In this document: positions 1 to 64,000 of the stretch, piece by piece | How the letters are laid out: each line of letters starts with the position of its first letter | Position numbering within the stretch: the stretch's first letter is position 1 | Assembly (NCBI GenBank): GCA_000092065.1 | Contig: CP000584.1 | Strand: one strand, 5' to 3' | DNA from: Ostreococcus lucimarinus | Taxonomy: Eukaryota | DNA length: 64,000 bases | The notes under the pieces: model-generated | Told to the model about the DNA's origin: nothing | What the model saw: only the letters and a program-made list of their open reading frames with translations | Databases searched by the model: none | Translations under genes and position numbers: made by a program

Positions 1-443
1 ACGACGGCTAAAAAGTTAAACAACTTGAAGCAAAACGTAAAGCACGTCGTGCTCACCGCCAACCCCCCCAGCGCCTCCGCCGCGCCGTCTCCCGTCAGCC
101 TTCCGATGAACGCCGTGTCCACCGCGCCCATGACCGGATCCAACAGCAGCTCCGCCACGCCCGGCAGCGCGAGCGCGAAAATCGACGCGTCCAGCAGCTC
201 GAGCGTCTCCGCGCTCGGCGGCGCCCGCGCCCGCCACTCCGCGCACTCGTCCCAGTCCGGAATCGCTTCCCCGGTCGCTCGATCGACGCCCAGGATCGTG
301 CGCCGCGCCCGCGTCCGCGCGTCGCGCGCCGTCGCGTCGTCGGTCGCGCGCGGTCGGGCCGTCGGCATCGCGCGTCGGCGTCGCGCCGCGCGCCCGCGCG
401 TCGCCCGCGCGACGCCGCGACGCGTCGACGGCGTCGCCCGCAT
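1..443 (-). CDS. MATE (multidrug and toxin extrusion / DTX) family transporter, N-terminal part; the gene continues beyond the left edge
   Basis: Absent from the ORF track because the frame is open to the window edge. The reverse frame with codon tops at positions = 2 mod 3 reads ..MPTARPRATDDATARDARTRARRTILGVDRATGEAIPDWDECAEWRARAPPSAETLELLDASIFALALPGVAELLLDPVMGAVDTAFIGRLTGDGAAEALGGLAVSTTCFTFCFKLFNFLAV to the edge. The ALP..DP....VDTAF.G..G...L...GV....F....KLFNF pattern matches the first helices of plant DTX/MATE proteins. In-frame ATGs lie at 443 and 368, so the start is uncertain. Confidence 0.6.
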   Translation of the reverse strand, partial: MRATPSTRRGVARATRGRAARRRRAMPTARPRATDDATARDARTRARRTILGVDRATGEAIPDWDECAEWRARAPPSAETLELLDASIFALALPGVAELLLDPVMGAVDTAFIGRLTGDGAAEALGGLAVSTTCFTFCFKLFNFLAV

Positions 444-516
444 CGCCCTCGGCGTCGTCGTCGCGCGCGTCGTCGCGCGCGCGCGTCTGCGCGACGCGCG
501 CGCGCGATCGCGCGAT

Positions 517-532
517 CGGTCGGTCGGTCGGT
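517..532. repeat. (CGGT)4 = (ACCG)n tetranucleotide microsatellite in the MATE/exportin-5 divergent spacer
   Basis: Direct reading: cggtcggtcggtcggt. The same motif class recurs at 38923..38942. Confidence 0.8.
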
Positions 533-750
533 CGCGCGGTCGGTCGCCGCACCGCCGCACCGATTTATTTTTTATACTAAAAAGTACATACCACAAACGA
601 TATCGCGAATACGATACCCGTCGATCGGACGCATCGACGGGTCGTGACTCAGAAACAGGGGGACTCCCGCGCGCGCGCGCGCCGGGCCGACGCCGCGCGC
701 CGACGCCGCGCGACGACGCACCGCGGCGCGCGCGCGAGCGACCGCGCCGC

Positions 751-3700
751 ATGTCGGACGTCGCGGCGCGATGCGCGGACGCCCTCGAGCGCGCCGCGCG
801 CGGCGCCGAGGGCGCGCGCGCGCGCGCGGAGGCGGTCGAACTCGCGCGGGAGGTGCGACGCGACGACGCGACGCGACGAGACGCGACGACGACGCGACGA
901 CGACGCGCGACGCGACGCGATCGGTGACTGACGATGGATCGATGACGCGCGATGGCGATGCGAAGCTGAAAACGGGCGACGCGCGACGAGCGATGGAGGC
1001 GTGTCGATCGCTGTGCGCGCGGGGACGCGGGCTCGAGGCGCGACACTTCGGCTTCGGCGTGCTGCGGGACGTGGCGCGGACGCGCTGGCGAGGGCTGACG
1101 GCGGAGGAGCGGATGGAGATGGCGAGCTTGGCGCACGGGATGCTGCTGGAGGTGAGCGCGGGAGACGCGGCGGAGGCGTACGCGGTGAAATCAAAGGCGG
1201 CGACGCTCGTGGCGGAGACGGTGCGGCAGGAGGGCGCGAGTCTGTGGACGAGGTTGGTGCCGGATTTGGTGAGCATGACGACGGGGGACGAGGCGCAGAG
1301 GGCGGAGATGGGGGTGAACGTCATACGGTACGTCGCGGAGGACGTGGCGGTGTATAACGAGGACATGATAGGTGGGAAGATGCGAGAGTTGTTGGGCGGG
1401 TTGTCGAGCACGGTGGGGACGATTTTGCCGGCGATTTACGCGCTGATGGAGAAGCATTACACCAAGGCGACCGCGGCGACGGATCGCGAGGTGGCGAAAA
1501 GGCACGCCGCGGCGGTGAATGCGGCGCTCGGGGCGGCTGCGGTGTACAGCGAGTGGGCTCCGTTGGCGCCAATCATGCGGAGCGGTTTGATCGAGGCGTG
1601 TGGGATGCTCTTGGTGCGTCTAGTTTTCTTCGCGCGCGCGTCTTTTTTTTCTTCGTCCAACACACGAACACGCACGACGCCGATGATGATAATCCAATAA
1701 GGATCAACCATCCGAACATCCCTATGTGGAATTTTTGCTAGTACTGTCCGAGGCGCGCGTGAACGACAAAGCGCCGGTGTGTTTGTTTTTTTTTGACTCT
1801 CGACTGACTCGCGCCGGACGTCACGAACCGCAGGCGAGCGATGAATTTCGTTGCGCGGCGTGCGATGCTTTGAGACACGTCGTCGCTCGCCGTGCCAACG
1901 TCGCGCAAGGCGTGGACGAGCAAGATGATCAGGATATCATCAAGGGTTTGACGCTCGCGGCGAACGCGATGTCCACGGCGGCGGAACGCGTGATTTCGCA
2001 CCCGAACCAAGCCGATCTCGTGAGCGATCCAGAAGAAGTCATGTTCATCAAGAGACTGGGTGAGACGATGGCATCGATGGCGGGGTACCATCTCAGCACG
2101 ATCACGGACGAGAGCACGCGTAACGTGTTCCTCGAGCGATTGATGGGGCTGTCGCGATTTCCTAGTTTGGAGGTTTTGGACGTCGTTATCGGCGCGTGGC
2201 CGGTGATGCTCCGCGCCATGGGTGCCGAGCTTCCCAAGACGTTCGTGCGAGGACCACCGTCGCAAGGAGTTAATAATCCATACAACGCGCAAAAGCTCGA
2301 GCCGAACGGGATTCTTCCCATGGGCGCTCCCGAGGTTTTGCTCGAAATCTCGCGCGTGTGGCTCAACGCCGGCGCGGGCATCGCCTCTGGGTTTGACACC
2401 AATGGTATTCCGGGTAATAAAGCGGAAGATTGGGCCGATGAATTCGAAAGCGTGGTAGAGCTTCGCGAGACGTGGGTGCAGCTTCGGGCGAAATGGATGG
2501 ACATCACCAAGTTGTGCACGGCGTTGTGTCCGAGCAGCGCGGCGAATCAAGCGTCGCAAAACACGCTGATGGTGATTTCGTGGACGCAACCAGGCGGACC
2601 TTTGGCGAATAGCTCGGATGAAACGAAATGCGCGGCTCTGGAGGGTGCGACGTCGTTTTTAGAAGCCATCATGGTCGCTCTTCCGACCGAGGGTCCGTCG
2701 TTTATGGGCTTCGCTAGCACGTTGGAGGCGCTCCTCGGCCAGCTCGTGGCGATTGACTTCAAGGCGCCGCTGAGCAACGCGCAGGTGTCCAAATTGCTCG
2801 AAACGTTCGGCAAGTTTGCCCGGGCGCGTCCAGAAGTGGCTCTGACGATAATGAGTCGACTTTTTACGATTTTGAATGAATTGCCCGCCGACGTACAATC
2901 TGGAGCGCCGCCGGTGCGGCAGCGCGACATCGTCGCGAGCGGGCGCACGGGCCAGGCGGCGAGACAAAAAGTGTGCGCGGCGATTCTCATAGTTTGTTCA
3001 GCGGCCCCAACGGTACGTCAATCGATGCGCTCGACTGATTTTCGACACCAAAGCGCCTCTTAGAAAACTTGACGAGCCTTTTCACTCGTTTCGATTTATG
3101 CTGGGGCGCGAAATAAATTCGCGAACGCGGCTCGAGCGCAGCCTCTTCGGCGGCTTCTCTTCGATTCGTGGTCGCCACATATTTTTGACGCGCGCGATTC
3201 GAGATTACATCGACTGACGGACAACGCGAACGTGTTTCACATCACGGCAACAGGCTTTGAACCCACATCTGGAGGCTTTTGCCTCTCAAATCGAAACCAT
3301 GAAATCTTCCGGACGACTGAGCGGCGCCGAGCGAGGTTCGCTCGCCGAGGCGCTCCTCGCGGTTGCTGGGCCGTCCGGCGCGCAGCGCGTGCGCGAAGTT
3401 CTCGAGTGGCTGCTGTCATCCGTCCGAAATAGATGGGTTCCTGGGGGTGCGCTCTCGCCAGAGGTTGAGCATCTGTTGGCCATTTCTACGATGGCGGCGG
3501 GCGAAGCCGCCGGCGGAACGCAAGGCTTGTCGTCGGCGCACTGGGAGCTGTTTCACGACGTACAACTCACCGAGCGTTGTCTTCGACGGAGTTTGGGTGA
3601 TGCGGAAACAGCTAAAGTACCGACAGGTTTGATGAAGCCCGTGGACCCACCGCCACCGATATCGGAATGTCCGGCAGTGGATCATATGGAATGGGCCGTC

Positions 3701-5044
3701 TCGCTCGTCTCGTGCTTGGCGCGAAGAATTCACTCGTACTGGACTCCGCAAGGGAGCGCGGCGATGCACAGTTGCCAATTAGGCGCGGCGCTTGGAATGA
3801 GCCCCGAAGAGAAGGCGGCGTATTTGATTCACGGTCCGGCGCGAACGCAAGTTCTCAACGAGGAAGAACCCGGGACGAGCACGACGGCGAGCGCGTCTCG
3901 CGATTGGATGCGATGCCTGCGCGATTGCTCGTACTCGGTCTTCGCGTTGTTCAGCATTCACGCTCCCGCGGCATTTTACCCGAACCAAGCCTTAGCGAGC
4001 GCGTGTGGTGGGTCTATGTTAGCTGATCTGCCGTACATGGAGCTCAGGCACGTTCGTCAAGTCGTGCACGCGGCGGTGCGACCGATCATGGGGCGGTGTC
4101 CGGCGGCGCATCGCGCGATGTGGCAGACGGCGCTCGTGAACCCGCTGTGCGCGGCGCTGCACGACCGCCTCGCCAAGGAATGGGCGAACACGCGCGTGGT
4201 GAACGCGACCAAGGCGCAAGAAAGAGGAGATGAAGACGACGAGACGGATGGCGTCGAGGTGAATGATTTGATTTCTGAACGAATTCTTCGCGACATCACG
4301 CGGGACCACTGCGCGATGCTCGCCATCGTCGCGGCTCCCGAAGGCACGTTCGGGCGCAAGACCAAAGGGAGTGGGTTGACTGGTGTCATGGGTGATATGT
4401 CAAACACGCTATTAGGGACATCGTACGCCGGAGGGAAACACATATTGGATTGGATCGCGCACGGTGACGCTAACGCGATTCGCGCCGGCATCGCCACGGG
4501 GGCCGCCGCGCTCACGTGGGAAGACGCGGAATCCACCGGCCACGCCGTGAACTTTGTGCGCGGGCTGTGTGCCGCCGCCGGGAGCGCGAACGCACCGCAA
4601 GCGTTGCGAGACAACGTCGGTTCAGATGTCTTCCAAGCCACCCTCGTGGCGCTGACGCAAAGCTCCAACGCCGCGCACCAAGCCGACATTCTCGGCTTGA
4701 TTCGCGACATCATCATTTGGCTCACCCCGAAGACGCAATCCGTGGTACAAATCTTGATGAGTCTTCCCGGAATGACGCAGCAAGCCCTCGATTCATGCGT
4801 GCGAGAGCTCGGTGCCATGCGAAGCGAGAAGAAAGCCGCTAATTTCGTCAAGGACTTCTTAATCAACGCCAGCGGAGGAGGAGAAGAGCTTCGCGCCCTC
4901 GTCGAGGCGCGTTCGCAAACCAACAAGAGCGGCGTCGCGATTCAAATACCGAAGACCGCCCCGCGAAATCCAGTGAAGCAATCGACGAGTCCGGACAATC
5001 ACGGTTTCTCCGCCGAGGCGGCGTCCAACGCGATCGGACTGTGA
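751..5044 (+). CDS. XPO5: Exportin-5 / HASTY homolog, 4 coding exons: join(751..852,966..1613,1834..3012,3254..5044), 1239 aa
   Basis: Track ORFs 25..927 (3' part), 771..1700, 1726..3063 and 3257..5044 are consecutive pieces of one protein. The proposed joins keep the frame, and the total of 3720 nt is divisible by 3. The protein is collinear with plant HASTY as I recall it: KSKAATLVAETVRQEG, YVAEDVAVYNEDMIGGKMRELL, AVYSEWAPLAPIMRSGLIEACGMLL|ASDEFRCAACDAL across intron 2, and a C-terminal SEKKAANFVKDFL block like the XPO5 tail. The exon 1/2 junction is the least certain. Confidence 0.8.
853..965 (+). other. Spliceosomal intron (exportin-5 intron 1, 113 nt)
   Basis: GTGCGA donor at 853, ACTGAC at 927..932, AAG acceptor ending at 965. 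The splice joins ..ELAREV to LKTGDARRAMEAC.. in phase 0. Confidence 0.55.
1614..1833 (+). other. Spliceosomal intron (exportin-5 intron 2, 220 nt)
   Basis: GTGCGT donor, ACTGAC at 1803..1808, CAG acceptor at 1831..1833, phase 0. It is AT-richer with T-runs. Its removal reproduces the conserved HASTY junction. Confidence 0.85.
3013..3253 (+). other. Spliceosomal intron (exportin-5 intron 3, 241 nt)
   Basis: GTACGT donor, ACTGAC at 3213..3218, CAG acceptor at 3251..3253, phase 0. It removes the stop at 3061..3063. Confidence 0.8.
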
Positions 5045-5160
5045 GAACGTCCCGACGTTTCGTCCCGTCCCGCTCAGTCAACCGCCGTAGCGTTGTCGTA
5101 GACCCAACCGACTTAGACATCACTCTCGCGCGCGCCTCGATCGCTCGCCCGCGCGTAAAC

Positions 5161-6357
5161 ATGTGCGCCGCGCTCGACGCGTGCTCGACGTCCTACGCCA
5201 CCGGCGCGCGCGCGCCGCGCGCGCGTTCGCGCCGCCGCCAGCCGTCCTCTCGCGCCACCGCGCGCGCCTCGCGCGACGACGACGACGCGCCGAGGCGTCG
5301 GCACGCCCCGCCGCTTCCTCCGCTCGATCCTCGACCGCCGTTGATCACGCACTACGAAGCGCGGCGGTTGCTCGACGCGCGCGCGAACGGCGAGACGTCG
5401 TGCAAAGTCAGCTGGGATTTTCACTTTACGACGCCGAACGACGCGCGCGTGGACGCGCTCGGCGCGAGGGCGACGCTGGACGGCGACCGCGAGGTGTTCA
5501 TGGCTTGGGATGCGATCGAAACGATCGCGGGCGATGAGCGAGGGGTGTACGAGCCGGCCGATGAGGACGATTGGCTCGGAGGTGGGGCGCGCAAGGTGGT
5601 GACGTTTAGCGACGACACCGAACGAGCGGTTTCGTTGATGCCGAGCGGCGAGCGCACGTGGCCCACGGCGTTGATCGCGGGGTTTAGCATGCATAGGTTC
5701 GGCGTCGGCGTCGATCCGAAGGAAGACACGGAGAAAAAGTTGGGAGCGGTCGCGCCCATACGCAAGAATGCGCGATTGCTCGATATTTGCACGGGGTTGG
5801 CGTACACGTCGTGCATGGCGCACGCTCGAGGCGCCGACGTCACCACGATTGAACTCGATCGCACGATGACAAAGATGTGCAGAATGAACCCACATTCAAA
5901 AGCACTGTTTGAAGGCGAAATTGAGCAGTTGTACGGCAACGGTGCGGACGTCGTCAAGACGTTTGAAGACTCATGCTTTGACGTTATCATAACCGACCCG
6001 CCGACGTTTGCTCTCGCAGGCGAACTCTACTCTGCCGAATTCTACGCCGATCTCAAGCGCATCTTGCGCCCTAAAGGCAAACTGTACCACTATATTGGCG
6101 ATCCGAAGAGTGCGTCGGGTTCCGGCGTCGCCGCGGGCGTCGTCCGTCGTTTGAAGCAAGTCGGCTTTGACGCCGCCATCGACTACGACGCGCACGGCAT
6201 AGTCGCCGCCCACGACCGCGTTCGTCTCAACCGCACTTCCAAGGACAAGTCGCCGCGCAAGTCATCATCTAAATCTCGCGGTCGACGCGTCGACGACGCC
6301 TCCACGCGTCGTCCGCGCCGCGGTCGCCGTCCCGAGGACTTCGAAGACGACGAGTAG
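5161..6357 (+). CDS. Class I SAM-dependent methyltransferase (DPPTF catalytic-type motif), with an N-terminal Arg/Ala-rich extension
   Basis: The track ORF 5041..6357 starts at a GTG overlapping the exportin stop; the first ATG is 5161. Motif I-like LLDICTGLAYTS, then FDVIITDPPTF and a KGKLYHYIG C-terminal block. The substrate cannot be assigned. Confidence 0.65.
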   Translation: MCAALDACSTSYATGARAPRARSRRRQPSSRATARASRDDDDAPRRRHAPPLPPLDPRPPLITHYEARRLLDARANGETSCKVSWDFHFTTPNDARVDALGARATLDGDREVFMAWDAIETIAGDERGVYEPADEDDWLGGGARKVVTFSDDTERAVSLMPSGERTWPTALIAGFSMHRFGVGVDPKEDTEKKLGAVAPIRKNARLLDICTGLAYTSCMAHARGADVTTIELDRTMTKMCRMNPHSKALFEGEIEQLYGNGADVVKTFEDSCFDVIITDPPTFALAGELYSAEFYADLKRILRPKGKLYHYIGDPKSASGSGVAAGVVRRLKQVGFDAAIDYDAHGIVAAHDRVRLNRTSKDKSPRKSSSKSRGRRVDDASTRRPRRGRRPEDFEDDE

Positions 6358-6433
6358 GTAGCCAAAATGTCATGTCAAATTTCAGGTCTATGCGCGAGTC
6401 ACGACGAACGGTCGAGTGGACTGATCGCGGATT

Positions 6434-7768
6434 TCATTTCGTGGCGTACAGGTCTATCATTGTCGAGAATCGCTCGCGCGGTGGGGGTGGTTCTTCAAGG
6501 GGGTCAAAGCCAAAATATTCGCGCAGCTGTCCTATCACTTCTTCGCGCACATCTAGTTCCGGCCACGCGCGCAAGAAGCGGTTCACCGTAGGCGTGAGCT
6601 CGCGTAGCGACACGTAGCCGTCTCGTTGATGTGACAGTGCGATTTGGACGATCAATTCCACCGCGCTGACGTACATTCGTTGCCAATCGACGACGTAATG
6701 CGCTGAATCGGGCGCGCCGTGATCTTGCGCGTATCGCAAACATTCAATCTCGTTCACATAGGCGGCAGCACCGCACGTCAACTCGTCCCAGCGACACCCG
6801 TGCTCGTGTGCGTACTTCAAACACTCCAAATGTCCTTTTTCAGCGGCATTCTGGCACGTCTCTTCGTTCCAAGGACACCCGCGCTCGTGCAAGTACTTCA
6901 AACACTCCAAATGTCCATTCGAAGCGGCATACGCGCACATTTCCTCGTATAAAGGACACCCGCGCTCGTACGCGTACTTCAAACACTCCAAATGTCCATT
7001 CTCGGCGGCAGCACCGCACGTCTCCTCGTTCCAAGGACACCCGTGCTCGTGCGCGTACTTCAAACACTCCAAATGTCCATTCTCGGCGGCATTCGCGCAC
7101 GTCAAGTCGCTCCAATCACACCCGCGCTCGCGCGCGTACTTCAAACATTCCAACTGTCCACTCATGGCGGCACTCGCGCACGTCTCCCAGTTCCACTCGT
7201 ACCCGAGCTCGAGCGCCAACCGCAAGAGTTCCAAGTCTCCGAGAAACGCCGCGCACGCCGGCACCGCCGCGCTCGTCGCAATCACAGCCGTCCCGACACG
7301 TGCGAGCGCGTCCAGACCATGATCCGCCCGATATACCGCATAATCATCCTCGTTCTCCACCGCCTCGAGCCTCATCGCCGCGAACGCCCGTCGCAACCGC
7401 CGCCTCGCGCGCGCCGCGCTCGCGCGCTCCATCGCCGCCGCGCCGCCGTCGATGTCGACCGTCTCGGAGTGCGCGACGCCAACCGTCGCGTCGAAAAAGG
7501 CGCAAAAAATCGCCTTTAAAAGGTCCGTGTTGCGATACGAATCGTCACGATTTTCCCGCCCGAAACGCACTTTTTTAAAAAGTGACGTTGACGCGAATCG
7601 ACGACGACGCGGCGTCGCCACGCGCGCGCGCGGAATCGAACGGGACGACGCGCTCGAGATGCACCGCGCCGCCATCGCGCTGACGTTCGCCGCGCCGTCG
7701 CCGCTCGCGCGACGACGCACGATCGACGCGACGCCCGCGGATGCGCCCGCGGCGGCGCAAAGACACAT
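6434..7768 (-). CDS. Ankyrin-like repeat protein with six 27-residue GHLECLKYAHEHGCPW-type repeats and a unique C-terminal domain
   Basis: The long ORF starts at a true ATG at 7768. An internal ATG at 7432 (MERASAARARRRL) is the more likely start, because 7500..7600 is AT-rich and promoter-like. Repeats: C..AA..GHLECLKYA.E.GC.W.E.T x6. Confidence 0.7.
   Translation of the reverse strand: MCLCAAAGASAGVASIVRRRASGDGAANVSAMAARCISSASSRSIPRARVATPRRRRFASTSLFKKVRFGRENRDDSYRNTDLLKAIFCAFFDATVGVAHSETVDIDGGAAAMERASAARARRRLRRAFAAMRLEAVENEDDYAVYRADHGLDALARVGTAVIATSAAVPACAAFLGDLELLRLALELGYEWNWETCASAAMSGQLECLKYARERGCDWSDLTCANAAENGHLECLKYAHEHGCPWNEETCGAAAENGHLECLKYAYERGCPLYEEMCAYAASNGHLECLKYLHERGCPWNEETCQNAAEKGHLECLKYAHEHGCRWDELTCGAAAYVNEIECLRYAQDHGAPDSAHYVVDWQRMYVSAVELIVQIALSHQRDGYVSLRELTPTVNRFLRAWPELDVREEVIGQLREYFGFDPLEEPPPPRERFSTMIDLYATK
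6722..7207 (-). repeat. Coding tandem array, 6 x 81 bp
   Basis: The block gtacttcaaacactccaaatgtcc recurs at 6812, 6893, 6974 and 7055. Diverged copies lie at 6731 and 7136, exactly 81 bp apart. This explains the out-of-frame track ORFs 6719..6952, 6808..7578, 6840..7115 and 6992..7519. Confidence 0.9.
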
Positions 7769-7844
7769 CGCGCAGACGAAACGACGCGGGGACGACGCGC
7801 GAGGACGCGCGGAATCGCTCGCCGCGAGCGAACGGCGGGACGCG

Positions 7845-8126
7845 ATGACGGATGAATTGGTGGTGTACGCGCTGGATGAGTTCGGGGGGACGCGAAGGCG
7901 CGAACGACGACGACGAGGGACGCGGGAGGGGACGACGCGCGGGACGCTCGACGGTTTGAGCGCGCGGACGAGACGCGCGAGCGAAGAAAAGGCGACGCGC
8001 GTGATGACGTGGCGCGTGGGCGCGGAAGCGCACGCGCAGACGGCGACGTTGGGGTTGTTGACGACGCCGAGAACGCGCGCGGGGACGCGACGGTCGAACG
8101 CAAACTTGCGGGCGTTGTTCGACTAG
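7845..8126 (+). CDS. Possible small hypothetical protein (93 aa)
   Basis: An ATG inside track ORF 7452..8126 gives MTDELVVYALDEFGG... The stop is followed by an AT-rich, terminator-like island at 8221..8300 shared with the convergent ORF 8350..9162. The protein is low-complexity and Arg-rich, with no recognisable family. Confidence 0.25.
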   Translation: MTDELVVYALDEFGGTRRRERRRRGTREGTTRGTLDGLSARTRRASEEKATRVMTWRVGAEAHAQTATLGLLTTPRTRAGTRRSNANLRALFD

Positions 8127-8349
8127 ACGGCGGGCGACAGCTGGCGAGACGTCGAATCGCGGGGAACGCGTCGACGTCCGATCGCGTCGACGTCCGATCG
8201 CGCGCGCGTCGGTGCGTGCGCTAGAAAACCTAATATGTATACAGCAACTGAATGGCTAGAATGTACTAGAATTTTGTCTCAATAAGAAAAAGGTACCGTA
8301 ACACCCCTCGCGGGTCTCGTCGCTCGAACGCCGCGCTTCGCGTCGCGAA

Positions 8350-9162
8350 TCAGACGATCACCTCTCCCGTCTCCTCGCGAATCACCGCCGCGATGTGCGC
8401 TTTCGAAACCGATCGATTCGACGGCGACGACGTCCACCGCGTGCCGTCGACCGCGCGCGCGTGCTCGAGGCGCGCCGTCGCTCGTCTCGCGACGTCCCTC
8501 GCGCGCGCCCTCGCCGCCGCCGCCAAAACTTTCCCCACGTCCGCGCGCACCCGCATTCCGCGCGCCATCCCTCGACTCACCACCGCTAATCTCGCGCGCA
8601 ATCGCGCCGCCGTGAGCGCTCCTCCCGTGGCGTCTCGACTCGCTTTCGATTCGCCCAGCGGCGCGCCCAGCGCCGTCCGCGTCTCGCTCGCCTTCCCCGC
8701 TCTCTCCGCCCGTCGGCTCCGTTTCTTCGTCACAACCGTCGCGAATCCGCTCCCGATCGCTCGTCGCACCGCGCCGCCATCGCTCGCGCGTCTCCGCGCG
8801 TCTTCGTTCGTCTTCGTCTCGCCCTCGTTCCCGCGTCGTCGTCCCGCGTCGTCCTCGTCCGCAGCCTCCGCGCCCGCTCGCGCCGCGCTCGCGCGCACCG
8901 CGCGCGCCAGCGTCTCCATCAGCGTCGCGTGCGTCGCCATCGCGCTCCGCGACGCGCCGAACGCGCGCGCCGCCTCGTCGTCGACGCGTTTCCGTCCGCG
9001 CGCGAACGTCTCCGCGCCCATTCGCTGCGCGTCGTCGCACGCCGCGCGCACCGCGCGCCAGTACGCCGCGAGGCACGCGCCGCGCGTCGCGTCGTCGAGT
9101 CGCGCGCGCAGGTCGACGAGCGCGTCGCGCGCGCGCGCGCGCGCGTCGGGCGGGCGCGACAT
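8350..9162 (-). CDS. Hypothetical protein (270 aa)
   Basis: ATG-started ORF with balanced composition (D/E/K/W/Y present). The overlapping plus-strand reading (the 5' part of track ORF 8393..10930) is Ala/Ser/Arg/Pro shadow-like. It ends next to the AT-rich island at 8221..8300. No family recognised. Confidence 0.45.
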   Translation of the reverse strand: MSRPPDARARARDALVDLRARLDDATRGACLAAYWRAVRAACDDAQRMGAETFARGRKRVDDEAARAFGASRSAMATHATLMETLARAVRASAARAGAEAADEDDAGRRRGNEGETKTNEDARRRASDGGAVRRAIGSGFATVVTKKRSRRAERAGKASETRTALGAPLGESKASRDATGGALTAARLRARLAVVSRGMARGMRVRADVGKVLAAAARARARDVARRATARLEHARAVDGTRWTSSPSNRSVSKAHIAAVIREETGEVIV

Positions 9163-9319
9163 GCCGAGACGCCGCGTCGGCGAGTCGCGACACTACGCGA
9201 CGCCGCGCGGCGCCCGCGTCTCCCGCGCGCGCGACGACCGCGTCCGAGGGTCCGCGCGAGCGCTCGCGCGCGCCTCGACCGCGCGCGCGTCGTCTCGGCG
9301 CGCGGGAGCCGCGCGCGCG

Positions 9320-10930
9320 ATGGCGCTGACGTCGACGCGCGCGACGACGACGACGACGACGACGACGGCGCGCGACGACGCGCGACGACGACGCGCGCGA
9401 ACGACGCGAAAAAACGCGACGCGCGCGTTTCCCGCGCCGAGGGACGACGACGCGGCGACGACGACGGCGACGACGGCGCGGACGCGGAATCGAGGGCGGG
9501 CGCGGGTGAACGCGGGCGACGCGCTGCGAGGCTTGTGGAGAGAGATTAAGTATAAACCGCTGAGAGAGGATGAATCGATCGAGGCGGTGGCGCTGATGGC
9601 GGCGCTTGAACTGGCGCGACGAGGACCCGAACCGGGGGAGACGTGGACCGCGGAGCGAGAGGAGATGCGAGCGCGGGCGCGGGCGTCGATTCCGAGCGCG
9701 GTGGGGACGTATTGGCGAGCGAGGAGCGAGGCGCTGATTGAAAGTCAAGCGGTGCGGGACGCGGCGCCGTTGATGTCGAGCGCGGTGAACGTGGCGATCG
9801 CGGGGGTGGTGCTGCGGTTGTTTTTGCCGCGCGTCGCGGCGCTGCAAGCGGTGGGTGGGTTCGACGAGTTGACTGAATTTTTTGGGTTGCCGCCGAGGAG
9901 CGAGTTGAGCGGATATTTGGATCAGTTGCGAGCGTTGCCCGTGGCGGCGGTGTTCGCGGTGTACGTTGGGTTGTTCGTGGCGGAAAAGTTGACGATGACG
10001 GATGAGTTTTTGCCGATCGGCTTCGTGCTGCCCGTGGTGTCGCCGGTGGTGTTCGGCGGCGTCTTCGGAGGGACGATGGTGACGTCGCTGGCGAGCACGC
10101 TGGCGGCGAGCGTCAATTTCTTCCTCGCGCGGTACGTGTTGAAGGATAAGATATTAGGCTTTAAGTGGGGCGAAAGTGATCCCGTGGGCGAGCAAAAGTG
10201 GTTCGCCGCGCTGAGTCGAAGATTCGACTCGTCGCAATTCCCCGAGTCCACGGTGCCCGAGGGGTTCAAGTCGGCGCTCTTGCTCAGGCTGTGCCCGATT
10301 TTACCGATTCCGATAAGTGGGAACTGGTACGTGTGCGGGCTGACGCCTCTCAAATTCAAAGAGTTCTTCGCCGCGCACTTCATCGGAAGCTCGAAGACTG
10401 CGTTCATCGACGCGTATTTAGGTTCAATTTTGCTCACCGCGGTGTTCGACGAGTCATCCGTCAAGGACCAGGCGCAAGGCGCGCTCGTGTTCGAAACCGT
10501 CGCCATCATGGTTGTTTCCATCTTAGTCAGCACGTACGCCACGGAGCTCTTCACGCAGATTCTCGACGAAGAAGGCGTCGACGCGGGGGCGATGATGGGA
10601 TTCGGTTCGGAATCCAAAGACGAAGACGAAGGCGAAGACGCCGTCGACGCCACCGTCGCCTTCATCGCCGCCGCCGCCCTGCCCGTGGAACCAGCCGGCT
10701 CCACGGCGACGAGCGATGATGAACCGAAAGCCGACGACGACGAGAACGACGACGACGCCACGTCGAACGAACCTGAACTCATCCCAATCGAGCGCATGCC
10801 CGAGGATGAAAAAGTTTTAATCGCCGAAGGCGAAGCGCTCTGGCGACGCGCCGCGCGCGTCGAAGCCGAGCGTCAAAAGCTCACCATCGAAGAGATGACC
10901 GATTACGACTCCATGGGACCAGACATGTGA
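9320..10930 (+). CDS. TVP38/TMEM64 (DedA / SNARE-associated, VTT-domain) family membrane protein with a transit-peptide-like N-terminus and an acidic C-terminal tail
   Basis: The conserved part starts near 9530. The VTT-type motif is SALLLRLCPILPIPISGNWYVCGLTPLKFKEFFAAHFIGSSKTAFIDAYLGS, with several hydrophobic helices. I chose the in-frame ATG at 9320 (MALTSTRATTTT). The alternative ATG at 9161 would overlap the minus-strand ORF start. Confidence 0.65.
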   Translation: MALTSTRATTTTTTTTARDDARRRRARTTRKNATRAFPAPRDDDAATTTATTARTRNRGRARVNAGDALRGLWREIKYKPLREDESIEAVALMAALELARRGPEPGETWTAEREEMRARARASIPSAVGTYWRARSEALIESQAVRDAAPLMSSAVNVAIAGVVLRLFLPRVAALQAVGGFDELTEFFGLPPRSELSGYLDQLRALPVAAVFAVYVGLFVAEKLTMTDEFLPIGFVLPVVSPVVFGGVFGGTMVTSLASTLAASVNFFLARYVLKDKILGFKWGESDPVGEQKWFAALSRRFDSSQFPESTVPEGFKSALLLRLCPILPIPISGNWYVCGLTPLKFKEFFAAHFIGSSKTAFIDAYLGSILLTAVFDESSVKDQAQGALVFETVAIMVVSILVSTYATELFTQILDEEGVDAGAMMGFGSESKDEDEGEDAVDATVAFIAAAALPVEPAGSTATSDDEPKADDDENDDDATSNEPELIPIERMPEDEKVLIAEGEALWRRAARVEAERQKLTIEEMTDYDSMGPDM

Positions 10931-11034
10931 GTTGTTCGCGATCATTAGACACCACGCATTGTTTTAATCGCACCCATCCCATTCCCCTTTCGTTCGCGTC
11001 CCGCACACCGCGGCGGCCGGTACCGTCCGGCGTC

Positions 11035-11817
11035 ATGACCGACCCCACCGCGCGTCTCCGCGCCTTGGTCGAAAACGGCGTCGCCAAACGCTTCGACCTT
11101 CGCGCTTGGTCCGTGCAATCCGGCTGCGCGCGCGCGCGCGCGATCGAGCGCTTAGAGACGCTGCTCGAACAGGCGCGTCCCGACGTCATAAAGCTCATAG
11201 TCATGGAATCGCTTCAGGGGACGCCCGAGAGCGATCTAGACGTCATGGTGTACGGCGAGTGCGCGCCGCGCGCGTTTCTGGAGTTTATCAACGCGCACGC
11301 GCGGACGCTGGCGCTGGAACGCGCGGAAGAGGGAGATGAGACGCGACGCGGCGACGCGCGCGGGACGGCGTCGACGCGCGCGGCGCTGACGTATTACGAT
11401 TTAGGCAGCGGCGCGGGAAAATCCGTGCTCACCGCCGCGTTGTCACCGTATTTCGCGCGATGTCGTGGAATCGAGCTCTTGCCTTGCGTGCACGCGATCG
11501 CGGAAATTTTGGTGGAGGATTTCTCGCGAGACGTGGCGCCGCGAGACGACGGCGTCTCTCCGAGCGTCTCCGTCTCGCTCGGTGACATCTTCGTCGATCT
11601 CTCCTGGATCGACGCGGATTTCGTGTTTTGTAATTGCGTGACGTGGGACGAGGCGACGATGGCGCGATTGGCGTCGCACGCGGCGAAGATGCGACGCGGT
11701 GCTTTGTTCGTCACCGCGCTGTGTCCGCTGCCGAGCGACGCGTTCGAAGTCGTCGCCGAGGACGAGATCGATTTCAGCTGGGGGCGCGTCGACGCCATCG
11801 TCCACCGCAAGACGTAG
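11035..11817 (+). CDS. Class I SAM-dependent methyltransferase with a DOT1-like motif arrangement
   Basis: YYDLGSGAGKSVLTAAL...CRGIELLP...LGDIF...ADFVFCNCVTWDEATMARL resembles the DOT1 layout (DLGSGVG .. G.E .. GDF .. VNN..F). The first ATG after the upstream stop is 11035; the track start 10927 overlaps the previous gene. Confidence 0.5.
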   Translation: MTDPTARLRALVENGVAKRFDLRAWSVQSGCARARAIERLETLLEQARPDVIKLIVMESLQGTPESDLDVMVYGECAPRAFLEFINAHARTLALERAEEGDETRRGDARGTASTRAALTYYDLGSGAGKSVLTAALSPYFARCRGIELLPCVHAIAEILVEDFSRDVAPRDDGVSPSVSVSLGDIFVDLSWIDADFVFCNCVTWDEATMARLASHAAKMRRGALFVTALCPLPSDAFEVVAEDEIDFSWGRVDAIVHRKT

Positions 11818-12111
11818 CTCTTTTTTAGTTTTATTTTAGCCCGTAGCCGATCCCGCGTTCGTCGCTTTCGACGTCGAGTTTTCGGACGTCCGCGCGCGCG
11901 CGTCGTCCCGTCGTCCCGACTTTGGCCGTTAATCTTCGCTCACTGCTTCGGCGCGCCGCACTCCGTCCCGCGCGAAAAAACTTTCGCCGTGGCGCGCGCC
12001 GAGGTAAAAGCTCGCGCGGTCGATCGTTTCGCGTCGCGCTCGCGCGAACCGAGCGGCGCGCGGTGATACGACGCGGCGTCGCAAACCAAACGTTTAGAAT
12101 CTGTCCCAGCG

Positions 12112-12954
12112 ATGATGATGGTTCAAAGCGCGTCCACGCGCGTCCGAGCGCGCCCGAACGGCGTCGATCGACACCGCGCGACGCGTCGGACGCGCGTCGT
12201 TCGCGCCGCGGACGCCGGCGCGGATCGAGGGATGACGCGGGACGCGCGCGCGACGCGGGAGGTGGTGAGTCAACTGGGCGCGCGGCGAGACGCGAGCGCG
12301 CTGGCGCCGCGAACCGCGCACGGCGCCACGGTGGCGTACGTGCGGCAGCCGATCGAGGCGAAGAATGTGGAATTCATGACGCCGAACTTCGCGGTGTACG
12401 CGCTGTGTGGAGTGGGGTGCTTGTTGGGAAGCGCGCTGAGCGCGGTGCTGCTGAGTTTGATTCCGACGCTTCGAAGCGCGCGGCGAACGATGGATGAGAT
12501 TGCGTATCTCGCGGCGAGCGTGCGCGAGGAGGTGCCAGATACGCTCGCGGCGGTGCGTGTGAGTGGGTTGGAGCTCACGGACGTGATGGAGGAGGTTGGG
12601 GAACTGACGGCGGACGTCGGAGGAGGTTTGCGAAGCGCCGGACGCGGCATCACGGCGAGCGTGAACACGGCGCAGATGGTCGGGCGGTACGCGGCGGCGG
12701 CGGTTCCTGAGGTTCGAAGACGAGCGACACCGATCGTGGGATCGGTAAAGACTGGAACGGTGCGCGTGTTGGAGGAGCGCGCAGACATGGAACCGTACAG
12801 TGGACCCATCATATCGAACACGGCGAAGTCGGCGAAGAAGGGTGTGACGGCGGCGCGAAACGCTTTGAAATCTGCGGATGTGGCTCGAAACGTTGGTCGA
12901 TTATACAAGACGCTTCGCGCGCCGCCTGCGCGCCCAAAGGATATGCCAAAGTGA
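12112..12954 (+). CDS. Hypothetical single-pass membrane protein with a transit-peptide-like N-terminus (DUF948-like architecture?)
   Basis: ATG ORF. The N-terminus is Arg/Ala-rich, followed by one hydrophobic helix (FAVYALCGVGCLLGSALSAVLLSLI) and then helical, coiled-coil-like sequence. The family assignment is tentative. Confidence 0.55.
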   Translation: MMMVQSASTRVRARPNGVDRHRATRRTRVVRAADAGADRGMTRDARATREVVSQLGARRDASALAPRTAHGATVAYVRQPIEAKNVEFMTPNFAVYALCGVGCLLGSALSAVLLSLIPTLRSARRTMDEIAYLAASVREEVPDTLAAVRVSGLELTDVMEEVGELTADVGGGLRSAGRGITASVNTAQMVGRYAAAAVPEVRRRATPIVGSVKTGTVRVLEERADMEPYSGPIISNTAKSAKKGVTAARNALKSADVARNVGRLYKTLRAPPARPKDMPK

Positions 12955-12976
12955 TCGTCAAATTAGCTTAGTCGCA

Positions 12977-12981
12977 TGTAA
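12977..12981 (+). terminator. Candidate TGTAA poly(A) signal for gene 12112..12954
   Basis: The TGTAA pentamer lies 23 nt after the stop. UGUAA is the known dominant signal in Chlamydomonas; its use in this lineage is assumed. Confidence 0.3.
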
Positions 12982-13003
12982 GTGTATGATTTACGATTAT
13001 GAT

Positions 13004-13008
13004 TTACA
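13004..13008 (-). terminator. Candidate TGTAA poly(A) signal for gene 13036..16566
   Basis: The plus strand reads ttaca (TGTAA on the minus strand), 28 nt after the minus-strand stop. Confidence 0.3.
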
Positions 13009-13035
13009 GAAGGTGTGTTTACGTTTGCGAGAGTT

Positions 13036-16000
13036 TCAACGCGGCGACGAAGTCGCGGGCGTCGGAGACGCCGCGATGGCTTTGATCGCGTTGCCGCCAG
13101 AGAGGTCGCGCGCCAAGGATGGAAGCATCTCTTCGATCGGTCGAATACTGGGCAGCGCGCGCACGCTACCGCTGAGCGGAGAACCACCTCGATTGGCGTC
13201 GGCGAGCGGCTGACGAACCGCGCCGAAACCTCCGGCTGGTCGGTTGAGGAGCGCCGCCGTGGATCGTTGCTTTTCGAGCGCTTTTTGCATGTGCATGTCG
13301 CGCGTTTCCGTTTGTTCTCGTTCGAGCAGACGCGTTTTCTCGTCGAGATCGGCTTGCGTGTGTTGCAAGTCTTCCCATATCTTCTTCGTTTCTTCCCGTT
13401 GGCGATGCAACGTGTCCTTGTAACTCGCGATTTTATTCGTCGCTTGAATGTTCAATAACTCGAGATTACTGATCTTCTCGCGCGCTTCATCAAGTTTATT
13501 GCTTAACACTTGCATCTTGGCGTGCTCATCACTTACCGATTTCTCTAAGCGACTGACTTCACGGGAGAATTCTTCCGTCTTTGCGCGGAATTCCGTCGAG
13601 AGTGTCTCGTATGCCACGCGCGTCGTCGCCAACTCGTCTCGCATGCGAAGCTCGCGCGCTTGAGTTTCCTTGGCGGTTTCGTTGCTTCGAGACGCGTAAT
13701 CACGCGCGACTGACTCGGCGGCACGAGCGGACGCGGCTTCGCGTTCGGCTTCAGACATGTTCTTCAACATGTCCAAATACTTTTCGTTGTTCGCTTCCTC
13801 CTTTGAACGCGAGCGCTCAATCTCTGCCTTGGCGTACTCCACATCTTGCTTCCATTTTTCTTGCTGCAACGCCGTGGCCGTGAGCTCCGCCTTGAGTGCA
13901 GACATTTCTTTCTCCACTTGCACGAGCTGATCCGCCTTTTCTTCCAGTGCCTTGGATCGACCTTCCAAAGTGCCGTGCTCCTTCACGAGCGCTTCGTTTT
14001 GGCGTCGGAGATCTTGAAGTTCGGCGCGCGCCTCTCGCTCGCGTTCTTCCGCGGACTTTGCGGCAGCGGTGAACGCGGTGATTTCCATTTGGAACGACTT
14101 TGCCTCGGTTTCGCGCTGCACGAGCGCCTTTTCAGACGTAATGAGTTGCACCTTGGTGGCTTCTTCGCAACGCTGCGCGTCGTGCATCTTTTCGAGCGCC
14201 TCCTCGCGAGCGGCGGCGGCGTTTTCGAGCGCAACCTTGGACGCGGCGAGTTGCTTGTTGGAGTCTTCCAATTTCGCCTTCAAAGCAACCAGAGACATGT
14301 TGGACTTTTCCTTGGCGTCTCGCATGCTCTCACGCTCAGATTGCACCGCCTGCAGAGCGGCGGCGCTCGTCTCCTTGGCGTCGACGACAGCGCTCTCGAG
14401 TTCTTTGCGCTCTCGCGCAAAGTTTGCCCTGTCCTCATCTCTTTGTAATTTCGCCTCGCTCAACTTGCTGAACGCCTCTTCGAACTTCGATTGTAGCGTA
14501 GCCGTGGCCACGGCCGCTGCCTCACGCTGAGTACGAAGGTTGTCGACTTCGCTCTGGAGTTCGTCGCATTTAGCCGACTTGGCGTCGAGCTCGCGACGCA
14601 ACAAACTCTCGCGATGGTTGAGTTCGGCAGACTTCGTCTTCGTCACGTCTTCTTTTTCGGCACGCAACGTAGCGATTTGATTCTTCGCTTCGTCGTACTT
14701 GGCTTTCAAAGTCGCCACGTGAGCGCCCGACGATTCTCGCGTGGTACGCAACGCGGCGATTTCGGCTTCGAGCGCCTCAATCTTCGTCACCTTGTTTTCT
14801 AAGGCGCTCTTAAGCTCCGTTTCGCGACGATGAACCTCGTGCGACGCGGTTTCAATATGGTTTTCTTTATCTTCTCGCGCGGTCTTCAGGGCATTCTTCA
14901 CCTCTTCATATTTGACTTGAAGCTTGGCGGACGAAACGGTCTTGTCGTTGAGATTGGCGCGAAGCGCATCCACTTGCGCTTGGAGCGCCTTGACTTCGGC
15001 GGCTTGAGTCTCCAAATCCGACTTCACTCGCATCATCTCCGCAGCGTCGTTCGAAATATTTGAGTCGCTCGACGGCTTCGCCATCGTTCGCTCTTCTTGC
15101 ACCGCCGCTCGAAGCTCGGCGATTTCATTCATCGCGTCGTCGTACTTGCTTCGCAACGTCGCCGAATCCTCCACCTTCTTGTTGAGTCGTCCACGAAGCG
15201 CCTCGACGTGCGCCTTGAGCGATTCAATTTCTGTGATTTTGACACTCATTTCGGCATCGGTGGCGGTGCGCGTTGAGCGCGCCTCGTTCGAAGCCTCGAG
15301 CGCGGCGATGTGCTTCATGGCCTCTTCGTACTTGTTTTGAAGCTTTTCGAGATTCGCAGAAGAGTCTTCGCGCTTGGATCGGAAACCTTCGAGCTCAGCC
15401 TCGAGTTCGCACACGCGACGAGATTCCTTCGCCGAAACTTCCGAGAACTTCGTGAGCTGCGATTCGAGCTGACCGAGCTCGATGACGAGTTTGGACTTTT
15501 CGCTGACGAGCGCGTCGCGTTGATCCCGCAACTCGCTCGCCGAGCGTCGTGCCTTTTCATTCTCCGCCTTCATCTGCGCCTTATCTTCTTGCCACATCTC
15601 CTTGAACTTACTCACCTCTTCGCTCAACTCGTTGATCGTCGTGTTCTTTTCTTCTAAAAGATCGTCAATCTTCTTATCGAACGAGGCTTCCATGTCCGCG
15701 AACTTCTTCTCCGCCGCGCGACGCGCCGCCATCGCCGCCGACGCCTTGCTTCGAAGGCTTTCGCACTCCTCCTCGTAATCGCGAACTTGGCACACAAGTT
15801 TTTTCTTTTGCCTCTCCATGCGCTCTTCGTTCTCGCGCAAGACTTCAATCTCCACGATTTGATCGCGCTCGCGCGCCTCGGCGCGTTTCGTCTTTTCCCG
15901 TTCGGCGCGCAATTCGTCGTTGAGGGCGTTGAACTTTTCCTGACTCGCGCTCATCGCCTCTTGACGTTTGCGCCCTCGCGCCATGATCAACTCCGTCCGC

Positions 16001-16566
16001 AACGCCCGCGCGTGATTCAACTTCTCCACCGTCTCCCGCGTCCACTCCGCCTCCATGAGCGCCTTCACGCTCGACGGAAAGTAAAACCCCCCAAACCACA
16101 TCGAGCTCCCGTCTCGCATCGTCAGCGCCACCCCGCTCTCGCCCCATCCCTCGCTCCTCACCTCGATCCGCTCGATCTCTTTATACGCAATCTTCAGCGA
16201 TATCGGTTTCCCGCTCGATCGCCGCTTCGAGGGCGAGAACAACAGCCCGTCCCGCCTCGTCGCGTCGCTCGTCTCGCAATAAAAGCACGCGTGCCCGCTC
16301 GTGACGTACAAATCCCCCGTCCCGCTCGCGATCGGTCCGCCCAGATGCGCCCGGTACGTCTCCACCACCGTCTCGCTCGCGTTCAGCGAGAACAGCGCCC
16401 AGACGCCGCCCTTCGCGCGCGACGCGCGCCCGTCGTCCTTTCGTTTCTTGTGGCGCTGCGCCCAGCCCCGCATCTTCGCCTGGCACGCGATGACGCATCG
16501 TTTCTGGTGGTCCGTCAGCGATTCGTAGCGTTCCTCGACCGCGAGCAGGTCGCGCGCGGACACCAT
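13036..16566 (-). CDS. IQ-motif + GRAM-domain protein with a ~1000-aa coiled-coil rod
   Basis: The track ORF 13036..16635 starts at TTG; the first ATG is 16566 (MVSARDLL). IQ-like CQAKMRGWAQR lies at about 16450..16500. GRAM-like GDLYVTSGHACFYCE...ISLKIAYKEIERIEV lies at about 16051..16404. The rest is heptad-rich E/K/A/L sequence with five related modules at about 14440..15440. Confidence 0.75.
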   Translation of the reverse strand: MVSARDLLAVEERYESLTDHQKRCVIACQAKMRGWAQRHKKRKDDGRASRAKGGVWALFSLNASETVVETYRAHLGGPIASGTGDLYVTSGHACFYCETSDATRRDGLLFSPSKRRSSGKPISLKIAYKEIERIEVRSEGWGESGVALTMRDGSSMWFGGFYFPSSVKALMEAEWTRETVEKLNHARALRTELIMARGRKRQEAMSASQEKFNALNDELRAEREKTKRAEARERDQIVEIEVLRENEERMERQKKKLVCQVRDYEEECESLRSKASAAMAARRAAEKKFADMEASFDKKIDDLLEEKNTTINELSEEVSKFKEMWQEDKAQMKAENEKARRSASELRDQRDALVSEKSKLVIELGQLESQLTKFSEVSAKESRRVCELEAELEGFRSKREDSSANLEKLQNKYEEAMKHIAALEASNEARSTRTATDAEMSVKITEIESLKAHVEALRGRLNKKVEDSATLRSKYDDAMNEIAELRAAVQEERTMAKPSSDSNISNDAAEMMRVKSDLETQAAEVKALQAQVDALRANLNDKTVSSAKLQVKYEEVKNALKTAREDKENHIETASHEVHRRETELKSALENKVTKIEALEAEIAALRTTRESSGAHVATLKAKYDEAKNQIATLRAEKEDVTKTKSAELNHRESLLRRELDAKSAKCDELQSEVDNLRTQREAAAVATATLQSKFEEAFSKLSEAKLQRDEDRANFARERKELESAVVDAKETSAAALQAVQSERESMRDAKEKSNMSLVALKAKLEDSNKQLAASKVALENAAAAREEALEKMHDAQRCEEATKVQLITSEKALVQRETEAKSFQMEITAFTAAAKSAEEREREARAELQDLRRQNEALVKEHGTLEGRSKALEEKADQLVQVEKEMSALKAELTATALQQEKWKQDVEYAKAEIERSRSKEEANNEKYLDMLKNMSEAEREAASARAAESVARDYASRSNETAKETQARELRMRDELATTRVAYETLSTEFRAKTEEFSREVSRLEKSVSDEHAKMQVLSNKLDEAREKISNLELLNIQATNKIASYKDTLHRQREETKKIWEDLQHTQADLDEKTRLLEREQTETRDMHMQKALEKQRSTAALLNRPAGGFGAVRQPLADANRGGSPLSGSVRALPSIRPIEEMLPSLARDLSGGNAIKAIAASPTPATSSPR

Positions 16567-16706
16567 CGTCGTCGTGTGCGCGCGTTCGCCGTTCGTCGTC
16601 GCGCGCGTCGCGCCGTGACGCGTCGCGAATCGCAATCGTCAACCGTGCACGCATTCGTCGCCGCGGTGTCGGTTTGGATCGTTCCCCTCGTCGCGCGTGC
16701 CTACTT

Positions 16707-16776
16707 CCGGGTGTTTTCGCGCGCGCACACCCGGGTGTTTTCGCGCGCGCACACCCGGGTGTTTCGCGCGCGCGCC
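16707..16776. repeat. 24-bp tandem repeat (2 perfect copies plus 1 diverged copy) in a divergent promoter
   Basis: ccgggtgttttcgcgcgcgcacac occurs at 16707..16730 and 16731..16754, followed by ccgggtgtttcgcgcgcgcg. Each unit junction forms CCCGGG. Confidence 0.9.
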
Positions 16777-16913
16777 GCCCGATCCGCCGTCGCGCGTCCC
16801 GCGTCGCGACTCGACGGCGCGCCGACGACGCGCGCGCTCGATCGCTCGACCGCTCGACCGCCGGACGACCGCCGCGCGAGGACGAGGACGCGCGACGGCG
16901 CGCGCGCGCGACG

Positions 16914-18875
16914 ATGGATGCGCCGCGGCGACCGTCCGGCGGCGGCGACGACGACGACGCGACGACGGCGCGCGCGACGACGACGACGGGCGCGAGCGAC
17001 GGAAGCGAAAAGTACGTCTCCGCGGCGACGCGGGCGCGACTGCGCGCGCGCGGGATCGACGCGTTGAACGCGATGCAGCTCGCGGTGTGCGAGGCGGCGG
17101 TCGGACGACGCGCGGACGCGACGTGTCGAGCGCCGACGGGGAGCGGGAAGACGCTGGCGTACGTGCTGCCGATCGCGAAGATGTTGGAGAGGGCGGCGCG
17201 CGACGGATCGGGGGGAGGCGGAGGCGGAGGCGCGGTGCGGGCGATGGTGGTGACGCCGACGCGGGAGCTGGCGAGTCAGGTGCGGACGCAGTGCGAGCGG
17301 TACTGCGGGGAGGGGTCGAGCGCGCTGTGCGTGGGAGGGACGAGCGCGAAGGCGCAGGAGGACGCGATTCGTAAGGGTGGGGCGAAGATTGTCGTCGGGA
17401 CGCCGGGGAGGATGAAGGAATTCATCGATCGGGGGGTGATCGAACCGCGCGCGGTGGAGATTCAGGTGTTGGACGAAATCGACCGCCTCCTCGACGGAGG
17501 GTTTGAGGGCGAGATCGACGCGGTGATGCGACCGCCCGGGACGTGTCAGACGCTTTGTTTTTCGGCGACGATCTCTGCGGCGTTGTCGAGATTTTTAGAT
17601 CGTAAACTCGTGCCCGGGTACGCGGAGGTGGTCGTCGCCGGACGAGGCGGCTCAAACGTGGGCGGGATGGTGGAGCACTTGGCGTACGCCACGAAGTCGG
17701 GAGACGACGCCGTCGGATCGGCGGTCGTGGACGCGTTAGAGCACTACGCGGGTGAGCACGTGGATGGGAGAGTCGGTGGTCAGGCGATCGTGTTCACGGA
17801 GACAAAGTCCACCGCGGAACGCGTCAGGGCGATGCTGACGAATATGTTGACGACGGTGCGTGCCTTTGAATTTTTCTCTTCTTTTTCGATCGAGTCGGTC
17901 GTCGATGACGAACAAACTATTAAGGGATTTATGAGATTGGAATCCGTTCCATGTTCGTACCAATAGACTACAATTCTCCGAGACGCCGACCTTCGAGACG
18001 CAGACGCAGACGAGCGCGTTTGTTCAATTTTTTCTCGTCCGAGTTCCAGAGGATTGCATGAATAATTCTTATCTACATTCCCTGAGATACCGGTGATTAC
18101 ACCTTTCAAGATGATGGAACTGCTTTGCGTTAGTTTTTTGACGCGCGCGCTCGCTCGCGTTCGATGGCGATGAAGATACACCTTATTTCACATGTTAGAC
18201 TGTCGAGATCGAGGGGTGAGGATCCTTCGATCGATGTGCACAACAATTCCGCCGAGCCATCGAATGCGGGCGAGGCAACCGATCTGACCCTCGTGCGCTC
18301 GCGATGACTGATTACCTTTTCCTTCTCGCGCGTAGGAATTCGACACTGGCAAACGAACTCGGCGAGTGGCGTCTTTACACGGCGACTTGCCGCAACCGGC
18401 GCGCGACGCGACGCTCGCGAACCTTCGCTCTGGCGAAGTCGACGTGCTCGTCGCTACAGACGTCGCCGCGCGTGGTCTCGATTTACCCGGAGTCGAGCTC
18501 GTCGTGCACGCAGACATGCCCAAATCTGCAGACACTTACTCGCACCGCGCCGGACGCGCCGGGCGTCCAGGGTGCGCCGTGCCCGGCGTTTCGTTGCTCA
18601 TCTCCCGACCCGAGCTCGCGTCTGAAATCACGCGCCTCGAGCGCGAAGCCAAGGTTTCGATTCGTCGTCTAGTGTTCATTGGCGAACGCGAACGCGTCGT
18701 CGTCACGGGTGACTTGGGCGCGAGCGTTTCCACGCTTGAGCCTGAAAGTCGCGAAAGCGCGCCCGCGAGACGGGACGACAGTCTCATCGCCGACCATTTC
18801 GCTCGCTTTGCGGATGACATTCAAAACATCGCGACGTCGAAGAAGAAAGGGAAATCGAAATCGCGCGGCAAATGA
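16914..18875 (+). CDS. DEAD-box (DEID variant) ATP-dependent RNA helicase, join(16914..17855,18336..18875), 493 aa
   Basis: Motifs in order: APTGSGKT, TPTRELA, GTPGR, LDEIDRLL and SAT in exon 1, then ATDVAARGLD and HRAGRAGR in exon 2. The track start 16674 is TTG; the first ATG is 16914. Confidence 0.85.
17856..18335 (+). other. Spliceosomal intron (helicase, 480 nt, AT-rich)
   Basis: GTGCGT donor, ACTGAT at 18307..18312, a pyrimidine tract and a TAG acceptor at 18333..18335, phase 0. The splice joins ..MLTNMLTT to EFDTGKRTRRVASLHGDL.., which completes the helicase core. Confidence 0.85.
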
Positions 18876-27526: not shown

Positions 27527-30019
27527 ATGTCCGCCGCGACGAAAGCCGCCGAGCGCGACGCCCTGGAGCGACTCCAGCGCGACGTGCGCAAGCACGCGCG
27601 CGACGAGAGCGTCGAGATCGATGCCGCGCGCGGCTGGCGCGTTACGTTTACCGAGCGCAAAACGGGCGCGCAAGCGGGGACATTTTACAAAGAGTTTTAC
27701 GCCCCCGACGGCACGCGGTTTCGAAGCGCCAAAGAAGTCTGCGCGCACGTCCAACAGATTCGAGGGATGAAGCGTAAAGCGCTGAAAGCGAGCGCGGGAT
27801 CGGGAAAGGAGAAAGGAAGCGGGAAGGGCGATGGAAAGGCGAAACGGGGGAGGCCGAGCGCGAGCGCGGAAACCGAGAACGAGGCGGACGCGCTGGAGAA
27901 ACTGTACGCGTACGTGAAGAACACGGCTGGTCGTGATATACGTCATCACGGTTGGGGCGTGGTGTTCGTGGAGCGGAAGTCGGGGGCGCTGGCTGGGCAG
28001 GTGTATAAAGACTACTTGACGCCGTGCGGGAACAAAGTACGGTCGATGAAGGAGGTGATGGTGTACTTGGCGGGGGTGAAGTCGCCGCAATCGAAAAAGA
28101 AGATTCGTCGTGACGATGGGAGCGTGGAGGAGGAGATGGAGGCGGAACCGACCGAGGCGGAGCTTCAAGCGTTGGAAATGAAGATTACAGAAGAGCACGC
28201 GGCGGCGATTACCAGAGCCGTGCCAGCGTTACCGGCGCGCACGCAATCCGTGCAAGTGACTGGCCTAGAATTAGACGATGATATGGATGAGGATCGGTTG
28301 CTTGTTGAATTTAGCAACATCACCGGACTCGAACCGGTGTATGAAACCTTGGAAGAGCTGCGGGAAATGGTGAATAAAGAGCGCGCTCGGGCGGCGGCGA
28401 AAAACGAGGCGATGGAGTTCAATTTCAAGCCGCCAACGACGCGCGCGCCGCGACCTTCTCTCGAAGCGCTGCCAAATGGGCTGAGCTACGCCGCGAAGGA
28501 AGTCGATGAGACGAAGAAGGCGGATCAGTTGGCGTTAATTCAACGCTTTCAGAAGGAAAGCAAAATCATGAATAAGCTTGGAGATGCTTCCAAAGCCGAT
28601 TGGAGAGGTGAAGCGCGCGTACCGAAAGTTTTGGGAGACACATCGGTTCCGGATGTTGTGCGTGGGGGTACGCGCGCCGGAGCGACGCCCATGATTGCGG
28701 GAACGGCGGCGGAAATCAAACTTTTACCGAGCACGACTGAGATTGATTACGACGGCGCTGAGGACAGGCCTCCGTTCGATCCCACTGATACGAGCTCGGT
28801 GACGACGCTCAAGGCAGCCATGCATACATCAACGGCGCCGGATGAAGTGCGGTGTCGCGAAGATGAGCGCGCGAAAGTGATCGATTTGATTCAAGGGTGC
28901 TTGCGTGATCACAAACCGGGCAGTCTGTATCTCGCCGGACTGCCAGGGACGGGGAAAACACTCACGCTCAAAGACGTTCAGAGAACAACGGAAAGATGGG
29001 GTATCGTAGGTAAGACTCGACCCCGTGTAGCTTTCATCAACTGCATGTCCGTGCACAACGCCAAAGATATTTTTGGAGTCGTTTTAGATCAACTTGGCGA
29101 AAGAGTTGCATCTGAAGACCGAGCGCCAAGCGTGGGATCCATAGAATACAGCAATATCCCAGAAGTCGTGGCGTTGAGAAGAGTAGTGACTTCGATGAAC
29201 GGTGGAATGTGCATCATTCTGCTCGATGAGATGGATCAACTCGAAACACGAGATCAAGAGGTTTTGTACGAGCTGTTTGCTTTGCCCGCACTCAAGGGAT
29301 CACGATGCGTTTTAGCGGGAGTCTCCAACGCGATCAATCTCACCGATCGCGTGCTGCCTAGATTGCGCGCTCGTGGATGCGAGCCTGCACTCGTAACGTT
29401 TTCTGCGTACGATGCCAAGCAGCTCAAGGTATTGCTGAAACAGCGCCTCGCGGCGCTTCCATTCAAGGCTTTCGAGGACTCTGCGTTGGAATTGTGTTCG
29501 CGGAAAGTAGGCGCGGCGACGGGCGACATGCGAAAGGCGCTCAACGTGTGCGCCACCGCCGTCGACATATGCGTGCAAGAAGCGACGAAGATCTCAGAGG
29601 ATGGTAGCGAAGCGCCCGCCTCGGCCAAGGGCACTGTGAAGATTTCCCACATGGCGCGCGCGCTTTCAAAAACGTACGCATCGCCAGTCGTGGACTCAAT
29701 CCGGGCATTGCCGCAAATGCAACAGATGGTCCTGTGTTCGGCGATAAAACTTTTGAGCAGTACGCACGCCATGGAGACGACGTTAGGGGCTTTGCATGAT
29801 CGATACGTCATCACTTGCAAGACAGCCGGTGTCAAGGATCTATCTCAAGGTGAGTTCCACAACATGTGCAGCGCGCTCTCGGATCATTGTTTGGTTAAGA
29901 TTGGGAATGCGAGTAACGATCGATTGCGCAAGCTACGATTGCTCGCCACGCGAGATGATGTGGAGTTTTCACTCCAAGGTGTGAACTTCTTCCGCAACTT
30001 ATTAGGGATCAACGAGTAG
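27527..30019 (+). CDS. ORC1/CDC6-family AAA+ replication initiator with two N-terminal MBD-like domains and an AT-hook (830 aa)
   Basis: Single uninterrupted ATG ORF. The C-terminal half has SLYLAGLPGTGKT (Walker A, about 28936..28959), ILLDEMDQL (Walker B), VSNAINLTDRVLPRL, GDMRKALNVC (sensor 2) and a winged-helix tail. Features of both CDC6 (DEMDQL) and ORC1 (KAFEDSALELCSRKV) are present. The N-terminal modules are listed as separate features. Confidence 0.85.
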   Translation: MSAATKAAERDALERLQRDVRKHARDESVEIDAARGWRVTFTERKTGAQAGTFYKEFYAPDGTRFRSAKEVCAHVQQIRGMKRKALKASAGSGKEKGSGKGDGKAKRGRPSASAETENEADALEKLYAYVKNTAGRDIRHHGWGVVFVERKSGALAGQVYKDYLTPCGNKVRSMKEVMVYLAGVKSPQSKKKIRRDDGSVEEEMEAEPTEAELQALEMKITEEHAAAITRAVPALPARTQSVQVTGLELDDDMDEDRLLVEFSNITGLEPVYETLEELREMVNKERARAAAKNEAMEFNFKPPTTRAPRPSLEALPNGLSYAAKEVDETKKADQLALIQRFQKESKIMNKLGDASKADWRGEARVPKVLGDTSVPDVVRGGTRAGATPMIAGTAAEIKLLPSTTEIDYDGAEDRPPFDPTDTSSVTTLKAAMHTSTAPDEVRCREDERAKVIDLIQGCLRDHKPGSLYLAGLPGTGKTLTLKDVQRTTERWGIVGKTRPRVAFINCMSVHNAKDIFGVVLDQLGERVASEDRAPSVGSIEYSNIPEVVALRRVVTSMNGGMCIILLDEMDQLETRDQEVLYELFALPALKGSRCVLAGVSNAINLTDRVLPRLRARGCEPALVTFSAYDAKQLKVLLKQRLAALPFKAFEDSALELCSRKVGAATGDMRKALNVCATAVDICVQEATKISEDGSEAPASAKGTVKISHMARALSKTYASPVVDSIRALPQMQQMVLCSAIKLLSSTHAMETTLGALHDRYVITCKTAGVKDLSQGEFHNMCSALSDHCLVKIGNASNDRLRKLRLLATRDDVEFSLQGVNFFRNLLGINE
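27551..27757 (+). other. MBD-like module 1 (residues about 9-77)
   Basis: GWRVTFTERKTGAQAGTFYKEFYAPDGTRFRSAKEVCAHV compared with MeCP2 [40 protein letters not shown]. Confidence 0.65.
27842..27856 (+). other. AT-hook core KRGRP
   Basis: GKAKRGRPSAS lies between the two MBD-like modules. Confidence 0.5.
27881..28075 (+). other. MBD-like module 2 (residues about 119-183)
   Basis: GWGVVFVERKSGALAGQVYKDYLTPCGNKVRSMKEVMVYL. It is preceded by EADALEKLYAYV, which parallels ERDALERLQRDV before module 1. Confidence 0.65.
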
Positions 30020-30097
30020 ACTCGTTGATTGTACATACAATTCGAGACGCGATTCGACGTCGTCAAACGAGGCGCACCACACAAAACGACACGCCAA

Positions 30098-30976
30098 ATG
30101 AAAGCTTCTCTCCTCCGACCATTGACATTGACCGCTCGACTTCGCGCTGTGCATCGCGTTAAGCCGCGTCTCAACACCGCTCGCTCGCTCGTCACTCGAG
30201 CCGACGCGACAGACCAATCAGGATCAGGCGCCTTCGTGCGAGGCCAAGCTCAGTTCTCGAAATTTTACCCAAGCGAAGCGCGCGATTTCACGTTCTCGAG
30301 ACACGTGATGCTCGCCGTCGACGGCACACATGCCTCTGAAGACGCCGCACGATGGGTCATTCAAAATGTCGTTCGCTCTGGAGATCTCCTGCACTTGATC
30401 CACGTCGCCGTTCCGGAATCGTTCGGTACGCTGCGTCGCGCGACGTTGTTCACTCGGAGAGACTGACCAAAACGACAAGGAGTTTACTACCTGGGCGCTC
30501 CCGGAACGGAGATCGCAGGAAGCGAGCTGGATTGGGAACGTAAAGACGAATTCTGGGCGAGTTGCATCCGCAGAACCGAACGCATGCTCGACGGCACCGT
30601 CACCCACATCATCGGCGAAGACGCCGACGCAGGGGAAGAGATGACGCCGTTTCGTCCGCCCATCGAACTCGATTGCATCTTGGATCAAACCTGGTACGCG
30701 TCACTTGATATACGTAACGCATATTTATCAACCTTCGACAGGGAGCCCGTTGGCGAGGTTTTACTCAACAAAGCGAAAGAGTCCAACGCCGAAATTCTCG
30801 TCGTCATCAAGCATCATAAGAGCTGGGTCCAAAAAATTTTCTCGGGATCGGTGAGCGAGTACCTGATCGACAAATCTGAGATCCCCATCCTCGTGTTTCC
30901 AGCCGCGATGCCCGCGTCTTCGGAAGACTTGATCTTAGGCGACGAAGACGATCAAAGTTCCAAAGGCGCGCGTTGA
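30098..30976 (+). CDS. Universal stress protein (USP / adenine-nucleotide alpha-hydrolase) family protein, join(30098..30425,30480..30693,30742..30976), 258 aa
   Basis: RHVMLAVDGTHASEDAARWVIQNVVRSGDLLHLIHV (USP N-terminal strand-helix) and AEILVVIKHHKSWVQKIFSGSVSEYLIDKSEIPILVF (USP C-terminal motif) lie in two track ORFs (30029..30466 and 30584..30976). Two mini-introns link them, and the total of 777 nt is divisible by 3. The N-terminus MKASLLRPLTLTARL is transit-peptide-like. Confidence 0.65.
30426..30479 (+). other. Mini-intron (USP intron 1, 54 nt)
   Basis: GTACGC donor, ACTGAC at 30462..30467, AAG acceptor ending at 30479. It removes the in-frame TGA at 30464..30466, and G|GA restores a Gly codon and the downstream frame. 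Confidence 0.55.
30694..30741 (+). other. Mini-intron (USP intron 2, 48 nt, frame-preserving)
   Basis: GTACGC donor, CGTAAC branch-like box at 30713..30718, CAG acceptor ending at 30741, all within an AT-rich stretch. Its length is a multiple of 3 with no stop, so retention would insert 16 aa. Confidence 0.45.
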
Positions 30977-31069
30977 TAACTTCATTTCATTACAAAGATC
31001 CGTCATGAGATGAGAAAATGACCGAAACGATGCGAAAGAATCAAGACGAAATGTTTGAGCGCGGTTCGA

Positions 31070-31074
31070 TTACA
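31070..31074 (-). terminator. Candidate TGTAA poly(A) signal for the ankyrin gene
   Basis: The plus strand reads ttaca, 9 nt after the minus-strand TAA stop (31083..31085). Confidence 0.3.
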
Positions 31075-31082
31075 CGCCGCGC

Positions 31083-31721
31083 TTAGTGGGCGAGGATTTC
31101 GCGCACGTACTTGTACGAGTTACTCCACACAGCCTTGCAAAGATCGATGGGCAAGCACTCTTGTTTGTTCTTGATGTTCTTGTCCGCACCATTTTGTAGC
31201 AAGAGATTGACGATTTCCACGTGTCCACGCATCGCCGCCCAGTGCAGCGCGGTGTTGTCGCCCATATCCAGCGCGTCCACGTCCGCGCCTTGCTCGAGCA
31301 TGAACTTCACCGTGTGATAGTGTCCGTTGTGCGCCGCGCGCTGCAACCCAGTATCTTTCATCAATCCGCTCTGTTGAATGTCAGCGCCTTCGTTGAGCAA
31401 CAGTTCGACAACCTTCGTGTGCCCGTTGCCCGCCGCGAGCACGAGCGGAGGATCCCCGCAGTGGTCGCACTCGTTAATCGGCGCGCCTTCGTGGATGTGC
31501 TCCTTCACCCAGTCGTAATAGCCATCGACGCAGTCGCGCCAAATATTGGATTTTTCCGGGATGAATCGTCCGGTCTGCGATGCGTTCGCGTTCGTTCGTC
31601 AGTCGTCGACTCGGGAATCGCGCACGAGGGGCCTCGGACGCGCGGACGCGATCCAGCGTCGTCGCCTTTGCGCGCCTTCGCCCGCGTCGCGAGTTTCACG
31701 CACCACGAGGTCGAACGGCAT
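31083..31721 (-). CDS. Small canonical ankyrin-repeat protein, complement(join(31083..31574,31704..31721)), 169 aa
   Basis: 33-residue ANK repeats (GDPPLVLAAGNGHTKVVELLLNEGADI.., DTGLQRAAHNGHYHTVKFMLEQGADV.., GDNTALHWAAMRGHVEIVNLLLQNGADK). The track ORF starts at GTG, and the frame stays open upstream to a CAG acceptor at 31575..31577. An 18-nt exon ATGCCGTTCGACCTCGTG followed by GTGCGT fits in phase 0. Confidence 0.6.
31575..31703 (-). other. Spliceosomal intron (ankyrin gene, 129 nt)
   Basis: On the minus strand: GTGCGT donor at 31703, ACTGAC at 31603..31598, CAG acceptor at 31577..31575. Confidence 0.55.
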
Positions 31722-31926
31722 CGTGTTTTCTCGGTTTCTGTCGCCGTGTCGGGCGCGCGTGTGTGCAGCGCGCGCGCGCGCGTTCGCCCGCCTCGAAATG
31801 CGCGAGCCACTTTCAGCCGTTTTTTTGCCGTTTTTTCACTCGAGCAAAACTCTCTCAGAAACGAGCGTTGTATTAAACCGAGGCAAACTAACGAGAAATG
31901 CGAAAGTACTAATCGAGAGCGCGATA

Positions 31927-32811
31927 TCACTTGGAGGGATCGATCAACTTCTTCGGCGGCCGAGCCGCCTTTTCGTCGACGCCGCTCGTGCCGAAGCGTC
32001 TACGCAAGACAGCCAAGACGTCGGACATCGGCACGCCTTGCTTGTTCAACATCACCATTGAGTGATAGAGCACGTCCGCCATTTCGTTCGTCGCCGCTTC
32101 CTTGCCTTCGTTTTCCTCCCACGTCTGGCACAACTCTCCCGCTTCTTCGCGAATCTTCTTACACAACAGCTCGGGGTTATCCAACAGCCTTCGAGTCCAC
32201 GAGGGCTTGACGTCGTCCGCCACAGCCTCCACCCTTCGCGCCTCAATCGTCGCCTCCAACTCATACAACGTCGTCAGCGCCTCCTCCGCCGCGTGTCGAC
32301 CCCCATCGACCTTCGCCGCCGCTCCATCCCTTCCATCGACCCGCTTATAGTAACACGTGTGCGCGCCCGTGTGACACGTCGGCCCCGTCGGGACGCCCAA
32401 ATAAATCAAACTATCCCGGTCGCAGTCCACGTGCACGGATTCAACGCCGATGAAATTACCGCTCGTCTCTCCCTTGCACCACAGTTCCGAGCGACTGCGG
32501 CTCCAGAACGTCGCCTTGCGATTCCGAAGCGTGTACGCCACCGCGTCCCGGCTCGCGAAGCCCTGCATCAAGATAGCGCCCGTGTCCACGTCCTGCGCGA
32601 TCGCGCACACCAGCCCTTTATCGTCGTACTTCAGCGAGTCCAGGAACGCGTTCAACTGCGTCTCGTCGACCGCGACGTCCGCGCCGAGCGCGATCGCGCG
32701 ACGAGCGTTCGCGCGCGCGACGACGCGCGCGCGCGTCGAGCCGCCGAACGCTGGTTGACGCGCGCGCGCGCCGCGCGGCATCGCCCGCGTCGGGGCGAGC
32801 GCGCGCGTCAT
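31927..32811 (-). CDS. hisIE: Bifunctional histidine biosynthesis protein HisIE (phosphoribosyl-AMP cyclohydrolase / phosphoribosyl-ATP pyrophosphatase) with a transit-peptide-like N-terminus
   Basis: GLVCAIAQDVDTGAILMQGFASRDAVAYTL..ATFWSRSRSELWCKGETSGNF..VHVDCDRDSLIYLGVPTGPTCHTG (HisI), then LYELEATIEARR...PSWTRRLL...KIREEAGEL...EMADVLYHSMVML (HisE). ATG at 32811, alternative at 32781. The 5' part of the track ORF is shadow sequence. Confidence 0.9.
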   Translation of the reverse strand: MTRALAPTRAMPRGARARQPAFGGSTRARVVARANARRAIALGADVAVDETQLNAFLDSLKYDDKGLVCAIAQDVDTGAILMQGFASRDAVAYTLRNRKATFWSRSRSELWCKGETSGNFIGVESVHVDCDRDSLIYLGVPTGPTCHTGAHTCYYKRVDGRDGAAAKVDGGRHAAEEALTTLYELEATIEARRVEAVADDVKPSWTRRLLDNPELLCKKIREEAGELCQTWEENEGKEAATNEMADVLYHSMVMLNKQGVPMSDVLAVLRRRFGTSGVDEKAARPPKKLIDPSK

Positions 32812-32941
32812 GATCGTGACCTCGCGCGCGCGCGCGTCCGAGCGACGAAGCGAGACGTCGAGCGCGCGCGACGCGACGCGCGTGCGTGCGTCGGGCTTTG
32901 TCGGGACGCGCCGCGACGTGACTTTACGACGCGCGCGCGCG

Positions 32942-33640
32942 ATGCTTCGCGCGGCGCTCCGCGCGCGCGCGGTGCGACTTCGCGCGCTCGATCGCGCGTC
33001 CATCGCCGATCGCGCGCGTCGCGAAGACGGTCGCGCGCGTCGGCAGCGCGCGCCGAGGCGTCGTCCGCGAGTCGTCGCTTTTTCGACCGGCGAGCGCGCG
33101 AGCGAGGAGAGCGTCGACGAGGCGCGCATGCGGCGCGCTTTGGCGCTCGCCCTCGACGCTGGGTCGCAGGGCGAAGTGCCGATCGCGGCCGTGCTCGTGG
33201 ACGCGACGACGGGGGAGGTGGTGGCGGAGGCGGCGAATCGCTGCGAGCGGGACGGCGACCCGACGGCGCACGCGGAGATGCTATTGATACGACTGGGCGC
33301 GGAAAAACTCGGAGGATGGCGACATTTGAAGCGCACGAGAATGTATGTGACGCTAGAGCCGTGCGCGATGTGTGCGGGGGCGATATTGCAGAGTAGAGTG
33401 GGAGGGGTGACGTACGGGGCGCGAAACGCGCTGCTCGGCGCGGATGGAAGCTGGGCGGCGCTGCTGCGAAACGAGGATGTGGGAGGAAGCGAGCGGGCGC
33501 CTGTGCGCGCGCATCCGTTCACGCCGGACTTGGACGTAAAGGGAGGCGTGCTCGCAGAGGAGACGGGGGAGGCGATGCGAGAATTTTTTAGGCGACGGCG
33601 AACGCTCGGCGCGTACGACGGCGAAACCGCGTCGAGCTGA
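32942..33640 (+). CDS. TADA: tRNA-specific adenosine deaminase (TadA/ADAT2-type CDA fold), probably organellar
   Basis: MRRALALALDAGSQGEVPIAAVLVD...PTAHAEMLLI...YVTLEPCAMCAGAI gives the H(A)E and PC..C zinc motifs. The start is uncertain: ATG 32942 (MLRAALRARAV) is preferred. ATG 32810 would overlap the HisIE start codon. Confidence 0.8.
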   Translation: MLRAALRARAVRLRALDRASIADRARREDGRARRQRAPRRRPRVVAFSTGERASEESVDEARMRRALALALDAGSQGEVPIAAVLVDATTGEVVAEAANRCERDGDPTAHAEMLLIRLGAEKLGGWRHLKRTRMYVTLEPCAMCAGAILQSRVGGVTYGARNALLGADGSWAALLRNEDVGGSERAPVRAHPFTPDLDVKGGVLAEETGEAMREFFRRRRTLGAYDGETASS

Positions 33641-33711
33641 CTTTGTTTGTGTATTGTTGTACACAAGTTTGTGTAGTGTATTGTATTGTAGCATTGCTCT
33701 AATCATATCAT

Positions 33712-36078
33712 CTATCGCGCGCCCGCGTACTCGTCGTCATCGTTGTCGTCGTCGTCGATATAATCGTCGTCGTCATCGTCGTCGTCGATGAATTTGTCGC
33801 GAATGCGCATCGAGCCGCCGCGCAAATCTGAAGACACTTCGTCGACGGGCTCTCGCGCGTCGTCGTCGTCGTCGTCGTCATCGTCGTCGTCGTCGTCGCC
33901 GTCCAAGTCTTCGTTCGCGAGAGGTAGGACATCATCAGAGAAGAGCTCATCTTCGTCATCATCGTAATCATCGGTGTCAGCGTCACTCACCAACCGAGCC
34001 TCCAAGCGCTTCGTGTACTCGATATTCGTGCCGGCGTCGTCTACGCCCGCTTCGAGCATGTCAATTTCGTACTGCGTGAGATCTCGCTTTCCCCCCGCGG
34101 TTGCCCTGTTGATCATCTCTTCGATCTCTTTCTTACTGAGTTTTTTATCTTCGTCGTCGTCTTTGAATCGCGGCACAACCTTGCGTCCGGCGTCGAGGCA
34201 CGCCTCCTCCCACGTTTCCCCGGCGTACACGTTGATGGGCGAGCCAAACGGATGCGGGTGGCGACCGAGCATCAGCAATAAGTCTTGCCTCGTGGGCATG
34301 ACTTCCAATGGGTACCTAAACCTCCACCATTTGCTTCGAGTATCGGTGACTTTGACTTCAAGCTCGGTGCCGACAGTGATGTGGTCGCGCATGGTCATCC
34401 AATCCGTCTCGTTGATTGGCAGCAACGCGTCGATTTCGGTGCCGCAGTCCACTAAAGCGCCGTGATATAAATCCATCGCGACGACCTTACCCTTCAACAC
34501 TTGATCAAGTTCAATCGTGTGGTGCATCTGTCGCGATACATCTCCAAAGTGTCTCGTGGGATCTCGGTCAACCGAGTCCACGTCCGTTTCTCGCGCTTCG
34601 GCCAAATGTCTCGTGTTCAGCGCGCGTTCGCGCATCCACGTGTTTTGTCCGCTCTCTATTTCTTCGTTTTGTACGCCGACGTAGGAAAGCGATGCGCCAT
34701 CGAACGCGCTCACGGCTTCATGCTGCGGCAGCGCGTCCCAGCCACCGTCACTCAACCATTCATCGTCGTCAAAGTCGTCCTCTGCGTCGTGACGCGATAC
34801 GAGTCGCCAATTTCCGTCGCCTTGCGCTCGTCTGGGATTGATTAAGAATGGAGCCTCTGGCGAGCCATCTTGATGAATTCGGTTGAGTTGAGATTCATCC
34901 AAGCCTTCATCTTCCTCATCTTTCTTGTCTTGGGCGGTCTCCATGCGTTCTTGCGCCTCTTCCTCTTCGAGCGCTTCGTCGAGGCGCTCCATCGCGAGCG
35001 TCAGCGGCTCCTCGTCCATATCCATCTCGCTCATTAAATCCCCTTCATCGTAGAAGATGTCTTCCTCGATGAAGTGCGTCGCGCTTCTTTCCGCGAAATC
35101 TTCCGCGACGAGCTCATCGATCTTGCTCTGTTTCCTCGCGCAATCGACTTCGTATCGCGCTTGCTCGGCGACGGTCATGTTGTTAAACTCTTCGCAACGC
35201 TCGTCGTACCACGCCACGATGTGTTCCTCGTCGACATCCGTGCGTTCGCTCAACTCGGCGATCTCTTTTCGCGTCGGTGGGTACGTTTGCATGTTTTTCA
35301 CTCGCAGCCACCAGTTAAGTTGACAGACATAAAGCGCCCGCCCCCGCAAAGCGCCCGCCTCGTCGGTGAAGTGTCGCGACGCCGACTTTGGCACCTCGCG
35401 CTTGATGTTTTCGTCACCCAATTCCTTCTTTTCGCGTGCGATGTGATCGATGACCCCGAAATCGTCGTCATCATCATCGTCGTCGTCGTAATCGTCGTAA
35501 TCGAGCAACAAATCGTCGTCGTCGTCGTCGTCAAACAACGACGCGACTTCGTCCGCGTCCCGGACGAACCCCGCCCCCGCGTCGTCGTCGTCGTACATCG
35601 ACCTCGCGAACCCTCCCGCGAGGACGTCCTCCTCCTCGTCCTCCTCCTCATCCTCATCCTCGTCATCGTCGTCCGCATCGCGCGCGTCCTCGTCTTCGTC
35701 GTAAAATCCCTCCGACCCGTCCTCCTCGTCCTCCGCGTCGTCGTCGTCGCCCGCGTCGTCGCCGCGCGTCGCCGCCGTCGTCACCTCCCGCGCCTCTCGC
35801 CCGCGCCTCGTCGTCCTCGCGCCGACGCGCATCGCGCGCGCGCGCATCACCGGCGTCTCCATCGTCGTCGCGCGCTCGCGCGCCATCGCGCCGCCGTCGT
35901 CGCGCGTCGCGCGCGCGTCCGCCGCCGCCGCCGCGAACCCGTCCCGTCGCGAATCCATCGCGTCGCGTCGCGTCGTCGCGCGTCGTCGTCGCGCCGGCGC
36001 GCGCCCAGACGCCGCGCGGGCATCGCGCCGCGCCGTCGCGACGCGCGCGGGCGCGCGCGCCGTCGCGCGCGCGCGCAT
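33712..36078 (-). CDS. S1 RNA-binding-domain protein with long Asp/Glu tracts and a transit-peptide-like N-terminus (pTAC10-like?)
   Basis: S1 fold sequence: LKGKVVAMDLYHGALVDCGTEIDALLPINETDWMTMRDHITVGTELEVKVTD. The track start is GTG; the first ATG is 36078 (MRARATARAP). The pTAC10 comparison is from memory only. Confidence 0.6.
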   Translation of the reverse strand: MRARATARAPARVATARRDARAASGRAPARRRRATTRRDAMDSRRDGFAAAAADARATRDDGGAMARERATTMETPVMRARAMRVGARTTRRGREAREVTTAATRGDDAGDDDDAEDEEDGSEGFYDEDEDARDADDDDEDEDEEEDEEEDVLAGGFARSMYDDDDAGAGFVRDADEVASLFDDDDDDDLLLDYDDYDDDDDDDDDFGVIDHIAREKKELGDENIKREVPKSASRHFTDEAGALRGRALYVCQLNWWLRVKNMQTYPPTRKEIAELSERTDVDEEHIVAWYDERCEEFNNMTVAEQARYEVDCARKQSKIDELVAEDFAERSATHFIEEDIFYDEGDLMSEMDMDEEPLTLAMERLDEALEEEEAQERMETAQDKKDEEDEGLDESQLNRIHQDGSPEAPFLINPRRAQGDGNWRLVSRHDAEDDFDDDEWLSDGGWDALPQHEAVSAFDGASLSYVGVQNEEIESGQNTWMRERALNTRHLAEARETDVDSVDRDPTRHFGDVSRQMHHTIELDQVLKGKVVAMDLYHGALVDCGTEIDALLPINETDWMTMRDHITVGTELEVKVTDTRSKWWRFRYPLEVMPTRQDLLLMLGRHPHPFGSPINVYAGETWEEACLDAGRKVVPRFKDDDEDKKLSKKEIEEMINRATAGGKRDLTQYEIDMLEAGVDDAGTNIEYTKRLEARLVSDADTDDYDDDEDELFSDDVLPLANEDLDGDDDDDDDDDDDDDAREPVDEVSSDLRGGSMRIRDKFIDDDDDDDDYIDDDDNDDDEYAGAR
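33859..33897 (-). repeat. (GTC)n / (GAC)n trinucleotide run encoding 13 consecutive Asp
   Basis: Thirteen triplets (12 GTC plus 1 ATC on the plus strand). Similar runs lie at 33740..33790 and 35461..35535. Confidence 0.9.
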
Positions 36079-36260
36079 GCCGACGCGTCGCGGTGTGACG
36101 CCGCCGCGGTTAGGGTTCGGCGTCCACACGTTTATCGCGACGGGTCGTTATTTTTACATCGTCCAAACGTGCGCTCGAATGCGGCGCGAGACGCCGACCG
36201 GGGAATGGCGATCGGCGCGGATTCGCGCGCGCCGCACACGCGCGCGCGTCCGAGATCGAC

Positions 36261-37109
36261 ATGCGCGCGACGCCGATCGCGAGAATCATCGCGCCCGCGC
36301 GCTCGCGATCGAGCGCGACGCGCGCGAGCGGTCGAGGACGGCGCGGAACGACGCGAATCGTCGCGAAGGCGTCGAATTCGAGTCGCGGGATCGATCCGGG
36401 CGTCGTCGCGCCCACGCTCGAGCACCGAGGCGACGAGTGCGAGGTCGCGGATGATGTATTGCGCGTCGTCGTGTCGAACGACGACGCGAGCGCGCGCGCG
36501 AGGGGGCGGAGCGCGATCAAGCTGCGGGTGAAGTCGATCCCGGGGCTGCTGCGAAGCGTCGCGTGGGTGCTGCACGGATTGGATCTCGCGGCGCACGAGT
36601 GCGCGATCGCGACGGACGCGAACGGGGTCGTGGAGATGGCGTTTGAGTGCACCGAGCGCGCGGGGTCGAGCGGGACGCGAGAGCAGCAGATCGTGGATTG
36701 CGACTTGACGCGGGACAGGCTGTACGATTACCTGGCGCGGTGCGCGGACGGAGGGGCGGAGACGAACGAGGAGCGATTGGAGGAGGACGGGGTCGTCGTG
36801 GATAACACGAGAAACGAGGATTCGACGTACGTGAGCGTGCGAGTGGACGAGGCGGTGTCGAGCGCGATCTCGCTGTATCCGATCGGGAACACGTTCACGG
36901 GGAGCGGGTTGGTGGTTAAAAACGGGACGCTCAACAAGGGCGTGGACGCGTCCACGGGACGGGCCACGAAGACGTGGGAATTCGACGTCGTCAGGCAAGC
37001 GGATCGTAAGAAGTTAAATACCGATCAGTTGCAGCCGCTCATGTACACGCTCGCGCTCGTGTGCGCGCCGGGAAGCTTTGGACGATCGCACGCGTTTACG
37101 TCGCGGTGA
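36261..37109 (+). CDS. ACT-domain repeat protein (ACR11/12-like), transit-peptide-like N-terminus
   Basis: Two ACT-like beta-alpha-beta-beta-alpha-beta segments (IKLRVKSIPGLLRSVAWVLHGLDLAAHECAIATDANGVVEMAFECTE and YVSVRVDEAVSSAISLYPIGNTF..). The size and layout resemble small plastid ACR proteins. The family call is tentative. Confidence 0.45.
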   Translation: MRATPIARIIAPARSRSSATRASGRGRRGTTRIVAKASNSSRGIDPGVVAPTLEHRGDECEVADDVLRVVVSNDDASARARGRSAIKLRVKSIPGLLRSVAWVLHGLDLAAHECAIATDANGVVEMAFECTERAGSSGTREQQIVDCDLTRDRLYDYLARCADGGAETNEERLEEDGVVVDNTRNEDSTYVSVRVDEAVSSAISLYPIGNTFTGSGLVVKNGTLNKGVDASTGRATKTWEFDVVRQADRKKLNTDQLQPLMYTLALVCAPGSFGRSHAFTSR

Positions 37110-37177
37110 AGAAATTTTCGAGCGAGCGCCGTGAATATTAATATGACTGCTATGTATCGTCGCATCCGTCGCGTCCC

Positions 37178-38399
37178 TCACATCGAGTTCAGCGCCGCGC
37201 CTAAAGGCCACGCCGCCTCCACGGGCTTGCCTTGGTATTCGATCTGCTTGACGAGCGTGAAATCCCGCCATCCGTGTCTGCCGAAGCCGACGTTGAGCAA
37301 GGCGTAGGCAAACGTGAGGTCCATGCAAAGAAACGGGGCGTCCTTCGGCTCGACGCCGTGATACTTGGTCGTGACTTCCGCTACGCTGACACCGCACGCC
37401 TTCTCCGCGGCCGCCTTAAAGTCGTTCACGGCGGCGCGTCCATCGATTTCGTCGTCGGTGACGATGCCGACGTTCACCGCGCGATCCCACAAATAACTCG
37501 ACATGTACACGCGCTTGCTTCCCGCCCCCGGTTCGCCGCCCCACGCACCGTCAAAGGAGCACTGCTTCGGTCGTTCGCACTCTTTGTCCACGCCGAGCGC
37601 GGCCACGGCGACGTCGTAACACGACGCGTGATCGCTCCCAGAATCGCGCGCCGACGCTTTGTACGTTTTCCCGGCGTATTCGTACACGCCGTCGTATCCC
37701 GCGTGCACGCACGGTGATCCACCTCGCTCTTCCGCTTGCGCCAAAACCGCCGCGCGCGCGGCCATCAAACCGTGCCCGAGGTGCGAACGCGTGTACACGT
37801 CGAACGAGTGCCCGAGAGCTTTCAGTTTTGTAATGTACCCATCCGGCGCGTTCGCGACGCTCTCCGGAGGCACTTGGTACGCCAATTGCACCGATCCACC
37901 GCCTAAATCCACGGCCGCCACCGTCTGCACGTCGCCGTCGTGATCGGCACCTCCGTTCGCGAGATTGCCGAGCAAGTAATTCATCGTCAACCACTGATAC
38001 GCGCCCTCGTCCGCGCCGTCCATGATGGAGACGCTCTCGTCGTCAAACTTGAACGGATACTCCTTGAGCAACTTTTTACACTCCGCGAGAATATCGCTCG
38101 ACGCGTCCCCCGGAAGCAAACGCAAGCCCGCGGTCGCGCGCAACTCCACGCTCGTCTCCGCGCGATCCGCCGCCGGCACGGCGTTCATCGCCGTCGTCAT
38201 CAACGTTCGCAAGCTCTCCGCCGCCGCCTTCGGATCGCTCGCGCGCGCGCTCAGCCCCGGCTTCACCGCCTCGAAGTGATCGTCCAACAGCTTCAACCCT
38301 CGCCCCGCGCGCTCGAACGCGAACACGTGCGCGCGACTCCCCGTGCTCCCCGCGTCGAGCACCACCGCGTACCGCCGCGTCGCCTCCGCCGCGTCCTCC

Positions 38400-38431
<32 letters not shown>

Positions 38432-38722
38432 CCCCTTCCTCTCGCGCAGCACCCTATCGTAATCCACCGCGCGCGCCCTCGCGCGCCCGAGCCCCTCGTC
38501 CCCGTCTCTCGCCATCGCCAGCGCGCTCGCCGCGCCCGCGTCGCCGCCGAACCGTCTCGCGCCCCGTCCCTCTCGCCCCCCCCTTCCCCGCGTCGACCCA
38601 TTCGCGTTCTCCCCGAACGCGCTCAGCGCCAGCAGCACCGTCACCGGCACCGCCACCAGCGCCAACGACGCTCGACCGCGACTCGCGCGCGCGTCCCGTC
38701 CCGTCCCCCGTCGCGTCGCCAT
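37178..38722 (-). CDS. GDA1/CD39-family nucleoside phosphatase (apyrase / NTPDase) with an N-terminal signal anchor
   Basis: Apyrase conserved regions in order: YAVVLDAGSTGSRAHVF, LRATAGLRLL, DGADEGAYQWLTMNYLLG, VAAVDLGGGSVQLAY. Confidence 0.9.
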
Positions 38723-38922
38723 CGCGTCGCGATGACTCTATGAGCCCGATCGATCGTCCGTCGCGTCGCGAACGGCGAACGGCCCCGTCGACGCGCGCGC
38801 GCCCGATCGACCGCGACCGCGCGCGCGTCGTCCTCGCGCGTCGCGCGCCGCGTCGCGCGCGCGGCGTCGCGCGGTGCCGATCGATCGTCGATCGCGCGCG
38901 CGCCGCGACGCGCGGACGCGGC

Positions 38923-38942
38923 GACCGACCGACCGACCGACC
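38923..38942. repeat. (GACC)5 = (ACCG)n microsatellite in the apyrase/coiled-coil divergent spacer
   Basis: Direct reading: gaccgaccgaccgaccgacc. Confidence 0.8.
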
Positions 38943-39169
38943 GGGCGTCCGAGTATCGCACTGTTTACCCACACGAACGCGAATATCGAAAAAATCGCCA
39001 TCGATCCTTAAATACATGGACTTACACGCACACACAATGCGCGTCGACTCGCGATCGCGCGGCATAAAAACACCGCGCGCGCGCGACCGATCGACCGACC
39101 GACGCGACGACGATTCGATCGGATCGAATGCATCGAATGCGTCGGCGCTGTGCGACGCGCGCGTCGACG

Positions 39170-40757
39170 ATGGAGACGGAGATGGAGCAACCGCTGGCGA
39201 ACCTGGCGCGCGCGCAGGACGAGCTGCGGAACGCGCTGAGCGCGAACCTCGGGGAGCTGCGGAGCGCGCACGACGGCGTCGCGGCGGCGGCGGCGAACGC
39301 GCTCAGGGAGCGCCGGCGCGAGCGCGAGGAGAGTCGAACGGCGCTCGAGCGAGAGGCGAGCGAGCGCGCGCGGTTGGAGACGAAGCTGACGCAGTGCGAG
39401 ACGGCGCTGCGGGAGACGAAGGCGGCGCTGGGAGAGGCGCGGAGCGAGGCGAAGGAGGTGCGCGAGAACGACGGCGAGGCGAGGCGAGACGCGATTCGAA
39501 CGCGGACGAGACGCCGACGAGTCTGGAGAAGCGGCGAGGGACGGGGGGGGGGGTAGGATGTGGGATTTCATGGTTTGGGACGGTTTGGGACGGTTCGGGA
39601 CGGGGCGCGGAGGAAGGCGCGCGCGCGGAGGAAGGCGAGGGGGGGGGCGACGCGATCGCGGCGCGAGGGAGAGAAGGAGCGACTGACGAACGACGCGGCG
39701 CGCGACGAATCGATAGGCGAACCAACAATCCGCGCAAGAAATCCGAGATTTGACGCAAAAGCTTCAGTTGACGCTCGAAGAGAAGAAGAAGAACGAAGAC
39801 GCGCTGAAACAACACGGGCAAGAGCTCAAGCAGCAGCTGATCATCATGCAAACCAAGCTCGAACGGGCGGGGGAGATGGACAAGGTGAAGGAGGAGCAGT
39901 TCGCGCAACAAGAAAACCGGCATAAAGATACGGTTGAGGAGTTCAAGAAGGCTCAAACCGAGCTCAAGCTGCAGCTCCAGGACGCGCTGGCGAAGATTGA
40001 AGCCGAGCACAAGGGGATGAAGGTGCAAGAAGCCGAGGTGCTGAAGCAACGCGACGTCATCAACCGTCTCGAGGCGAAGAATGCGAGCTTGATCGCCGAG
40101 CTCGACAACACGCGCGCGCAGTGCGTGCAATGGCAACGCGAGACCGACATGGCGAAGGCTGAGATGCAACAAGCGCGAAGCGAAGCTGAAGCCGCCAAGG
40201 AGGAGCGCATGAAGGAGGAAAAGCATCGAGGCATCGCCGAGAACGAAACCGCGGACTCGCGCCGAAAGGCGGCCGAGGCCACGGCGCTCGCCGCGGACGA
40301 GAAGCAAACCAGAAAGCTCGCCGACCAAGCGTTGGAAGCTAAGCAGAACGAATTAAAGGATCTCAAGCACAAGGCGCAAATGATGGAGAAGGATTACAAG
40401 GAAATGCTCACCGATGAAAAGCAGGCTCGGGCGCAACTGGAAGAAAACTACGAGACCTTGAAGCAAGATTCGGTGAACTTGTACAACGCGTACACGAGCT
40501 CGAACCAGCAAATCGAAGAGTACCGCATCGCGCTCGAGCGCGAAGCGCAAGAAGCGGCTGCTCTGCACGCCGCGCTCGCCAAGCAAAAGGAGGACGCCGC
40601 TCGAGACGCCGTGCGCTCTCGAAGCACGCGCGTCATCGCCCCTCCCGCTGGCTTCTTGGGCGGTTCATCTCCGTCTCCTAAGCAAGACGGACGCCGCGGT
40701 GGCGCCCGCATCGGCGAAATGGACGATATCCGATCGCCGCCATCCTTCGCAGACTAG
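39170..40757 (+). CDS. Coiled-coil protein, join(39170..39457,39717..40757), 442 aa
   Basis: Track ORFs 39128..39556 and 39750..40757 are both heptad-rich (E/K/Q/A/L) and join in phase 0. ATG 39170 has the best context (A at -3, G at +4); 39128 is an alternative. No family recognised. Confidence 0.6.
39458..39716 (+). other. Spliceosomal intron (coiled-coil gene, 259 nt)
   Basis: GTGCGC donor, ACTGAC at 39682..39687, TAG acceptor at 39714..39716. It contains G-runs and a ggtttgggacggtttgggacggttcgggacgg repeat. Confidence 0.65.
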
Positions 40758-41148
40758 CGTTTCGACGCCGTTTCGCTCGCGAGCGTGAATATGAGCAGAC
40801 GCGCGCAGCAGTGTTTTATATCATGAAAGCATCTATTTCAGCGCGCTCGCCCACCATCGTCGTCGTCATCGCTTTCTCGCGCCCTTTTTTCGCTCGATAC
40901 ATCAAAACGCATCGATCGTTCGCCGCGACCGCGTCCGTCGCCTCGCCGCGTTTGAACAGAGGCGCGCTCGCCGCGACAACCGTCCTCAAACCACGCCGCA
41001 CGACGTCCGCGCGCGCGTCGTCGCCGCACCGCGTCATCGCGCGAACGACGCTCAACGCGCTGAACGCGATCGAACGCCGCGCACGGCGTCGCTCGACGTG
41101 CGCACGACGCAAACGTCGTCGAATCAGAGATCAACCAGAACGGACGTC

Positions 41149-44100
41149 ATGACGCCGTCGTCGAACGACGGTCGCGCGAGCGACGAAACGCGCGAAGCGC
41201 CGTCGTCGAACGCGAAAACTATGTGGCGCAAGGTGGCGACGCCGGTGCGGAGCGCGACGAAGATAGCGTCGGCGCTGGTGGGTGGATTCTTTTGGCAGGG
41301 CGAGGACGAGGGCGACGGCTTCGAGGGCGGGGCGAAGGAGAATCGAACGATGGACGTCGGACGAGCGATGGACGAGGAACAGAGCGTGAGAACGCGTGGA
41401 AACGGTGCGGGAGGAGCGAGAGCGGGTACGACGACGACGACGGGGCGGATCGGGGAGGTCGGCGGCGCGACGAGGACGACGCGGTTCGCGAACGAGGCGG
41501 CGGCGGCGGAGACGGCGAGCGATTCGCCGACGCCGTTCACGGAGATCAGGGAGTTCTTGCGCCGAGGACAGATGGATAGAGAGCGAATGGCGCGATCGAG
41601 CGCTGGCGGGGCGTATGGCGAGATTAGTGCGGCGGTGAAGCCGCCGTCGCCGTTTGAGCGCGCGCCGGCGTTTGACGCACACGCGACTCCGGCTCGGGAG
41701 CGTCCGATGGTGGCGCAGATGGCCACGCCCGGAACGACGGGTGTGGGCGCGAGTTCTCCGGGATACGCGTCCGTGCGTCGATCGTACGGCGCGTCGGGGA
41801 CGCCATCGCTTCTCGGTACGCGCGGTCGCACGGCGATAAAACCGACGATTCTGGAACCGCCAATGGAGCAGACGCCAACGCCGCCTCGCGCGAGCTTGAA
41901 GCGTGATCGTGAGCTGACTATCATGGATCTTGAGCGTGAGCGAGCGCGCGTGACGACGCCTCGACGATTGGAGTCCGCCGCGCACAGCCCTGGTCCGGGA
42001 GCGCTGGCGCGAGAGTCTGCGAGTCCGGCGTACCACACTCCCTCCGCCAAGCCAGTGACGAGCGCGGTGACGACGGATACAGCGAAACGTATATTGCAAA
42101 CTTTGGATCGCTTGGCAGGTGCGCGAACGGCGACACCTATGGGTGTCGCAGCGGCGAGACCTTCGTTGTTTGCGACTAGACCCACGCAACCTGTGCAAGC
42201 GCCGTCGCCCGTCGGCGCCGCGTTTGACAAGCAAGTCACGCCGACATCGGCTACCTTTGTTGCGACTCCCAAATCGGGCGTTTCTTTTGCGACTTCGCCG
42301 ATGCCCTTCATCAGTGCATCCTCGTCTGGTCGCGCGCCGACGACGCCGTACCCGACGAGTGCCGAGCCTGAGATTGAGACGCCAAACTTCAAGTTCGGCG
42401 AAGATAGCACCTTGCTCGCCACCGGTAAGAAACCAAAAGCGCCGTCCGGGCCTGTGGCTTCTGTTCCGATAAAGTTCACGTTCGGAGAAGGTCAAACAAC
42501 TCCGTTGTTTACGAAGAAATCCGTCGCCGCGGCGCCAGTGAAAACAACGACGACGGTGCCACCGCCGCCGGCGCAACCGACGGCGGTCACGCAAAAGTCG
42601 GAGGAAGCGCCCGCTGCGAGTAAACCTGTCATGAATCTCTGGAGTGCGGATTTCTTGGCGAAGAATCAAGAGCATCAAAAGAAAGTGCAAGCGGCGATCG
42701 AAGAAGAAGAGAAAGCTGCGAGCAAGCCGCCTGCACCGTCGCCGTTTGCGCCGTCTGCCCCTGCCGGGGACAAGCCGGCGTTCTCGTTCGGTATTCACGC
42801 TGCGAGCAGCGCGCCCGCCCCTAGCACTGATGCGTCCGGGTTTACTTTCGGTTCCACCGCGCCCGCGGCGCCGACCTCGGCGCCGGCCTCGGCGCCAGCG
42901 TTTTCTTTTGGATCCACGGCACCGGTGAAACCAGCGGAAACCACCGAAGTGAAGAAACCGGCGGGAGAGTCTGGTTTACTCGCGTTTTTGGGCGCGTCTT
43001 CGAGCGAAGCTAAAACAGCAAGTGAACCTGCGACTGCGCCCACGTTCACATTTGGCGCGCCACCCAAGTCGCCTGATAATGTGCCCGTGAAAGTACCCGA
43101 TCCTGCGCCCGCGTTTTCCTTCGGCGGCGAAACCAAAGCGCCAGAAAGTTCGAAACCGGCGAGCGCACCGTTTACGTTCGGCACGGCGACACCCGCCGCA
43201 GCCGCGGCGCCGGCGCTGTTTACGTTCGGGGCGAAACCGGTAGAGAAGGCGGCCGAACCAGAGAAGGAAAAATCACAGCTTTCGGCGTCCGCGCCCGCTT
43301 TTTCGTTTGCCGCGGGGTCGAAGAAGGAAGATGAACCGAAAGCGGCGGAGACTGCCAAGCCGTTCACCTTTGGCGCCGCACCGGCGCTGGACGCAACGAA
43401 GCCCGCGGGGGACGCGTTATTTAGCTTTGGGGGTGCTTCGGCGGAGAAGAAAGAAGAACAGCCGAAACCAGCGAGCGGCGGATTTAGCTTTGGGGCCACG
43501 GCGGCGCCCGCGTTCGGAGCTGCATCATCGGCGGTAAAGGAGGACGCCAAGCCCGTGAGCGCGCCGTTTGTGTTTGGCGGTGCGTCAACCACGCCCGCTT
43601 CGAGCGGCGGATTCACCTTTGGTGCCTCTGCGCCGCCAGCCGCACCGGCGAGCGGTGGTGGCTTCACGTTTGGTGCCGCTTCGAGCACTACCGCGGCTTC
43701 GACACCATTCGGCGGCGGTTTAAGCGTGAACACTGGTAAACCCGCGGCGAGCGTCTTCGGTCAACCGCCGAAACCGGACGAGCAACCAAATACCCCTGAA
43801 CCGATGAGTCCGTTCGAATCTAGCAAGTCGCCTCTAGGTGCCGCATCAACTGGTAGTTCCCTGTTCGGTGGTGCGTCCACGAATAGTTTTGCCGCCCCTC
43901 CGGCGAGCAGCGCGCCGTCGACGAATCCGTTTGGCGGCGGCGGCGCGAATCCGTTCGCCGGCGCGTCGGCAGGCGTGACGAACCCATTCGGTGGTGCAAG
44001 CTCAACGCCCGCGTTCGGCGGCGCTGCTGCCCCATTCGGTGGTGCGTCGGCGAGTGCCAACCCTTTCGGCGGCGTTGCCGCGCCCGCACCCGCGGTTCCA

Positions 44101-44226
44101 GCGCCGAATCCGTTCGGCGCCAACCCCGCGCCCGCTGGCGGCTTCTCCCTGGGCGCCGGCGACGAGTCCTCGCAGGGCGGAAGAAAGCCACCGCGCAAGT
44201 TCAAGCGCCCGCCGCCGCGCCGATAA
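41149..44226 (+). CDS. FG-repeat nucleoporin (FxFG type; Nup1/Nup153/NUP136-like)
   Basis: About 15 F(T/S/V)FG repeats are followed by about 10 (N)PFG(G) repeats, with a basic tail GGRKPPRKFKRPPPRR. The track start is GTG; the first ATG is 41149. Confidence 0.8.
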   Translation: MTPSSNDGRASDETREAPSSNAKTMWRKVATPVRSATKIASALVGGFFWQGEDEGDGFEGGAKENRTMDVGRAMDEEQSVRTRGNGAGGARAGTTTTTGRIGEVGGATRTTRFANEAAAAETASDSPTPFTEIREFLRRGQMDRERMARSSAGGAYGEISAAVKPPSPFERAPAFDAHATPARERPMVAQMATPGTTGVGASSPGYASVRRSYGASGTPSLLGTRGRTAIKPTILEPPMEQTPTPPRASLKRDRELTIMDLERERARVTTPRRLESAAHSPGPGALARESASPAYHTPSAKPVTSAVTTDTAKRILQTLDRLAGARTATPMGVAAARPSLFATRPTQPVQAPSPVGAAFDKQVTPTSATFVATPKSGVSFATSPMPFISASSSGRAPTTPYPTSAEPEIETPNFKFGEDSTLLATGKKPKAPSGPVASVPIKFTFGEGQTTPLFTKKSVAAAPVKTTTTVPPPPAQPTAVTQKSEEAPAASKPVMNLWSADFLAKNQEHQKKVQAAIEEEEKAASKPPAPSPFAPSAPAGDKPAFSFGIHAASSAPAPSTDASGFTFGSTAPAAPTSAPASAPAFSFGSTAPVKPAETTEVKKPAGESGLLAFLGASSSEAKTASEPATAPTFTFGAPPKSPDNVPVKVPDPAPAFSFGGETKAPESSKPASAPFTFGTATPAAAAAPALFTFGAKPVEKAAEPEKEKSQLSASAPAFSFAAGSKKEDEPKAAETAKPFTFGAAPALDATKPAGDALFSFGGASAEKKEEQPKPASGGFSFGATAAPAFGAASSAVKEDAKPVSAPFVFGGASTTPASSGGFTFGASAPPAAPASGGGFTFGAASSTTAASTPFGGGLSVNTGKPAASVFGQPPKPDEQPNTPEPMSPFESSKSPLGAASTGSSLFGGASTNSFAAPPASSAPSTNPFGGGGANPFAGASAGVTNPFGGASSTPAFGGAAAPFGGASASANPFGGVAAPAPAVPAPNPFGANPAPAGGFSLGAGDESSQGGRKPPRKFKRPPPRR
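42475..44125 (+). repeat. FG-repeat low-complexity coding region
   Basis: KFTFGEG, AFSFGIH, GFTFGST, AFSFGST, TFTFGAP, AFSFGGE, PFTFGTA, LFTFGAK, AFSFAAG, PFTFGAA, LFSFGGA, GFSFGAT, PFVFGGA, GFTFGAS, GFTFGAA, then NPFGG-type repeats. Confidence 0.85.
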
Positions 44227-44363
44227 TCCCAACCAGCAAAATCACAGTTACTCGTATGAGTGTTGAAACGAAACGAACGAAAATGATTAGATTCAATCAA
44301 ACGCCGTCGCAACGCGTCGTCCCGCTCGCTTTCGCGCGCGAGAGAGCGAGGGACCGGCACTTC

Positions 44364-45224
44364 ATGACGTCCCGCGCGTGGAGTCCGCGCGTGGGCATCC
44401 GCGCGCCCCCAGAGCGTGAAAACAAACACTTCCACGCGCGTCGTCGTCGCTCGCACGCCTCCGCGTCGTCCTCGCGCGACGACGGCGTCGTCCGCACCGT
44501 GGCCAACGACCGAGAACTCTGGCTGGAGTCCTGGTTCGCGTGCGAAAATCCCGCCGCGTTGCGCGTGTTGGCCGGCATGCCCGTCGCGCAGGTCAACGCG
44601 CGTCGCATCGGTGCGCTGGACCCGGTTTCTAAAGTTTGGATTTGCGGCGGCGCGACGCTCGGGACGTTGTCCGCGGGCGCGCGAGGCGGCGGCGGCGACG
44701 CGTTCGTGCGCGAGCTCTGCAAGGTGGCCGGCGTCGAACATTTTGCCGTCGAAGACGACGATGGACGCTTGCCGTTACATCACGCCGCGGCGTTCGGACG
44801 CGAAGAAATCGTGCGCGCGCTGGTGGAGCTCGGATGCGACATCGACGCCCGAGACGAAAGCGAGGGGAGCACGGCGTTGATATTGGCGGCGTATTTTGAA
44901 CGCGCCGATGCCGTGGACGCATTGCTCGATCTCGGGGCTGATTTCTCGATCCGCGATGATGGGAACGTCACCGTGGGTGGACATCTGGCGCAACGGAAGA
45001 TGCGACCGCAGTTGTTGCGAGTGATGAAAGAGAGCGGTCCCGGCGGTCCTGGACGGTTGAAGCGCGGCGATAAATCTTACTTGGTCAAGCGACGTGCGCT
45101 GCAAAATGAACTCTCGGCGCTCGACGTGGACGATCTCTTAGAGTTGTCTCGTCACTGGGGCGTGCGCGGCGCGCCGGCGGAGAAAAAGAAGCTCATCGAG
45201 GCGTTGCTCGCGCGCACGCCGTGA
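44364..45224 (+). CDS. Ankyrin-repeat protein with a C-terminal SAP-like motif
   Basis: ANK repeats: DGRLPLHHAAAFGREEIVRALVELGCDIDARD and GSTALILAAYFERADAVDALLDLGADFS. The SAP-like helix-extended-helix is LSALDVDDLLELSRHWGVRGAPAEKKKLIEALL. The start is uncertain (ATGs at 44256, 44283 and 44364). Confidence 0.6.
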   Translation: MTSRAWSPRVGIRAPPERENKHFHARRRRSHASASSSRDDGVVRTVANDRELWLESWFACENPAALRVLAGMPVAQVNARRIGALDPVSKVWICGGATLGTLSAGARGGGGDAFVRELCKVAGVEHFAVEDDDGRLPLHHAAAFGREEIVRALVELGCDIDARDESEGSTALILAAYFERADAVDALLDLGADFSIRDDGNVTVGGHLAQRKMRPQLLRVMKESGPGGPGRLKRGDKSYLVKRRALQNELSALDVDDLLELSRHWGVRGAPAEKKKLIEALLARTP

Positions 45225-45486
45225 GATCGTAGCGACCGCGGCGGTTAGTCATCGCCGCCGCGACTCCGGAACCTACGGCGCGGCGAACGCGCGCTCGCGT
45301 CGGTTAGACTATAGCAGAATTATACAGTGGTGTAGCAGAAACAATAGTCCACAGCCCGAAAGCCAGAGGCGCCGTCGACGCCGTCGTCGTCCGTTCGCGT
45401 TCGCGTCGTCCCGCCGCTCCGCGCGTCTCCTCCGCATTCTCCCGCGCGCGCCGTCCGCGCGCCGCCGCGAGTCGGCGCGCGCGACG

Positions 45487-48276
45487 ATGCACGGCGTCAC
45501 CGCGTCTCCCCGCCTCGTCGTGCTCTACGCCTTTGTCGTGCACTTGATTTTCGTCTACGCCACGTTTGACGTGCACTTCCAGTCCCCGCTCGTCGCCGGC
45601 GTCGAGCGCGCCGACGCGCGACTGCGCGCGCCCGCGAGACGATTGGTGATATTCGTCGCCGACGGCGCGCGCGCGGACGCGGTGTTCGACGAAGCGCGAG
45701 GCGCGGCGCACGTGCGAAGTCGCGCGCGCGGCGGCGCGTGGGGCGTCTCGCACGCGCGAGCGCCGACGGAATCGAGACCGGGACACGTGGCGCTCTTGGG
45801 GGGGTTCTACGAGGACCCGAGCGCGATCACGAAAGGATGGAGCGCGAACCCGGTGGAGTTCGATCACCTGGTGAATCAGAGTAACAACGCGTGGGCGTGG
45901 GGCGCGCCGAGCGTGGTGCCGCTGTTCGCCGACGGCGTCGACGGAGCGAGACGGTTTTGTTACGACGAGACGCTGGAAGATTTTGCGAGCGCGAACGATC
46001 ACGGGGCGTTAGATGAGTGGGTGTTCGACCGCGTGGTGCGGTTTTTAGAGAGTAATGGGGTGGAAGGCTCGAGCGAGAGCGACGCGCTGGACGGCGACGG
46101 GAACGTGTTTCTGTTGCACTTGCTGGGCTTGGATTCGAGTGGACACGCGCACAAACCGCATTCGAGCGAGTATTTCGAAAATATTAGGATAGTAGATGAA
46201 GGTGTTCGCAGAGTGGAGGCGGCGTTCGTGGAGAGGTTTGGGGATGATGGAAAGACTGCTTTTGTTTTCACCGCCGATCACGGAATGTCGAATAAAGGCG
46301 CGCACGGCGACGGCGATCCTGGGTGCACGGAAACACCGTTGGTGGTTTGGGGCGCGGGTGTCGCCAGTGGGTCACAAAAAGTCGCGGGAGCGTGTCGTGG
46401 GACGCCCGAAACGCCGAAGGATTGGGGCATGGATCCCGAGACGAGGTGCGACGTTGATCAAGCCGACGTCGCGCCTTTGGGTGCGACGCTCATTGGATTT
46501 CCACCGCCTCGTCACAACTCGGGCTTGCTCCCCAGCGCGTACTTGAGCGATAAACCCGAAGATCTTAAGTCGTCCGCGATGATTGCGAACGCCAAGCAAT
46601 TGCTGGCGCTTCACGATCTCAAGGCGTCGCGCACTGCAAAGCGCGCGCTCAGCGCTTTGTTTTCTTTCAAGCTCCACCCAGATATGATTAGCGTCTCATC
46701 GCAAGTCGCGGAGTACGAGCGACTCGACCGGCTTGGTCGACACGACGACGCGACACGCGGTGCAAATCAAGTCGCGCGCGCGTGTTTGAGAGGGTTGGAA
46801 TATTTACACACGTACGACCGGGCGCTTTTGCAAGCCGTCGTCGTGTCGTGTTTTGCGACGTGGATGATTTTACTTGCAGTCAATTTGCTTCCGCGAAGAA
46901 AAGGGGAATGCGAAACGCCGACTGGTATACCGTTGACGCTGGCGCTGATTTATGCCGGTGTCGTGAGCGTGATTCTTCTGGCCCGCCGCGCGCCGCCCAC
47001 GTACTTTTTGTACTTCGGTCTCCCGGCGTATTTTTTGTTGGGTATCGTGAACACGCTTTCCGCTGTGAAAATAGAAAGTATCGCCGACATTAGCTTACTG
47101 AACGTCGGTATTTGTCTTGTCGGCGCGTTTGCGGTGGCTGAAACGATATGTAACGGTTTTCACGATCGCTTCGTGTTTTCATACGCGTTTGCATTCGGGT
47201 CGGCGCTTTTAGTCGCACTCGCGATACGCTTGCTGTTTCGTCGAGATTTTGACAACGCTACACGTGCCGCTGTGATGGCTATCAGCACAGCTATGTTGGC
47301 GCCGTTCACCATGCTTTCAATTGAGCTGGAAGCGAACACGGAGATGATCGTCTCAGGATTGCTTGCGAGTGCGCTCCTCGGCACCACGACGCACGTTTTG
47401 ATTCGGCCGCTTGATATTTTTCAGGACGACGCCGTCGACAGGGAAACTAAGCGCCGACCGGGTCAGACTGTTTTCGCGTTGCAAATATTAATGGTTCTTA
47501 CTACTGGCGTATTGGTGACCGCCGTCGACGGTTTACAGCGCGACAAGTTGCCCGTTCCAACGTCTATGCACGCCGCATCGTGGATCGTCGCGTTGATGGC
47601 ACCCATCTTGCCCATGTTTTCACCACCGCGAACGCTGCCGCGAATGATTAGTGTGTTCCTTGGGTTTGCATCGACGTATGGACTGTTCTCCGTGTCGTAC
47701 GAGTCCCTGTTCTACGCTTGTCTCGGGTTTTGTCTTCTTTCGTGGATGATTCTGGAGCGCGGCTTACAAGCGCCCTCACCGGCAAAGTCCAAAATGTTCA
47801 CCCGTACCATCATCCCGAGCGATCTCCGCCACGCCGCTATGTTCTTATTTCTCATCGATGCAGCCTTCTTCGGCACGGGCAATATCGCATCCATCGCATC
47901 CTTCGACCTCAGCAGCGTCTACAGATTCACCACCCGCTTCAACCCGTTCCTCATGGGCGCGCTCCTCGTCCTCAAGGTATTACTCCCCATGATCACCGTC
48001 GCCGCCGCCTTTCTCGTCGTCTTGAAATCCTCCCGCGTTCCTGCGTTCGAGTCGTACTTCATGTTTCTCATCTTGAGCGACATCATGGCTGTCAGATTCT
48101 TCTTTCAAATCACCACCGTCGGCAGTTGGCTCGACATCGGCTCGAGTGTGTCGCGTTACGCGTTGATGGGAACGCAAGTCGTCACCATTTTACCATTCTT
48201 AGCCTTGGCCCAGATCTTCACGCGAGCTTTGCCCGTGAACGGGCGTACCGCAATCATTCGCACCAAGCGCGATTAG
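45487..48276 (+). CDS. PIGN: GPI ethanolamine-phosphate transferase 1 (PIG-N / MCD4)
   Basis: The N-terminal phosphodiesterase-type domain has TFDVHFQSPLV, RLVIFVADGARAD, APTESRPGHVALLGGFYEDPSAITKGW, LHLLGLDSSGHAHKP and FTADHGMSNKGAHGDG. It is followed by about 14 TM helices. Confidence 0.9.
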   Translation: MHGVTASPRLVVLYAFVVHLIFVYATFDVHFQSPLVAGVERADARLRAPARRLVIFVADGARADAVFDEARGAAHVRSRARGGAWGVSHARAPTESRPGHVALLGGFYEDPSAITKGWSANPVEFDHLVNQSNNAWAWGAPSVVPLFADGVDGARRFCYDETLEDFASANDHGALDEWVFDRVVRFLESNGVEGSSESDALDGDGNVFLLHLLGLDSSGHAHKPHSSEYFENIRIVDEGVRRVEAAFVERFGDDGKTAFVFTADHGMSNKGAHGDGDPGCTETPLVVWGAGVASGSQKVAGACRGTPETPKDWGMDPETRCDVDQADVAPLGATLIGFPPPRHNSGLLPSAYLSDKPEDLKSSAMIANAKQLLALHDLKASRTAKRALSALFSFKLHPDMISVSSQVAEYERLDRLGRHDDATRGANQVARACLRGLEYLHTYDRALLQAVVVSCFATWMILLAVNLLPRRKGECETPTGIPLTLALIYAGVVSVILLARRAPPTYFLYFGLPAYFLLGIVNTLSAVKIESIADISLLNVGICLVGAFAVAETICNGFHDRFVFSYAFAFGSALLVALAIRLLFRRDFDNATRAAVMAISTAMLAPFTMLSIELEANTEMIVSGLLASALLGTTTHVLIRPLDIFQDDAVDRETKRRPGQTVFALQILMVLTTGVLVTAVDGLQRDKLPVPTSMHAASWIVALMAPILPMFSPPRTLPRMISVFLGFASTYGLFSVSYESLFYACLGFCLLSWMILERGLQAPSPAKSKMFTRTIIPSDLRHAAMFLFLIDAAFFGTGNIASIASFDLSSVYRFTTRFNPFLMGALLVLKVLLPMITVAAAFLVVLKSSRVPAFESYFMFLILSDIMAVRFFFQITTVGSWLDIGSSVSRYALMGTQVVTILPFLALAQIFTRALPVNGRTAIIRTKRD

Positions 48277-48287
48277 CTTAACTTGTC

Positions 48288-48294
48288 TATAAAT
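48288..48294 (+). promoter_or_regulatory. TATAAAT box candidate for the RED gene
   Basis: It lies 12 nt after the PIG-N stop and 64 nt before the RED ATG. Confidence 0.35.
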
Positions 48295-48357
48295 CGCGAC
48301 TCGCGACGCACGACGCGTTCGCGCCGCGTTCGCCGTCGCCGCCTCACAATCAGCCTC

Positions 48358-49857
48358 ATGAGCCGACCTTACGCCAACCCGGCGCCACCGTCCGGGGACC
48401 CCCCTAAAACGAACGATGACTTTAGGGCGATGCTTTTAAGCGGCAAATCGCGCGAGCAACCGCGCGGCGGTGCGAAAAAGTCGAAAAACTCGTCGAAAAA
48501 GCCACACGAAGTTCGAGGAAAGAATTCGTCGCGCGCGGACGAGGACGCGTACAGAGACCGCGCGCGCGAGCGGCGCGAACGCGGTGACGATGCGAATGAC
48601 GCTCTGGACGGCCCAAGCGCGGAAGCCGCGCTCGGACGCGAACGTGGGGTGTTCGAGCGGGAAGACGCGGCGACGCGCGGGGACGGGACGGCGACGACGA
48701 CGGAGTACGCTCGAATGAAAACGATTGAGGAGAGTAAATACCTCGGAGGAGACGTCGAAAGAACGCATTTAGTGAAAGGATTAGATTTTGCGCTGTTGAA
48801 TAAGGTTCGGAGCGAGATTAAGGACACGAAGGCGATGGAAGATGAAGAGCGGGTGGCCGCGACGGCGGAACGAGAGGGCGGGAAGCCGAGATTTACAACA
48901 GCTTCGGCTCGAGCGATTTATGAGTTTATGAGGAATGGATCGAAAGCAAGCGTGCGTGGGAAAGCGCATAACATAGCAAGTGGTGCGGTAAGTTATAGTT
49001 TTGATTTAGCGGCGAACTCGAGGCGAGATGTGCCGACGACGTTGCACAAGGCGACGGACGATGACGGCATGGCGGGTGTGCGCGCGCTTCGAGCGTACGT
49101 CGATCCCGCGAAGGATGCGTCTCTTCTCGTGCGTTTGGGCAAGTTGATGCACTACTTGGCGCTGGGTTCTACCAACGCAATCAAGAAATTTCGACGGGAA
49201 GAGCGAAGAACGGCGGCGGAAGAGGCGAAGGCGAAGGCTGAAGCGGCGGCGCGCGCCGCGCGCGTCGACGCGCCGGATGCGGCGCCGGGAGACGCGTCGA
49301 GCGACGAAGACATCTTTGCCGATGCGGGAAAAGATTACGAACCGACGTACGAGAAAAAAGAGGATACGGCGGCGAGTGATAAAGATGCGACCGCGTCGCG
49401 GGCAATTTTTGGTAACGAAGCGAGTGCGCCCGCGCCCAAGGCGAAGCAAATCGCCGCCGACGACTACGTCGAAGAGGAAGACGAAGACCGCCCCGTCAAC
49501 GCCTTCGCGTCGTTCGGTGATTACGACGAGTGCTACCCCGGCTACGATGTCGACATGGACGACACCGGTGGTTTTGACAAGCGCGGCGATAAGGGCAACG
49601 CCGACGGCGAAGGCGCGAGCGAAGAAGCGGCGAAGAAGGACGCGCTTCGCAAAAAGCGTCAACTCGGCAACGAGTTTAGCAAAATCCGCGCGCTCGTCAA
49701 GGACAAGTTCGGCGAAAAAGACGACGTTGCGTTCGAGGACGAATCCAAAAAGTCTAAAGCCCCCAAGCAAACCGCCCCCGCGGCTTCGAAGGAGAAACGA
49801 AGCGACGACACCGATGGCCGCGGCGGCGGCGGCGCTAGAAAAAAGCTTCGCTTGTGA
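48358..49857 (+). CDS. RED / IK (SMU2-type) spliceosome-associated protein
   Basis: YRDRARERRER and EESKYLGGDVERTHLVKGLDFALLNKVRSEI match the RED N-terminal signature. The tail is acidic/basic and low-complexity. The first ATG is 48358. Confidence 0.8.
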   Translation: MSRPYANPAPPSGDPPKTNDDFRAMLLSGKSREQPRGGAKKSKNSSKKPHEVRGKNSSRADEDAYRDRARERRERGDDANDALDGPSAEAALGRERGVFEREDAATRGDGTATTTEYARMKTIEESKYLGGDVERTHLVKGLDFALLNKVRSEIKDTKAMEDEERVAATAEREGGKPRFTTASARAIYEFMRNGSKASVRGKAHNIASGAVSYSFDLAANSRRDVPTTLHKATDDDGMAGVRALRAYVDPAKDASLLVRLGKLMHYLALGSTNAIKKFRREERRTAAEEAKAKAEAAARAARVDAPDAAPGDASSDEDIFADAGKDYEPTYEKKEDTAASDKDATASRAIFGNEASAPAPKAKQIAADDYVEEEDEDRPVNAFASFGDYDECYPGYDVDMDDTGGFDKRGDKGNADGEGASEEAAKKDALRKKRQLGNEFSKIRALVKDKFGEKDDVAFEDESKKSKAPKQTAPAASKEKRSDDTDGRGGGGARKKLRL

Positions 49858-49864
49858 TACCACC

Positions 49865-50659
49865 ATGCCTGCGTCCGCACATCGAGCCCCCATGACCGCG
49901 TCAACGCGCGCTCGATCGCACGTCGACTTTTCGCGACGCTTCGCATCGCTTCGCGCGCGCGCATCGACGAGCGCGCGCGCGTCCGCTCGCGAAAGTCCCG
50001 CGAAAGTGCAACTGGAGATGTCCCAGTGCTTCGCTTTGGTCGAGCGTCACGGGCGCGGTGCGGTGTATCTGGGCAGCGCTCGCGTGCCCGAGACGCACTC
50101 GCACTACGCACGCACGCGTGAACTCGCGAAGGACATCGCGACGTTACTAGACTGCACGACGTGGTCCGGTTTAGGTCCCGGGCTCATGGACGCGGCGACG
50201 CGCGGCGCCCTCGACGCCGAACGCGCCGCCGCGGGATTCATGATCCTCCTCGAAGCGGGCGGCGCGAGACAAGAGACTCGAGAGCATCCATATTTACCGC
50301 GCGAGTGTTACCTGAACACGAGCTTCTTCAGCGCGCGTAAGCACGGATTGGTGGACGCCGGCGTGCGCTCCGCGCTCGAAGAAAAGACGTGCTTCGTCGC
50401 GTTACCGGGCGGCGTCGGTACCCTGGACGAAATCTTCGAAATCTTAGCGCTTCTACAGCTCAAACGCATCGGCACAAGTCATCCCGTGCCGTTCATCGTC
50501 ATGAATTACGATGGATGTTACGACGGGTTGTTGGAATTTTTAAGGCGCGACATGGTCGGATACGGCGCGCTCGCCGAGAACGAGCTCGCCCCGCATTGGA
50601 TCGCGTGCGACACGAACGAGCAAGCCTTAGCCCACCTTCGCGATTTCTACTCAATTTAG
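49865..50659 (+). CDS. LOG / lysine-decarboxylase-like (TIGR00730) family protein
   Basis: AVYLGSARV, WSGLGPGLMDAATRGA and the PGGVGTLDEIFE motif. The start is uncertain: ATG 49865 lies only 7 nt after the RED stop. Alternatives are 49892 and 50018 (MSQCFALVERHG). Confidence 0.7.
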   Translation: MPASAHRAPMTASTRARSHVDFSRRFASLRARASTSARASARESPAKVQLEMSQCFALVERHGRGAVYLGSARVPETHSHYARTRELAKDIATLLDCTTWSGLGPGLMDAATRGALDAERAAAGFMILLEAGGARQETREHPYLPRECYLNTSFFSARKHGLVDAGVRSALEEKTCFVALPGGVGTLDEIFEILALLQLKRIGTSHPVPFIVMNYDGCYDGLLEFLRRDMVGYGALAENELAPHWIACDTNEQALAHLRDFYSI

Positions 50660-50976
50660 AGCGCTTTCTTTCCTCGTCTCTGCGTCTCGAGCGCGTCGTC
50701 GGCGTTCGCGCGAGGTTCGCGACGCCGTCGCCAACCGTCCCCGACCGTCCCGGCCGCGCGTCGTCACTCATCGCCGCGTCCGACGCGTCGTCGACCGCGC
50801 CGATCGCGAGTCACGCGAGTCACGCGCGTTTCGTCGTCTTCCATCGACGCGCGACGCGCGTTCGCGACGCGCGACGCGCGGTAATCGTCGAATTCCAACC
50901 AACCGACCGAATCCGACGCGGACGACGCGACGACGGCGCTCGACGCGCGCGCTCGGACGGCGCGGACGCGCGCGCG

Positions 50977-52011
50977 ATGGCGGAAGACGCGCGCGGTGAC
51001 GATGCGTTCGACGACGCGGACGCGGCGCTGCGGACGCGGGCGATGTACGTCAAGGTGAAATTCGCGGACGCGCGCGGCGACGGCGACGGCGGCGAGGGAC
51101 GGCGACGAGGCGACGGCGACGGAGGCGCGGTGATCGCGCGGTTTCGCGACGCGGGCTCGAGGCATGGGAAGACGGGCGATGGAAAGAGCGCGCGAAGCGC
51201 GTCGTCGATTCGCGTCAACGGTGCGGCGGTGGCGAGTGGAGAGGCGGAGATTACGTTTCGACGCGAACGCGAAGGGGCGTGGATGAGCATGGATGAGGTG
51301 CGCTTCGTCGGGGACTTTGATTTTGAGCTCGCGCTCGATCGAGAGATGTGGGCGATGGGGACGGGTCGAAAGAATGAAGACGGCACGTGGTCGATGGTGA
51401 TGACGCCCGGGGCGTCGCTGACGCGAACGGTGTCGAGAGAGGCGGAGCGGGTGTTTTACGCGGCGGCGGGCGCGCTCCCGAAGTCGCCGAAAACCGCGGA
51501 GTGCCGGGTGGAGTTCGGCATCGTCGGGATGTCTCAAGATGAACGCGTGTGTTTGGTGAATCAGATCGATCTACCGTTGGAGAAAGTTTTAGGGCGCGCG
51601 CAAAAGCGTATCGCACCGGTAATGGTGGGCGAGACTAGCGCGATGTTGCCCGCGATCGACGAGCACACTGGAATATCGACAGCTTCTGTGAGCGTCGACG
51701 CCGTCAACGCCGCCGCGAGGCAGCACCACAAGACGCACTGGTCCTCGTTTCTCGATCGAGGCGATATGGATAATCTTGCCATACTGAGTAAGATGCGACA
51801 GCGATACGAGTCCATGATGGACTATCAGGACGATTATCCCGCCGATCCCGTCAAGCTGAGCTGGTTTGACGCTTCGCTTCGTTTGGGCATCGGCGTCGGT
51901 TTGGGCGTAATCTTAGGCGCTGGATTGGGCGTTGGGGTCGTAGTTAATGGATTCCGCACGATCAGCACCAAAAGGCTTAGATCTAATCCGAAAGCCGACG
52001 CAGAAGTCTGA
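50977..52011 (+). CDS. Hypothetical protein with a C-terminal glycine-zipper transmembrane segment
   Basis: The ATG at 50977 lies within track ORF 50389..52011. The C-terminus reads WFDASLRLGIGVGLGVILGAGLGVGVVVNGF. No family firmly recognised. Confidence 0.5.
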   Translation: MAEDARGDDAFDDADAALRTRAMYVKVKFADARGDGDGGEGRRRGDGDGGAVIARFRDAGSRHGKTGDGKSARSASSIRVNGAAVASGEAEITFRREREGAWMSMDEVRFVGDFDFELALDREMWAMGTGRKNEDGTWSMVMTPGASLTRTVSREAERVFYAAAGALPKSPKTAECRVEFGIVGMSQDERVCLVNQIDLPLEKVLGRAQKRIAPVMVGETSAMLPAIDEHTGISTASVSVDAVNAAARQHHKTHWSSFLDRGDMDNLAILSKMRQRYESMMDYQDDYPADPVKLSWFDASLRLGIGVGLGVILGAGLGVGVVVNGFRTISTKRLRSNPKADAEV

Positions 52012-52037
52012 AAAGACGACACCATGTATGCAGCAGC

Positions 52038-52042
52038 TGTAA
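52038..52042 (+). terminator. Candidate TGTAA poly(A) signal
   Basis: It lies 27 nt after the stop at 52009..52011. Confidence 0.3.
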
Positions 52043-52131
52043 TCATCACGCATTTAGACGTCTCGCAAAAAGACAACTCGCGCGCGCACGTCAAGACAAC
52101 GGGATATTTTCGATTTAAAGGCTAATTAAAT

Positions 52132-52183
52132 TTCAGGGCGGTTGCGCTAGGGTATCGTTCAGGGCGGTTGCGCTAGGGTATCG
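52132..52183. repeat. Perfect 26-bp tandem duplication in a convergent 3' spacer
   Basis: ttcagggcggttgcgctagggtatcg occurs at 52132..52157 and again at 52158..52183. Confidence 0.9.
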
Positions 52184-52203
52184 GTGCTCGTCTAGTCAAT
52201 CAA

Positions 52204-53022
52204 TCAGGTTGTGTACCCCAACTGGTGCAATAACTGAACCAACCACTTTTGAGTGGCGACGTCGTCCTTCAGGTACGCCGTGAACGCTGGATCCCTCAAC
52301 TGATCCGGAAAGCACTGTCTCAAGCAATCTCTCGCCCGCGGGTTATCGCTTAATCTCAAGTAGCATCGAATGATGTGCTTCAGCAAACGCACGCTCGGCT
52401 GCTCCGCGAGCTGCGTGACCATCCCCCCCAAAACCGTCCCCACCGCGTAGCAGCGCTCCGCCGTGGCGCAAATGTACGACAATCCCACCTCATCGCTCAA
52501 AATCTTTTGCACAATGAACGTCGCCACCGTCTTACTCAACTCACTCCCCAACTCCATCGTTCGCAGGCACAGCGGAATGATTTCTGTGCTCAACAAAAAG
52601 TTGATCACCTCGGTGTCGTCCATCTTCACCAGCGCCCCGATCACCCCCAGCGACGTCAACCGCAGGTACTCGAACGGCCGCGTCTTACTCACCGTGTTCA
52701 AGAACGGGTACAAGAACAACGGAATGTGCGCCGCGAGGAACAATCCTCGCGTATCGGGATGACTCGCCACGCACTGCAGCAGCGCCAGCGCGTTGCACAC
52801 GCGATTGCTCGCGTGATTCGTCAGGCTCGGCGGGTTGAGCAGCGGGTAGATCGCCACGATCTCTTGCAACAGCGCCGGCACGACGCCGAACGAGAACCAA
52901 AGCGTCGGCGCGAGATCCGCAAACATGTCGCGCTTTTTACTCAGGTCCAAGAGCGCGTTCTCGCGCGTTTCCGGGTCTTGCAGCGCGGCGACCAGGGCTT
53001 CCATTTGCGCCGTCGCCGCCAT
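52204..53022 (-). CDS. CNOT9: CCR4-NOT complex subunit 9 (CAF40 / RCD1)
   Basis: Near full-length match to the highly conserved RCD1 armadillo core: [129 protein letters not shown]. Confidence 0.95.
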
Positions 53023-53230
53023 CGTTCGCGCGTGTTCGTCGCGCGCGCGCGCACAGTGCGTCGCTCACGTCGCGGCCGAGCGCACGTCGATGCGCGTTTT
53101 ATCGATGCGTCGACGCGTCGTTCGAGCGCGCGCGTCGTGGCGCGCGGTGCGCGGCGAGATCTGACGCGAATCGCGACTTTGCAGCGCTCGTGGATCGCAG
53201 CGGACGTCACGTGCCGACGCGTCGCGCGTC

Positions 53231-54301
53231 ATGCGGAGGCGCCGCGCGCCGTTCGAGGGCGTCGCGACGTGGATGGTGGTGCTGTGCGCGTCGTGCGTCG
53301 CGTCGCGCGCGAACGGCGCGCTCGGTGCGACGTGGTTGCGCGCGTACGTGGACGATTCTGGGCGAACATCGGGCCCGCGCGTGCGCCGCATCGAAACGGC
53401 CGCGATCGGCGGCGAAGGGTGGTCCGACGCGTGGGATCTCGAGTCAGGGAGCGCGGAGCACGTGCGACACGCGTACACTGGGGCGGAGATGAATCGGATG
53501 TTCGCGAGGGTGCCCGCGGCGGCGCCGGTGGTGTACACGACGCCGCAGCGGTCGTGGATCGACGTGGGCGTATCGAACGAGTTCGATCGTAAAGTGCTCG
53601 TCGAAGCGAGCGATGATGACGGTGAGAGTGATGGGGTGGATGAGAAGGAGAGGCACGACGGAGATGAGGCGTTGCGTGAGAAGAAGAACAAGTATTTTAT
53701 GTCCAGCGTAAGCGCGTCTTCGCTGCAGCACATGTTGAACAAGTACGGAGGGACGGTAGATAGCGCGTTTGAGACGATCAATCGACGGTTGGAGATTGAT
53801 CCGAATAATCCAGTGCTGTGGGCGGACCTGGGGAACACGCACAGGATCATGGCGGAGAATAAAGAGGCGGCGGAGTGCTTTGCCAAGGCGTTGCGAATCA
53901 TGAAACATCCCGAGCTGTATCAGTTGCTTGGCACATGCTTAGTAGTGACCGAGCGCACCGAAGAAGCGATCGGGATTTTCAAGCAAGGTATGGAGACGTT
54001 TCCGGGCGATCCAGCGTCGACGTTTAGTTTGGCTTTGGTGTATCTGCAGCTCGAGCAGTGGCACGACGCCATCGTCGTGCTCGAGGCGTTGACTCGCGTC
54101 AATCCAACCTTCGCCGGCGGATTGGCGAACGAACATTTACTCATCGCCAGAAGGCAACTGCAGCGCGAATCGTCCGGGCGTATAGATGCGGGAGTGTTCG
54201 TCATATTCGTGGTCACCCTTGTCGCCCTCGCGTGGTTGCAGATGTCGCGTCATTTCCAACGAGTGAAAAAGGCGCACTCGCGCAAGCAAAAGCGGCGATG
54301 A
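53231..54301 (+). CDS. TPR-repeat protein with an N-terminal signal sequence and a C-terminal transmembrane anchor
   Basis: Signal-like WMVVLCASCVASRANG. TPR-like helices (NPVLWADLGNTHRIMAENKEAAECFAKAL.., STFSLALVYLQLEQWHDAIVVLEAL). The TM is VFVIFVVTLVALAWL, followed by a basic tail. Confidence 0.6.
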   Translation: MRRRRAPFEGVATWMVVLCASCVASRANGALGATWLRAYVDDSGRTSGPRVRRIETAAIGGEGWSDAWDLESGSAEHVRHAYTGAEMNRMFARVPAAAPVVYTTPQRSWIDVGVSNEFDRKVLVEASDDDGESDGVDEKERHDGDEALREKKNKYFMSSVSASSLQHMLNKYGGTVDSAFETINRRLEIDPNNPVLWADLGNTHRIMAENKEAAECFAKALRIMKHPELYQLLGTCLVVTERTEEAIGIFKQGMETFPGDPASTFSLALVYLQLEQWHDAIVVLEALTRVNPTFAGGLANEHLLIARRQLQRESSGRIDAGVFVIFVVTLVALAWLQMSRHFQRVKKAHSRKQKRR

Positions 54302-54321
54302 TGCGTTCAATCAGAGCGTTG

Positions 54322-54326
54322 TTACA
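54322..54326 (-). terminator. Candidate TGTAA poly(A) signal for gene 54356..55813
   Basis: The plus strand reads ttaca, 30 nt after the minus-strand stop. The whole convergent spacer is only 54 nt. Confidence 0.3.
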
Positions 54327-54355
54327 TTTTAGCTATAGTTCGTAATAGAAACCAT

Positions 54356-55813
54356 CTAGCGACCGAATAACGACATTGACGGATTCAAATATGCGTGGTA
54401 AGCGAAATCGGGGTCGAAGACGAATTGTGGAAACCACATCTCCGACGGATCGAGGAGTTTGTGCCAGAAGAGCACAATCCAAGGTCCGACCGAGCCGAGA
54501 ACGACGTTAAGCCAAATCGCGTACTTCATCGGCATCTGCTTCCTCCATCCGAGGGTGGAGATGAAAATGAGCAAAGCCACGGTGAGAGATCCCGTCGTCC
54601 CTTTCACGAGACGCAGATGAAAATCGCTGTCGTTGAAAGCTTGCGACGTGTGCCAAAATTGCTCGGGCCCGAGCAAAGTGTACAACGCCATGTAGCAGTT
54701 ATCAAACACGGCCGCGGCTGCATTCAAGCCGACGTAAGTTAACGTCGCAGCGTCGGGCGACATACGACCGAGACGCTTGCGCGACCCCGACGTCACCTTG
54801 GCCCACAACCCATCCGCGTCGGCGGGCTTGGGCGTCAAAGCCAACACAAATTCAGTGGACTCCCAAAGCTTGGCCAATGAAAAGTACCAATAGGGCATCA
54901 CGGCCCAAAACATCCACTCCGGCGCATCGGGTTGAGCGCTCCACGCGATCCAAACCACGCCTTGGAAAGACGCGACGAACGAGTACCCGAGCTGCATCGC
55001 GTACTTGCCCTCCTTGCTCGCCTTGAAAATATTCATCAGAGGCCCGTACGAAAGCGCGTTGGCCATGAACATCGCGCTCGACACCCACATCCACGTCCAT
55101 CCCGGACTTTCACGATAGATTCGCTCCAACCCAACGGCGTAGAGCGCCATCGCGAGCCCCCCCGCGCCGGTGACGACGTGAATCCAACTCGCGTTCGTTC
55201 TCGACTTGCGCGCGATGGGATTCCCGATCGGTCGCGGAATCACCGACGAGCGCCACAGCGCGTACACCGTCCCCACCGTGAGTAATCCCAAAAATCCATC
55301 CTCGATGATCCCGCCCACGCCCGGCGCGTGGTTCGCGATCAAGCCGCGCGCCGCGCCCGCGAGCGCGTCCCGCGCCGTCGCCGTCGCCGTCGCCGGTCCG
55401 CCGAGCGCCACCACCTCCGCCCCCACCGCGAGCGCGCTCACCGCCAGCACCACCGCCTCTTTATCGCTCTTCCTCGTCGTTTCGCGCGCGCTCGTCGCCG
55501 TCGTCGCCTCCGTCGTCGCCTCCCTCGTCGCCGCGTCGCCGTCCTCGCGCGTCGCCGTCGCCGCCCCCCCCGTCGCCGTCGCCTCCTCCCCCGTCGTCGC
55601 CGCGCGCGCGCCGCGCGTCGCGCCCGTCTCCCGCGCGCCTCTCGCGCGTCCCTCGGCCGCGACTCGCCCCGATCGCGCGCGCGTCGTCCCGCGCGCGTCC
55701 GTCTTGGATTTTATCCACATCGCGCGTCGTCCTCGCGTCGTCGCCGTCGCGCGCGCCGACGCGCCGTCCGCGCGCGACGACGCGCGCGCGACGACGATCG
55801 CGCGCGTCGCCAT
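54356..55813 (-). CDS. Hypothetical multi-pass membrane protein (Trp/aromatic-rich), transit-peptide-like N-terminus
   Basis: The track ORF starts at GTG (56002); the first ATG is 55813 (MATRAIVVARASS). By eye there are at least 8 hydrophobic segments in the C-terminal 330 aa. No family recognised. Confidence 0.55.
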   Translation of the reverse strand: MATRAIVVARASSRADGASARATATTRGRRAMWIKSKTDARGTTRARSGRVAAEGRARGARETGATRGARAATTGEEATATGGAATATREDGDAATREATTEATTATSARETTRKSDKEAVVLAVSALAVGAEVVALGGPATATATARDALAGAARGLIANHAPGVGGIIEDGFLGLLTVGTVYALWRSSVIPRPIGNPIARKSRTNASWIHVVTGAGGLAMALYAVGLERIYRESPGWTWMWVSSAMFMANALSYGPLMNIFKASKEGKYAMQLGYSFVASFQGVVWIAWSAQPDAPEWMFWAVMPYWYFSLAKLWESTEFVLALTPKPADADGLWAKVTSGSRKRLGRMSPDAATLTYVGLNAAAAVFDNCYMALYTLLGPEQFWHTSQAFNDSDFHLRLVKGTTGSLTVALLIFISTLGWRKQMPMKYAIWLNVVLGSVGPWIVLFWHKLLDPSEMWFPQFVFDPDFAYHAYLNPSMSLFGR

Positions 55814-56028
55814 CGCGTCGTCGTCGTCGGACGTCGCGGTGTCGTCGCGTCGCGCCGCGACGGACGACGCGACGTCGCGCGACGACGGCGATGGACGCGG
55901 ATCGAACCCACGCGCACACGGACCACGAGAAAGACCCGAAAAAGACGCGCGCCCTCGCGAGGCGATTGAAGATTGCAGATTGGCGACGCCGGGACGACGC
56001 ACACGCGGGCGCGGGGACGACGCGCGCG

Positions 56029-59000
56029 ATGTCGCCGCGAAACGCGGTCGCCGTCGCGCTGCTGAACGACCCGAACGAATGCGTCGTCGTCGACCTCGAC
56101 GCGCTGCCGACGGACGTCGAGGACGTCGCGAGCGTCCTCCAGGCGGAGCTCGCGCCGCTCGAGGCGTGGATCGAGGTGACGGAGGCGTACCTCAGGCGAG
56201 GCGACGCGCGAGGGTTCGAGACGCTGATGGAGATGGTGTGCGCGCCGGGTGCGTGGACGCGCGCGCCGCGACCGACGGGACGCGACGCGCGCGCGAACGA
56301 ACGAACGAACGAACGAAAGCGCGCGAACGTTTGCGCGATCGAGCGATGATGGATCGACGGGCTCAACGGCGTCGACCGAACGCGGTGACTGACGAGACCG
56401 CGCGCGCGGACGACGATAGAGATCGAGGAGGTGTATAGGGAACAAGCGTACGGACGCGCGGCGGTGCTGTGCCTGTACGCGTCGTATTGGGCGAATAGGG
56501 CGGCGCGGGAGACGGACGCGGTGAGCCGAGAGGAGGGGTTCATCAAGGCGGGCGCGTACTTGAATCAAGCGGCGGGAATTCACAGGAAACCGGAACAGAT
56601 CGTGGCGATCGGACGCGCGCACCTGGCGTTCGCGCGCGGGGCGACGGGAGAGGGCGAGAAACTCATCGACCAGGCGCTCGGGCTCAAGGACGACGGTAGG
56701 GATAACATCACGCCGATGCTGTGGAAGGCGGTTTTATTGTATAAGAAGGAGCGCTACCAAGACGCGTTGACGTGGTACAAACGCGCACTTCGCGCGTTTC
56801 CTTCCGCGCCCGCACCGGTGCGTTTGGGGATCGGGGCGTGCCAATACAAGCTGGGCGACTTCAAGACGGCGAAGCTTGCGTTTGCGCGCGTGCTCAAGTT
56901 GGATGAGCGCAACGTCGAAGCCATGCTCGGTTTGGCGCTGTGCGAATTGAGCTTGCATGACATTCGTAGTCAGCAACACTTGGATTCCGTAGCTGCGGCC
57001 ATGCGCCTGCTCGAGCGCGCTTTCATGCACGACCCTCACAACCAAGCGGTGAACAACGTCATCTCGGACAATTTGCTCATGGCGGATGATTACGAAAAAG
57101 TAGAGAAACTCACGCGACTGGCGCTTCAGAACAACGCGGAGACGCCGAGGAACCGAGCGAAGGCGGCGTTTAACCAAGCGCGCGCCTTGCACGCCCGAGG
57201 ACAGGTGCCTCAAGCGCAAGCGTTGTACTTGACGGCGACGAACCTCGACGAACACTACGTGCCGCCGTACTTTGGTTTGGGTCAAATCGCCCTTGCAAAG
57301 GGTGATGTGAAGTTAGCGTGGAACTACATGGATAAAGCACACGGGGAATTCGGAGAGTCCATGACCGTGACTAGAATGTTTGCCCATTTATGCGCGTCGA
57401 CTGGTAGAAGCGAGCAGGCGGCGGAGATGTTCCGCGAAGTAGTGAAACAGGGTGGAAACGACGTCGACGCGATGTTAGAACTCGGAGAACTCTTAGAGAC
57501 TCAAGATCCGAAGGCTGCGTTGAAGGCTTACAGTGCCGCCCTGAAAATGCTAGCTGCCAAGGGTGAAGAAGGGCCAATTACCGCCATCAAGAACAACATC
57601 GGCGTGTTGAACGTTCAGTTGGGCAAATTCGACGAGGCGCGCGAGGCGTTCACCGAGGCGCTGCAGGCGCTCGGTGGCGATGCCGATCAACTCGAGGGCA
57701 AACTGAAAGGTGCTAAGGCGAAGAAGGCGTTACAGCCAGGCGTTGCGCCCATCGCGTTCAACTTGGCTTTATTAGAGGAACAGCAAGGAAACAACGCCGC
57801 GGCGGAGGCACGATACGACGCCATCCTCGCCGCGCAACCGGATTACATTGATTCCATCTTGCGTCAAGCGAAAATTCGGGCCGAACGGGGCGATTACGAC
57901 ATGGCGCTCGAACGCACGAATGAAGCCATTGCGGCGAAAAGTGATAGTGCCGATGCCCTCGCCCTCGCTGGTTGGGTTTTGCTCAAGGCAAAGCGATGGA
58001 GTGAGGCGGAGCAACAATTCGCCGCGCTGCGCAACTTGCCCAAACCCGACGCCGCGGCGAATGCGAAGGAAAAAACATTGACGCACGACGAGTATGCGAT
58101 GGTAAGCGCGGCGAACGCGGCGTATTACAGCGCTATCAAAGAGGGTGTGCTCAAGCGAAACGATCCCAAGGTGCTCAAGCGCGAGGAGGAGCACTACGAA
58201 CGGGCTTACTCGTTGTTCCAAAAGACGCTCCAGAAGAATGGTTCCAACGTCTACGCCGCTAATGGTCTCGGGATTATTCTTGCTGAGCGAGGGCGAATCG
58301 ACGAAGCCAAGACGGTGTTTCAGATCGTGCAAGAAGGCATGGCTGCGAAAGGCTCAATCAACCCGGATATTCTCATCAACCAAGGTCACGTGTACTTGGC
58401 CAAGGCGCAATATGTGCAGGCGAGCAAGCTTTACGAGCGCGCTCAAAGCCAGTTCTACTTTAACCAGAACGAAAATGTCATGCTTTATCAAGCGAGGGCG
58501 CATTATGAGAATGGCAACTTGGAAGAAGCGCGCAAGATTCTTCGCAAAGCGTTGTTAATCGCGCCCTGGAACCACAGAATTCGATTCAACTTGGCGTACG
58601 TCATTCAAGAGATGGCGCAGCGCACGTTGAACAGAACGATGAAGAGCACGAGCTCGGACGGACGTTTGGCGCAAGTGGAAAGTGCGATAGAAGACTTGAC
58701 CACTGCGCTCAAGCTCTTCGAGCAATTGCAAACGCTTGGGAACCAGGCGGAGTTTGGTTTCGACGCCAAACGCACGAGCGTTCACGTGTCCTTCTGCAAG
58801 CAAGCGCTCACCAAGTCCAAACCGCACTTGGAAGCGGCGCAGAAGGAAGAGGCTTCGATCTCTGCAGCGAAAAACGCGCAACTCACCGCGCGCCGCGCGA
58901 TCGAAGAAGGCCGCGCCGCCCAAAAAGCTGCCGAAGAACTCGCCAAGGAGACGCACGCCAAGGAACTCGAAGCCATCGCTGCGCAGTCTGAGCGTCGCTT

Positions 59001-59379
59001 CAAAGAAAGCCAAGCGCGATGGATGTCAGAACAAGCTGTCGAGCGACCGACGAAGAAAGGTGCCAAGGGTCTCGGTGCGGCTCCTGTCGGTGAGGCCACG
59101 AGCGATCTTTCCGAAGACGATGACGAGCCCGCACCCGAGACGCGCGCGCCGCCCACTGCCGAGGAACTCGCGCGTCAGAAAGAAGCCCTCGCGGCGGCCG
59201 GTTTAGCCGACAGCGACGACGAAGACGAAGACGAAGACGAAGACGCGCAACCGAGCGCCGACGTCGAAGCACCGGCAGAAAAGAAGCGTTCCGCTGACGA
59301 AACTGACGAAGCCCAAGCTGAAGCCGCCGCTCCCAAGCGTCGCCGACGCGCCGTCGTCGACGACGACGACGACGAGTGA
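56029..59379 (+). CDS. CTR9: CTR9 (Paf1 complex TPR subunit), join(56029..56235,56422..59379), 1054 aa
   Basis: Exon 1 (VVVDLDALPTDVEDVASVLQAELAPLEAWIEVTEAYLRRGD) matches the CTR9 N-terminus (EVIEIDLDQLP..ILK.E...L.IW..LA.EYY..G). It is followed by about 16 TPR units and an acidic/basic tail, as in CTR9. Confidence 0.85.
56236..56421 (+). other. Spliceosomal intron (CTR9, 186 nt)
   Basis: ACTGAC at 56388..56393 and a GAG acceptor ending at 56421. The only phase-compatible donor is GTGTGC at 56236, which is off-consensus. The intron contains (GAAC)4. Confidence 0.6.
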
Positions 59380-59506
59380 TCGCGTCTTCTCCGTTCGACA
59401 CGTTCACACCGCGCGCTCGCGCGCACCGCGCTCGCAACGCGCGCTTAGTATATCATCAATACATCGTATCACACCACCCAACCCGACCACTCGACGTCTG
59501 CGCCCT

Positions 59507-59560
59507 CTCAAAATTCAAATCCTTGGCGCGGCTGTTTGAATTCCAAATTCAAACCGGCGC
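59507..59560 (+). promoter_or_regulatory. Motif cluster upstream of the claspin-like gene: AAATTCAAA x2, inverted TTTGAATT, and GC cores TTGGCGCG / CCGGCGCC
   Basis: Direct reading: ctcaaaattcaaatccttggcgcggctgtttgaattccaaattcaaaccggcgcc, 64-117 nt upstream of ATG 59624. TTGGCGCG resembles an E2F site (TTTSSCGC). Confidence 0.35.
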
Positions 59561-59623
59561 CCGCACACGCACGCGCGCGCGGCGCGCGGGCGAGCGTTGA
59601 CGACGACGATCGCAACGACGACG

Positions 59624-61822
59624 ATGACGACCGTGGACGCATCGATGCCCGCCGCGATGCCGAGCGGCGCCGCGACGACCACGGAAACGATCGACGTTCC
59701 GGACGTTGGCGCGGTCGACGACGACGCGCGACGACGCGCGACGACGCGCGACGAGAGCGCGAGCGAGGACGAAGATGAGGAATATCTCGGACGGATCCGT
59801 CGACGCGCGCGCACGCGCGAGGATGAGAGCGAGAGCGAGGAGGACACGCGAGAGGGCGACGGGTCAGAGGACGGCGAAGGCGAGGCGCCGCGAGGGAAAG
59901 GCGAAGGACGACGACGACGATTGAAACGCGCGAATGGTGAACGCGTCGAACGAGACGTTGATGGAAGTGACTCGAGCGATTCGAGCGAGAGCGAATTGGA
60001 TGAGGAGATGATGATGGAACGTAAGTACGCCGAGACGGGGCGGTTGACGGATGAAGACGTCGAGGACGAGGCAGAGGAGACCGTTCGTGGAGCGTATGAC
60101 GAAGTGGGTGTGGGATATTCGTCCGATTCGTCGCTTGGATCACCCGTAGCGGGCGATGATGTGCCGGCGAGCGGTAGTCGGCCGAGGAAAATGACGAAGA
60201 AGCAGATGAAGAAGGAACGAGACGCGTTGGCCAAGGAACAGGAACGCATGATGAAACGAGCGCAAAGACGGGCGAAATTCCCGGGCTGGGACGCCGAAGT
60301 GGTGCGCGTGTCTTATTTACCGTTGATTGACAAGCTTCGCGCTGCGGTGGCGCACATCAAGCACGACGGACTAGTTATGGGAGAAGACTCGCCGGCAAAA
60401 GAGGCCGACAAAGCCACAAAGGCGGACACGCCCACCGTCGCCCCGCTTGCAGACTCCGAAGATGACGAAGCGGACGACGGTGAACCTAAAGCAAAGACAG
60501 CCGAAGTCGTAGAAATCGATCTCGATGACGACGAAGAAGAAGATGACGATGCATTACTCAAGGAAATCTTGGCAAAGAAAGCAGTCGCGGTGGCGCAAAA
60601 GCCATCCGAAACGGTGATGACTGAGGAACCAACGCTTGTCGAACAAGAGGACGGAGAGGACGCGGATGACGAGTCCGAAGAAGACAGCGAAGATGATTTA
60701 TCCGAGGAGGAAGATATGACGGAAGAAGAGCGTCGAATGCAGCGTAAGGCGGCGAAGAGATTCATCAAGGCGGATAGAAGATCGCACAGAGCCGCCGCCA
60801 CCACGGGCGACGTCTTTGAAGATGAAGCGGAGATGTCCGAAGATGGTGGGCACACCGACGACGATGATGATGATGATATTCAGGATGACGTTGACGATGT
60901 CGCCGACGCTATCGATTTCCGCGAAGAACAGCCCGAAGACGAGCGCCGTGCCGCGGCTCGTGCGCGCGCCTTCGCAAAGGAGCAGCAAGCCCAAGACGAC
61001 GACGAGCTCGAAAAGATGAAGCAGATGGTTGGTAACGGTTTCAAACGCAAAAAGAATGGTCTGTTCGACTCTGAAGACGCGTGGCAGCGTAAGAGACGCA
61101 ATGCTAACGGCGAAGAGGAATCTGATTCGGATGACGTCGACTATGGTCCCGTCATCGAGCGTCCCGAAGAGGCCGTCGAATTATCGGACGACGACGACGG
61201 TGAGTGGCGCGAACAAGCCAAGCGTCGTCGTGCCCTGCACGAATCCGGTACACAAGAGTCTCTTGAGCTACCAAATGCGTTCGAAGGTAACGTCAGTCAA
61301 GAAGTCTACGCCGCCATCAAGGCTCCTCGCATGAATTCGTTCCACAGCGAGTCGCAAGACACCACGCAAGCGGAAGGATGGGAAGCCCCGCTCCCTCGAG
61401 CGCAATCTATGCCCGCGGCTTTGGTCCGTACGTCGAGCCATCTCGGCAGCGGAAGTTCTGCAATGCTTGCCCGTCAATCATCGAAAACGTTCTTGGGTAA
61501 GAAACGACAAGTCACCAAGGCGACTGGCGCGCTGCTCGGCAACAGCCAGGCTTCACGCTCATACGTCTTCGGCCGAACGGATAGCCAAAGTCAATGGGGA
61601 GGCGACGATTCGGGTCCCGCGACCACGTTCAAGGAAATCGGTCGCGATGAAGATGCGCGCGCTTTCGGTTCGACGAACATGGGACCAACGAGACCGAACG
61701 CGTCCGAACCGAAGAAGAAGCCATCCTTATTCGCGATGGTGAGCCAGACCGCGGGCGAGAACAACGCCCGCCCTCGAGCGGAGGACGTTCAAAAAGCGAT
61801 GAAGGCAGCGTCGGGGAAATGA
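59624..61822 (+). CDS. Claspin / Mrc1-like replication-checkpoint mediator (acidic, 732 aa)
   Basis: The acidic core DVFEDEAEMSEDGG...DDELEKMKQMVGNGFKRKKNGLFDSED resembles the MRC1-like domain pattern (F.EeEAEeSeDE ... dl.kll.di.tG.lRrkrg). The rest is D/E/S/K low complexity. The first ATG is 59624 (the track start is TTG). Confidence 0.5.
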   Translation: MTTVDASMPAAMPSGAATTTETIDVPDVGAVDDDARRRATTRDESASEDEDEEYLGRIRRRARTREDESESEEDTREGDGSEDGEGEAPRGKGEGRRRRLKRANGERVERDVDGSDSSDSSESELDEEMMMERKYAETGRLTDEDVEDEAEETVRGAYDEVGVGYSSDSSLGSPVAGDDVPASGSRPRKMTKKQMKKERDALAKEQERMMKRAQRRAKFPGWDAEVVRVSYLPLIDKLRAAVAHIKHDGLVMGEDSPAKEADKATKADTPTVAPLADSEDDEADDGEPKAKTAEVVEIDLDDDEEEDDDALLKEILAKKAVAVAQKPSETVMTEEPTLVEQEDGEDADDESEEDSEDDLSEEEDMTEEERRMQRKAAKRFIKADRRSHRAAATTGDVFEDEAEMSEDGGHTDDDDDDDIQDDVDDVADAIDFREEQPEDERRAAARARAFAKEQQAQDDDELEKMKQMVGNGFKRKKNGLFDSEDAWQRKRRNANGEEESDSDDVDYGPVIERPEEAVELSDDDDGEWREQAKRRRALHESGTQESLELPNAFEGNVSQEVYAAIKAPRMNSFHSESQDTTQAEGWEAPLPRAQSMPAALVRTSSHLGSGSSAMLARQSSKTFLGKKRQVTKATGALLGNSQASRSYVFGRTDSQSQWGGDDSGPATTFKEIGRDEDARAFGSTNMGPTRPNASEPKKKPSLFAMVSQTAGENNARPRAEDVQKAMKAASGK

Positions 61823-61826
61823 TTTA

Positions 61827-61831
61827 TGTAA
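61827..61831 (+). terminator. Candidate TGTAA poly(A) signal
   Basis: It lies 5 nt after the stop at 61820..61822. Confidence 0.3.
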
Positions 61832-62014
61832 CGAAGATAAGCGCACGATGATTTGAATAAGGTGATTTTTACTGCAAACATTCACTCTAAACACACCTCA
61901 TCTCACTAATGCAAAGAGCGCGACGCGCTCTTCCGCTCCTATCGCCACGAGTTTCTCGACACACCTAACTGATTGAACACGTAACCGAGTCGTATTGATT
62001 GAATACCTTCCCGT

Positions 62015-63205
62015 TTACATCTCCATTTCCTTACCAACGTACGGCTTGGCCATGTCTTCGTCATCCTTCGGGGTGTGGATGACGACGGTGTCCGGAATCG
62101 GCGTCGACGGACCGTTGCGGCCCTTCGGATCGTGGTCGAGCATAATCTTCACGCGCATACCGATGGTACCCTGGCGAAGCAAGGCGTGGCGAGTGCACGA
62201 AACGATGTATTCGCGCACCGGGTTACCGGAAGAAATCATGTAACCGTCCTTGAACTTCATCGCCTTGGCGCGTTGGCCGCGAAGCTTACCAGAGACGACG
62301 ACCTCCGCACCCTTGGCGCCAGCCTCCATGATGTATCGAAGCACGCCGTAGCACGCACTGCGCACGCAAAAAAAATGTCAATCGTCAGTCACGCGTTCGT
62401 CTACGTCGACCACATCATCTCGCGTTCGCGTCGCGCGCGCCAAAGCCCTCTCGTTTTGCCGCGTCGTCGCGTTTGAAAACCTCTCAAAGCCCTAACACGT
62501 GCGCCCATCGCACGCGCTCGGACGCCTCGTCCGTCGCTTCTGCGTCCGCGTCGCGCGTCGACGCGGACGACTAAAATTAACGCGCGACCACTCTTTGCGA
62601 TCGATCGAAGAACACACGCACCGTCGAACGGCGAGACCGCCGAGAAGCTTGTATCGCAAAGACTCGCACTGCGCGATGGCGCACAACCCGCGGTTGTTCA
62701 CCCGTTCCGCGTACAGCTCCACCGAACCTTCCGCCATCTGGAACCTGCGCTGCACGAGCGTGGTCAACTCACGAATGCGTCGACCCTTTTCGCCGAGCAC
62801 GTTCGCCGTGCGCGTGGCGCGGATGATGATTTCCGTGCGCATTGGGGTCTGTCGGACTTCCACGCCCGAGTACCCATCCTCGGCGAGCTCGCGGACGAGC
62901 ATTTCGTTGAGCTCGGCGAAGAAGACGCCGTCGGCGACGAACTGCGAGTCGATGTCGACGAACGACGTAATGTTAGTCTTCGTTCGCGTGCGTCCGCGCT
63001 CGCGATCGACGGCGTCCGCGCGCGCGCGCGTCGACTCGCGATCGATCGATCGCGACGGTGACCCTAAGCGCGACGCCGGAGCGGCATCGCGCGTTGCGGC
63101 GCCGCGCGACGCGCGACGCGAGTCACGGCGCGCGCTCGGGCGCAACGATAGATCCGCGCGCGTTCGACGCACCTTGCGCTTCTTGCTTATAGCGGTGGCC
63201 ACCAT
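62015..63205 (-). CDS. RPS3: 40S ribosomal protein S3 (uS3), complement(join(62015..62357,62622..62941,63173..63205)), 231 aa
   Basis: The spliced product [11 protein letters not shown]|[67 protein letters not shown]...[13 protein letters not shown]|[35 protein letters not shown].. is collinear with human RPS3 throughout. The total of 696 nt is divisible by 3. Confidence 0.97.
62358..62621 (-). other. Spliceosomal intron (RPS3 intron 2, 264 nt)
   Basis: On the minus strand: GTGCGT donor at 62621, ACTGAC at 62389..62384, a T8 tract, CAG acceptor at 62360..62358. It is phase 2 (CG|T gives Arg). Confidence 0.9.
62942..63172 (-). other. Spliceosomal intron (RPS3 intron 1, 231 nt)
   Basis: On the minus strand: GTGCGT donor at 63172, ACTAAC at 62977..62972, CAG acceptor at 62944..62942, phase 0. 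Confidence 0.9.
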
Positions 63206-63325
63206 GGTGTCGACGTGCGAGGCGCGGAAAGACGGAGCGAGGGCGACGCGCGGGCGCGACGGGGCGGACTCGGATTTCTTGGCCCCACGGGAGTGAGATT
63301 TCTGACATCGGACGCCGCGCGCGCG

Positions 63326-64000
63326 CTACTGATGGCTCGAGGACGTCGACGCGGCGAGCTCGAGCGCAGAGATGCGCTGCGCTTGGGAGTCTAACATCGC
63401 ACGGAGGTGCTGGATGCGGTCGCGGAGCTCGTCGCACTCCTCCTCGCGCTCGCCGATGACTTCGAGCGCGGCGGCGTAACGCTTCTCCAGCGCGGCGGAG
63501 ACGCCGACGGCGGCGCCGCCGTCGGCGAGCTGCTCGCTCTTCACGAGCTCGTTCGCGAGCGAGTCGCGCGTTTGTTCTAACTTTTTGATCTGGTCGTGCG
63601 CGATGTGAAGGTCGGTGTCTCGCGCGGCGAGTTGGCTCTTGAGCGCGGCTAAAGTATCGCGCACGGCAAGACTCAAGCCGGCTTCGCCGCCGGTGAGCAT
63701 GGGTGCAGGCGCGGCTTTCGCCGAGTTTTCGCTCGCGCGATCGCCATCATATTTGCTTTGTAAAGAATCCACCTCATCGCGCGCGAGTTTCAAGTCGCTC
63801 TCCAGCTTGGCCGTAGCTGCGAGCATTTCGGCGCGTTCTCGATCCCACGTCTCGCCGAGCTGCTTATGCTTACCACGCTCTTGTGCGAGCAATTGCTTCA
63901 CCTTAGACTCGCGTTCGCGAGCCTCTTCTTCCACCACGGAGAGTCGACCCTCTTGTTCCGCGAAAGATTCACTAAATTTGGCCGATTTGACTGCCTCCGC
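63326..64000 (-). CDS. TMF / golgin-candidate-5-like coiled-coil protein, C-terminal part; the gene continues beyond the right edge
   Basis: The C-terminal LEKRYAAALEVIGEREEECDELRDRIQHLRAMLDSQ fits the TMF_TATA_bd pattern (..ALELLGEK.ERVEEL..D..D.K.MY..Q). The track 'M' at 63937 is GTG, and the frame stays open to position 64000 (..AEAVKSAKFSESFAEQEGRLSV). Confidence 0.55.
   Translation of the reverse strand, partial: AEAVKSAKFSESFAEQEGRLSVVEEEARERESKVKQLLAQERGKHKQLGETWDRERAEMLAATAKLESDLKLARDEVDSLQSKYDGDRASENSAKAAPAPMLTGGEAGLSLAVRDTLAALKSQLAARDTDLHIAHDQIKKLEQTRDSLANELVKSEQLADGGAAVGVSAALEKRYAAALEVIGEREEECDELRDRIQHLRAMLDSQAQRISALELAASTSSSHQ

Follow-up and report, generated by a model that had tools for sequence, protein, structure and literature searches.

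Twelve introns with constrained donor, branch-site and acceptor signals in a 64-kb nuclear region of Ostreococcus lucimarinus

The whole stretch of DNA analysed in this study (64,000 nucleotides, hereafter the window) carries intron-containing genes for exportin-5 (XPO5), a DEAD-box helicase, a CUE-domain protein, a USP-like protein, an ankyrin-repeat protein, a coiled-coil protein, CTR9 and RPS3. Exact protein look-ups showed that three window proteins are identical to accessions of O. lucimarinus CCE9901, all on one 930,724-bp record; O. tauri chromosome 4 is collinear with this region, whose GC content is 55-67% throughout. Judged by these matches, the window is nuclear DNA of this tiny marine green alga, and because of its synteny with O. 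tauri chromosome 4 it would lie outside the atypical chromosome 2. The host genome is thus the one in which the constrained, non-chromosome-2 class of introns has been described, with the compartment assigned via O. tauri synteny. That compartment comprises the whole O. lucimarinus genome minus about half of chromosome 2.

Twelve introns of 48-480 nt (2,503 nt in total) were rebuilt in the window. Each was checked independently of the splice motifs; depending on the intron, the evidence was a conserved junction or micro-exon, an orthologue lacking the intron, its exact absence from a close relative, a length difference that would break the frame, or a Pfam profile running on across the splice. 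Homology and comparative data of this kind indicate that all 12 are real and fix their boundaries. In the following, a slash marks a splice junction and distances are given from the presumed branch A to the acceptor G.

Three introns interrupt XPO5 on the plus strand. Two related species (L007 and L010) conserve the peptide of exon 1 (751-852) and likewise have an intron after it at this position. The junction of intron 1 (853..965, 113 nt; GAG/GTGCGAC ... GACTGACG ... AAG; distance 34 nt), ELARE/LKTGD, is matched by ALAEE/LKRGD in L007 and ELAHE/LRSGE in L010, where the intron measures 167 and 127 nt, respectively. The reading frame upstream of intron 2 (1614..1833, 220 nt; TTG/GTGCGTC ... 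GACTGACT ... CAG; distance 26 nt) is ended by a stop codon at 1698-1700. The junction CGMLL/ASDEF is kept in two relatives (P0057 and P0058), whose read-through reading frames contain, at this site, donors of the GTGCGT type and the acceptor CAG. At intron 3 (3013..3253, 241 nt; ACG/GTACGTC ... GACTGACG ... CAG; distance 36 nt) the Pfam Exportin-5 profile stops at position 298 upstream and restarts at 298 downstream, and the donor of L007 at the same codon is GTGCGTG.

The intron of the DEAD-box helicase gene (17856..18335, plus strand, 480 nt; ACG/GTGCGTG ... GACTGATT ... TAG; distance 24 nt) is supported by the Helicase_C profile, which matches the spliced protein in one stretch (11-110, 96.4 bits) and exon 2 alone at 40-110 (82.7 bits). 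Splicing of the CUE-domain gene intron (22536..22828, plus strand, 293 nt, phase 2; CGG/GTGCGTA ... GACTGACG ... CAG; distance 25 nt) gives a protein identical to XP_001417166.1; in a 92%-identical lineage (L014/L020) this intron is 297 nt long with the donor GTACGT, and the adjoining exons align without gaps.

Both introns of the USP-like gene (plus strand) are very short. Reading through intron 1 (30426..30479, 54 nt; TCG/GTACGCT ... GACTGACC ... AAG; distance 13 nt) meets an in-frame stop, the TGA within ACTGAC. In related contigs this intron is 54, 57, 68 or 71 nt long, with differences of 11-17 nt between the box and AAG, and the changes 3' of the AAG appear to be synonymous. The alternative acceptor, a CAG at 30518, is destroyed in L014/L015. 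Intron 2 (30694..30741, 48 nt, 42% GC; CTG/GTACGCG ... ACGTAACG ... CAG; distance 24 nt) is in frame and stop-free. L014/L015/L020 and the distant L011 lack exactly this segment (0 nt), and the Pfam Usp profile runs in one stretch (6-141) without it and in two stretches if it is retained. The lineage without intron 2 is a wild one, 92-93% identical, and still has intron 1. A very recent gain of intron 2 in the O. lucimarinus lineage is possible, if doubtful: the intron is AT-rich, its branch word, CGTAAC, is weaker than those of the other 11, and it is absent from both a close lineage and a distant relative. The same data would be accounted for if the sister lineage had lost the intron in a 3'-biased manner. 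If it was a gain, the two lineages would offer a natural pair of alleles, with and without the intron, for studying tolerance of a new off-consensus intron under a rigid grammar.

The first exon of the ankyrin-repeat gene (31704..31721, minus strand) has only 18 nt (ATGCCGTTCGACCTCGTG, MPFDLV). This micro-exon and its donor recur in L011 (MPFDLV, ATGCCCTTCGACCTCGTG/GTGCGC) and L025 (MPFDLI, ATGCCATTTGATCTTATT/GTACGT), which we take to be distant relatives from their coding identity of ~72% and different gene order. The intron that follows (31575..31703, minus strand, 129 nt; GTG/GTGCGTG ... GACTGACG ... CAG; distance 24 nt) is 135 nt long in L014/L015/L020, and the reading frames of relatives all have Q (CAG) directly preceding (N/T)G(K/R)F(I/V)P(E/D)KS. 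Exon 1 of the coiled-coil gene and the junction EAKE/ANQQS at its intron (39458..39716, plus strand, 259 nt; GAG/GTGCGCG ... GACTGACG ... TAG; distance 30 nt) are kept in L023 (QAKD/GTGCGT..AGACTGACGA..CAG/ANQSY) and L024 (QAKD/GTGCGT..GGACTGACC..CAG/ANAAY).

The CTR9 intron lies at 56249..56419 (plus strand, 171 nt, phase 1; CGG/GTGCGTG ... GACTGACG ... TAG; distance 27 nt). The O. tauri-like orthologue in L006 has no intron at this site and reads FESLMTMLCGPEIETHY (...MLCGPEIETHY), and only the donor GTGCGT at 56249 joined to the TAG at 56419 yields a matching peptide, FETLMEMVCAPEIEEVY (...MVCAPEIEEVY). The pair of GTGTGC at 56236 and GAG at 56421 was rejected, as five residues are lost and the first AG is skipped. 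RPS3, on the minus strand, has two introns, at 62942..63172 (231 nt; AAG/GTGCGTC ... GACTAACA ... CAG; distance 31 nt) and 62358..62621 (264 nt; ACG/GTGCGTG ... GACTGACG ... CAG; distance 27 nt). Their junctions, KKRK/FVADG and LAVRR/ACYGV, match those of human RPS3. Splicing yields a protein identical to XP_001417450.1, and O. tauri RPS3 has introns at both positions, with GTACGC..GACTGACA..CAG at the first and, at the second, 247 nt with GTACGT..GACTGACC..CAG. A previous sequence-only reading of the window had already taken the junctions of RPS3 and of XPO5 intron 2 to be validated by conserved protein sequence; as for the two exons that it had predicted from the splice grammar, exon 1 of XPO5 and the ankyrin micro-exon, both are supported by conservation in relatives.

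All 12 introns have GT-AG termini and a G at exon position -1, and all donors (n=12) fit G/GT[GA]CG, with GTGCG in 9/12 and GTACG in 3/12. The donors are G/GTGCGA at 853, G/GTGCGT at 1614, 17856, 22536 and 56249 (plus strand) and 31703, 62621 and 63172 (minus strand), G/GTGCGC at 39458, G/GTACGT at 3013, and G/GTACGC at 30426 and 30694 (the last four on the plus strand, as is 853). Relative entropy at positions +3 to +6 is 1.06, 1.69, 1.69 and 1.03 bits (n=12); the strong, atypical donor GTGCGTG of the constrained O. lucimarinus class is therefore found here. The branch box is ACTGAC in nine introns (75%; 927, 1803, 3213, 22799, 30462, 39682 and 56388 on the plus strand, 31603 and 62389 on the minus strand), in the longer form GACTGACG in 7/12 (58%), and is ACTAAC at 62977 (minus strand), ACTGAT at 18307 and CGTAAC at 30713 (both plus strand) in the others. 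Each intron has a single branch-like box, mostly GACTGAC(G); the CGTAAC box of the 48-nt intron is a poor consensus match. The penultimate A of the box would be the branch point; it lies 13-36 nt from the acceptor G, and 24-36 nt in 10/12 introns, so that the branch box and spacing are also those of the constrained class. The acceptor is the first usable AG after the box in all 12 introns, which suggests that it may be chosen by first-AG scanning, and CGCAG is used in 4/12. An AAG acceptor in two introns and a branch-to-AG distance of 13 nt in one are unusual. All 12 introns of the sequence-only reading were located, and its boxes and range of branch distances were reproduced. Its donors stood in 11 of the 12 cases; the GTGTGC listed for CTR9 was a miscall, contradicted by the intron-less O. 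tauri-like orthologue. With the correction to GTGCGT, this word has a count of seven and no donor is off consensus.

The observed pattern is far above chance. Over the whole window ACTGAC shows no enrichment (15 sites, 19.6 expected), and nine of these 15 sites fall on the sense strand within the 2,503 nt of introns, where 0.29 would be expected (Poisson P = 3e-11). For 9 or more of 12 introns to have the box inside a 30-nt zone, the probability is 2e-20, and a single AG was observed between box and acceptor against 12.6 expected (P = 5e-5). The composite motif alone matched 11 times in the window, compared with 3.3 +/- 1.8 matches in simulated sequence. Of the 11 matches, two (12603 and 59302) are false, and each lies within coding sequence; therefore, the motif is predictive only in combination with reading-frame context. 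Used in this way, the grammar recovers micro-exons and first exons overlooked by ORF-based gene callers, such as the ankyrin exon of 18 nt and the first XPO5 exon, and it settles ambiguous splice models, as in CTR9, where the consensus donor is the correct one. The earlier interpretation, including its claim of real predictive power, is supported.

Three of the 12 introns host five snoRNAs in total, of the box C/D or H/ACA type. XPO5 intron 2 contains a C/D-box snoRNA (1678..1755, plus strand) orthologous to O. tauri Ot-CDsno34 (68/76 positions identical to the published sequence); this block is conserved in L007 and L010 and the remainder of the intron is not. XPO5 intron 3 contains an H/ACA snoRNA (3050..3183, plus strand) orthologous to Ot-HAsno35 (104/130 positions identical), with a weak full-length match to Rfam SNORA46 (25.9 bits, E = 0.066). 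The DEAD-box helicase intron has three C/D snoRNAs (17899..18256; 17899-17985, 18043-18120 and 18165-18256, plus strand), orthologues of Ot-CDsno36, 37 and 38 with 76/83, 65/72 and 84/90 identical positions, and Rfam snoR64 matches at 18162-18262 (36.2 bits, E = 1.9e-5). In O. tauri, the single intron of the orthologous DEAD-helicase gene hosts snoRNA cluster 3 (PMC7671301). The order of the snoRNAs and their syntenic host genes (ostta04g00910, ostta04g00970) are alike in the two species, with an identity of 80-93% between the O. lucimarinus copies and the published set, which is that of O. tauri (PMC7671301). SnoRNA hosting may be a reason why these three introns persist in so compact a genome.

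Based on these results, the introns are, with a probability of about 95%, ordinary major-type (U2-dependent) spliceosomal introns of the sequence-constrained class that makes up the bulk of this intron-poor genome. The donor would be read by canonical U1 (5'-AUACUUACCUG), with G/GUGCGU pairing at -1, +1, +2, +5 and +6, a wobble at +3 and a mismatch at +4. The box could pair with the canonical U2 GUAGUA (A-U, C-G, U-A, G.U, a bulged A, C-G), which would make the penultimate A the nucleophile at the branch, and, as in yeast, the nearest downstream AG would serve as the 3' site. Such a choice would explain why the zone before the acceptor is free of AG and why polypyrimidine tracts are weak. With few introns, selection or low spliceosome abundance may hold each of them near one optimal word, according to the hypothesis of Irimia and Roy. 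Base pairing gives an incomplete account, since canonical U1 leaves the strong +4 C, and canonical U2 the 5' G flanking the box, unexplained; the strong +3 G, the +4 C and this 5' G are unexplained in the literature as well.

The mismatch at +4 C speaks for the possibility, raised by Irimia and Roy (2008; PMC2483917), that the atypical words (+3 G, +4 C and G-ACTGAC-G) are read by a spliceosome dedicated to this intron class, either a second one or one that co-evolved, whose U1, U2 or U6 recognition sequences are altered; moreover, Entamoeba and Mastigamoeba do have compensating U1 changes (10.1101/2022.06.08.495308). However, the snRNAs published for O. tauri (not O. lucimarinus) are canonical at the U1 5' end, in U2 GUAGUA, in U6 ACAGAGA and in the U5 loop (PMC7671301 supplement), and so offer no compensating change that would explain the unusual donor. 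Similarly, five Mamiellales including two Ostreococcus have a single U1 each, with the standard pairing region and GYGCGY donors (Roy and Bowser 2022; 10.1101/2022.06.08.495308), and the window contains no snRNA genes. An altered spliceosome is therefore very unlikely.

It could also be argued that the uniform grammar is in part circular, the junctions having been picked among the many GT and AG pairs of GC-rich DNA for their match to GTGCG...ACTGAC...AG. GTGCGT is indeed not enriched in the window (67 sites, 63.5 expected), the composite motif also matches two coding sites, three genes (CTR9, USP intron 1 and XPO5 intron 1) allow more than one in-frame splice model, and one junction of the sequence-only reading was wrong. 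However, all junctions were re-derived motif-free: CTR9 and USP intron 2 from orthologues lacking the intron; XPO5 intron 1, ankyrin and coiled-coil from conserved peptides of the exons; XPO5 intron 3, DEAD and USP from unbroken Pfam profiles; RPS3 and CUE from identity with annotated proteins; and USP intron 1 and CUE from length differences that break the frame. The sole correction shifted a donor toward the consensus, and EST-confirmed introns with the same signals have been published (PMC2483917). Circularity, already largely refuted, is even less probable than an altered spliceosome. Least probable of all, descent of the introns from one mobile family like the Micromonas introner elements would fit the presence of such elements in Mamiellales (PMC4540971) and the variable presence of USP intron 2 and the CTR9 intron among close relatives, but all-against-all comparison of the 12 window introns gave no introner-type extended similarity, only matches of up to 23 nt in GC-rich low-complexity runs or the branch box, the lengths spread over 48-480 nt, and most positions are common to O. 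tauri or more distant relatives.

Taken as constrained major-type introns, the 12 can be compared with known systems. No resemblance to U12-type (minor) words, i.e., the donor [AG]TATCCTT or the branch TCCTTAAC near the 3' end, was found among the 12 donors and boxes. Short introns of the chromosome-2 type measure 40-65 bp (PMC2367439) and have weak signals, with no canonical donor and branch words. USP-like introns 1 (54 nt) and 2 (48 nt, 42% GC) are within this size range; intron 1 has an exact GACTGAC, and in intron 2 the GTACGC donor is accompanied by no better box than CGTAAC. Hemiascomycete yeasts (GTATGT ... TACTAAC ... first AG) are likewise intron-poor, with near-invariant donor and branch words, a weak polypyrimidine tract and a first-AG acceptor (PMC2483917). 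The label yeast-like, given in the sequence-only reading, holds as an analogy of rigidity, whereas the actual words, GTGCGT and ACTGAC, differ from those of yeast: GTATGT occurs in 0/12 donors and TACTAAC in 0/12 boxes, the one ACTAAC having a G before it. The resemblance is convergent, with no shared family.

The GYGCGY donors reported for Mamiellales (Roy and Bowser, bioRxiv 2022, 10.1101/2022.06.08.495308) are of the same class and led to the same conclusion of a standard U1, with only the 5' site covered there. The closest counterpart is the class described by Irimia and Roy (PLoS Genet 2008; PMC2483917), in which ACTGAC was found in 87.2% and GACTGACG in 66.5% of the EST-confirmed introns that O. 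lucimarinus has outside chromosome 2, with a GTGCGTG donor at 4.8 bits, a branch-to-AG distance of ~20-35 nt and a preferred CGCAG acceptor. That genome-wide analysis agrees with the earlier claim that so rigid a donor, branch and acceptor grammar is typical of an intron-poor genome. The species, the compartment, GTGCGTG, ACTGAC/GACTGACG, the range of distances and the CGCAG tendency are all alike, and the box frequencies in the window (n=12) are slightly lower (75% vs 87% for ACTGAC, 58% vs 66.5% for GACTGACG). Nothing essential differs; beyond this match the window adds a pair of very short introns (48 and 54 nt), an AAG acceptor in two cases and a distance of 13 nt in one. As a discovery the grammar adds nothing, the follow-up question of snRNA compensation having likewise been answered in the negative, and its value is practical, for gene models and the choice between splice models. 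The grammar of the window is correct and already known: the 2008 publication on this species contains the donor, the branch word, the spacing and the connection with intron poverty.

Every donor, branch box and acceptor of the 12 introns was placed from the outer coordinates of the sequence-only reading, and spliced models were then assembled (a solidus marks the exon boundary; distances run from branch A to acceptor G). XPO5 has intron 1 at 853-965 (GAG/GTGCGAC, box GACTGACG, 34 nt, acceptor AAG), intron 2 at 1614-1833 (TTG/GTGCGTC, GACTGACT, 26 nt, CAG) and intron 3 at 3013-3253 (ACG/GTACGTC, GACTGACG, 36 nt, CAG). The USP-like gene has two, at 30426-30479 (TCG/GTACGCT, GACTGACC, 13 nt, AAG) and 30694-30741 (CTG/GTACGCG, ACGTAACG, 24 nt, CAG), as has RPS3 on the minus strand, at 63172-62942 (AAG/GTGCGTC, GACTAACA, 31 nt, CAG) and 62621-62358 (ACG/GTGCGTG, GACTGACG, 27 nt, CAG). 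The others lie in the DEAD helicase gene at 17856-18335 (ACG/GTGCGTG, GACTGATT, 24 nt, TAG), the CUE-domain gene at 22536-22828 (CGG/GTGCGTA, GACTGACG, 25 nt, CAG), the ankyrin gene at 31703-31575 on the minus strand (GTG/GTGCGTG, GACTGACG, 24 nt, CAG), the coiled-coil gene at 39458-39716 (GAG/GTGCGCG, GACTGACG, 30 nt, TAG) and CTR9 at 56249-56419 (CGG/GTGCGTG, GACTGACG, 27 nt, TAG). The donors, boxes and 13-36 nt range reported earlier were all recovered, with the single exception of the CTR9 donor.

Three in-frame splice models can be written for CTR9. The one originally proposed joined an off-consensus donor, GTGTGC at 56236, to GAG at 56421, and it loses five residues and skips the first AG. 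In L006, an O. tauri-like contig, the site is intron-less and reads ...AFESLMTMLCGPEIETHYAHD...; the model that pairs donor GTGCGT at 56249 with TAG at 56419 yields ...GFETLMEMVCAPEIEEVYREQ..., whose alignment to L006 is gap-free, and it is this model that the intron-less sequence fits. With the donor moved to 56249, the sole off-consensus donor is gone and 12/12 introns read G/GT[GA]CG. The intron at 56249-56419 (+) is missing from L006 at ~4480-4500 (-), and thus two Ostreococcus species differ in the intron content of CTR9. Compared with the window and L006, the O. tauri assembly GCA_000214015.2 is inverted and has an N gap across CTR9 (L005, 5228-7387 and ~5050-5070); its gene calls there, of 720 aa and 511 aa and without Pfam matches, look like wrong-strand or chimeric models.

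Neither word is enriched in the window as such, ACTGAC occurring at 15 sites vs 19.6 expected and GTGCGT at 67 vs 63.5. Nine of the 15 ACTGAC sites nevertheless fall on the sense strand within the 2,503 nt of intron, where 0.29 were expected (P = 3e-11), and for at least 9 of 12 introns to have the box in a 30-nt zone upstream of the acceptor the probability is about 2e-20. Between box and acceptor only one AG was found, 4 nt from the branch A, vs 12.6 expected (P = 5e-5), so that the acceptor is the first usable AG after the box in 12/12 introns. The introns have no common sequence beyond the donor, branch and acceptor signals and therefore are not copies of a repeat. The composite motif, applied without frame information, gave 11 matches vs 3.3 +/- 1.8 in simulated sequence, 2 of the 11 being coding false positives; the predictive power claimed for it is genuine but needs the reading frame as context.

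Support independent of the motifs was obtained gene by gene. Both RPS3 junctions, KKRK/FVADG and LAVRR/ACYGV, agree with the human RPS3 sequence. By exact-sequence look-up, the spliced RPS3 model is XP_001417450.1 and the spliced CUE-domain model is XP_001417166.1. O. tauri RPS3 has introns at both corresponding positions, with donors GTACGC and GTACGT and ACTGAC boxes. The CUE intron measures 293 nt in the window vs 297 nt in the 92%-identical wild lineage, where the donor is GTACGT and the exon flanks align without gaps. In the DEAD helicase, the Helicase_C match changes from partial (profile 40-110, 82.7 bits) to continuous (11-110, 96.4 bits) upon splicing. RPS3 intron 1 contains a telomere-repeat-like word, TTAGGGTC, at 63060-63067 (-), and its O. 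tauri counterpart contains GACCCTAAA in the opposite orientation (L005, ~2160-2175); the word resembles the plant 'telo-box' near ribosomal-protein genes.

For XPO5, the Pfam Exportin-5 profile breaks off at 298 on one exon and restarts at the same position on the next, across intron 3. At intron 2 a stop ends the upstream ORF, and the ORFs of related species read ...CGMLL followed by VR... (GTGCGT) and, further on, ...Q/ASDEF. An unspliced ORF starting from the ATG at 771 or 942 was a real alternative to the predicted exon 1. Against it, clear counterparts of the exon 1 peptide MSDVAARCADALERAARGAEGARARAEAVELARE occur in two related species, L007 and L010, with an intron at the same point (MASDAAERCAEVLRAGARGLGGAEARARAVALAEE/GTAGGG...CAG/LKRGD and ...ARARAVELAHE/GTGAGG...ACTGAC...CAG/LRSGE, respectively), which bears out the exon as it was predicted. 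This intron is 113 nt long in the window, 167 nt in L007 and 127 nt in L010. The relatives' donors, GTAGGG in L007 (9813-9979) and GTGAGG in L010 (48-174), break the GT[GA]CG rule and the L007 box is ATTGAC rather than ACTGAC, so the grammar is less rigid there for that intron.

The spliced ankyrin, USP (three variants) and coiled-coil models had no exact-sequence match in the protein collection, and their introns were therefore tested comparatively. A chimeric query of junction-spanning protein pieces gave useful matches for XPO5, ankyrin and coiled-coil; there were no USP or CUE relatives among the matches listed (at least 13). In the ORFs of the ankyrin relatives, Q (CAG) always stands directly before (N/T)G(K/R)F(I/V)P(E/D)KS. 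The 18-nt ankyrin exon, also predicted from the motifs, was found again in two distant relatives, as ATGCCCTTCGACCTCGTG/GTGCGC in L011 and ATGCCATTTGATCTTATT/GTACGT in L025, each time before a GT[GA]CG donor. Exon 1 of the coiled-coil gene and its junction are kept in L023 and L024, both with a GTGCGT donor, an ACTGAC box and a CAG acceptor.

Read-through of USP intron 1 runs into a stop. Among ~99%-identical contigs (L013, L016, L021 and L022 compared) its length is 54, 57 or 68 nt, and it is 71 nt in the 92% lineage; the differences of 11-17 nt in related contigs are confined to the interval from box to AAG (30467-30479 (+) in the window), and changes 3' of the AAG look synonymous. L014/L015 of the 92-93%-identical lineage have lost an alternative acceptor, CAG at 30518. 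The window allele is without 14 nt of this box-to-AAG interval, hence its unusually short 13-nt branch-to-AG distance, and this derived allele is mildly new. Intron 2 is in frame and stop-free, and from its sequence it could have been coding. The 48-nt, AT-rich segment is precisely missing in L014/L015/L020 and in the distant L011, and the Usp profile aligns in a single piece once it is removed; L025 is without the neighbouring USP gene. The 92-93%-identical metagenome lineage without intron 2 still has intron 1, and over 15.5 kb aligned with the window no length difference other than intron 2 exceeds 24 nt. This presence/absence polymorphism between close wild lineages, likewise mildly new, may have arisen by recent gain or by 3'-biased loss.

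The search for missed introns covered the remaining motif matches, split or N-terminally short ORFs, and all length differences of at least 4 nt from the 92%-identical lineage over 15.5 kb of alignment, and it found no further coding intron in the window. GTGCGT 12553 with ACTGAC 12603 lies within a continuous ORF (..GELTAD..), and ACTGAC at 61297(-) is antisense to a long ORF and without frame support. Splicing the 160 nt of GTGCGT 28658 ... ACTGAT 28784 ... 28817 would break the ORC1/CDC6 frame, and CGTAAC at 24931(-) would fall in fumarase coding sequence. At GCTGAC 16519(-), the GRAM gene's own ATG is just upstream of the box, which makes a further exon or intron on that side unnecessary. 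An apparent 5-nt length difference at 27055 proved to be an in-frame microsatellite expansion of a (GAC)n poly-Asp repeat at 27034-27060 (+), by which the window and the 92% lineage differ by 6 nt; the gene carrying it (26411-27436) has a C-terminal match to an MCM3-like winged-helix domain. For gene 59597-61822, the annotation of its O. tauri orthologue includes an intron that finds no support here: one collinear protein match runs straight across it, and the O. tauri assembly is gapped and inverted in this stretch. A ~90-nt AT-rich island lies at 8212-8353 (+), where the ankyrin (-) and VTT-domain (+) genes diverge; bounded by GTGCGT 8212, CGTAAC 8297 and CAG 8353, it could, judging from its sequence, be a 5'-UTR intron of the VTT-domain gene or a shared promoter element.

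The window (55-67% GC) is densely packed with eukaryotic genes, and Pfam scans identified exportin-5, DEAD helicase, ALG9-like, class I fumarase, ORC1/CDC6, GDA1/CD39-family nucleoside phosphatase, PIG-N, RED, Rcd1, CTR9 and RPS3 genes. The intron-less Rcd1 ORF is XP_001417448.1 (exact-sequence look-up), from the same 930,724-bp record as XP_001417450.1 and XP_001417166.1; these three exact matches identify the strain as O. lucimarinus CCE9901. Gene order is the same as on O. tauri chromosome 4, which assigns the window to the "normal", intron-poor compartment rather than to the atypical half of chromosome 2.

XPO5 introns 2 and 3 contain internal blocks conserved across three species, the remainder of each intron not being conserved. 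Five intron-hosted snoRNAs (four C/D, one H/ACA) were identified as orthologues of published O. tauri snoRNAs, 80-93% identical: Ot-CDsno34 at 1678-1755 (+) in XPO5 intron 2 (68/76 identical), Ot-HAsno35 at 3050-3183 (+) in intron 3 (104/130; weak full-length Rfam SNORA46 match), and Ot-CDsno36, 37 and 38 at 17899-17985, 18043-18120 and 18165-18256 (+) in the DEAD intron (Rfam snoR64, E = 1.9e-5). Rfam at gathering thresholds returned nothing in the window and missed all five, which were found by permissive Rfam thresholds and comparison with the published O. tauri sequences. The O. tauri hosts, ostta04g00910 and ostta04g00970 (helicase), are syntenic orthologues of the window hosts; the former is entered as "Unknown" in the host table of the O. 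tauri snoRNA paper, and its orthologue at 751-5044 (+) has a strong Pfam Xpo1 and Exportin-5 match (E = 7.5e-71). It is likely that these three introns were retained because they host snoRNAs. The O. lucimarinus copies themselves are mildly new.

What the analysis establishes is the boundaries, words, spacing and AG-free zone of the 12 introns. The next question, that of mechanism, already has an answer in the literature: Roy and Bowser (bioRxiv 2022) reported that the U1 pairing region is standard in five Mamiellales whose donors are GYGCGY, and in the O. tauri snRNAs published in 2020 the U1 5' end (ATACTTACCTG), the U2 branch-binding GTAGTA, the U6 ACAGAGA and the U5 loop are canonical. On established spliceosome biology, canonical U1 (5'-AUACUUACCUG) would pair with G/GUGCGU at -1, +1, +2, +5 and +6, wobble at +3 and be mismatched at +4; U2 GUAGUA would pair with ACUGAC as A-U, C-G, U-A, G.U, a bulged A and C-G; and the first AG downstream would serve as the 3' site. 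The strong +4 C and the G 5' of the box fall outside these presumed pairings; proteins or U5/U6 may recognise them.

Accurate bar one donor and well reasoned, the sequence-only reading rediscovers a published property of the O. lucimarinus genome, since both the observation and its interpretation, and the genome-wide logos proposed as a check, are already contained in Irimia and Roy (PLoS Genet 2008; PMC2483917). Of 560 EST-confirmed introns in that study, 319 lie outside chromosome 2; 87.2% of these have ACTGAC and 66.5% GACTGACG, their donor carries 4.8 bits and follows the atypical consensus GTGCGTG, branch-to-AG distances peak broadly at about 20-35 bp, and CGCAG is preferred at the acceptor. 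Across 50 species, the same authors described strong branch signals as a convergence among intron-poor genomes (PMC2483917).

Follow-up and report, generated by a model that had tools for sequence, protein, structure and literature searches.

Described relatives of the locus

In fungal NOD-like receptors (NLRs) of the Podospora het-e/nwd family, ANK, TPR and WD repeats are hypervariable, and the regime under which they evolve provides a precedent for the locus described here (Dyrka et al. 2014, PMC4986451). Common to both are repeat-number polymorphism between wild isolates (here alleles of 4, 5, 6 and 7 units), concerted evolution with reshuffling of units within – and possibly between – paralogs, and variation of amino acids at a few positions per unit on a predicted binding surface. 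The present gene differs in that its internal units share 59-85% of their amino acids, below the >85% internal identity that serves as the criterion for the fungal repeats, and in that it belongs to a green alga, has a 27-residue form of the repeat, and carries neither a NACHT/NB-ARC domain nor an N-terminal effector domain. Because there is no Pfam match to NACHT or NB-ARC, the gene is not an NLR. A bacterial parallel comes from Wolbachia, the ankyrin genes of which were reportedly found by Siozios et al. in 2013 to be polymorphic, with repeat number differing between closely related strains and a suspected role in host interaction; unlike the present gene, these are candidate effectors of a bacterium, and their repeats are of the canonical 33-residue kind.

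The 27-residue unit itself is shared with expanded families of short ankyrin genes: those of Bodo saltans virus (148 copies) and, as a candidate family, HOM000035 of the Mamiellales. For the viral copies a part in an arms race has been suggested (PMC5871332), and HOM000035 (pico-PLAZA) has 17 members in O. lucimarinus according to the Bathycoccus genome paper (Moreau et al. 2012, PMC3491373). Whereas these families are described as expansions in gene copy, the variation reported here is allelic – in unit number and in surface residues, at one syntenic locus – and the C-terminal domain is confined to this gene and one paralog.

Canonical 33-residue ankyrins (1N0R, 4O60, DARPins) have in common with this gene the stacked helix-turn-helix solenoid; their AAxxGHLExL(K)xL and ExG motifs are kept, and their Pfam profiles match above threshold. 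The differences lie in the period (27 residues in place of 33, the hairpin and loop being cut to a 6-residue loop), in the TPLH motif (replaced by T-C-x-x, both x being hypervariable), and in conserved cysteines at unit positions 8, 17 and 24 together with a tryptophan at position 19. In a survey of some 1.2 million ankyrin repeats, deletions were found in only 1.4%, typically of up to 3 residues (bioRxiv 10.1101/858845): a regular 6-residue deletion thus falls outside the described norm. Literature searches returned no paper on GHLECLKY-type motifs and nothing relevant on a 27-residue ankyrin, and ankyrin is not mentioned in the O. tauri and Bathycoccus population-genomics papers.

The form is nevertheless abundant among sequences. 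The best 120 matches of the repeat contain 424 spacings of 27, and the unit is common in protists and giant viruses, including genomes of pandoravirus size, with a near-identical consensus (NGHLECLKYAHENGCPWxxxTCxxAA). The suggestion that similar repeats might be found in giant viruses is thereby borne out for the 27-residue repeat; none of the viral contigs examined has been shown to be a prasinovirus.

The gene and its 81-bp array

The locus lies in a window of 64,000 nucleotides (the whole stretch of O. lucimarinus DNA that was analysed), in a maximal ORF on the minus strand (6434..7768) with a capacity of at most 444 aa plus stop. The annotated coding sequence, an exact-sequence match to the 313-aa XP_001417439.1 / ABO95732.1 / UniProt A4RVL5 (6434..7375, minus strand), is labelled "predicted protein" in O. 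lucimarinus CCE9901 and starts at an ATG at 7375. The exact sequences of 444-aa, 413-aa and 332-aa versions of the ORF are absent from the records, only the 313-aa NCBI model being matched; the product of a neighbouring gene is an exact match to XP_001417163.1. Upstream of about 7432 the ORF is, from its sequence, probably non-coding, and the stretch 7470..7580, being AT-rich, is read as intergenic. ORFs on the plus strand that overlap the array (6808..7578 and 6992..7519, among others) were set aside as by-products of periodic DNA, their translations being repetitive and rich in Arg, Ser, Thr and Pro.

A first-pass annotation of this DNA had described a "near-perfect" 81-bp tandem array that encodes 27-aa units. 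The array, which is in frame, was recovered both by Tandem Repeats Finder (6772..7195; period 81, 5.2 copies, 81% matches, 0% indels, score 533) and by the translational register, but with 5.2 copies at 81% matches, and internal units that in the window are pairwise 74-89% identical in DNA and 59-85% in protein, "near-perfect" is too strong. The five internal units (units 2-6, 6764..7168, minus strand) are well conserved in the 27-aa register, vary between alleles in number and content, and have the consensus A-x-x-G-H-L-E-C-L-K-Y-A-x-E-x-G-C-x-W-x-x-x-T-C-x-x-A. On the N-terminal side stands unit 1 (AFLGDLELLRLALELGYEWNWETCASA, 7169..7249, minus strand), a degenerate 27-aa ankyrin-like unit that register and AlphaFold (AF2) model place as an N-terminal cap; on the other side begins unit 7 (AYVNEIECLRYAQDHG, its start at 6716..6763, minus strand), a diverged unit that would form the C-terminal cap according to the register and a predicted helix pair (217-225 / 229-237).

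Within the array a 24-nt block, GTACTTCAAACACTCCAAATGTCC, encoding G-H-L-E-C-L-K-Y, is present in four exact copies (at 6812, 6893, 6974 and 7055, together spanning 6812..7078) and one diverged copy with 2 mismatches at 7136; 0 of 100 shuffles gave any match. All of these had been noted beforehand. A further copy claimed at 6731 has more than 3 mismatches, although its position, within the diverged last unit, keeps the register. As judged from the sequence, the span 6812..7078 is likely to be a homology tract for in-register unequal exchange.

An ankyrin solenoid without the hairpin

That the unit is an ankyrin helix-turn-helix core without its beta-hairpin – as first proposed from the translation – is upheld by several approaches that agree. 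Pfam profiles match above their gathering cut-offs (in bits, cut-offs in brackets: Ank_4 63.7 (22.7), Ank_2 63.8 (27.3), Ank_5 46.1 (27), Ank_3 34.3 (22.3), Ank 30.5 (21.1)), with E-values for the repeats of 1.5e-17 for Ank_4 and 2.2e-17 for Ank_2. The single-repeat Ank profile aligns over its positions 8-29 of 33 only, which correspond to the helix-turn-helix core; when consensus 33-residue ankyrins (4o60, 4qfv) are aligned to the protein by phmmer, each repeat shows some 6 gap positions, which fall after helix 2 has ended and before helix 1 of the following unit begins. Seven pairs of 9+9-residue helices joined by 6-residue loops are seen in the AF2 model, with no strand according to DSSP and a pLDDT mostly above 90 in the repeats; the top 50 Foldseek matches in the PDB are all ankyrin proteins, each with a probability of 1.00. 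By profile match and predicted solenoid, the gene belongs to the ankyrin repeat superfamily (Pfam clan CL0465), and its product is modelled as a soluble alpha-solenoid of the ankyrin type, built from seven helix-turn-helix units. The only other Pfam matches of the whole ORF at E<=10 are DUF5983 and zf-C3HC, both sub-threshold: no NACHT, NB-ARC, signalling or effector domain is among them.

The departures from the canonical repeat are regular. The period is exactly 27 aa rather than 33 because every unit is short of some 6 residues of hairpin and loop, and the place of TPLH is taken by T23-C24-x25-x26, in which T23 is retained by 34 of the 42 distinct units, C24 is invariant, and positions 25 and 26 are the most variable of all (2.6 bits each). 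A gene with canonical 33-aa spacing, to which the array had been contrasted, does occur in the same window (31083..31508, minus strand; Ank_2 E=6e-37), but the range originally given for it, extending to 31721, crosses an in-frame stop.

Alleles in wild populations

The locus is single-copy, syntenic and highly polymorphic in wild O. lucimarinus. On four metagenome contigs (L001-L004) the neighbouring genes are the same as in the window; two of these, L001 and L002, match the window at 99.2-99.4% identity along some 17 kb and yet lack whole 81-bp units. From 42 allelic proteins 27 distinct arrays were obtained, with 4, 5, 6 and 7 units in 12, 5, 1 and 24 proteins, respectively. Copy-number polymorphism had been predicted from the array, and in metagenome assemblies it is found in the form of syntenic alleles with 4 to 7 units. 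Array length modulo 27 is constant, frame and scaffold are kept in 42/42 proteins, and a given unit can be found at differing ordinal positions in different alleles. In one allele (P0002), which is exactly one unit away from the window, the breakpoint of the one-unit deletion falls inside an identical stretch that spans the 24-nt block of units 2 and 3.

Nucleotide diversity in the array is some 10-fold over background: pi reaches 0.10-0.13 at 6800-7199, a value inflated by uncertain homology of units between alleles, compared to about 0.01 over most of 13 kb.

Distribution of variation within the gene

Within units, amino acids vary at only some 11 of the 27 positions: those with an entropy of 1-2.6 bits are 2, 3, 5, 13, 15, 18, 20, 21, 22, 25 and 26, and those with zero entropy are 1, 4, 6, 7, 9-11, 14, 24 and 27. 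When placed on the predicted fold – by helical wheel rather than by coordinates – positions 21, 22, 25, 26 and 2 would share one face of helix 1 and the loop would hold positions 18 and 20, with helix 2 invariant. Mapped via phmmer alignments, variable positions 2, 3, 15 and 22 correspond to the randomised positions 13, 14, 26 and 33 of the DARPin design.

These patterns could be produced without selection if the array is a coding minisatellite that drifts by slippage or unequal exchange, in which case the variable positions would simply be unconstrained surface with no recognition role. Units of 81 bp with exact repeats of 24-76 nt are inherently unstable, and the array has a dN/dS of about 1, as such drift would have it. 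Between units it is 0.7-0.85 for whole units, 1.2-1.4 for variable codons and 0.2 for scaffold codons, the contrast between the last two being partly circular because the hypervariable codons were picked by their amino acid variability; among 7-unit alleles it is 0.9-1.4 over the internal array, compared to 0.12-0.31 in neighbouring genes. A dN/dS near 1 is also what relaxed constraint would give.

Against neutral instability stands the scaffold. Frame and scaffold are preserved in every allele, and the synonymous sites of scaffold codons are frozen beside neighbouring codons that differ by up to 0.5-0.6 per site. Of the 16 scaffold codons, ten are the same in all 19 distinct units (codons 4, 6 and 8-11 are among them), which supports the concerted evolution that the nucleotide identity of the units had suggested. 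The companion claim of recent expansion fares less evenly: some alleles do hold unit pairs that are 95-96% identical in DNA, but between-unit synonymous divergence in the window (about 0.2-0.3) is far over the allelic dS of neighbouring genes (0.02-0.06).

A second observation comes from outside the internal array. The non-repeated N-terminal region (7250..7432, minus strand; 61 codons if translation starts at M113), for which AF2 predicts helices at 2-26 and 30-44, is strongly enriched in amino acid polymorphism: 10 of its polymorphic codons are amino acid-changing and none is synonymous-only, dN/dS is 17, and 33 distinct protein variants are found. Unit 1 has 5 amino acid-changing and no synonymous-only codons. 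Together the two give 0 synonymous-only and 15 amino acid-changing codons, compared to 96 and 41 in five neighbouring genes (Fisher p=8e-8), and both lie beyond the reach of slippage. The C-terminal domain has no significant amino acid excess (3 synonymous-only vs 5 amino acid-changing codons, p=0.11), as expected if the gene were merely drifting. On balance we regard neutral instability as unlikely, and consider that the product is probably a recognition protein, diversified by in-register shuffling of repeats under diversifying selection.

Reliability of the alleles

The alleles were assembled from short metagenome reads, and the locus is repeated and multi-allelic; most of the alleles come from MEGAHIT-style k127 or k141 contigs of mixed populations, and some contigs could be mosaics. 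Were repeats collapsed or mis-joined by the assemblers, the natural population might be essentially monomorphic; three contigs (L015, L017 and L018) are indeed chimeric, the locus being joined at the array to three other loci, so that mis-joins or real rearrangements do occur there. However, the longest exact internal repeat of each allele, at 24-76 nt, is shorter than the final k-mers (127 and 141) in the contig names. Twelve proteins, with 9 distinct arrays between them, have the 4-unit form, which carries residues (for example CPWHELTC) that are absent from 7-unit alleles, and 7-unit arrays differ among contigs of different source and naming style (ENA k127, ENA 'contig_N' and JGI). Yet another 7-unit allele (P0188) is found on a second JGI contig of chromosome length (931,964 bp), and the N-terminal polymorphism sits outside the repeats altogether. 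An artefact on the scale needed to explain the data is, in our judgement, quite improbable.

An orphan C-terminal domain

The repeats were said to be followed by an unrelated C-terminal domain, and such a domain is real: 93 aa, helical, at 6437..6715 on the minus strand. It is conserved in alignment, with the core LIVQIALSxQRDGYVSLRELTPxVNxFLRAWPEL ... PRxRFSxMIxLYATK, and phmmer, run exhaustively against 1.84 billion representatives, gave matches in only 5 clusters, all of which are this gene or its paralog. Because the AF2 model of the last unit and this domain is poor (pLDDT 62, pTM 0.39), a fold search is uninformative. A tblastn match at 27839..28075 (E=0.003), antisense to a long plus-strand ORF (27527..30019), was rejected as due to chance.

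An ankyrin array that precedes a small C-terminal helical domain recalls substrate receptors of cullin-type ubiquitin ligases (cf. ASB, FEM1 and poxvirus ankyrin/PRANC proteins), in which the array would bind targets and the C-terminal domain recruit the ligase, and S-L-R-E-L-T-P-T-V, at the start of a predicted helix, may loosely resemble a BC-box; but the Cys at position 6 and the hydrophobic residue at position 10 of a BC-box are lacking, and neither this domain nor its paralogous form matches any Pfam family at E<=10, SOCS-box, F-box, PRANC and BTB included, which leaves the idea with very little probability.

Discussion

If the gene encodes a recognition protein diversified by repeat shuffling, its variation may be pictured as follows. 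Unequal crossing-over, gene conversion or slippage, primed by the invariant block of 24-40 nt within each unit, would add, remove and swap whole units; exchange primed in this way would keep both the reading frame and the fold. Diversifying selection would then target residues in the loop and along one face of the inner helix, which may correspond to the ligand-binding groove of canonical ankyrins, while the constant, lineage-specific C-terminal domain might anchor the protein or signal. Selection at groove positions, combined with the exchange of units, would make of the protein a variable protein-protein recognition module. As to the selective agent, we can only speculate that it is biotic conflict: proteins of prasinoviruses or of other parasites are the most plausible candidates, with recognition of conspecifics as an alternative.

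A broader proposal is that the locus and its paralogs, among which is the gene at 18932..19954, together make up a hypervariable recognition system of a picoeukaryotic alga, acting at the level of populations and independent of NLRs, in which shuffling of units within the locus and between paralogous loci creates new specificities that are maintained by selection from prasinoviruses or parasites, or by conspecific recognition. We offer this tentatively and hold it to be doubtful as it stands.

The assignment to the ankyrin fold is in itself ordinary. The regular 27-residue, hairpin-less form is less so, being abundant and hardly described in the literature searched, and it runs counter to the published view that ankyrin repeats tolerate few deletions. 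New here is the evidence from syntenic contigs that unit number and surface residues vary at one locus. O. lucimarinus is a primary producer that abounds in the sea, the determinants of its virus specificity are poorly known, and a single-copy, syntenic gene with some 10 times the diversity of its surroundings is a candidate determinant of host-parasite or self-recognition: a candidacy strengthened by the repeat-number alleles and by the excess of amino acid polymorphism. The alleles can already be tracked in ocean metagenomes. Should the hypervariable recognition system prove true, it would constitute a determinant of specificity outside the known 'viral immunity' outlier chromosome of the Mamiellophyceae.

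Gene Model and Tandem Array

The repeat gene lies on the minus strand within 6434..7768, the maximal open reading frame (ORF) found by ORF search, and an exact-sequence look-up shows it to be on record, in Ostreococcus lucimarinus CCE9901, as a "predicted protein" of 313 aa with its ATG at 7375 (XP_001417439.1 / ABO95732.1 / UniProt A4RVL5); XP_001417163.1, likewise an exact match in this strain, is the product of a neighboring gene. The AT-rich composition of 7470..7580 suggests that the first ~100 codons of the maximal ORF are probably non-coding, and translation would start at either M132 (7375) or M113 (7432).

In the 27-codon register of the protein, a degenerate first unit (7249..7169) is followed by five well-conserved internal units (7168..6764) and a diverged last unit that begins at 6763, all on the minus strand. 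Tandem Repeats Finder places the 81-bp array at 6772..7195 (5.2 copies, 81% matches, no indels). The 24-nt block noticed in the first-pass annotation recurs exactly at 6812, 6893, 6974 and 7055, and with two mismatches at 7136 (zero matches in shuffled sequence), but to call the array "near-perfect" was an overstatement: internal units are 74–89% identical as DNA and 59–85% as protein. Other reading frames across the array also contain long ORFs (6808..7578 and 6992..7519 on the plus strand, 6840..7115 on the minus); with translations that are periodic and rich in Arg, Ser, Thr and Pro, these ORFs are most likely a side effect of the repeat and of high G+C.

Fold of the 27-Residue Unit

The Pfam profiles Ank_4, Ank_2, Ank_5, Ank_3 and Ank each score above the curated cut-off in the repeat protein, the single-repeat Ank profile being matched only at positions 8–29 of 33, that is, at the helix-turn-helix core. 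Among PDB sequences phmmer matched the consensus-designed ankyrins 4o60, 4qfv and 1n0r, in alignments where each unit has ~6 gap positions, placed after helix 2 and before helix 1 of the following unit. The AlphaFold2 model, for which 60 homologs were the input (mean pLDDT 80, pTM 0.75; repeat region mostly >90), consists of seven pairs of helices, each helix of 9 residues, with a 3-residue turn, a 6-residue loop and no strand, and every top Foldseek match in the PDB is an ankyrin protein (probability 1.00 each). Together these results support the structural reading first proposed – an ankyrin core without the hairpin – with hairpin plus loop six residues shorter.

The canonical ankyrin gene offered for comparison is real (33-residue spacing; Ank_2 E=6e-37), but the extent assigned to it, 31083..31721, crosses an in-frame stop; the ORF occupies 31083..31508 (minus strand), and upstream of 31508 the frame continues only through the stop codon. 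There may be an upstream exon, or the longer range may simply have been drawn too long.

Alleles Differ by Whole Units

Relatives of the repeat protein with near-identical N- and C-terminal parts differ in length by steps of 27 residues. In four metagenome contigs (L001–L004) the locus is flanked by the gene neighbors found in the window. On one side these encode a VTT-domain protein, a DOT1-like protein and a 1176-aa protein; the opposite side encodes a methyltransferase and exportin-5. L001 and L002 are 99.2–99.4% identical to the window across ~17 kb, and structurally they differ from it only in lacking whole 81-bp units. Copy-number polymorphism had been expected, and the 42 proteins of this locus comprise 27 distinct arrays with 4, 5, 6 or 7 units (in 12, 5, 1 and 24 proteins, respectively), the frame being kept in all 42. 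The same unit sequence occupies differing ordinal positions among alleles, and one protein (P0002) is the window protein less exactly one unit.

Among five aligned haplotypes nucleotide diversity reaches 0.10–0.13 at 6800–7199, compared with ~0.01 across most of 13 kb. A second peak (8600..9600; pi 0.04–0.09, with small indels) falls in GC-rich, low-complexity sequence that lies upstream of the VTT-domain gene (CDS from 9320) and takes in its start; the polymorphic codons of that gene include an unusually high share that change the amino acid (42, against 45 synonymous-only).

Could unit-number variation be purely an artefact of assembly? Three contigs are chimeric at the array (L015, L017 and L018, described below), and metagenome contigs that run through it call for a check at the level of reads. 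However, exact internal repeats reach at most 40 nt in the window allele and 24–76 nt in the others, which is short compared with final k-mer sizes of 127 and 141; the 4-unit form is recurrent and has private residues; different 7-unit arrays are found in assemblies from different sources; and the strongest signal of selection lies outside the repeats. All of this argues against such an artefact.

Variable Positions and Signals of Selection

An entropy profile of 42 distinct internal units shows positions 1, 4, 6, 7, 9–11, 14, 24 and 27 to be invariant, with entropies of 1–2.6 bits at positions 2, 3, 5, 13, 15, 18, 20, 21, 22, 25 and 26. On the predicted helices, positions 21, 22, 25, 26 and 2 form one face of helix 1, the loop contains variable positions 18 and 20, and helix 2 is invariant. 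Alignment to consensus ankyrins suggests that the variable positions correspond to the canonical ligand-binding groove. Across 19 distinct units 10 of the 16 scaffold (conserved) codons use one codon only, while adjacent variable codons show differences of up to 0.5–0.6 per site.

Between units, Nei-Gojobori dN/dS is 1.2–1.4 for variable codons against 0.2 for scaffold codons, although these classes were picked from amino-acid data and the comparison is partly circular. Counting polymorphic codons among the five haplotypes avoids this circularity. The non-repeated N-terminal segment (61 codons) contains 10 amino-acid-changing and 0 synonymous-only codons (dN/dS 17), and unit 1 contains 5 and 0 (dN/dS 3.3); five neighboring genes contain 41 and 96 (dN/dS 0.12–0.29). 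The difference between the N-terminal segment plus unit 1 and the neighboring genes is significant (Fisher P=8e-8). For the C-terminal domain (5 amino-acid-changing, 3 synonymous-only; dN/dS 0.64) the five haplotypes show no significant difference from the neighboring genes (P=0.11).

C-Terminal Domain, Paralog and Possible Exchange between Loci

The C-terminal domain, originally described as unrelated and of ~90 aa, comprises 93 residues without a match in Pfam; among 1.84 billion representatives its relatives fall into only 5 clusters, all of them the repeat gene or its paralog. Its structure is predicted with low confidence and fold searches with it were uninformative; it is a candidate anchor, signalling part or ligase adaptor.

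The paralog (type B; proteins P0032, P0198 and P0021) encodes 359 aa and is located on contig L016 (3222–4301), with ribosomal protein L14 on one side and 2-oxoglutarate dehydrogenase E1 (OGDH-E1) on the other. Its C-terminal domain is 66–67% identical to that of the repeat gene, the first unit is also common to both, and its internal units vary among metagenome alleles (P0021, P0032, P0087, P0088, P0111 and P0117). Whereas these internal units reach 91–93% DNA identity with units of the repeat gene, the unique parts are only ~77% identical, which is compatible with either inter-locus exchange or nucleotide-level constraint. The two genes share the scaffold block, with perfect matches as long as 53 nt, and the frozen scaffold codons (6764..7168) mostly end in A or T (GGA, TTG, TGT, CAT, AAT) in a genome of ~62% G+C; homogenisation, nucleotide-level constraint or foreign origin could each account for this block.

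The three chimeric contigs fuse the repeat-gene locus, exactly at the array, with three different other loci. L015 (junction 8001–8882; window ~6970) joins the left flank of the repeat-gene locus to the right flank of the type-B locus (OGDH-E1); the right flank of the repeat-gene locus is joined to a GMP synthase and HSP20 region in L017 (7001–7651; window ~6881) and to a helicase and short-chain dehydrogenase (adh_short) region in L018 (7001–7687; window ~6930). Two origins would account for them: ectopic recombination among members of the family, or chimeric assembly.

The 27-Residue Class Elsewhere

A homology search with the repeat protein returned >4,295 significant proteins, and among the best 120 of these a motif spacing of 27 (424 spacings) is far above any other value. 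A comparison with giant viruses was proposed at the outset; the best 120 include proteins of Bodo saltans virus (as well as of Balamuthia), and genes on giant-virus-assigned contigs carry up to 18 units of 27 residues. Bodo saltans virus has 148 ankyrin genes, called an arms-race "accordion" (PMC5871332), and Mamiellales have an expanded ankyrin family of unknown function, of which Bathycoccus carries 149 copies and O. lucimarinus 17 (PMC3491373). In a census covering 1.2 million ankyrin repeats, 1.4% contained deletions, as a rule no longer than 3 residues (10.1101/858845), and no description of a 27-residue period was found in the literature searched. Given the many homologs with this spacing, the 27-residue class is abundant yet under-described.

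Two high-scoring matches (P0092 and P0119; 35–50% identity) come from records of the aphids Rhopalosiphum maidis and Uroleucon formosanum; unexpected in animals, they could be viral or symbiont-derived insertions, or contamination. The window contains a second, much more diverged 27-residue ankyrin-type gene (18932..19954, minus strand; 34–41% identity to the repeat; Ank_4 E=0.013 only). Its C-terminal region differs from that of the repeat gene and includes the motif 'APEGAYIENC', resembling the C-terminal 'IPEGAYVTIC' of a metagenome protein (P0030) that shares its N-terminal half with the repeat gene.

Mechanism and Meaning

At this locus whole units are gained and lost in register, scaffold codons are frozen and variation is confined to few positions. 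The invariant 24–40-nt tract in each unit probably supplies the homology on which unequal crossing-over, slippage or gene conversion would act; such exchange would homogenise the scaffold and reshuffle units, leaving frame and fold intact, while diversifying selection would retain amino-acid variants on the putative groove and the N-terminal cap. The selective agent – virus, other parasite or conspecific recognition – is a matter for speculation.

In fungal NOD-like receptors, the ANK, TPR and WD domains are polymorphic in repeat number, undergo concerted evolution and are under positive selection at surface positions (PMC4986451). The regime proposed for the repeat gene is of this kind; unlike those receptors, its protein has no NOD domain, and it is not an NLR. 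The first-pass finding is real and its interpretation essentially right, and we rate the gene as a hypervariable repeat-protein gene with ankyrin repeats and a putative role in recognition. The ankyrin fold is ordinary, and the 27-residue form is common if little described; no report of population-level hypervariability at this locus was found in the literature searched. The interest lies in that hypervariability – at one syntenic locus, in an alga of ecological importance – and in the statistically strong excess of amino-acid polymorphism.

Follow-up and report, generated by a model that had tools for sequence, protein, structure and literature searches.

The window analysed here, a 64,000-nucleotide stretch of DNA, encodes a CDC6 protein that carries two methyl-CpG-binding domain (MBD) modules at its N-terminus. 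By sequence comparison the 830-aa protein is CDC6 from an Ostreococcus-type picoalga, one of the Mamiellophyceae, and that this orthologue bears two genuine MBD-fold modules seems to us very nearly certain. What is supported here is the architecture: which domains are present and how they are predicted to fold, orthology to CDC6, a fusion conserved across green lineages, and the keeping of both arginine fingers. On the wider statement, which joins to the two MBDs a tethering of CDC6 to methylated DNA, we find ourselves evenly poised between acceptance and doubt.

The gene and its identity as CDC6

The coding sequence and the elements of its ATPase and winged-helix unit are as follows.

27527..30019, plus strand: complete single-exon CDS of the MBD-MBD-CDC6 protein (830 aa plus stop, ATG start; ORF listing)
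28847..29362, plus strand: AAA+ ATPase core, aa 441-612 (Pfam AAA_22, AAA_16 and AAA; alignment to human CDC6 8s0e_G, 171 bits)
28937-28960, plus strand: Walker A, GLPGTGKT, aa 471-478 (motif in the translation)
29216-29242, plus strand: Walker B, ILLDEMDQL, aa 564-572 (motif in the translation)
29324-29365, plus strand: sensor-1 region, SNAINLTDRVLPRL, aa 600-613 (motif in the translation; includes SNAINLTDR)
29408..29590, plus strand: Cdc6/ORC-type lid domain, aa 628-688 (Pfam lid matches below cut-off; aligned throughout to human CDC6)
29522-29551, plus strand: sensor 2, GDMRKALNVC, aa 666-675 (within the lid domain)
29693..29968, plus strand: C-terminal CDC6 winged-helix domain, aa 723-814 (Pfam Cdc6_C)

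An earlier note on this DNA had described an uninterrupted 830-aa ORF encoding an AAA+/winged-helix unit; the ORF listing and Pfam confirm this, no stop codon falls within the 830 codons, and every motif that the note quoted is located in the translation. The profile scan that it proposed places MBD, AAA and Cdc6_C above their cut-offs: Cdc6_C (PF09079) scores 74.1 bits (E 8.9e-21; cut-off 25.1), and among the AAA families AAA_22 scores 48 bits and AAA_16 47 bits; the lid families fall below the Pfam cut-offs (Cdc6-ORC-like_ATPase_lid, E 6e-5; AAA_lid_10, E 2e-4). The elements required of an AAA+ protein are all present: Walker A GxxGxGKT, Walker B hhhhDE, sensor 1, and sensor 2 GDxRxAL. As an AAA+ ATPase, CDC6 associates with DNA-bound ORC and works with CDT1 to load the MCM2-7 helicase; the 830-aa protein is predicted to act in the same way, with ATP-dependent binding to ORC and loading of MCM2-7. 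An identical or near-identical copy of it occurs on marine metagenome contigs.

Judged from its orthologues, the start codon is well placed, because conservation starts with the residue next to the Met, five loci have in-frame stops 24-207 nt ahead of the start, and the neighbouring gene upstream has a conserved C-terminus (...VYIL-stop).

Two other accounts of the locus bear on these assignments. The gene model might be an artefact, either because the MBD and CDC6 parts belong to separate genes or transcripts or because the gene extends into the MCM3-WH-like ORF upstream; that ORF is in the same frame as 27527..30019, a GT..AG pair would permit a 105-nt in-frame intron (27422..27526) joining it to CDC6, and one O. 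tauri model (OUS49306.1) fuses the two in a single annotation. Yet the 830 codons are open from end to end and collinear over their full length in about 10 orthologues; the upstream protein ends in VYIL or VYII plus a stop, conserved in three species; the gaps between the ORFs range from 90 to 370 nt, and the frames differ at other loci; the two genes are separate in the reference annotation of O. tauri; and at a Micromonas-like locus the MCM3-WH-like neighbour is missing beside MBD-CDC6. Fusion with the upstream ORF is ruled out by the conserved stop, the varying gaps and frames, and this neighbour-free locus, and an artefact of either kind is very improbable. (A PDB sequence search with the upstream protein gave no match.) The other account would make the protein ORC1, or an undifferentiated ORC1/CDC6 of archaeal style, in which the MBDs replace the BAH reader of ORC1; ORC1 and CDC6 are after all paralogous, and the match to human ORC1 is strong. 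CDC6 nevertheless outscores ORC1 in three of the three species compared (human, 171 vs 149 bits; fly, 136 vs 127; yeast, 80 vs 58), and the nearest named relatives are all CDC6. In an NJ tree ORC1 and CDC6 separate with 100% bootstrap, and the protein falls with CDC6, inside the Viridiplantae CDC6 clade (100% support), where it nests among plant CDC6s in species-tree order; neither BAH nor PHD gives a Pfam match in the protein at E up to 10, and its relatives likewise gave no match to either. The PDB scores, the named relatives and the tree rule out ORC1 identity, to which we leave next to no probability. Of the earlier label, 'ORC1/CDC6-family', the family stands, but the phylogeny and pairwise scores narrow it to CDC6.

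The N-terminal modules and their linker

27551..27760, plus strand: module 1, aa 9-78, N-terminal helix plus MBD core (Pfam MBD aa 25-74; R44, R66; Y55/E57)
27761..27880, plus strand: linker, aa 79-118, disordered, basic, Gly/Lys-rich (AF2 pLDDT <50 for residues 85-116)
27842-27856, plus strand: KRGRP, AT-hook-like, aa 106-110 (motif position; inside the linker)
27881..28078, plus strand: module 2, aa 119-184, N-terminal helix plus MBD core (Pfam MBD aa 141-182; R150, R172; Y161/D163)

Each of the two MBD-like modules put forward in the earlier note exceeds the Pfam gathering score on its own: PF01429 matches residues 1-88 alone at 32.2 bits (E 8.5e-8) and residues 112-200 alone at 35.7 bits (E 6.5e-9), with a cut-off of 21. 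The modules also match one another (BLASTP E 7e-17, 37% identity). AlphaFold2 (AF2), applied to residues 1-200 in line with the modelling the note suggested, predicts two helix + beta-hairpin + helix modules of the MBD/TAM type with pLDDT ~75-87 and a disordered linker between them (module 1: H3-24, E38-43, E53-58, H68-88; module 2: H119-134, E144-149, E159-164, H174-183). When this model was compared with the PDB by Foldseek, the best 38 matches were all MBD or TAM domains (probability 0.94-1.00; core rmsd 0.8-2.3 A over 40-43 residues), those of SETDB2 and BAZ2A/B (TAM) among them. In the predicted structure, then, the beta-sheet and C-terminal helix of the MBD fold are present in both modules; by sequence, their closest solved relatives are AtMBD6 and AtMBD5. 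A profile of the 70-aa helix+MBD module, used as a homology query against a coarse word index, returned two short fragments and nothing more.

Where an AT-hook was claimed between the modules, the AT-hook-like KRGRP is present, but the claim does not extend to conservation: in the alignment, RGRP is absent from the linker position of the other Ostreococcus-type orthologues. Chara CDC6 carries two RGRP hooks downstream of its MBD.

Residues that would contact methyl-CpG

In canonical MBDs an Asp orients the first Arg finger and a Tyr contributes to methyl recognition; in MBD3 this Tyr is lost (Y-to-F) and methyl selectivity is weakened. Both fingers, the equivalents of MeCP2 R111 and R133, are retained in the two modules as R44/R66 and R150/R172, as had been proposed, and the caveat then attached to the Asp121/Tyr123 pair was right: the Asp-x-Tyr of MeCP2 is absent from both modules, which read Y55-K-E57 and Y161-K-D163 in its place, and the stretch from finger to finger is free of indels. 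The Glu four residues past the second Arg is kept in both modules, together with the RK.G and RS motifs of the fingers.

Relatives vary at these positions. The Tyr/acidic swap is found in most Ostreococcus-type orthologues as well; the full R/D/Y/R of canonical MBDs survives in Chara CDC6, in the distal Micromonas-like module (that nearest the ATPase) and in module 1 of O. tauri; several Micromonas-like modules are entirely without RK.G and RS. At the four contact positions the MBDs of bryophyte CDC6 read K/D/I/K, R/D/V/K, K/D/A/S and K/D/S/R; the Tyr is gone from them, and often an Arg finger too, so a canonical pocket for reading methyl groups is not needed for the fusion to persist. With the Arg fingers kept but the Asp and Tyr swapped, and with a canonical D-x-Y in some relatives, 5mC specificity of the two modules is plausible and should be put no more firmly.

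The middle region

28283..28411, plus strand: acidic helix-loop-helix, aa 253-295, MDEDRL.VEF..ITG.EP...LR.M (alignments; AF2 pLDDT ~85)
28451..28477, plus strand: D-box-like RPSLEALPN, aa 309-317 (regex scan; conservation in alignments)
28598..28729, plus strand: near-invariant stretch, DWRGEARVPKVLGDTSVPDVVRGGTRAGATPMIAGTAAEIKLLP, aa 358-401 (alignment columns; predicted disordered, pLDDT <50)

Between the modules and the ATPase, AF2 gives the middle region a mean pLDDT of 62, and the sole confident element is the acidic helix-loop-helix, which is conserved and common to the Micromonas-like CDC6. RPSLEALPN, in which R..L..LPN is invariant across the Ostreococcus-type family, is a putative APC/C degron by its fit to the RxxLxxxxN consensus. 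The near-invariant stretch, whose RVP+.LGN core is likewise common to the Micromonas-like protein, is probably a docking region of the linear-motif kind; no Pfam domain was found in the middle region, this stretch included. In the first 440 residues S/T-P occurs only three times, and a full CDK consensus nowhere.

Distribution of the fusion

About 10 two-module orthologues show 59-67% overall identity with both modules conserved, a pattern that points to selective constraint on each, as does the retention of the RK.G and RS finger motifs and of the Glu past the second Arg. MBD-CDC6 fusions are found in Mamiellophyceae, Chara, liverworts and mosses: in a Micromonas-like alga, a version of which is present in Tara sequence records, the modules are expanded to about six, and Pfam places MBD beside CDC6 in the CDC6 of Chara, Marchantia, Riccia, Physcomitrium and Sphagnum. 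Entries with a single MBD include the following.

Chara braunii: GBG82036.1
Marchantia: Mp2g13780 / MARPO_0042s0007
Physcomitrium patens: CDC6B isoform X2

In moss a single ORF encodes the fusion, on contigs of mRNA size (~2.65 kb) that occur in 78 run assemblies. Among the vascular-plant, animal and fungal CDC6 and ORC1 proteins examined, the MBD fusion is absent. The fusion is old and real, and its distribution suggests an ancestral feature of the green lineage, later lost, as its absence from the sampled vascular plants would imply.

It is not unique to this alga, and some members are known as automatically labelled database entries. The earlier note knew of no described initiator with MBDs, and would have given way to evidence that the architecture was catalogued and common. 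A full-text literature search found no published description of the fusion, so the part of the claim that concerns publication stands; CDC6 goes unmentioned in the paper on the O. tauri diel transcriptome. As a claim of singularity it yields in part to the recurrence in Chara and bryophyte entries and to the O. tauri orthologue, already named 'Methyl-CpG DNA binding' in NCBI/UniProt.

Comparison with known proteins

Canonical CDC6 (human, 8s0e/8rwv; plant CDC6A/B) resembles the window protein in an AAA+ core, lid and winged helix collinear over residues 433-826, in orthology by phylogeny, and in a regulatory region with a D-box-like motif upstream of the ATPase. In animals, fungi and vascular plants, however, CDC6 begins with a regulatory tail that is disordered and has many CDK sites, whereas the N-terminus here holds two MBDs predicted to be folded. 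The proteins of Chara, Marchantia, Riccia, Physcomitrium and Sphagnum fall in the same Viridiplantae clade and share the order of an N-terminal MBD, a low-complexity region and the CDC6 AAA+/WH unit, with AT-hooks after the MBD in Chara; they differ in that their MBD is single, lacks the helix extension at its N-terminus and has the canonical ..DFDW hairpin at the C-terminal side, and in the bryophyte members the Tyr and an Arg finger are gone. The modules of the window protein number two, and their Y..E/D is swapped.

MeCP2, MBD1-4 and Arabidopsis MBD5-6-7 have the same fold, both Arg fingers and the Glu that stabilises the second Arg, and MeCP2 also has a basic/AT-hook segment after its MBD. 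Here, unlike in those proteins, Tyr-x-Glu/Asp stands for Asp-x-Tyr, a helix is added at the N-terminus, the C-terminal hairpin motif is missing, and the attached part is an ATPase, not a repressor-recruiting region.

ORC1 with BAH or BAH-PHD is alike in concept, as a chromatin-mark reader on the N-terminus of an AAA+ initiator of the ORC1/CDC6 family: the metazoan BAH reads H4K20me2, and plant ORC1 is BAH-PHD. But ORC1 is the other paralogue, its reader has a BAH/PHD fold where this one is an MBD, and the mark is on histones, not on DNA. As the window protein is CDC6 by tree and scores, the comparison with ORC1's BAH drawn in the earlier note holds as analogy and fails as replacement.

What the modules may do

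On one reading of the architecture, the paired MBDs, with the basic linker that joins them, would give CDC6 a bivalent tether to DNA. Such a tether would concentrate CDC6 on CG-rich, probably CG-methylated, nucleosome-linker DNA; in a genome that is very compact, assembly of ORC-CDC6 and loading of MCM would then favour linkers that are both accessible and methylated, and methylation reading would in this way be coupled to licensing. DNA binding, methyl preference and the licensing effect are the parts of this model that we infer. A passage of PMC5082852 that summarises Huff & Zilberman 2014 describes dense, DNMT5-dependent CG methylation in the nucleosome linkers of Mamiellales; CG methylation in the source organism is assumed from these relatives. 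Periodicity of CG dinucleotides in the window, taken as an indirect sign of linker methylation, shows a weak bump near 160 nt that is equal in the GC control and so carries no information on methylation.

A different perspective supposes that the MBDs are degenerate: the fold is kept, 5mC is not read, and the modules bind DNA nonspecifically or in unmethylated form, or interact with protein or RNA, giving CDC6 a general affinity for chromatin or a docking site for partners that has nothing to do with methylation. MBD3, the MBD of SETDB1/2 and the TAM domain of BAZ2A are precedents, and SETDB2 and the BAZ2A/B TAM domains are among the Foldseek matches. The replacement of Asp/Tyr by Y..E/D in both modules and in most Ostreococcus-type orthologues, the contact residues lost in bryophytes, and the Micromonas-like modules devoid of RK.G and RS would all fit. 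On the other hand, both Arg fingers and the stabilising Glu persist in both modules; the acidic and aromatic residues have changed places but still share one face of the strand; the full canonical set occurs in Chara, in the distal Micromonas-like module and in O. tauri module 1; and heavy CG methylation is what the cited passage (PMC5082852) reports for these algae. We consider degeneracy a serious contender, though rather unlikely.

The methyl-reading tether has a bolder extension, in which MBD-CDC6 serves as a sensor of replication state. If the MBDs bound only symmetrically methylated CG, CDC6, and hence MCM loading, would go to unreplicated, fully methylated DNA, and hemimethylated new DNA would be excluded until DNMT5 restored its methylation. 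This would be a methylation-based eukaryotic block to re-licensing that dates from the ancestor of green plants and has since disappeared from the vascular ones. At E. coli oriC, SeqA binds hemimethylated GATC and blocks initiation; the SeqA/Dam system is thus a functional analogy, an origin-associated protein that reads DNA methylation and controls re-initiation. SeqA is an unrelated protein, and the analogy serves solely as a basis for the sensor proposal, which is speculative and improbable.

Implications

How licensing factors choose their sites in eukaryotes without sequence-specific origins is a long-standing question, and the known answers are readers of histone marks on ORC1 (BAH, PHD) and accessory proteins. 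An MBD-bearing CDC6 would, if the tethering model is true, provide a direct physical link from 5mC to helicase loading, in organisms where CG methylation marks nucleosome linkers and not gene silencing. If the MBDs do not read methylation, they would still tether CDC6 to DNA or chromatin in a lineage-specific way, which would be new but of narrower interest. Carriers of the fusion include the tractable species O. tauri, in which homologous recombination is possible, Marchantia and Physcomitrium, so the idea that methylation guides licensing is directly testable. The pattern across the green lineage bears on the evolution of replication-chromatin coupling in plants.

A CDC6 protein with two N-terminal MBD modules

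The gene is a single open reading frame with an ATG start and no interruption in the ORF listing of the window; its features, those of its surroundings and the motifs in its translation are as follows.

27527..30019 (+), MBD-MBD-CDC6 protein, 830 aa
28598..28729 (+), conserved stretch within it, aa 358-401
26411..27436 (+), upstream ORF, 341 aa
27437..27526, gap between the two ORFs, 90 nt, 44% G+C

Motifs in the window CDC6 translation
aa 106-110: KRGRP (AT-hook core RGRP)
aa 471-478: Walker A, GLPGTGKT
aa 564-572: Walker B, ILLDEMDQL
aa 600-613: SNAINLTDRVLPRL
aa 666-675: sensor 2, GDMRKALNVC

All motifs quoted in the earlier note are thus present where expected, and Pfam recognises the AAA+ and winged-helix unit in the C-terminal part (AAA_22, 48.4 bits; AAA_16, 47.3 bits; Cdc6_C, 74.1 bits against a cut-off of 25.1). 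That note had placed the protein in the ORC1/CDC6 family without choosing between the two; the family stands, and pairwise scores and a tree now give the membership. When the C-terminal 400 residues are compared with solved structures, CDC6 outscores ORC1 in all three species (human, 171 versus 149 bits; Drosophila, 136 versus 127; yeast, 80 versus 58). The named relatives in the profile search, from liverworts to Arabidopsis, are all CDC6. A neighbour-joining tree of the AAA+-winged-helix region (25 sequences, 395 columns, 100 bootstraps), which took in labelled ORC1s (shrimp, octopus, mite, nematode and yeast) and labelled CDC6s, separates ORC1 from CDC6 with 100% bootstrap support and places the window protein inside a Viridiplantae CDC6 clade, also at 100%; within the clade the order of branching (Mamiellophyceae, Chara, land plants) matches that of the species. 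Pfam detects no BAH or PHD domain in the window protein or the relatives examined. ORC1 identity is ruled out on these grounds, and by sequence comparison the protein is a CDC6 orthologue whose ATPase motifs are intact.

The MBD family PF01429 matches the protein twice. Scanned separately, each N-terminal segment exceeds the gathering score of 21 (residues 1-88, 32.2 bits, E 8.5e-8; residues 112-200, 35.7 bits, E 6.5e-9). The modules (aa 9-78 and 119-184) match one another in BLASTP (E 7e-17, 37% identity) and are therefore true products of an internal duplication. For residues 1-200, AlphaFold2 supplied with eight aligned orthologues models two modules of similar build (pLDDT ~75-87), each with a long N-terminal helix, a beta-hairpin, a short strand and a C-terminal helix, joined by a putatively disordered linker (residues 85-116). 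In a Foldseek search of the PDB with this model, the top 38 matches are all MBD or TAM domains, among them MBD2, MBD3, MBD4, MeCP2, MBD1, AtMBD5/6, SETDB2 and BAZ2A (probabilities 0.94-1.00; cores superposing at 0.8-2.3 A over 40-43 residues). The combination of two MBDs with an initiator is confirmed, far beyond chance.

Gene model and neighbourhood

The upstream ORF is in the same frame as CDC6, by coincidence; there is an in-frame GT(27422)..AG(27526) pair, and the two genes are joined in one annotation of O. tauri, OUS49306.1 (1129 aa). Such a fusion is rejected because three species share the upstream C-terminus (...VYIL or ...VYII) together with the stop codon after it; gap length varies (90, 155, 173 and 370 nt), with different frames in other loci; CDC6 conservation starts directly after the Met; in-frame stops lie 24-207 nt 5' of the CDC6 start in five loci; annotation of the O. 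tauri reference assembly keeps two separate genes; and the Micromonas-like locus has an MBD-CDC6 without the neighbour.

The upstream product is very acidic, with no relative in the PDB; its C-terminus scores 26 bits, just below the cut-off of 27, against the MCM3-like winged-helix family PF23191. In O. tauri and one other Ostreococcus-type locus, too, it adjoins the 5' side of CDC6 and shares its strand, and it may be a replication-related neighbour. A TTCAAA(A/T)TT-like element ~40-60 nt 5' of the CDC6 start (AAATTCAAAAATTCGAA in the window gap 27437..27526, TTTTCAAATTTCAAAC in O. tauri) may be a shared promoter element; among the equivalent gaps compared (loci L008 and L006), a similar sequence, GATTCAAATTTGCGCG, lies further upstream in L006. 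When 24615..31508 of the window is compared with L005 (the Micromonas-like metagenome contig), L006, L007 and L008, Ostreococcus-type and Micromonas-like loci agree in having CDC6 followed by a universal-stress-protein gene and then an ankyrin-repeat gene on the minus strand; a class I fumarate hydratase is encoded upstream in Ostreococcus and downstream in the Micromonas-like contig.

Distribution and origin of the fusion

Marine metagenome contigs encode a protein reported as 100% identical to the window protein, with residue 5 differing (P for T). The nearest named relative, at 61% identity, is O. tauri XP_003078641.1 / Q01BC5, named ‘Methyl-CpG DNA binding’ by NCBI and UniProt. About 10 Ostreococcus-type orthologues (59-67% identity) share the two-module layout, and a further clade has a one-module version. 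An exhaustive search of 1.84 billion representatives gave 3931 relatives, among which matches outside the Ostreococcus family are confined to the CDC6 part. MBD modules are found in two Micromonas-like clusters: P0019 (2055 aa), in which the reader array has expanded strikingly to ~six helix+MBD modules, and P0045 (1097 aa), whose gene model is truncated and which is present among Tara records. In the Micromonas-like gene (L005 1482..7649) most modules are degenerate, lacking RK.G or RS motifs; only the ATPase-proximal one is canonical, with a ~15-residue insertion.

The Pfam pair PF01429 and PF09079 also occurs in Chara braunii (GBG82036.1), Marchantia polymorpha and M. paleacea CDC6 (Mp2g13780), Riccia fluitans, Physcomitrium patens CDC6B isoform X2 and Sphagnum. 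It was not seen in Selaginella, Diphasiastrum, Cryptomeria, Amborella, angiosperm CDC6 models or Parachlorella, and a broadened MBD HMM found no MBD in the remaining CDC6/ORC1 representatives compared (animals, fungi, protists). In 78 independent run assemblies a single ORF encodes the moss fusion on contigs of mRNA size (~2.65 kb), which argues that it is transcribed as one message. Marchantia polymorpha Mp2g13780 has two annotated products (P0195 / P0196), one of 702 aa with the MBD and one of 496 aa with a different short N-terminus and no MBD; alternative start or splicing could toggle its presence.

Parsimony favours one ancient fusion in the green lineage, followed by loss in vascular plants. 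Independent fusions in different green lineages may instead have occurred, and are kept as an alternative because the algal modules differ from the streptophyte ones in having an extra N-terminal helix and no C-terminal DFDW hairpin. The window protein adds a further member to this conserved family of the green lineage.

Contact residues and methyl-CpG recognition

All CDC6-linked MBDs were aligned with MeCP2, MBD1 and AtMBD5/6.

Residues at the positions of MeCP2 R111 / D121 / Y123 / R133
Window module 1: R / Y / E / R
Window module 2: R / Y / D / R
Most Ostreococcus-type orthologues: R / Y / E / R
O. tauri module 1: R / D / Y / R (canonical)
O. tauri module 2: R / W / E / R
Micromonas-like module nearest the ATPase: R / D / Y / R (canonical)
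Chara: R / D / Y / R (canonical)
Marchantia: K / D / I / K
Riccia: R / D / V / K
Physcomitrium: K / D / A / S
Sphagnum: K / D / S / R

Both Arg fingers are intact in both window modules, as first read, and the Glu four residues past the second (MeCP2 E137) is retained. The caution voiced then over the Asp121/Tyr123 pair was warranted: it is noncanonical here and canonical in close relatives. As the spacing of the Arg fingers, 22 residues, equals that of MBD1, this is a true acidic/aromatic exchange on one strand face and not an alignment shift. Judged from these residues, methyl-CpG specificity is plausible for the O. lucimarinus modules; its likelihood is higher in O. tauri, in the Micromonas-like alga and in Chara, and the bryophytes are unlikely to have it. 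The main rival, in which the MBDs bind DNA or a partner with no preference for methylation, is rather less likely than not.

Linker and middle region

The linker is rich in Lys and Gly. The putative AT-hook noted between the modules has its RGRP core in O. lucimarinus alone among the Ostreococcus-type orthologues, and therefore counts for little. In Chara CDC6, two clear AT-hooks follow the MBD. Between module 2 and the ATPase, S/T-P dipeptides number just three and a full CDK consensus is absent; a D-box-like RPSLEALPN has its R..L..LPN positions invariant in the Ostreococcus-type family, and an acidic helix-loop-helix (aa 253-295) is confidently predicted by AlphaFold2. The stretch at aa 358-401, DWRGE.RVPK.LG.TS...RGGTRAGA.P.IAGT..EIKLLP (family consensus DWRGEGRVPKFLGNTS..RGGTRAGAAP.IAGT.AEIKLLP), is almost invariant yet predicted disordered; Pfam recognises no family in it, its RVP+.LGN core recurs in Micromonas-like CDC6, and it looks like a lineage-specific docking motif.

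Possible role and significance

CpG depletion is usual in CG-methylated genomes; across the window (1..64000) CpG observed/expected is 1.67, a strong excess. A weak autocorrelation bump near 160 nt for CG over the whole window is uninformative on linker methylation, since GC shows an equal one.

A passage of PMC5082852, citing Huff & Zilberman 2014, describes the nucleosome linkers of Mamiellales as extensively methylated at CpG and attributes this to DNMT5. Two MBDs and a basic linker could form a bivalent DNA tether; the tether would enrich CDC6 on CG-methylated linker DNA, and ORC-CDC6-dependent MCM loading would then be biased to accessible, methylated sites. Control of re-licensing by a methylation-state sensor, able to tell unreplicated DNA (fully methylated) from replicated DNA (hemimethylated), is quite improbable. 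The overall interpretation of the earlier note, an MBD-carrying initiator that links methylation reading to licensing, is partly supported. Its remark that no such initiator is known to have been described agrees with a full-text search of non-subscription literature, in which no paper mentioning the fusion was found; automatic annotation, however, already catalogues the architecture (‘Methyl-CpG DNA binding’, ‘MBD domain-containing protein’), and the RefSeq entries for moss and liverwort bear the name CDC6.

The arrangement is analogous to, and distinct from, the BAH domain of ORC1: here it is CDC6 that carries a DNA-mark reader. The MBD-CDC6 family matters to specialists in replication and epigenetics, because the fusion is conserved, was not expected for CDC6 and can be tested in species that are tractable.

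Follow-up and report, generated by a model that had tools for sequence, protein, structure and literature searches.

The USP gene of Ostreococcus lucimarinus CCE9901 raises the question of whether two very short segments within its coding sequence are introns and, if so, to which kind of intron they belong and how they came to be there. An earlier note on this DNA had proposed both as mini-introns, possibly representing a distinct size class or, in the case of the second, an alternative isoform. The gene runs from an ATG at 30098 to a TGA stop codon at 30974-30976 of the window, the 64,000 nt stretch that was analysed (62% GC), and has three exons. The features of the locus are as follows.

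27527-30019, plus strand: CDC6/ORC1-like open reading frame, 830 aa, uninterrupted; upstream neighbour and synteny anchor
30098-30425, plus strand: USP exon 1, encoding an N-terminus that is basic and hydroxyl-rich, along with the first half of the Usp domain; ends in phase 1 (G/GA)
30426-30479, plus strand: intron 1, 54 nt; donor GTACGC at 30426-30431, acceptor AAG at 30477-30479
30480-30693, plus strand: USP exon 2; ends in phase 2, within an invariant Trp codon (TG/G)
30694-30741, plus strand: probable intron 2, 48 nt; donor GTACGC, acceptor CAG, no stop codon
30742-30976, plus strand: USP exon 3, encoding the helix EPVGEVLLNKAKE and the GSVSE motif, with the stop codon
31083-31721, minus strand: ankyrin-repeat gene, downstream and convergent; synteny anchor

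With both segments removed, the 258-aa product is a member of the Pfam Usp family (PF00582), scoring 63.2 bits (E = 4.9e-17) where the cut-off is 24; residues 68-234 cover positions 3-141 of the 141 in the profile in one stretch. The model from which intron 1 is excised and in which intron 2 is kept, at 274 aa, is an exact match to XP_001417170.1 of O. lucimarinus CCE9901 (A4RVM8). In this reference model, intron 1 has therefore already been removed and intron 2 is translated as YASLDIRNAYLSTFDR. The CDC6 reading frame likewise has an exact match on record, in a cluster that includes XP_001417169.1 of the same strain. Gene order and the numbers of genes per chromosome (index P001813) indicate that the locus is not on chromosome 2, and would place it on chromosome 4.

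Read without splicing, the USP frame is stopped by a TGA at 30464-30466, which itself lies within the branch box of intron 1 (acTGAc). This box, GACTGAC at 30461-30467 (ACTGAC at 30462-30467), places the predicted branch A at 30466, 13 nt from the 3' splice site. As 54 nt corresponds to 18 codons, excision takes out the TGA and leaves the reading frame unchanged; the suggestion that this intron removes an in-frame stop codon is thus upheld, but not that it restores the frame. Its GC content is 57%. In L010 it is 62 nt long. Among strains and the sister lineage L012 it is 54, 57, 65, 68 or 71 nt long, all of this variation falling downstream of the branch box and ahead of the AAG acceptor. The distance from the branch point to the AG is accordingly 13 nt in the window, 16 nt in L020 and 24-27 nt in L001, L014-L019 and L012, the allele of the reference strain being the shortest of those seen. 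The donors in the L012 and L010/L011 lineages are GTAGGC and GTGCGT respectively, while the GAGAGACTGAC box and AAG acceptor are invariant, and full-length 256-aa proteins are obtained from L012 and L010 once the intron is excised. It is absent from orthologs L002-L009.

The homologs bear on both segments. None of six full-length homologs (P0001, P0002, P0005, P0006, P0008 and P0009; 48-61% identity) has residues at either intron site, and in the alignment with USP homologs, which the earlier note had recommended, the spliced junctions are contiguous in all six and coincide with those predicted (PESFG/VYYLG and DQTW/EPVG). In three of these (P0001, P0002 and P0006), the USP gene is a single uninterrupted open reading frame in a genomic contig with the same CDC6-USP-ankyrin synteny. 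The hexamer GTACGC is common in this DNA, but both segments match gaps in the orthologous genes to the base, which takes them beyond chance. The coordinates and motifs originally put forward (30426-30479, GTACGC..ACTGAC..AAG; 30694-30741, GTACGC..CGTAAC..CAG) were exact, and the reading of both segments as introns is supported by these base-exact gaps: on this comparative evidence, intron 1 is a real spliceosomal intron beyond reasonable doubt, and intron 2 is probably one.

Variation was studied in a population set of 13 O. lucimarinus-type sequences. The 777 nt of exon sequence contain eight SNPs (five synonymous, three conservative) and no indels; exon 1 has no SNPs at all, and exon 2 has four, of which three are synonymous and one changes G to R. 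Intron 1 has four SNPs and four length alleles. One contig, L013 (from SRR22270299), lacks exactly this intron, to the base; elsewhere its sequence does not differ from that of five common-strain contigs. Intron 2 has one SNP and one 9-nt tandem duplication, the latter in allele L023. The SNP, in the natural allele L022, changes the donor of intron 2 to GTAGGC, the same donor that L012 uses for intron 1, and creates TGG-TAG, a stop at the second codon, with exon 3 intact. This allele shows that the isoform retaining intron 2 is not needed there, and could itself be a segregating null allele.

Intron 2 has a less canonical anatomy. Its candidate branch site, CGTAAC at 30713-30718, lies 24 nt from the 3' splice site and agrees only with the TRAC core, while an ACTGAC box is found in intron 1 alone. 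As the earlier note had it, the 48 nt are a multiple of three without a stop codon, and encode 16 residues, YASLDIRNAYLSTFDR, ahead of EPVGEVLLNKAKE; for an intron as long as this and of the same base composition, the chance of having both properties is estimated at about 0.12. These same properties mean that annotation based on open reading frames, including the reference model, reads through it. The segment is found in O. lucimarinus-type sequences only and is absent from all distant orthologs, and DNA alignment reveals a clean 48-nt gap at this site in L012 (87.5% nucleotide identity) and L010/L011 (77%). Its description as AT-rich is accurate relative to the gene (GC of 0.42, against 0.56 in the USP exons) but not locally, since positions 30759-30848 of exon 3 are also at 0.42 and the window contains 121 comparable islands. 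AT-richness was therefore dropped as evidence for an intron, equally AT-rich stretches being common in local coding sequence.

Spliced forms of intron 2 were sought directly. Ten conjectured proteins lacking it, with varied start codons and strain backgrounds, had no match among approximately 15 billion proteins; the 27-mer across the spliced junction had no match in JGI metagenome contigs; and every inspected member of four near-identical protein clusters keeps the segment. No O. lucimarinus-type sequence without it was found among the protein records, cluster members and metagenome contigs searched. As these sources are mostly DNA, the missing spliced sequences constitute a weak negative. 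If contig L013 is derived from RNA, the dominant transcript would keep intron 2 while intron 1 is removed.

The earlier note had contrasted the two segments with other introns in the window, described as longer and mostly having GTGCGY donors. This is roughly right: other candidates with an ACTGAC box and a GTGCGY donor span 129-293 nt when delimited by their best donor. A scoring of open reading frame extensions proved too permissive in such GC-rich DNA and served only to bound lengths. The local comparison intron is that of the ankyrin gene (31575-31703, minus strand), 129 nt long and canonical (GTGCGT..CGACTGACG..CGCAG). Further examples that combine an ACTGAC box with a GTGCGY donor are:

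1614-1833: candidate intron
22536-22828: candidate intron
39458-39716: candidate intron

A third short intron considered at 12553-12622 was rejected, as it lies inside an uninterrupted 280-aa open reading frame.

In EST-confirmed introns of O. lucimarinus outside chromosome 2, ACTGAC is present in 87% of cases, donors follow the consensus GTGCGTG and the branch point lies 20-35 nt from the AG (Irimia & Roy 2008, PMC2483917). Like these, both USP introns have a strong donor of the GTRCGY type and lie in a GC-rich, intron-poor region; the GACTGAC of intron 1 matches 7 of 8 positions of GACTGACG, and its 24-27 nt from branch point to acceptor in most strains is as in that class. The differences are in length (48-71 nt, as opposed to a canonical mean of approximately 188 nt (PMC2367439) and the 129-293 nt of the window candidates), in an A rather than G at donor position +3, in the AAG and ACAG acceptors where CGCAG is preferred, in the 13-nt spacer of the reference intron 1 allele, below the canonical range, and in CGTAAC taking the place of ACTGAC in intron 2. 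Intron 1 is thus a canonical Ostreococcus intron of the kind found outside chromosome 2, differing chiefly in being unusually short.

The principal alternatives concern what happens to the 48-nt block. On the reading of the reference annotation, intron 1 would be the only intron, and the block would be in-frame coding sequence inserted in this lineage, never spliced and forming a loop of 16 residues. Its length and freedom from stop codons suit this, as do its presence in the reference model, in L013, which has no intron 1, and in every environmental protein inspected, the failure to find an O. lucimarinus-type sequence without it, and the missing ACTGAC box. A low-confidence structure prediction for the retained form (pLDDT 55, from 7 sequences) would also put the insert in the loop leading from a strand to a helix, a position at which insertions are frequently tolerated. 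However, a coding insertion does not account for the GTACGC start and CAG end falling exactly at the boundaries of the indel: allowing for its three possible placements, our calculation gives a random insertion a probability of about 1e-4 of yielding GTRCGY...YAG. It also has to accommodate the use of the very same donor by the proven intron 215 nt upstream, the TAG at the second codon in L022 with the downstream exon intact, the indel within these 48 nt when the exons have none, the lack of any homolog residues at the site, and the splitting of the Pfam match into two stretches when the block is retained. This explanation seems distinctly unlikely. It is also unlikely, if less markedly so, that the retention of intron 2 is regulated, with the 258-aa and 274-aa isoforms both present in appreciable amounts and having distinct roles. 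Retention of a stopless multiple of three would go unseen by nonsense-mediated decay, the branch site is weak, and the retained form is both exactly that of XP_001417170.1 and, if L013 is RNA, the one found there with intron 1 removed; but from the TAG and 9-nt duplication alleles it is clear that the retained peptide has not been conserved as coding sequence, and the insert is missing from sister lineages with very similar proteins, such that no conserved function requires it. Genomes are reportedly depleted of stopless introns with lengths that are a multiple of three, whose retention escapes nonsense-mediated decay (a pattern attributed to Jaillon et al. 2008, Nature 451:359, as cited in PMC3879977). 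The common allele of intron 2 is alike in that the protein made on its retention is full-length and carries an insert of 16 aa, but it is a single case set against a genome-wide pattern, and one allele already has a stop codon.

Two further alternatives concern the class of the introns. A class of small introns, 40-65 nt long, AT-rich and with weak signals, is known in Ostreococcus, where it does not extend beyond that half of chromosome 2 which is low in GC (PMC3491373, PMC2483917, PMC3879977). These are the BOC1 introns of Mamiellales, BOC1 being the big outlier chromosome, chromosome 2 in O. lucimarinus (PMC3491373, PMC3879977). These are processed by the same spliceosome (PMC3491373), and hence the organism is able to excise introns as small as those in the USP gene. 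That both USP introns belong to a separate small class, BOC1-like or new and scattered outside chromosome 2, gains something from their lengths, under 75 nt and within the size range of the BOC1 introns, and from intron 2, which at 41.7% GC and with no canonical branch box fits the BOC1 definition of less than 75 nt and less than 43% GC (PMC3879977). It is nevertheless very improbable, and the distinct size class does not hold in the form first suggested. The locus is in a 62% GC window and, from its gene order, apparently on chromosome 4; the colinearity of CDC6, USP and ankyrin genes is retained across lineages, and the BOC1 region has been reported to lack colinearity (PMC3491373). Both donors are strong GTRCGY sequences typical of introns outside chromosome 2 (PMC2483917), unlike the weak GTRNGT donors of BOC1 introns. 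Intron 1 shares the length but not the GC content of that class, carries the canonical GACTGAC box, and has a length of 57-71 nt in other strains and relatives; the low GC of intron 2 is not distinctive locally, and the two introns share no similarity. BOC1 introns are, moreover, numerous per gene and ancient, while those of USP appear young and lineage-specific (PMC3491373, PMC3879977). Alternatively, intron 2 could be a copy of an introner, a member of a mobile intron family, or of other DNA such as an organelle sequence or a chromosome 2 intron. It does appear abruptly as a complete, ready-made intron, and introner families occur in related Micromonas genomes, among them IE-C of RCC299, at approximately 67 nt and with a GACTGACG branch (PMC3879977, PMC4540971). 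The USP introns resemble these in being recent, lineage-specific, polymorphic and short, and intron 1 shares the canonical branch box. Introners, however, are multi-copy with similar copies, while each USP intron is single-copy with no detectable relative in the window and metagenome contigs searched. No second copy of intron 2 was found in the window with up to three mismatches allowed, its core 24-mer occurs in seven metagenome contigs and in all seven at the USP locus, and there is no target-site duplication beyond an ambiguous GG. Nor was there significant similarity to intron 1 (p = 0.06-0.25) or to the flanking exon upstream (p = 0.27) or downstream (p = 0.66), and both a copy of intron 1 and a tandem duplication of flanking exon were rejected as its source. 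An origin of intron 2 as a copy of an introner or of DNA from elsewhere is highly improbable.

The explanation that is likely to account for these observations as a whole is that they are two young U2-type spliceosomal introns in a nuclear USP gene that was ancestrally intronless. The ancestor shared with other Ostreococcus and Mamiellales lineages would have had no introns in this gene. Intron 1 would be a gain dating from the base of the O. lucimarinus species group, with the spacer between its branch box and acceptor then free to change by small indels. Intron 2 would have been inserted later, within O. lucimarinus proper only, as a unique 48-nt block starting with GTACGC and ending with CAG. 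The only effect of its retention would be an extra loop of 16 residues after a beta-strand and before the next helix, and its splicing would give a protein as in every relative. We infer the removal of intron 2 from the mRNA, and the efficiency of that removal, from these patterns, as we do the status of both introns as gains and not as the remnants of repeated losses; this polarity comes from parsimony over metagenomic lineages and should be treated with caution.

A broader reading is more tentative, being possible rather than probable: that the gene exhibits intron birth and death in progress in an organism without introner families. Two unrelated short introns would have been gained successively. 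The younger, of 48 nt, would have arisen after the split from a lineage with an otherwise very similar protein, as a stopless multiple of three that is half exon and half intron, and would now be gaining its first stop, in the TAG allele, and length variants; the older would segregate a precise loss allele, if L013 is genomic.

As a single locus at which the splicing of intron 2 is putative, the case is of moderate significance. It nonetheless suggests that 16 residues of XP_001417170.1 / A4RVM8 are probably intron sequence, and that annotation of compact genomes from open reading frames has a blind spot for short, stopless introns with lengths that are a multiple of three. Clear recent intron gains not driven by introners or transposons are rare, and here a single gene, in a genome with very few introns, appears to offer two gains that can be dated, with the empty sites kept in sister lineages. 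The natural alleles of this locus, comprising length variants, a donor variant that creates a stop codon and a possible precise loss, could serve in the study of how new introns are fixed and of how splice signals and spacer lengths relax or tighten. If the reading of intron birth and death is true, the USP gene would provide a population-level natural system for the origin of introns that do not derive from transposons.

The universal stress protein (USP) locus is best described by a single gene of three exon pieces on the forward strand, spanning 30098-30976:

30098-30425, + strand: exon 1, with the ATG at its start
30426-30479, + strand: intron 1, 54 nt (GTACGCTGCGTCGCGCGACGTTGTTCACTCGGAGAGACTGACCAAAACGACAAG)
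30480-30693, + strand: exon 2
30694-30741, + strand: putative intron 2, 48 nt (GTACGCGTCACTTGATATACGTAACGCATATTTATCAACCTTCGACAG)
30742-30976, + strand: exon 3, with the stop codon TGA at 30974-30976

Reading through the end of exon 1 meets a TGA at 30464-30466, within the acTGAc branch box of intron 1. The earlier note held that this intron removes an in-frame TGA and restores the frame; the former is correct, but the frame is unaffected, because 54 nt is 18 codons and the frame is the same on either side. Intron 2, as had been proposed, is a multiple of three without a stop codon, and translates as YASLDIRNAYLSTFDR. With both introns removed, the 258 aa product matches the Pfam Usp profile (PF00582, E = 4.9e-17) in a single stretch covering nearly its full length, while retention of intron 2 divides this match into two stretches. 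XP_001417170.1 / ABO95463.1 / A4RVM8 is identical to the 274 aa USP model that lacks intron 1 and includes intron 2, hence the reference annotation already removes intron 1 and translates intron 2. An exact look-up in the protein collection found no record of the fully spliced 258 aa protein.

The first ~35 residues of the USP (MKASLLRPLTLTARLRAVHRVKPRLNTARSLVTRA; 30098-30210), rich in basic and hydroxylated residues with no acidic ones, look like an organelle-targeting presequence, judging by composition; this N-terminus is variable yet alike in character across all homologs. In some environmental strains (proteins P0037, P0089, P0104, P0106 and P0107; variants of 30900-30976) the coding sequence carries a 3'-terminal tandem duplication (...SSKGAMPASSEDLGDEDDQSSKGAR) that extends the acidic tail by 19 residues. 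Elsewhere (contig L014 near 6760, and proteins P0007 and P0105) the frame follows the reference as far as ...DKSEI and then runs into unrelated sequence (IYYTVVETNVRSRQ...), the sign of a structural variant or, alternatively, of an assembly join at approximately 30885. The CDC6/ORC1-like gene directly upstream (27527-30019, + strand) is a single unbroken 830 aa ORF, an exact match to a recorded sequence whose cluster includes O. lucimarinus CCE9901 proteins, and its relatives are 830-846 aa long. The named reference protein in that cluster, XP_001417169.1, is just 442 aa and may represent a truncated model.

Comparison with other lineages agrees with the predicted structure. The protein search returned 14 relatives, and the six that are full length (48-61% identity) have no residues at either intron site; their junctions, ...PESFG/VYYLG... 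and ...DQTW/EPVG... (slash at the join), are the same as the predicted splice joins. The earlier observation is real, with its predicted junctions correctly placed. Half of these relatives (P0001, P0002 and P0006) come from genomic contigs with the gene order CDC6 (+), USP (+), ankyrin-repeat gene (-), in which USP is a single unbroken ORF; hence these distant lineages carry a USP ortholog without either intron. In DNA alignments with two sister lineages of O. lucimarinus, intron 1 is 71 nt with the donor GTAGGC in L012 (87.5% nucleotide identity) and 62 nt with the donor GTGCGT in L010/L011 (77%), the GAGAGACTGAC box and AAG acceptor being unaltered in both, and its removal yields full-length proteins of 256 aa. 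Intron 2 is a clean 48 nt gap in both lineages. By parsimony, a single gain of intron 1 at the base of this species group would have been followed by one gain of intron 2 within O. lucimarinus proper; single gains are favoured because a loss-only alternative takes at least three independent precise losses per intron.

Variation was also studied among 13 O. lucimarinus-type sequences, at least ~98% identical (the window, L001 and L013-L023).

Variation in the USP gene among O. lucimarinus-type sequences
Exons: 777 nt; 8 SNPs (5 synonymous, 3 conservative); 0 indels
Intron 1: 54-68 nt; 4 SNPs; length alleles of 54, 57, 65 and 68 nt, wholly absent in L013
Intron 2: 48 nt; 1 SNP; one 9-nt tandem duplication (57 nt, L023)

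The length changes of intron 1 are confined to the stretch between branch box and AAG acceptor. The reference strain has the shortest allele, with 13 nt from the branch A to the 3' splice site vs 24-27 nt in most others; the published range for O. lucimarinus is 20-35 nt (PMC2483917). Intron 1, which is already annotated, is ordinary except for its length and this hypervariable 3' spacer. It also contains a perfect 12-nt palindrome, CGTCGCGCGACG (30434-30445), with one further copy in the window (55873-55884); GCGTCGCGCG-type words of shorter length abound across the window.

One contig, L013 (Logan assembly, SRR22270299), spans 29129-31664 with precisely the 54 nt of intron 1 missing. The remaining 2,482 nt align without mismatch to five contigs from the commonest environmental strain, which carry an intron 1 of 65 or 68 nt. 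Intron 2, both intergenic spacers and 90 nt of the ankyrin intron are all present in L013. The contig could derive from RNA, with intron 1 spliced, intron 2 retained and the ankyrin region stemming from read-through or pre-mRNA; otherwise it represents a precise loss of intron 1 from the genome, and a very recent one. Under both options intron 1 is a true intron.

Neither intron can be assigned to the known classes of short intron. One known class in the Mamiellales comprises small, AT-rich introns of 40-65 nt whose signals are weak, found only in the low-GC 'BOC1' region of the big outlier chromosome, chromosome 2 in O. lucimarinus (PMC3491373, PMC3879977, PMC2483917). The window, by contrast, is 62% GC, and the EukProt index of the USP protein (P001813), set against published per-chromosome gene counts of 684, 489, 589 and 524 (PMC2367439), points to chromosome 4. 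Besides this location, strong GTRCGY donors and, in intron 1, a 57% GC content and a canonical branch box argue against the distinct size class suggested earlier. At 41.7% GC, intron 2 does fall within the numeric GC range of the class, but this is not distinctive locally, as 121 stretches of the window are equally AT-rich, including part of exon 3 (30759-30848). An origin as introners is likewise unlikely: intron 2 has no second copy in the 64-kb window, the seven metagenome contigs that contain its core 24-mer all represent the USP locus, and it has no significant similarity to intron 1 or its own flanks. The two USP introns fit best at the short and young extreme of the ordinary intron population. 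Elsewhere in the window, candidates combining an ACTGAC box and GTGCGY donor measure 129-293 nt at the best donor, in rough agreement with the 113-480 nt reported before, and a 70-nt candidate at 12553-12622 was rejected as coding sequence. The neighbouring ankyrin-repeat gene has a canonical 129-nt intron (31575-31703, - strand; GTGCGT..CGACTGACG..CGCAG) after a six-codon first exon; an alternative in-frame donor, GTGCGC at 31625, would give a 51-nt intron and 26 further residues. Ortholog ORFs start just before TGRFIPEK, hence its acceptor is conserved.

It seems likely, on sequence evidence, that intron 2 is spliced from at least part of the transcripts. Owing to the flanking GG, the 48-nt indel can be placed in three ways, one of which starts GTACGC and finishes CAG; by our arithmetic a random insertion would give GTRCGY...YAG with a chance of ~1e-4, which favours an intron, as do the donor hexamer shared with intron 1 and a CGTAAC whose 24-nt distance to the acceptor falls within the usual species range. 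The homologs without residues at this position also count in favour. Conversely, intron 2 lacks the ACTGAC box found in 87% of confirmed non-chromosome-2 introns (PMC2483917), and the estimated chance that an intron of its size and GC content would be a stopless multiple of three is 0.12. No O. lucimarinus-type sequence without intron 2 emerged from exact protein look-ups, a metagenome junction scan or the inspected cluster members, which counts weakly against splicing, since the sources are almost all genomic. Its retention in L013 may do so too; were that contig RNA, it would be evidence for poor splicing of intron 2. A low-confidence structure model (pLDDT 55) places the 16 residues between a strand (171-177) and a helix (199-210), hence retention might be tolerated by the protein.

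Natural alleles of intron 2 bear on the same question. All but one of the 12 sequences covering it are identical there (L021 stops within it), which is uninformative at ~1% divergence. In L023, an ENA contig, it is 57 nt long (positions 1553-1609) through a 9-nt tandem duplication of CTTGATATA. In L022 (positions 425-432, equivalent to 30694-30699), a C to G change at position +4 turns the GTACGC donor into GTAGGC, which intron 1 of L012 also uses, and yields TGG-TAG in frame right after Trp181, with exon 3 unbroken. In that strain, a full-length USP would be possible only with intron 2 spliced out. L021, from another run, stops at ...CCTGGTA, one base short of this site, suggesting an assembly-graph branch at a polymorphic position. 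Both the stop-bearing and the indel allele count for intron status. Intron 2 is the interesting part of this locus: it is probably an intron of 48 nt, acquired very recently, which the reference annotation translates.

Follow-up and report, generated by a model that had tools for sequence, protein, structure and literature searches.

The 64,000-nucleotide stretch of Ostreococcus lucimarinus DNA analysed here (the window), with a GC content of 62% and densely packed genes, raises the question of whether a short word that recurs upstream of two of its genes is a regulatory element and, if so, what kind of protein might read it. The initial annotation had proposed that the promoters of an ORC1/CDC6-like and a claspin-like gene share a 9-mer, AAATTCAAA, together with GC-rich cores, and that this motif could be an S-phase cis-element. 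We mapped the genes of the window from codon statistics, Pfam domains and gene calls on identical metagenome contigs, and both downstream genes are indeed replication genes, the first by its Cdc6_C and AAA+ Pfam domains and the second by a claspin/Mrc1 family profile. The ORC1/CDC6 protein shares 61% identity with a protein of O. tauri, about 15 genes around it keep their order on O. tauri contig CAID01000004.2, and marine metagenome assemblies contain the identical protein sequence in over 1000 blocks. No PDB match was found for its 341-aa neighbour, which has an MCM3-type winged helix. The claspin-like protein has no direct Pfam match (E up to 5) and no PDB sequence-profile match. A family profile of 18 aligned members was therefore the route to its identity: when this profile was searched against 1.84 billion representative proteins, the Pfam MRC1-like domain (PF09444) scored above its curated cut-off in seven of the ten longest distant matches, at the profile-matched region. 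Because these distant homologs carry an MRC1 domain, the gene assignments of the initial annotation are right, the profile marking the second gene as a genuine relative of claspin/Mrc1.

On re-reading the window we found every string quoted in the initial annotation where it had been placed (Table 1), and the tally of four 9-mer copies gave way to five on both strands. The additional copy (17865-17873, minus strand) belongs to a DEAD-box helicase gene, where it comes right after a GTGCGTG splice-donor-like site, at the beginning of a probable intron that separates the DEAD exon from the Helicase_C exon. The 9-mer is expected well under once, as had been supposed, since 100 dinucleotide-preserving shuffles of the window yielded a mean of 0.27 copies and none reached five. 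Across the 38 curated intergenic spacers (7035 nt), five of the nine TTCAAA, TTTGAA or TTCGAA words fall within the 334 nt of the ORC1 and claspin spacers. The caveat that AT-rich islands inflate such counts was addressed with shuffles that preserved the dinucleotide composition of each individual spacer. The three hexamers of the claspin spacer, where TTTGAATT (59535-59542) and the second AAATTCAAA copy form an imperfect palindrome, were equalled in none of 3000 such shuffles. For the lone TTCAAA of the ORC1 spacer, which is short and AT-rich (GC 0.44), the same procedure gives P = 0.20; this copy is not significant by itself and owes its significance to its conservation in other species.

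Table 1. Features of the window that bear on the candidate element (distances are to the downstream start codon unless stated).
Feature	Positions	Strand	Remarks
AAATTCAAAAATTCGAACGCG	27482-27502	+	in the 90-nt spacer 5' of the ORC1/CDC6-like ATG at 27527
AAATTCAAA, ORC1 spacer	27482-27490	+	core TTCAAA at 27485-27490, 42 nt 5' of the ATG
AAATTCGAA, near-copy	27490-27498	+	core TTCGAA (TTYRAA variant) at 27493-27498, then CGCG at 27499-27502
ORC1/CDC6-family gene	27527-30019	+	830 aa; AAA+, Cdc6 C-terminal winged helix and MBD stretches (Pfam); presumed target of regulation by the element
AAATTCAAA, claspin spacer, copy 1	59511-59519	+	core TTCAAA at 59514-59519, 110 nt 5' of the ATG; unchanged in L011
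TTGGCGCGG, E2F/CDE-like GC core	59523-59531	+	includes TTGGCGCG at 59523-59530; ends 3 nt 5' of TTTGAA; altered in L011
TTTGAA, canonical CHR word	59535-59540	+	inverted repeat copy: AATTCAAA inverted is TTTGAATT, 59535-59542
AAATTCAAA, claspin spacer, copy 2	59545-59553	+	core TTCAAA at 59548-59553, 76 nt 5' of the ATG
CCGGCGCC, second GC core of the initial annotation	59554-59561	+	CATCATCC instead in L011; probably outside the element
Claspin/Mrc1-like gene	59624-61822	+	732 aa, acidic, invariant DEAEMSEDGGHT motif; presumed target of regulation by the element

Systematic examination covered these two gene families. ORC1 loci were compared among the window, O. tauri, L007, L008/L009, L010 and L137, and claspin loci among the window and six further lineages, namely L011, L012-L014, L135 (Bathycoccus prasinos) and L136 (GC 0.61). 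The claspin-like proteins are 88% identical to that of the window in L011 and 53-59% in L012-L014. Absence of the motif from sister-species promoters, which the initial annotation had named as grounds for discarding it, is not what we found: L011 excepted, the orthologous spacers cannot be aligned with those of the window, and each spacer fetched still contains TTCAAA or TTTGAA. Among the ORC1 spacers, that of O. tauri reads cacttTTCAAAtTTCAAAcaat, that of L010 cttcaTTCAAAcctcc and that of L008 gaTTCAAAtttgtgcgagg, at a place where its close relative L009 has tttgcgcgagg, and the L137 lineage has two copies of the hexamer. Among the claspin spacers, L012 has cgcggggaagaTTTGAAaa, L013 has cTTTCGCGCggcgggttgaaatTTCAAAaaa, and L014 has four TTCAAA/TTTGAA hexamers together with TTCGAA and TTTCGCGC. 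The alignable L011 spacer is 90% identical to that of the window, keeps all three hexamers intact and improves on the window's palindrome with TTTGAATTC-C-GAATTCAAA, an inverted repeat whose 9-bp arms match perfectly. The two promoters thus do share a word, as had been proposed, with the correction that the shared unit is the hexamer TTCAAA/TTTGAA rather than the 9-mer AAATTCAAA, as the O. tauri spacer illustrates. The single Bathycoccus copy is not significant alone (P = 0.78, own-composition shuffles) because its spacer is AT-rich (36% GC). Taken together, the comparison across species establishes the element as real and conserved at the level of sequence.

The same word emerges when no motif is specified in advance. 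All 2080 strand-symmetric hexamers were counted without a prior, and TTCAAA/TTTGAA ranked first (Fisher 1.2e-6, about 2.5e-3 after Bonferroni correction; next word 2e-4), being present in 8/8 lineage-distinct target spacers and in 15/102 control spacers from the same loci. Seven orthologous target spacers have it at a density of 8.2 per kb and 78 controls at 1.0 per kb, with a Poisson probability of 2e-8 that ignores shared ancestry, and it occurs in all eight spacers outside the discovery set, for which own-composition shuffles give a joint probability of 5e-7. We then masked the main word and counted each of its one-mismatch neighbours in the target spacers. Against 16 observed and 1.9 expected copies of TTTGAA/TTCAAA itself (p = 2e-10), TTTAAA was seen twice with 0.2 expected (p = 0.017) and TTCGAA three times with 0.8 expected (p = 0.047), while none of the 16 one-mismatch neighbours outside TTYRAA is enriched in these spacers (all p > 0.15). 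This pattern establishes TTYRAA as the sequence specificity of the element.

The specificity bears on the very improbable reading of the word as a generic core-promoter feature, a TATA-like AT-rich patch in a GC-rich genome. Such a patch would account for an AT-rich word in a 62% GC genome, for its promoter-proximal position and for its presence in an ORC1 spacer that is AT-rich overall, but 87 of the 102 control spacers lack the word, most of them containing promoters, and other AT-rich hexamers, the one-mismatch neighbours included, are not enriched in the targets. Chance production by AT-rich spacers is likewise rejected by the shuffles and the control spacers. We are highly confident that TTCAAA/TTTGAA functions in these genes as a promoter or leader element and is conserved as such. 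The dCMP deaminase promoter lacks the word in the window as well as in O. tauri and L010.

The GC cores fare differently from the hexamers. In L011, CTCGGCGGGC stands in place of TTGGCGCGG and CATCATCC in place of CCGGCGCC, with the hexamers unchanged, so that the cores are not a stable part of the shared motif to which the initial annotation had assigned them. Among the 2080 hexamers counted, neither GC-rich nor E2F-type words stand out in the target spacers, and for this reason E2F is rejected as the shared element. The exact E2F consensus TTTSSCGC is present in 2 of 13 target spacers (L013 and L014), and the window's TTGGCGCG, which fits it at seven of eight positions, is lost in the sibling L011. 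A GC core lies within 11 nt 5' of TTTGAA at 6/16 target hexamers versus 21/130 elsewhere, a marginal difference (p = 0.05) that suggests a weak association of E2F-like GC cores with the hexamers. Examples are GGCGCGG-ctg-TTTGAA in the window, cgcgggg-aaga-TTTGAA in L012 and, on the minus strand, gcgg-agg-TTTGAA in L010. The fixed 4-nt spacing of a CDE/CHR tandem is not observed, the GC core standing 3 nt from the word in the window, 6 in L011, 4 in L012 and 0 in L013 and L014. The cell-cycle cis-element idea is thus largely borne out in the form of a conserved TTYRAA hexamer at replication genes, and not as a composite with E2F-like cores.

Several other known motifs were considered and rejected. 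A heat-shock element needs GAAnnTTC and a STAT/GAS site TTCnnnGAA, and TCF/LEF sites require WWCAAAG, yet no G follows the word. The MSA element has no AACGG/CCGTT inside the motif block, and scattered single cores in 6/13 spacers lie at unrelated positions. The evening element was rejected as a match, as was a forkhead site, forkhead factors not being known from plants.

The position of the element indicates which gene it serves. In Ostreococcus-type algae, between one and four copies, arranged as direct or inverted repeats, lie about 40-250 nt 5' of the start codons of ORC1/CDC6 and claspin/Mrc1. In four of six ORC1 lineages the hexamer nearest the ATG is 42, 47/54, 50 and 58 nt away, while the upstream stop codon lies anywhere from 48 to 178 nt from the ORC1 hexamer. 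In L009, where comparison with L008 and L137 set the ORC1 ATG near 10040, and in L137, the hexamer lies 229-249 nt from the ATG, separated from the true start by some 190 extra nt, starting GTGCGCG, a segment that is missing from L008. These distances are relevant to the highly unlikely alternative that the word is a 3'-end or polyadenylation signal of the upstream gene. Both window spacers are tandem (+ +) and so also hold the 3' ends of upstream genes, and a TTTGAA is conserved in the convergent, purely 3' spacer past the claspin-like gene (window 61852, L011 12340, L013 12321). In L135, L136 and L137, however, the upstream neighbour is divergent, which leaves the spacer without any 3' end, and the hexamers are still present. 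The steady distance to the downstream ATG, set against the variable distance to the upstream stop, and the divergent spacers therefore argue against a terminator and for a promoter or leader role, and this positional evidence establishes that the element is tied to the downstream gene and not to the upstream one.

Orientation and layout were also assessed. On the sense strand TTCAAA occurs 16 times and TTTGAA three times (p = 0.004), a bias that also fits an RNA-level element. On that reading UUCAAA would lie in the 5' leader, in some cases folded into a UUUGAAUU/AAUUCAAA hairpin, and would govern how these mRNAs are translated or how stable they are. The copies 42-58 nt from the ATG in four ORC1 lineages could fall within a short leader, the window palindrome folds as a DNA hairpin (z = -2.6), and L011, L013 and L014 have hairpin potential as well. 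We nonetheless regard this transcript-level role as improbable. Inverted repeats are found in the claspin spacers of the window, L011, L013 and L014, whereas the ORC1 spacers of the window and O. tauri have direct repeats with a 7-8 nt period and no hairpin, and elsewhere there are single copies. Copy number, spacing and orientation differ freely among species, unlike those of a structured RNA; several promoters contain inverted copies, the L009 and L137 copies lie far from the ATG, and hairpin potential is confined to some of the orthologs. No Rfam match was found in the window, and this result together with the variable layout argues against a structured RNA.

A promoter element with the specificity TTYRAA has a well-characterized counterpart, which the initial annotation had not mentioned. 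This is the CHR, a site with which animals turn cell-cycle genes on and off. The consensus bound by the LIN54 DNA-binding domain on the animal CHR has been defined biochemically and structurally as TTYRAA, most often TTTGAA (PMC4974476), and the variants of the algal element conform to that same consensus. In the LIN54 structure the TT and AA steps are recognised in the minor groove by two tyrosines, one per CXC domain, and a single TTYRAA is bound by a monomer (PMC4974476). Loss of function on alteration of the outer TT or AA counts among the defining traits of a CHR. Judged by its consensus, the element has its closest known relative in the DREAM/MuvB CHR site. Whether it is itself a CHR-type promoter element of a DREAM/MuvB-like system on cell-cycle genes, read by a CXC protein, is a proposition to which we assign roughly even chances.

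The competing reading, which we consider rather unlikely, accepts a genuine conserved cis-element and assigns it to a different factor (e.g. Myb/SANT, HMG or lineage-specific), the CHR match being coincidental. The word is just 6 bp long and AT-rich, and direct repeats with a 7-8 bp period and palindromes are typical of dimeric or multimeric factors, whereas LIN54 binds a lone TTYRAA as a monomer. The hexamers also show the strong orientation bias described above as well as a flank bias, with A or T directly 3' of TTTGAA in 14/16 copies (counted by eye), and a 2019 review states that CHR elements have not yet been identified in plants (PMC6927116). Against a different factor stand the enrichment across all one-mismatch variants, which fits TTYRAA exactly, and the lack of fit among the known motifs considered (HSE, STAT, TCF/LEF, forkhead and MSA). 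A further argument comes from a promoter in which one hexamer is flipped between the related L133 and L061 (TTCAAA versus TTTGAA) and stays TTYRAA, as a pseudo-symmetric reader predicts.

A CHR-type reading calls for a reader of the LIN54 type in these algae. A homolog search with a CXC alignment returned no Ostreococcus-labelled protein among the 120 matches listed. Scanning metagenome DNA for the pattern CLKxYCEC in GC-biased codons returned 120 contigs, among which L100, L040 and L068 (GC 0.61-0.65) encode a LIN54-like protein. The L100 protein is complete (416 aa), has two Pfam TCR/CXC domains, each with the minor-groove tyrosine, and shares 54% identity with the DNA-binding domain of human LIN54. 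These contigs are tentatively assigned to Ostreococcus by their k-mer signature: their tetranucleotide correlation with the window is 0.89-0.92 (0.92 for L100), within the range of known Ostreococcus loci and far above unrelated contigs. These features establish that a predicted LIN54-like gene is encoded in Ostreococcus-like contigs. L133 is the Bathycoccus-like counterpart, and a second, TSO1-like CXC family with the same tetranucleotide signature is found on L102, L106 and L116. Candidate partners of such a protein are present too, as O. tauri has RB, E2F and DP (PMC7527812) and RB controls its commitment to S phase (PMC2873908). In other members of the green lineage, TCX5 belongs to plant DREAM complexes (PMC7527812), and loss of the Chlamydomonas CXC protein CHT7 de-represses DNA-replication and mitotic genes (PMC8895990).

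Further candidate sites came from an unplanned scan of 325 kb of Mamiellales-like DNA, which looked for pairs of TTYRAA words no more than 9 nt apart. Its matches are the target promoters, a few coding matches and further upstream sites. The latter include the promoter of the LIN54-like gene itself (TTCAAAaTTCGAA in L133, TTTGAAtTTCGAA in L061 and ggcgcgTTTGAA in L120), which is where the flipped hexamer occurs, and the region 5' of the MCM3-winged-helix neighbour of ORC1 in L008 and L009. In L068, TTCAAATC is repeated four to five times about 30 nt 5' of the start codon of a 257-aa gene, whose product has a cyclin-B-type destruction box, RAALGNITN. Although post hoc, these paired sites point the same way as the CHR-type reading.

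In the mechanism that we propose, a protein of the LIN54/TSO1/TCX type, with its two CXC domains in tandem, would read the TT and AA of TTYRAA in the minor groove and would tether to the promoter a MuvB/DREAM-like complex that includes RB, E2F and DP, of which these algae have one each. Adjacent E2F/CDE-like GC cores may assist where they are present; worm, fly and human have conserved hybrid motifs that pair E2F with LIN-54 (PMC3093354). The genes would thus be repressed while cells are outside the division window, and released or activated once they commit to S phase. CXC-protein binding, formation of a DREAM-like complex and cell-cycle timing by the element are steps that we infer. Somewhat more tentatively, the green lineage may possess a working CHR code, in which a LIN54-type CXC protein of the Mamiellophyceae reads TTYRAA 5' of several cell-cycle genes; its targets would comprise the replication genes, the gene with the APC/C-substrate-like product and the CXC protein's own gene. 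With a handful of genes covered, the element stands as a well-founded hypothesis and not as a demonstrated regulon.

The implications would reach beyond the two genes. The proteins of the DREAM/MuvB system are conserved from animals to plants and, if a green-lineage CHR code exists, its cis-regulatory grammar and not just its proteins would be older than the plant-animal split. Ostreococcus, with its single RB, E2F and DP, would then be a minimal system for dissecting the CHR code, and it is already transformable with luciferase reporters. The element would also serve as a marker for predicting cell-division genes in metagenomes of marine picoplankton. The DNA word recognised in vivo by plant and algal CXC subunits has been described as unidentified (PMC6927116), and TTYRAA at the replication genes of the smallest free-living eukaryote would offer a concrete, mutable target for that question.

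Within the green lineage, the proposed reader belongs to the same protein family as Arabidopsis TCX5, TCX6 and TSO1, which act in DREAM-like complexes, and Chlamydomonas CHT7. These CXC proteins differ from the present case in that the literature we found ties no DNA element to them, plant G2/M control being attributed to MSA and E2F elements. With the animal CHR (LIN54/MuvB) the algal element shares the consensus TTYRAA, most often TTTGAA in animals (PMC4974476), a promoter-proximal position on cell-cycle genes and phylogenetic conservation. Several algal copies also have a GC-rich CDE/E2F-like core a few nt 5' of TTTGAA, as in the animal CDE/CHR, for which the CDE of human CDK1 is quoted as TAGCGCGGT and the CDE/E2F site of the human p107 promoter as TTGGCGC (PMC4974476). 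A LIN54-like protein with the CXC-hinge-CXC arrangement, encoded on related contigs, is a candidate for a further parallel.

The differences from the animal system are equally clear. In animals the CHR alone marks mainly G2/M genes, whereas the algal element sits on G1/S replication genes and not on the classical G2/M set. The classical animal arrangement is CDE-N4-TTTGAA on the sense strand, while the algal orientation is mostly the opposite, with TTCAAA on the sense strand. The algal copies often form homotypic clusters, direct repeats or palindromes, their spacing to GC cores is unfixed, and many have no GC core. The E2F/CLE promoters of early cell-cycle genes, which combine an E2F site with a CHR-like element, and the C. 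elegans DRM hybrid motif offer a parallel in joining an E2F-like core to TTYRAA, as the replication-gene promoters of the window and L012-L014 do, and Orc1 is reportedly among the examples in the paper that defined E2F/CLE promoters. The weighting is reversed, however: the E2F site is the main element of mammalian E2F/CLE promoters, whereas in these algae TTYRAA appears to be the conserved partner and the E2F-like core the variable one.

Paired TTYRAA words like those in ORC1/CDC6 and claspin-like upstream regions also occur upstream of the LIN54-like CXC gene itself, both in two related Bathycoccus-like contigs (L133 and L061) and in contig L120, where the region reads ggcgcgTTTGAA. Between L133 and L061 one hexamer is flipped, from TTCAAA to TTTGAA, with the adjacent TTCGAA unchanged. 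These pairs in the gene's own upstream region hint at autoregulation of the LIN54-like gene. L068, a contig from the CXC-protein scan, carries four to five head-to-tail copies of TTCAAATC about 30 nt upstream of a gene for a 257-aa protein. A destruction box of the cyclin-B/securin type (RAALGNITN) is present in this protein, for which no Pfam family was found; it may be an APC/C substrate whose gene is controlled by the same TTYRAA element.

The words CGACAG and AGACGG, usually positioned directly 3' of the hexamers, were found in five of the eight target spacers versus 7 of 102 control spacers, a difference not significant after multiple-test correction, and may represent a start-site-region word. 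Separately, a TTTGAA conserved among three species sits in the spacer where the claspin-like gene and the ribosomal protein S3 gene converge at their 3' ends, a place where no promoter is expected.

At two ORC1 loci (L009 and L137), about 190 nt separate the hexamer from the true ORC1 start codon (MTPEEREAL...), and this segment is absent from the elsewhere near-identical L008 locus. As its first bases, GTGCGCG, resemble local splice donors, the segment could be either an intron of the 5' leader or a mobile insertion.

Coordinates of features in the window and related loci
Feature	Location	Remarks
Extra segment before ORC1 start	L009 about 9865-10036; L137 about 1440-1610	Compared with L008 1417-1432
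Paired TTYRAA, LIN54-like gene	L133 64-76; L061 474-486; L120 about 110 nt before CXC gene start	
TTCAAATC copies	L068 4910-4952	
257-aa gene	L068 4102-4875	Minus strand
CGACAG/AGACGG examples	Window 27503-27512; L014 (claspin locus) about 3975-3990	Window: CGACAGACGG
TTTGAA, claspin-like/S3 spacer	Window 61852-61857; L011 12340; L013 12321	
Three tandem repeats	Window 16700-16775	About 24 nt each (CCGGGTGTTTTCGCGCGCGCACA)
Probable helicase-gene intron	Window 17861-18335	About 475 nt
Fifth AAATTCAAA copy	Window 17865-17873	Minus strand
MCM3-type winged-helix gene	Window 26411-27436	Directly upstream of ORC1
Inverted pair TTTGAAAATCTTCAAA	L008 134-149; L009 8550-8565	
ORC1/CDC6-family gene	Window 27527-30019	MBD at residues about 141-182

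Three tandem repeats, each harboring the canonical E2F word TTTCGCGC, lie in the spacer that separates two divergent genes, one for a GRAM-domain protein on the minus strand and one for a DEAD-box helicase on the plus strand. Within the helicase gene, a probable intron falls between the DEAD and Helicase_C domains, and the fifth copy of AAATTCAAA, the 9-mer singled out in the initial annotation, lies directly 3' of its GTGCGTG donor.

In all Ostreococcus loci with that flank available, ORC1 is adjoined upstream by a gene encoding an acidic protein (341 aa in the window) with a C-terminal MCM3-type winged helix. An inverted pair is present in the spacer upstream of this neighbor in L008 and L009; no such pair was found there in the window or O. 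tauri. The N-terminal part of the ORC1/CDC6-family protein itself contains methyl-CpG-binding domain (Pfam MBD) stretches, an architecture that precomputed domain annotation assigns to nearly all Ostreococcus orthologs, and the O. tauri counterpart is annotated 'Methyl-CpG DNA binding'. The reading of CpG methylation by an origin-licensing protein would, if true, be unusual.
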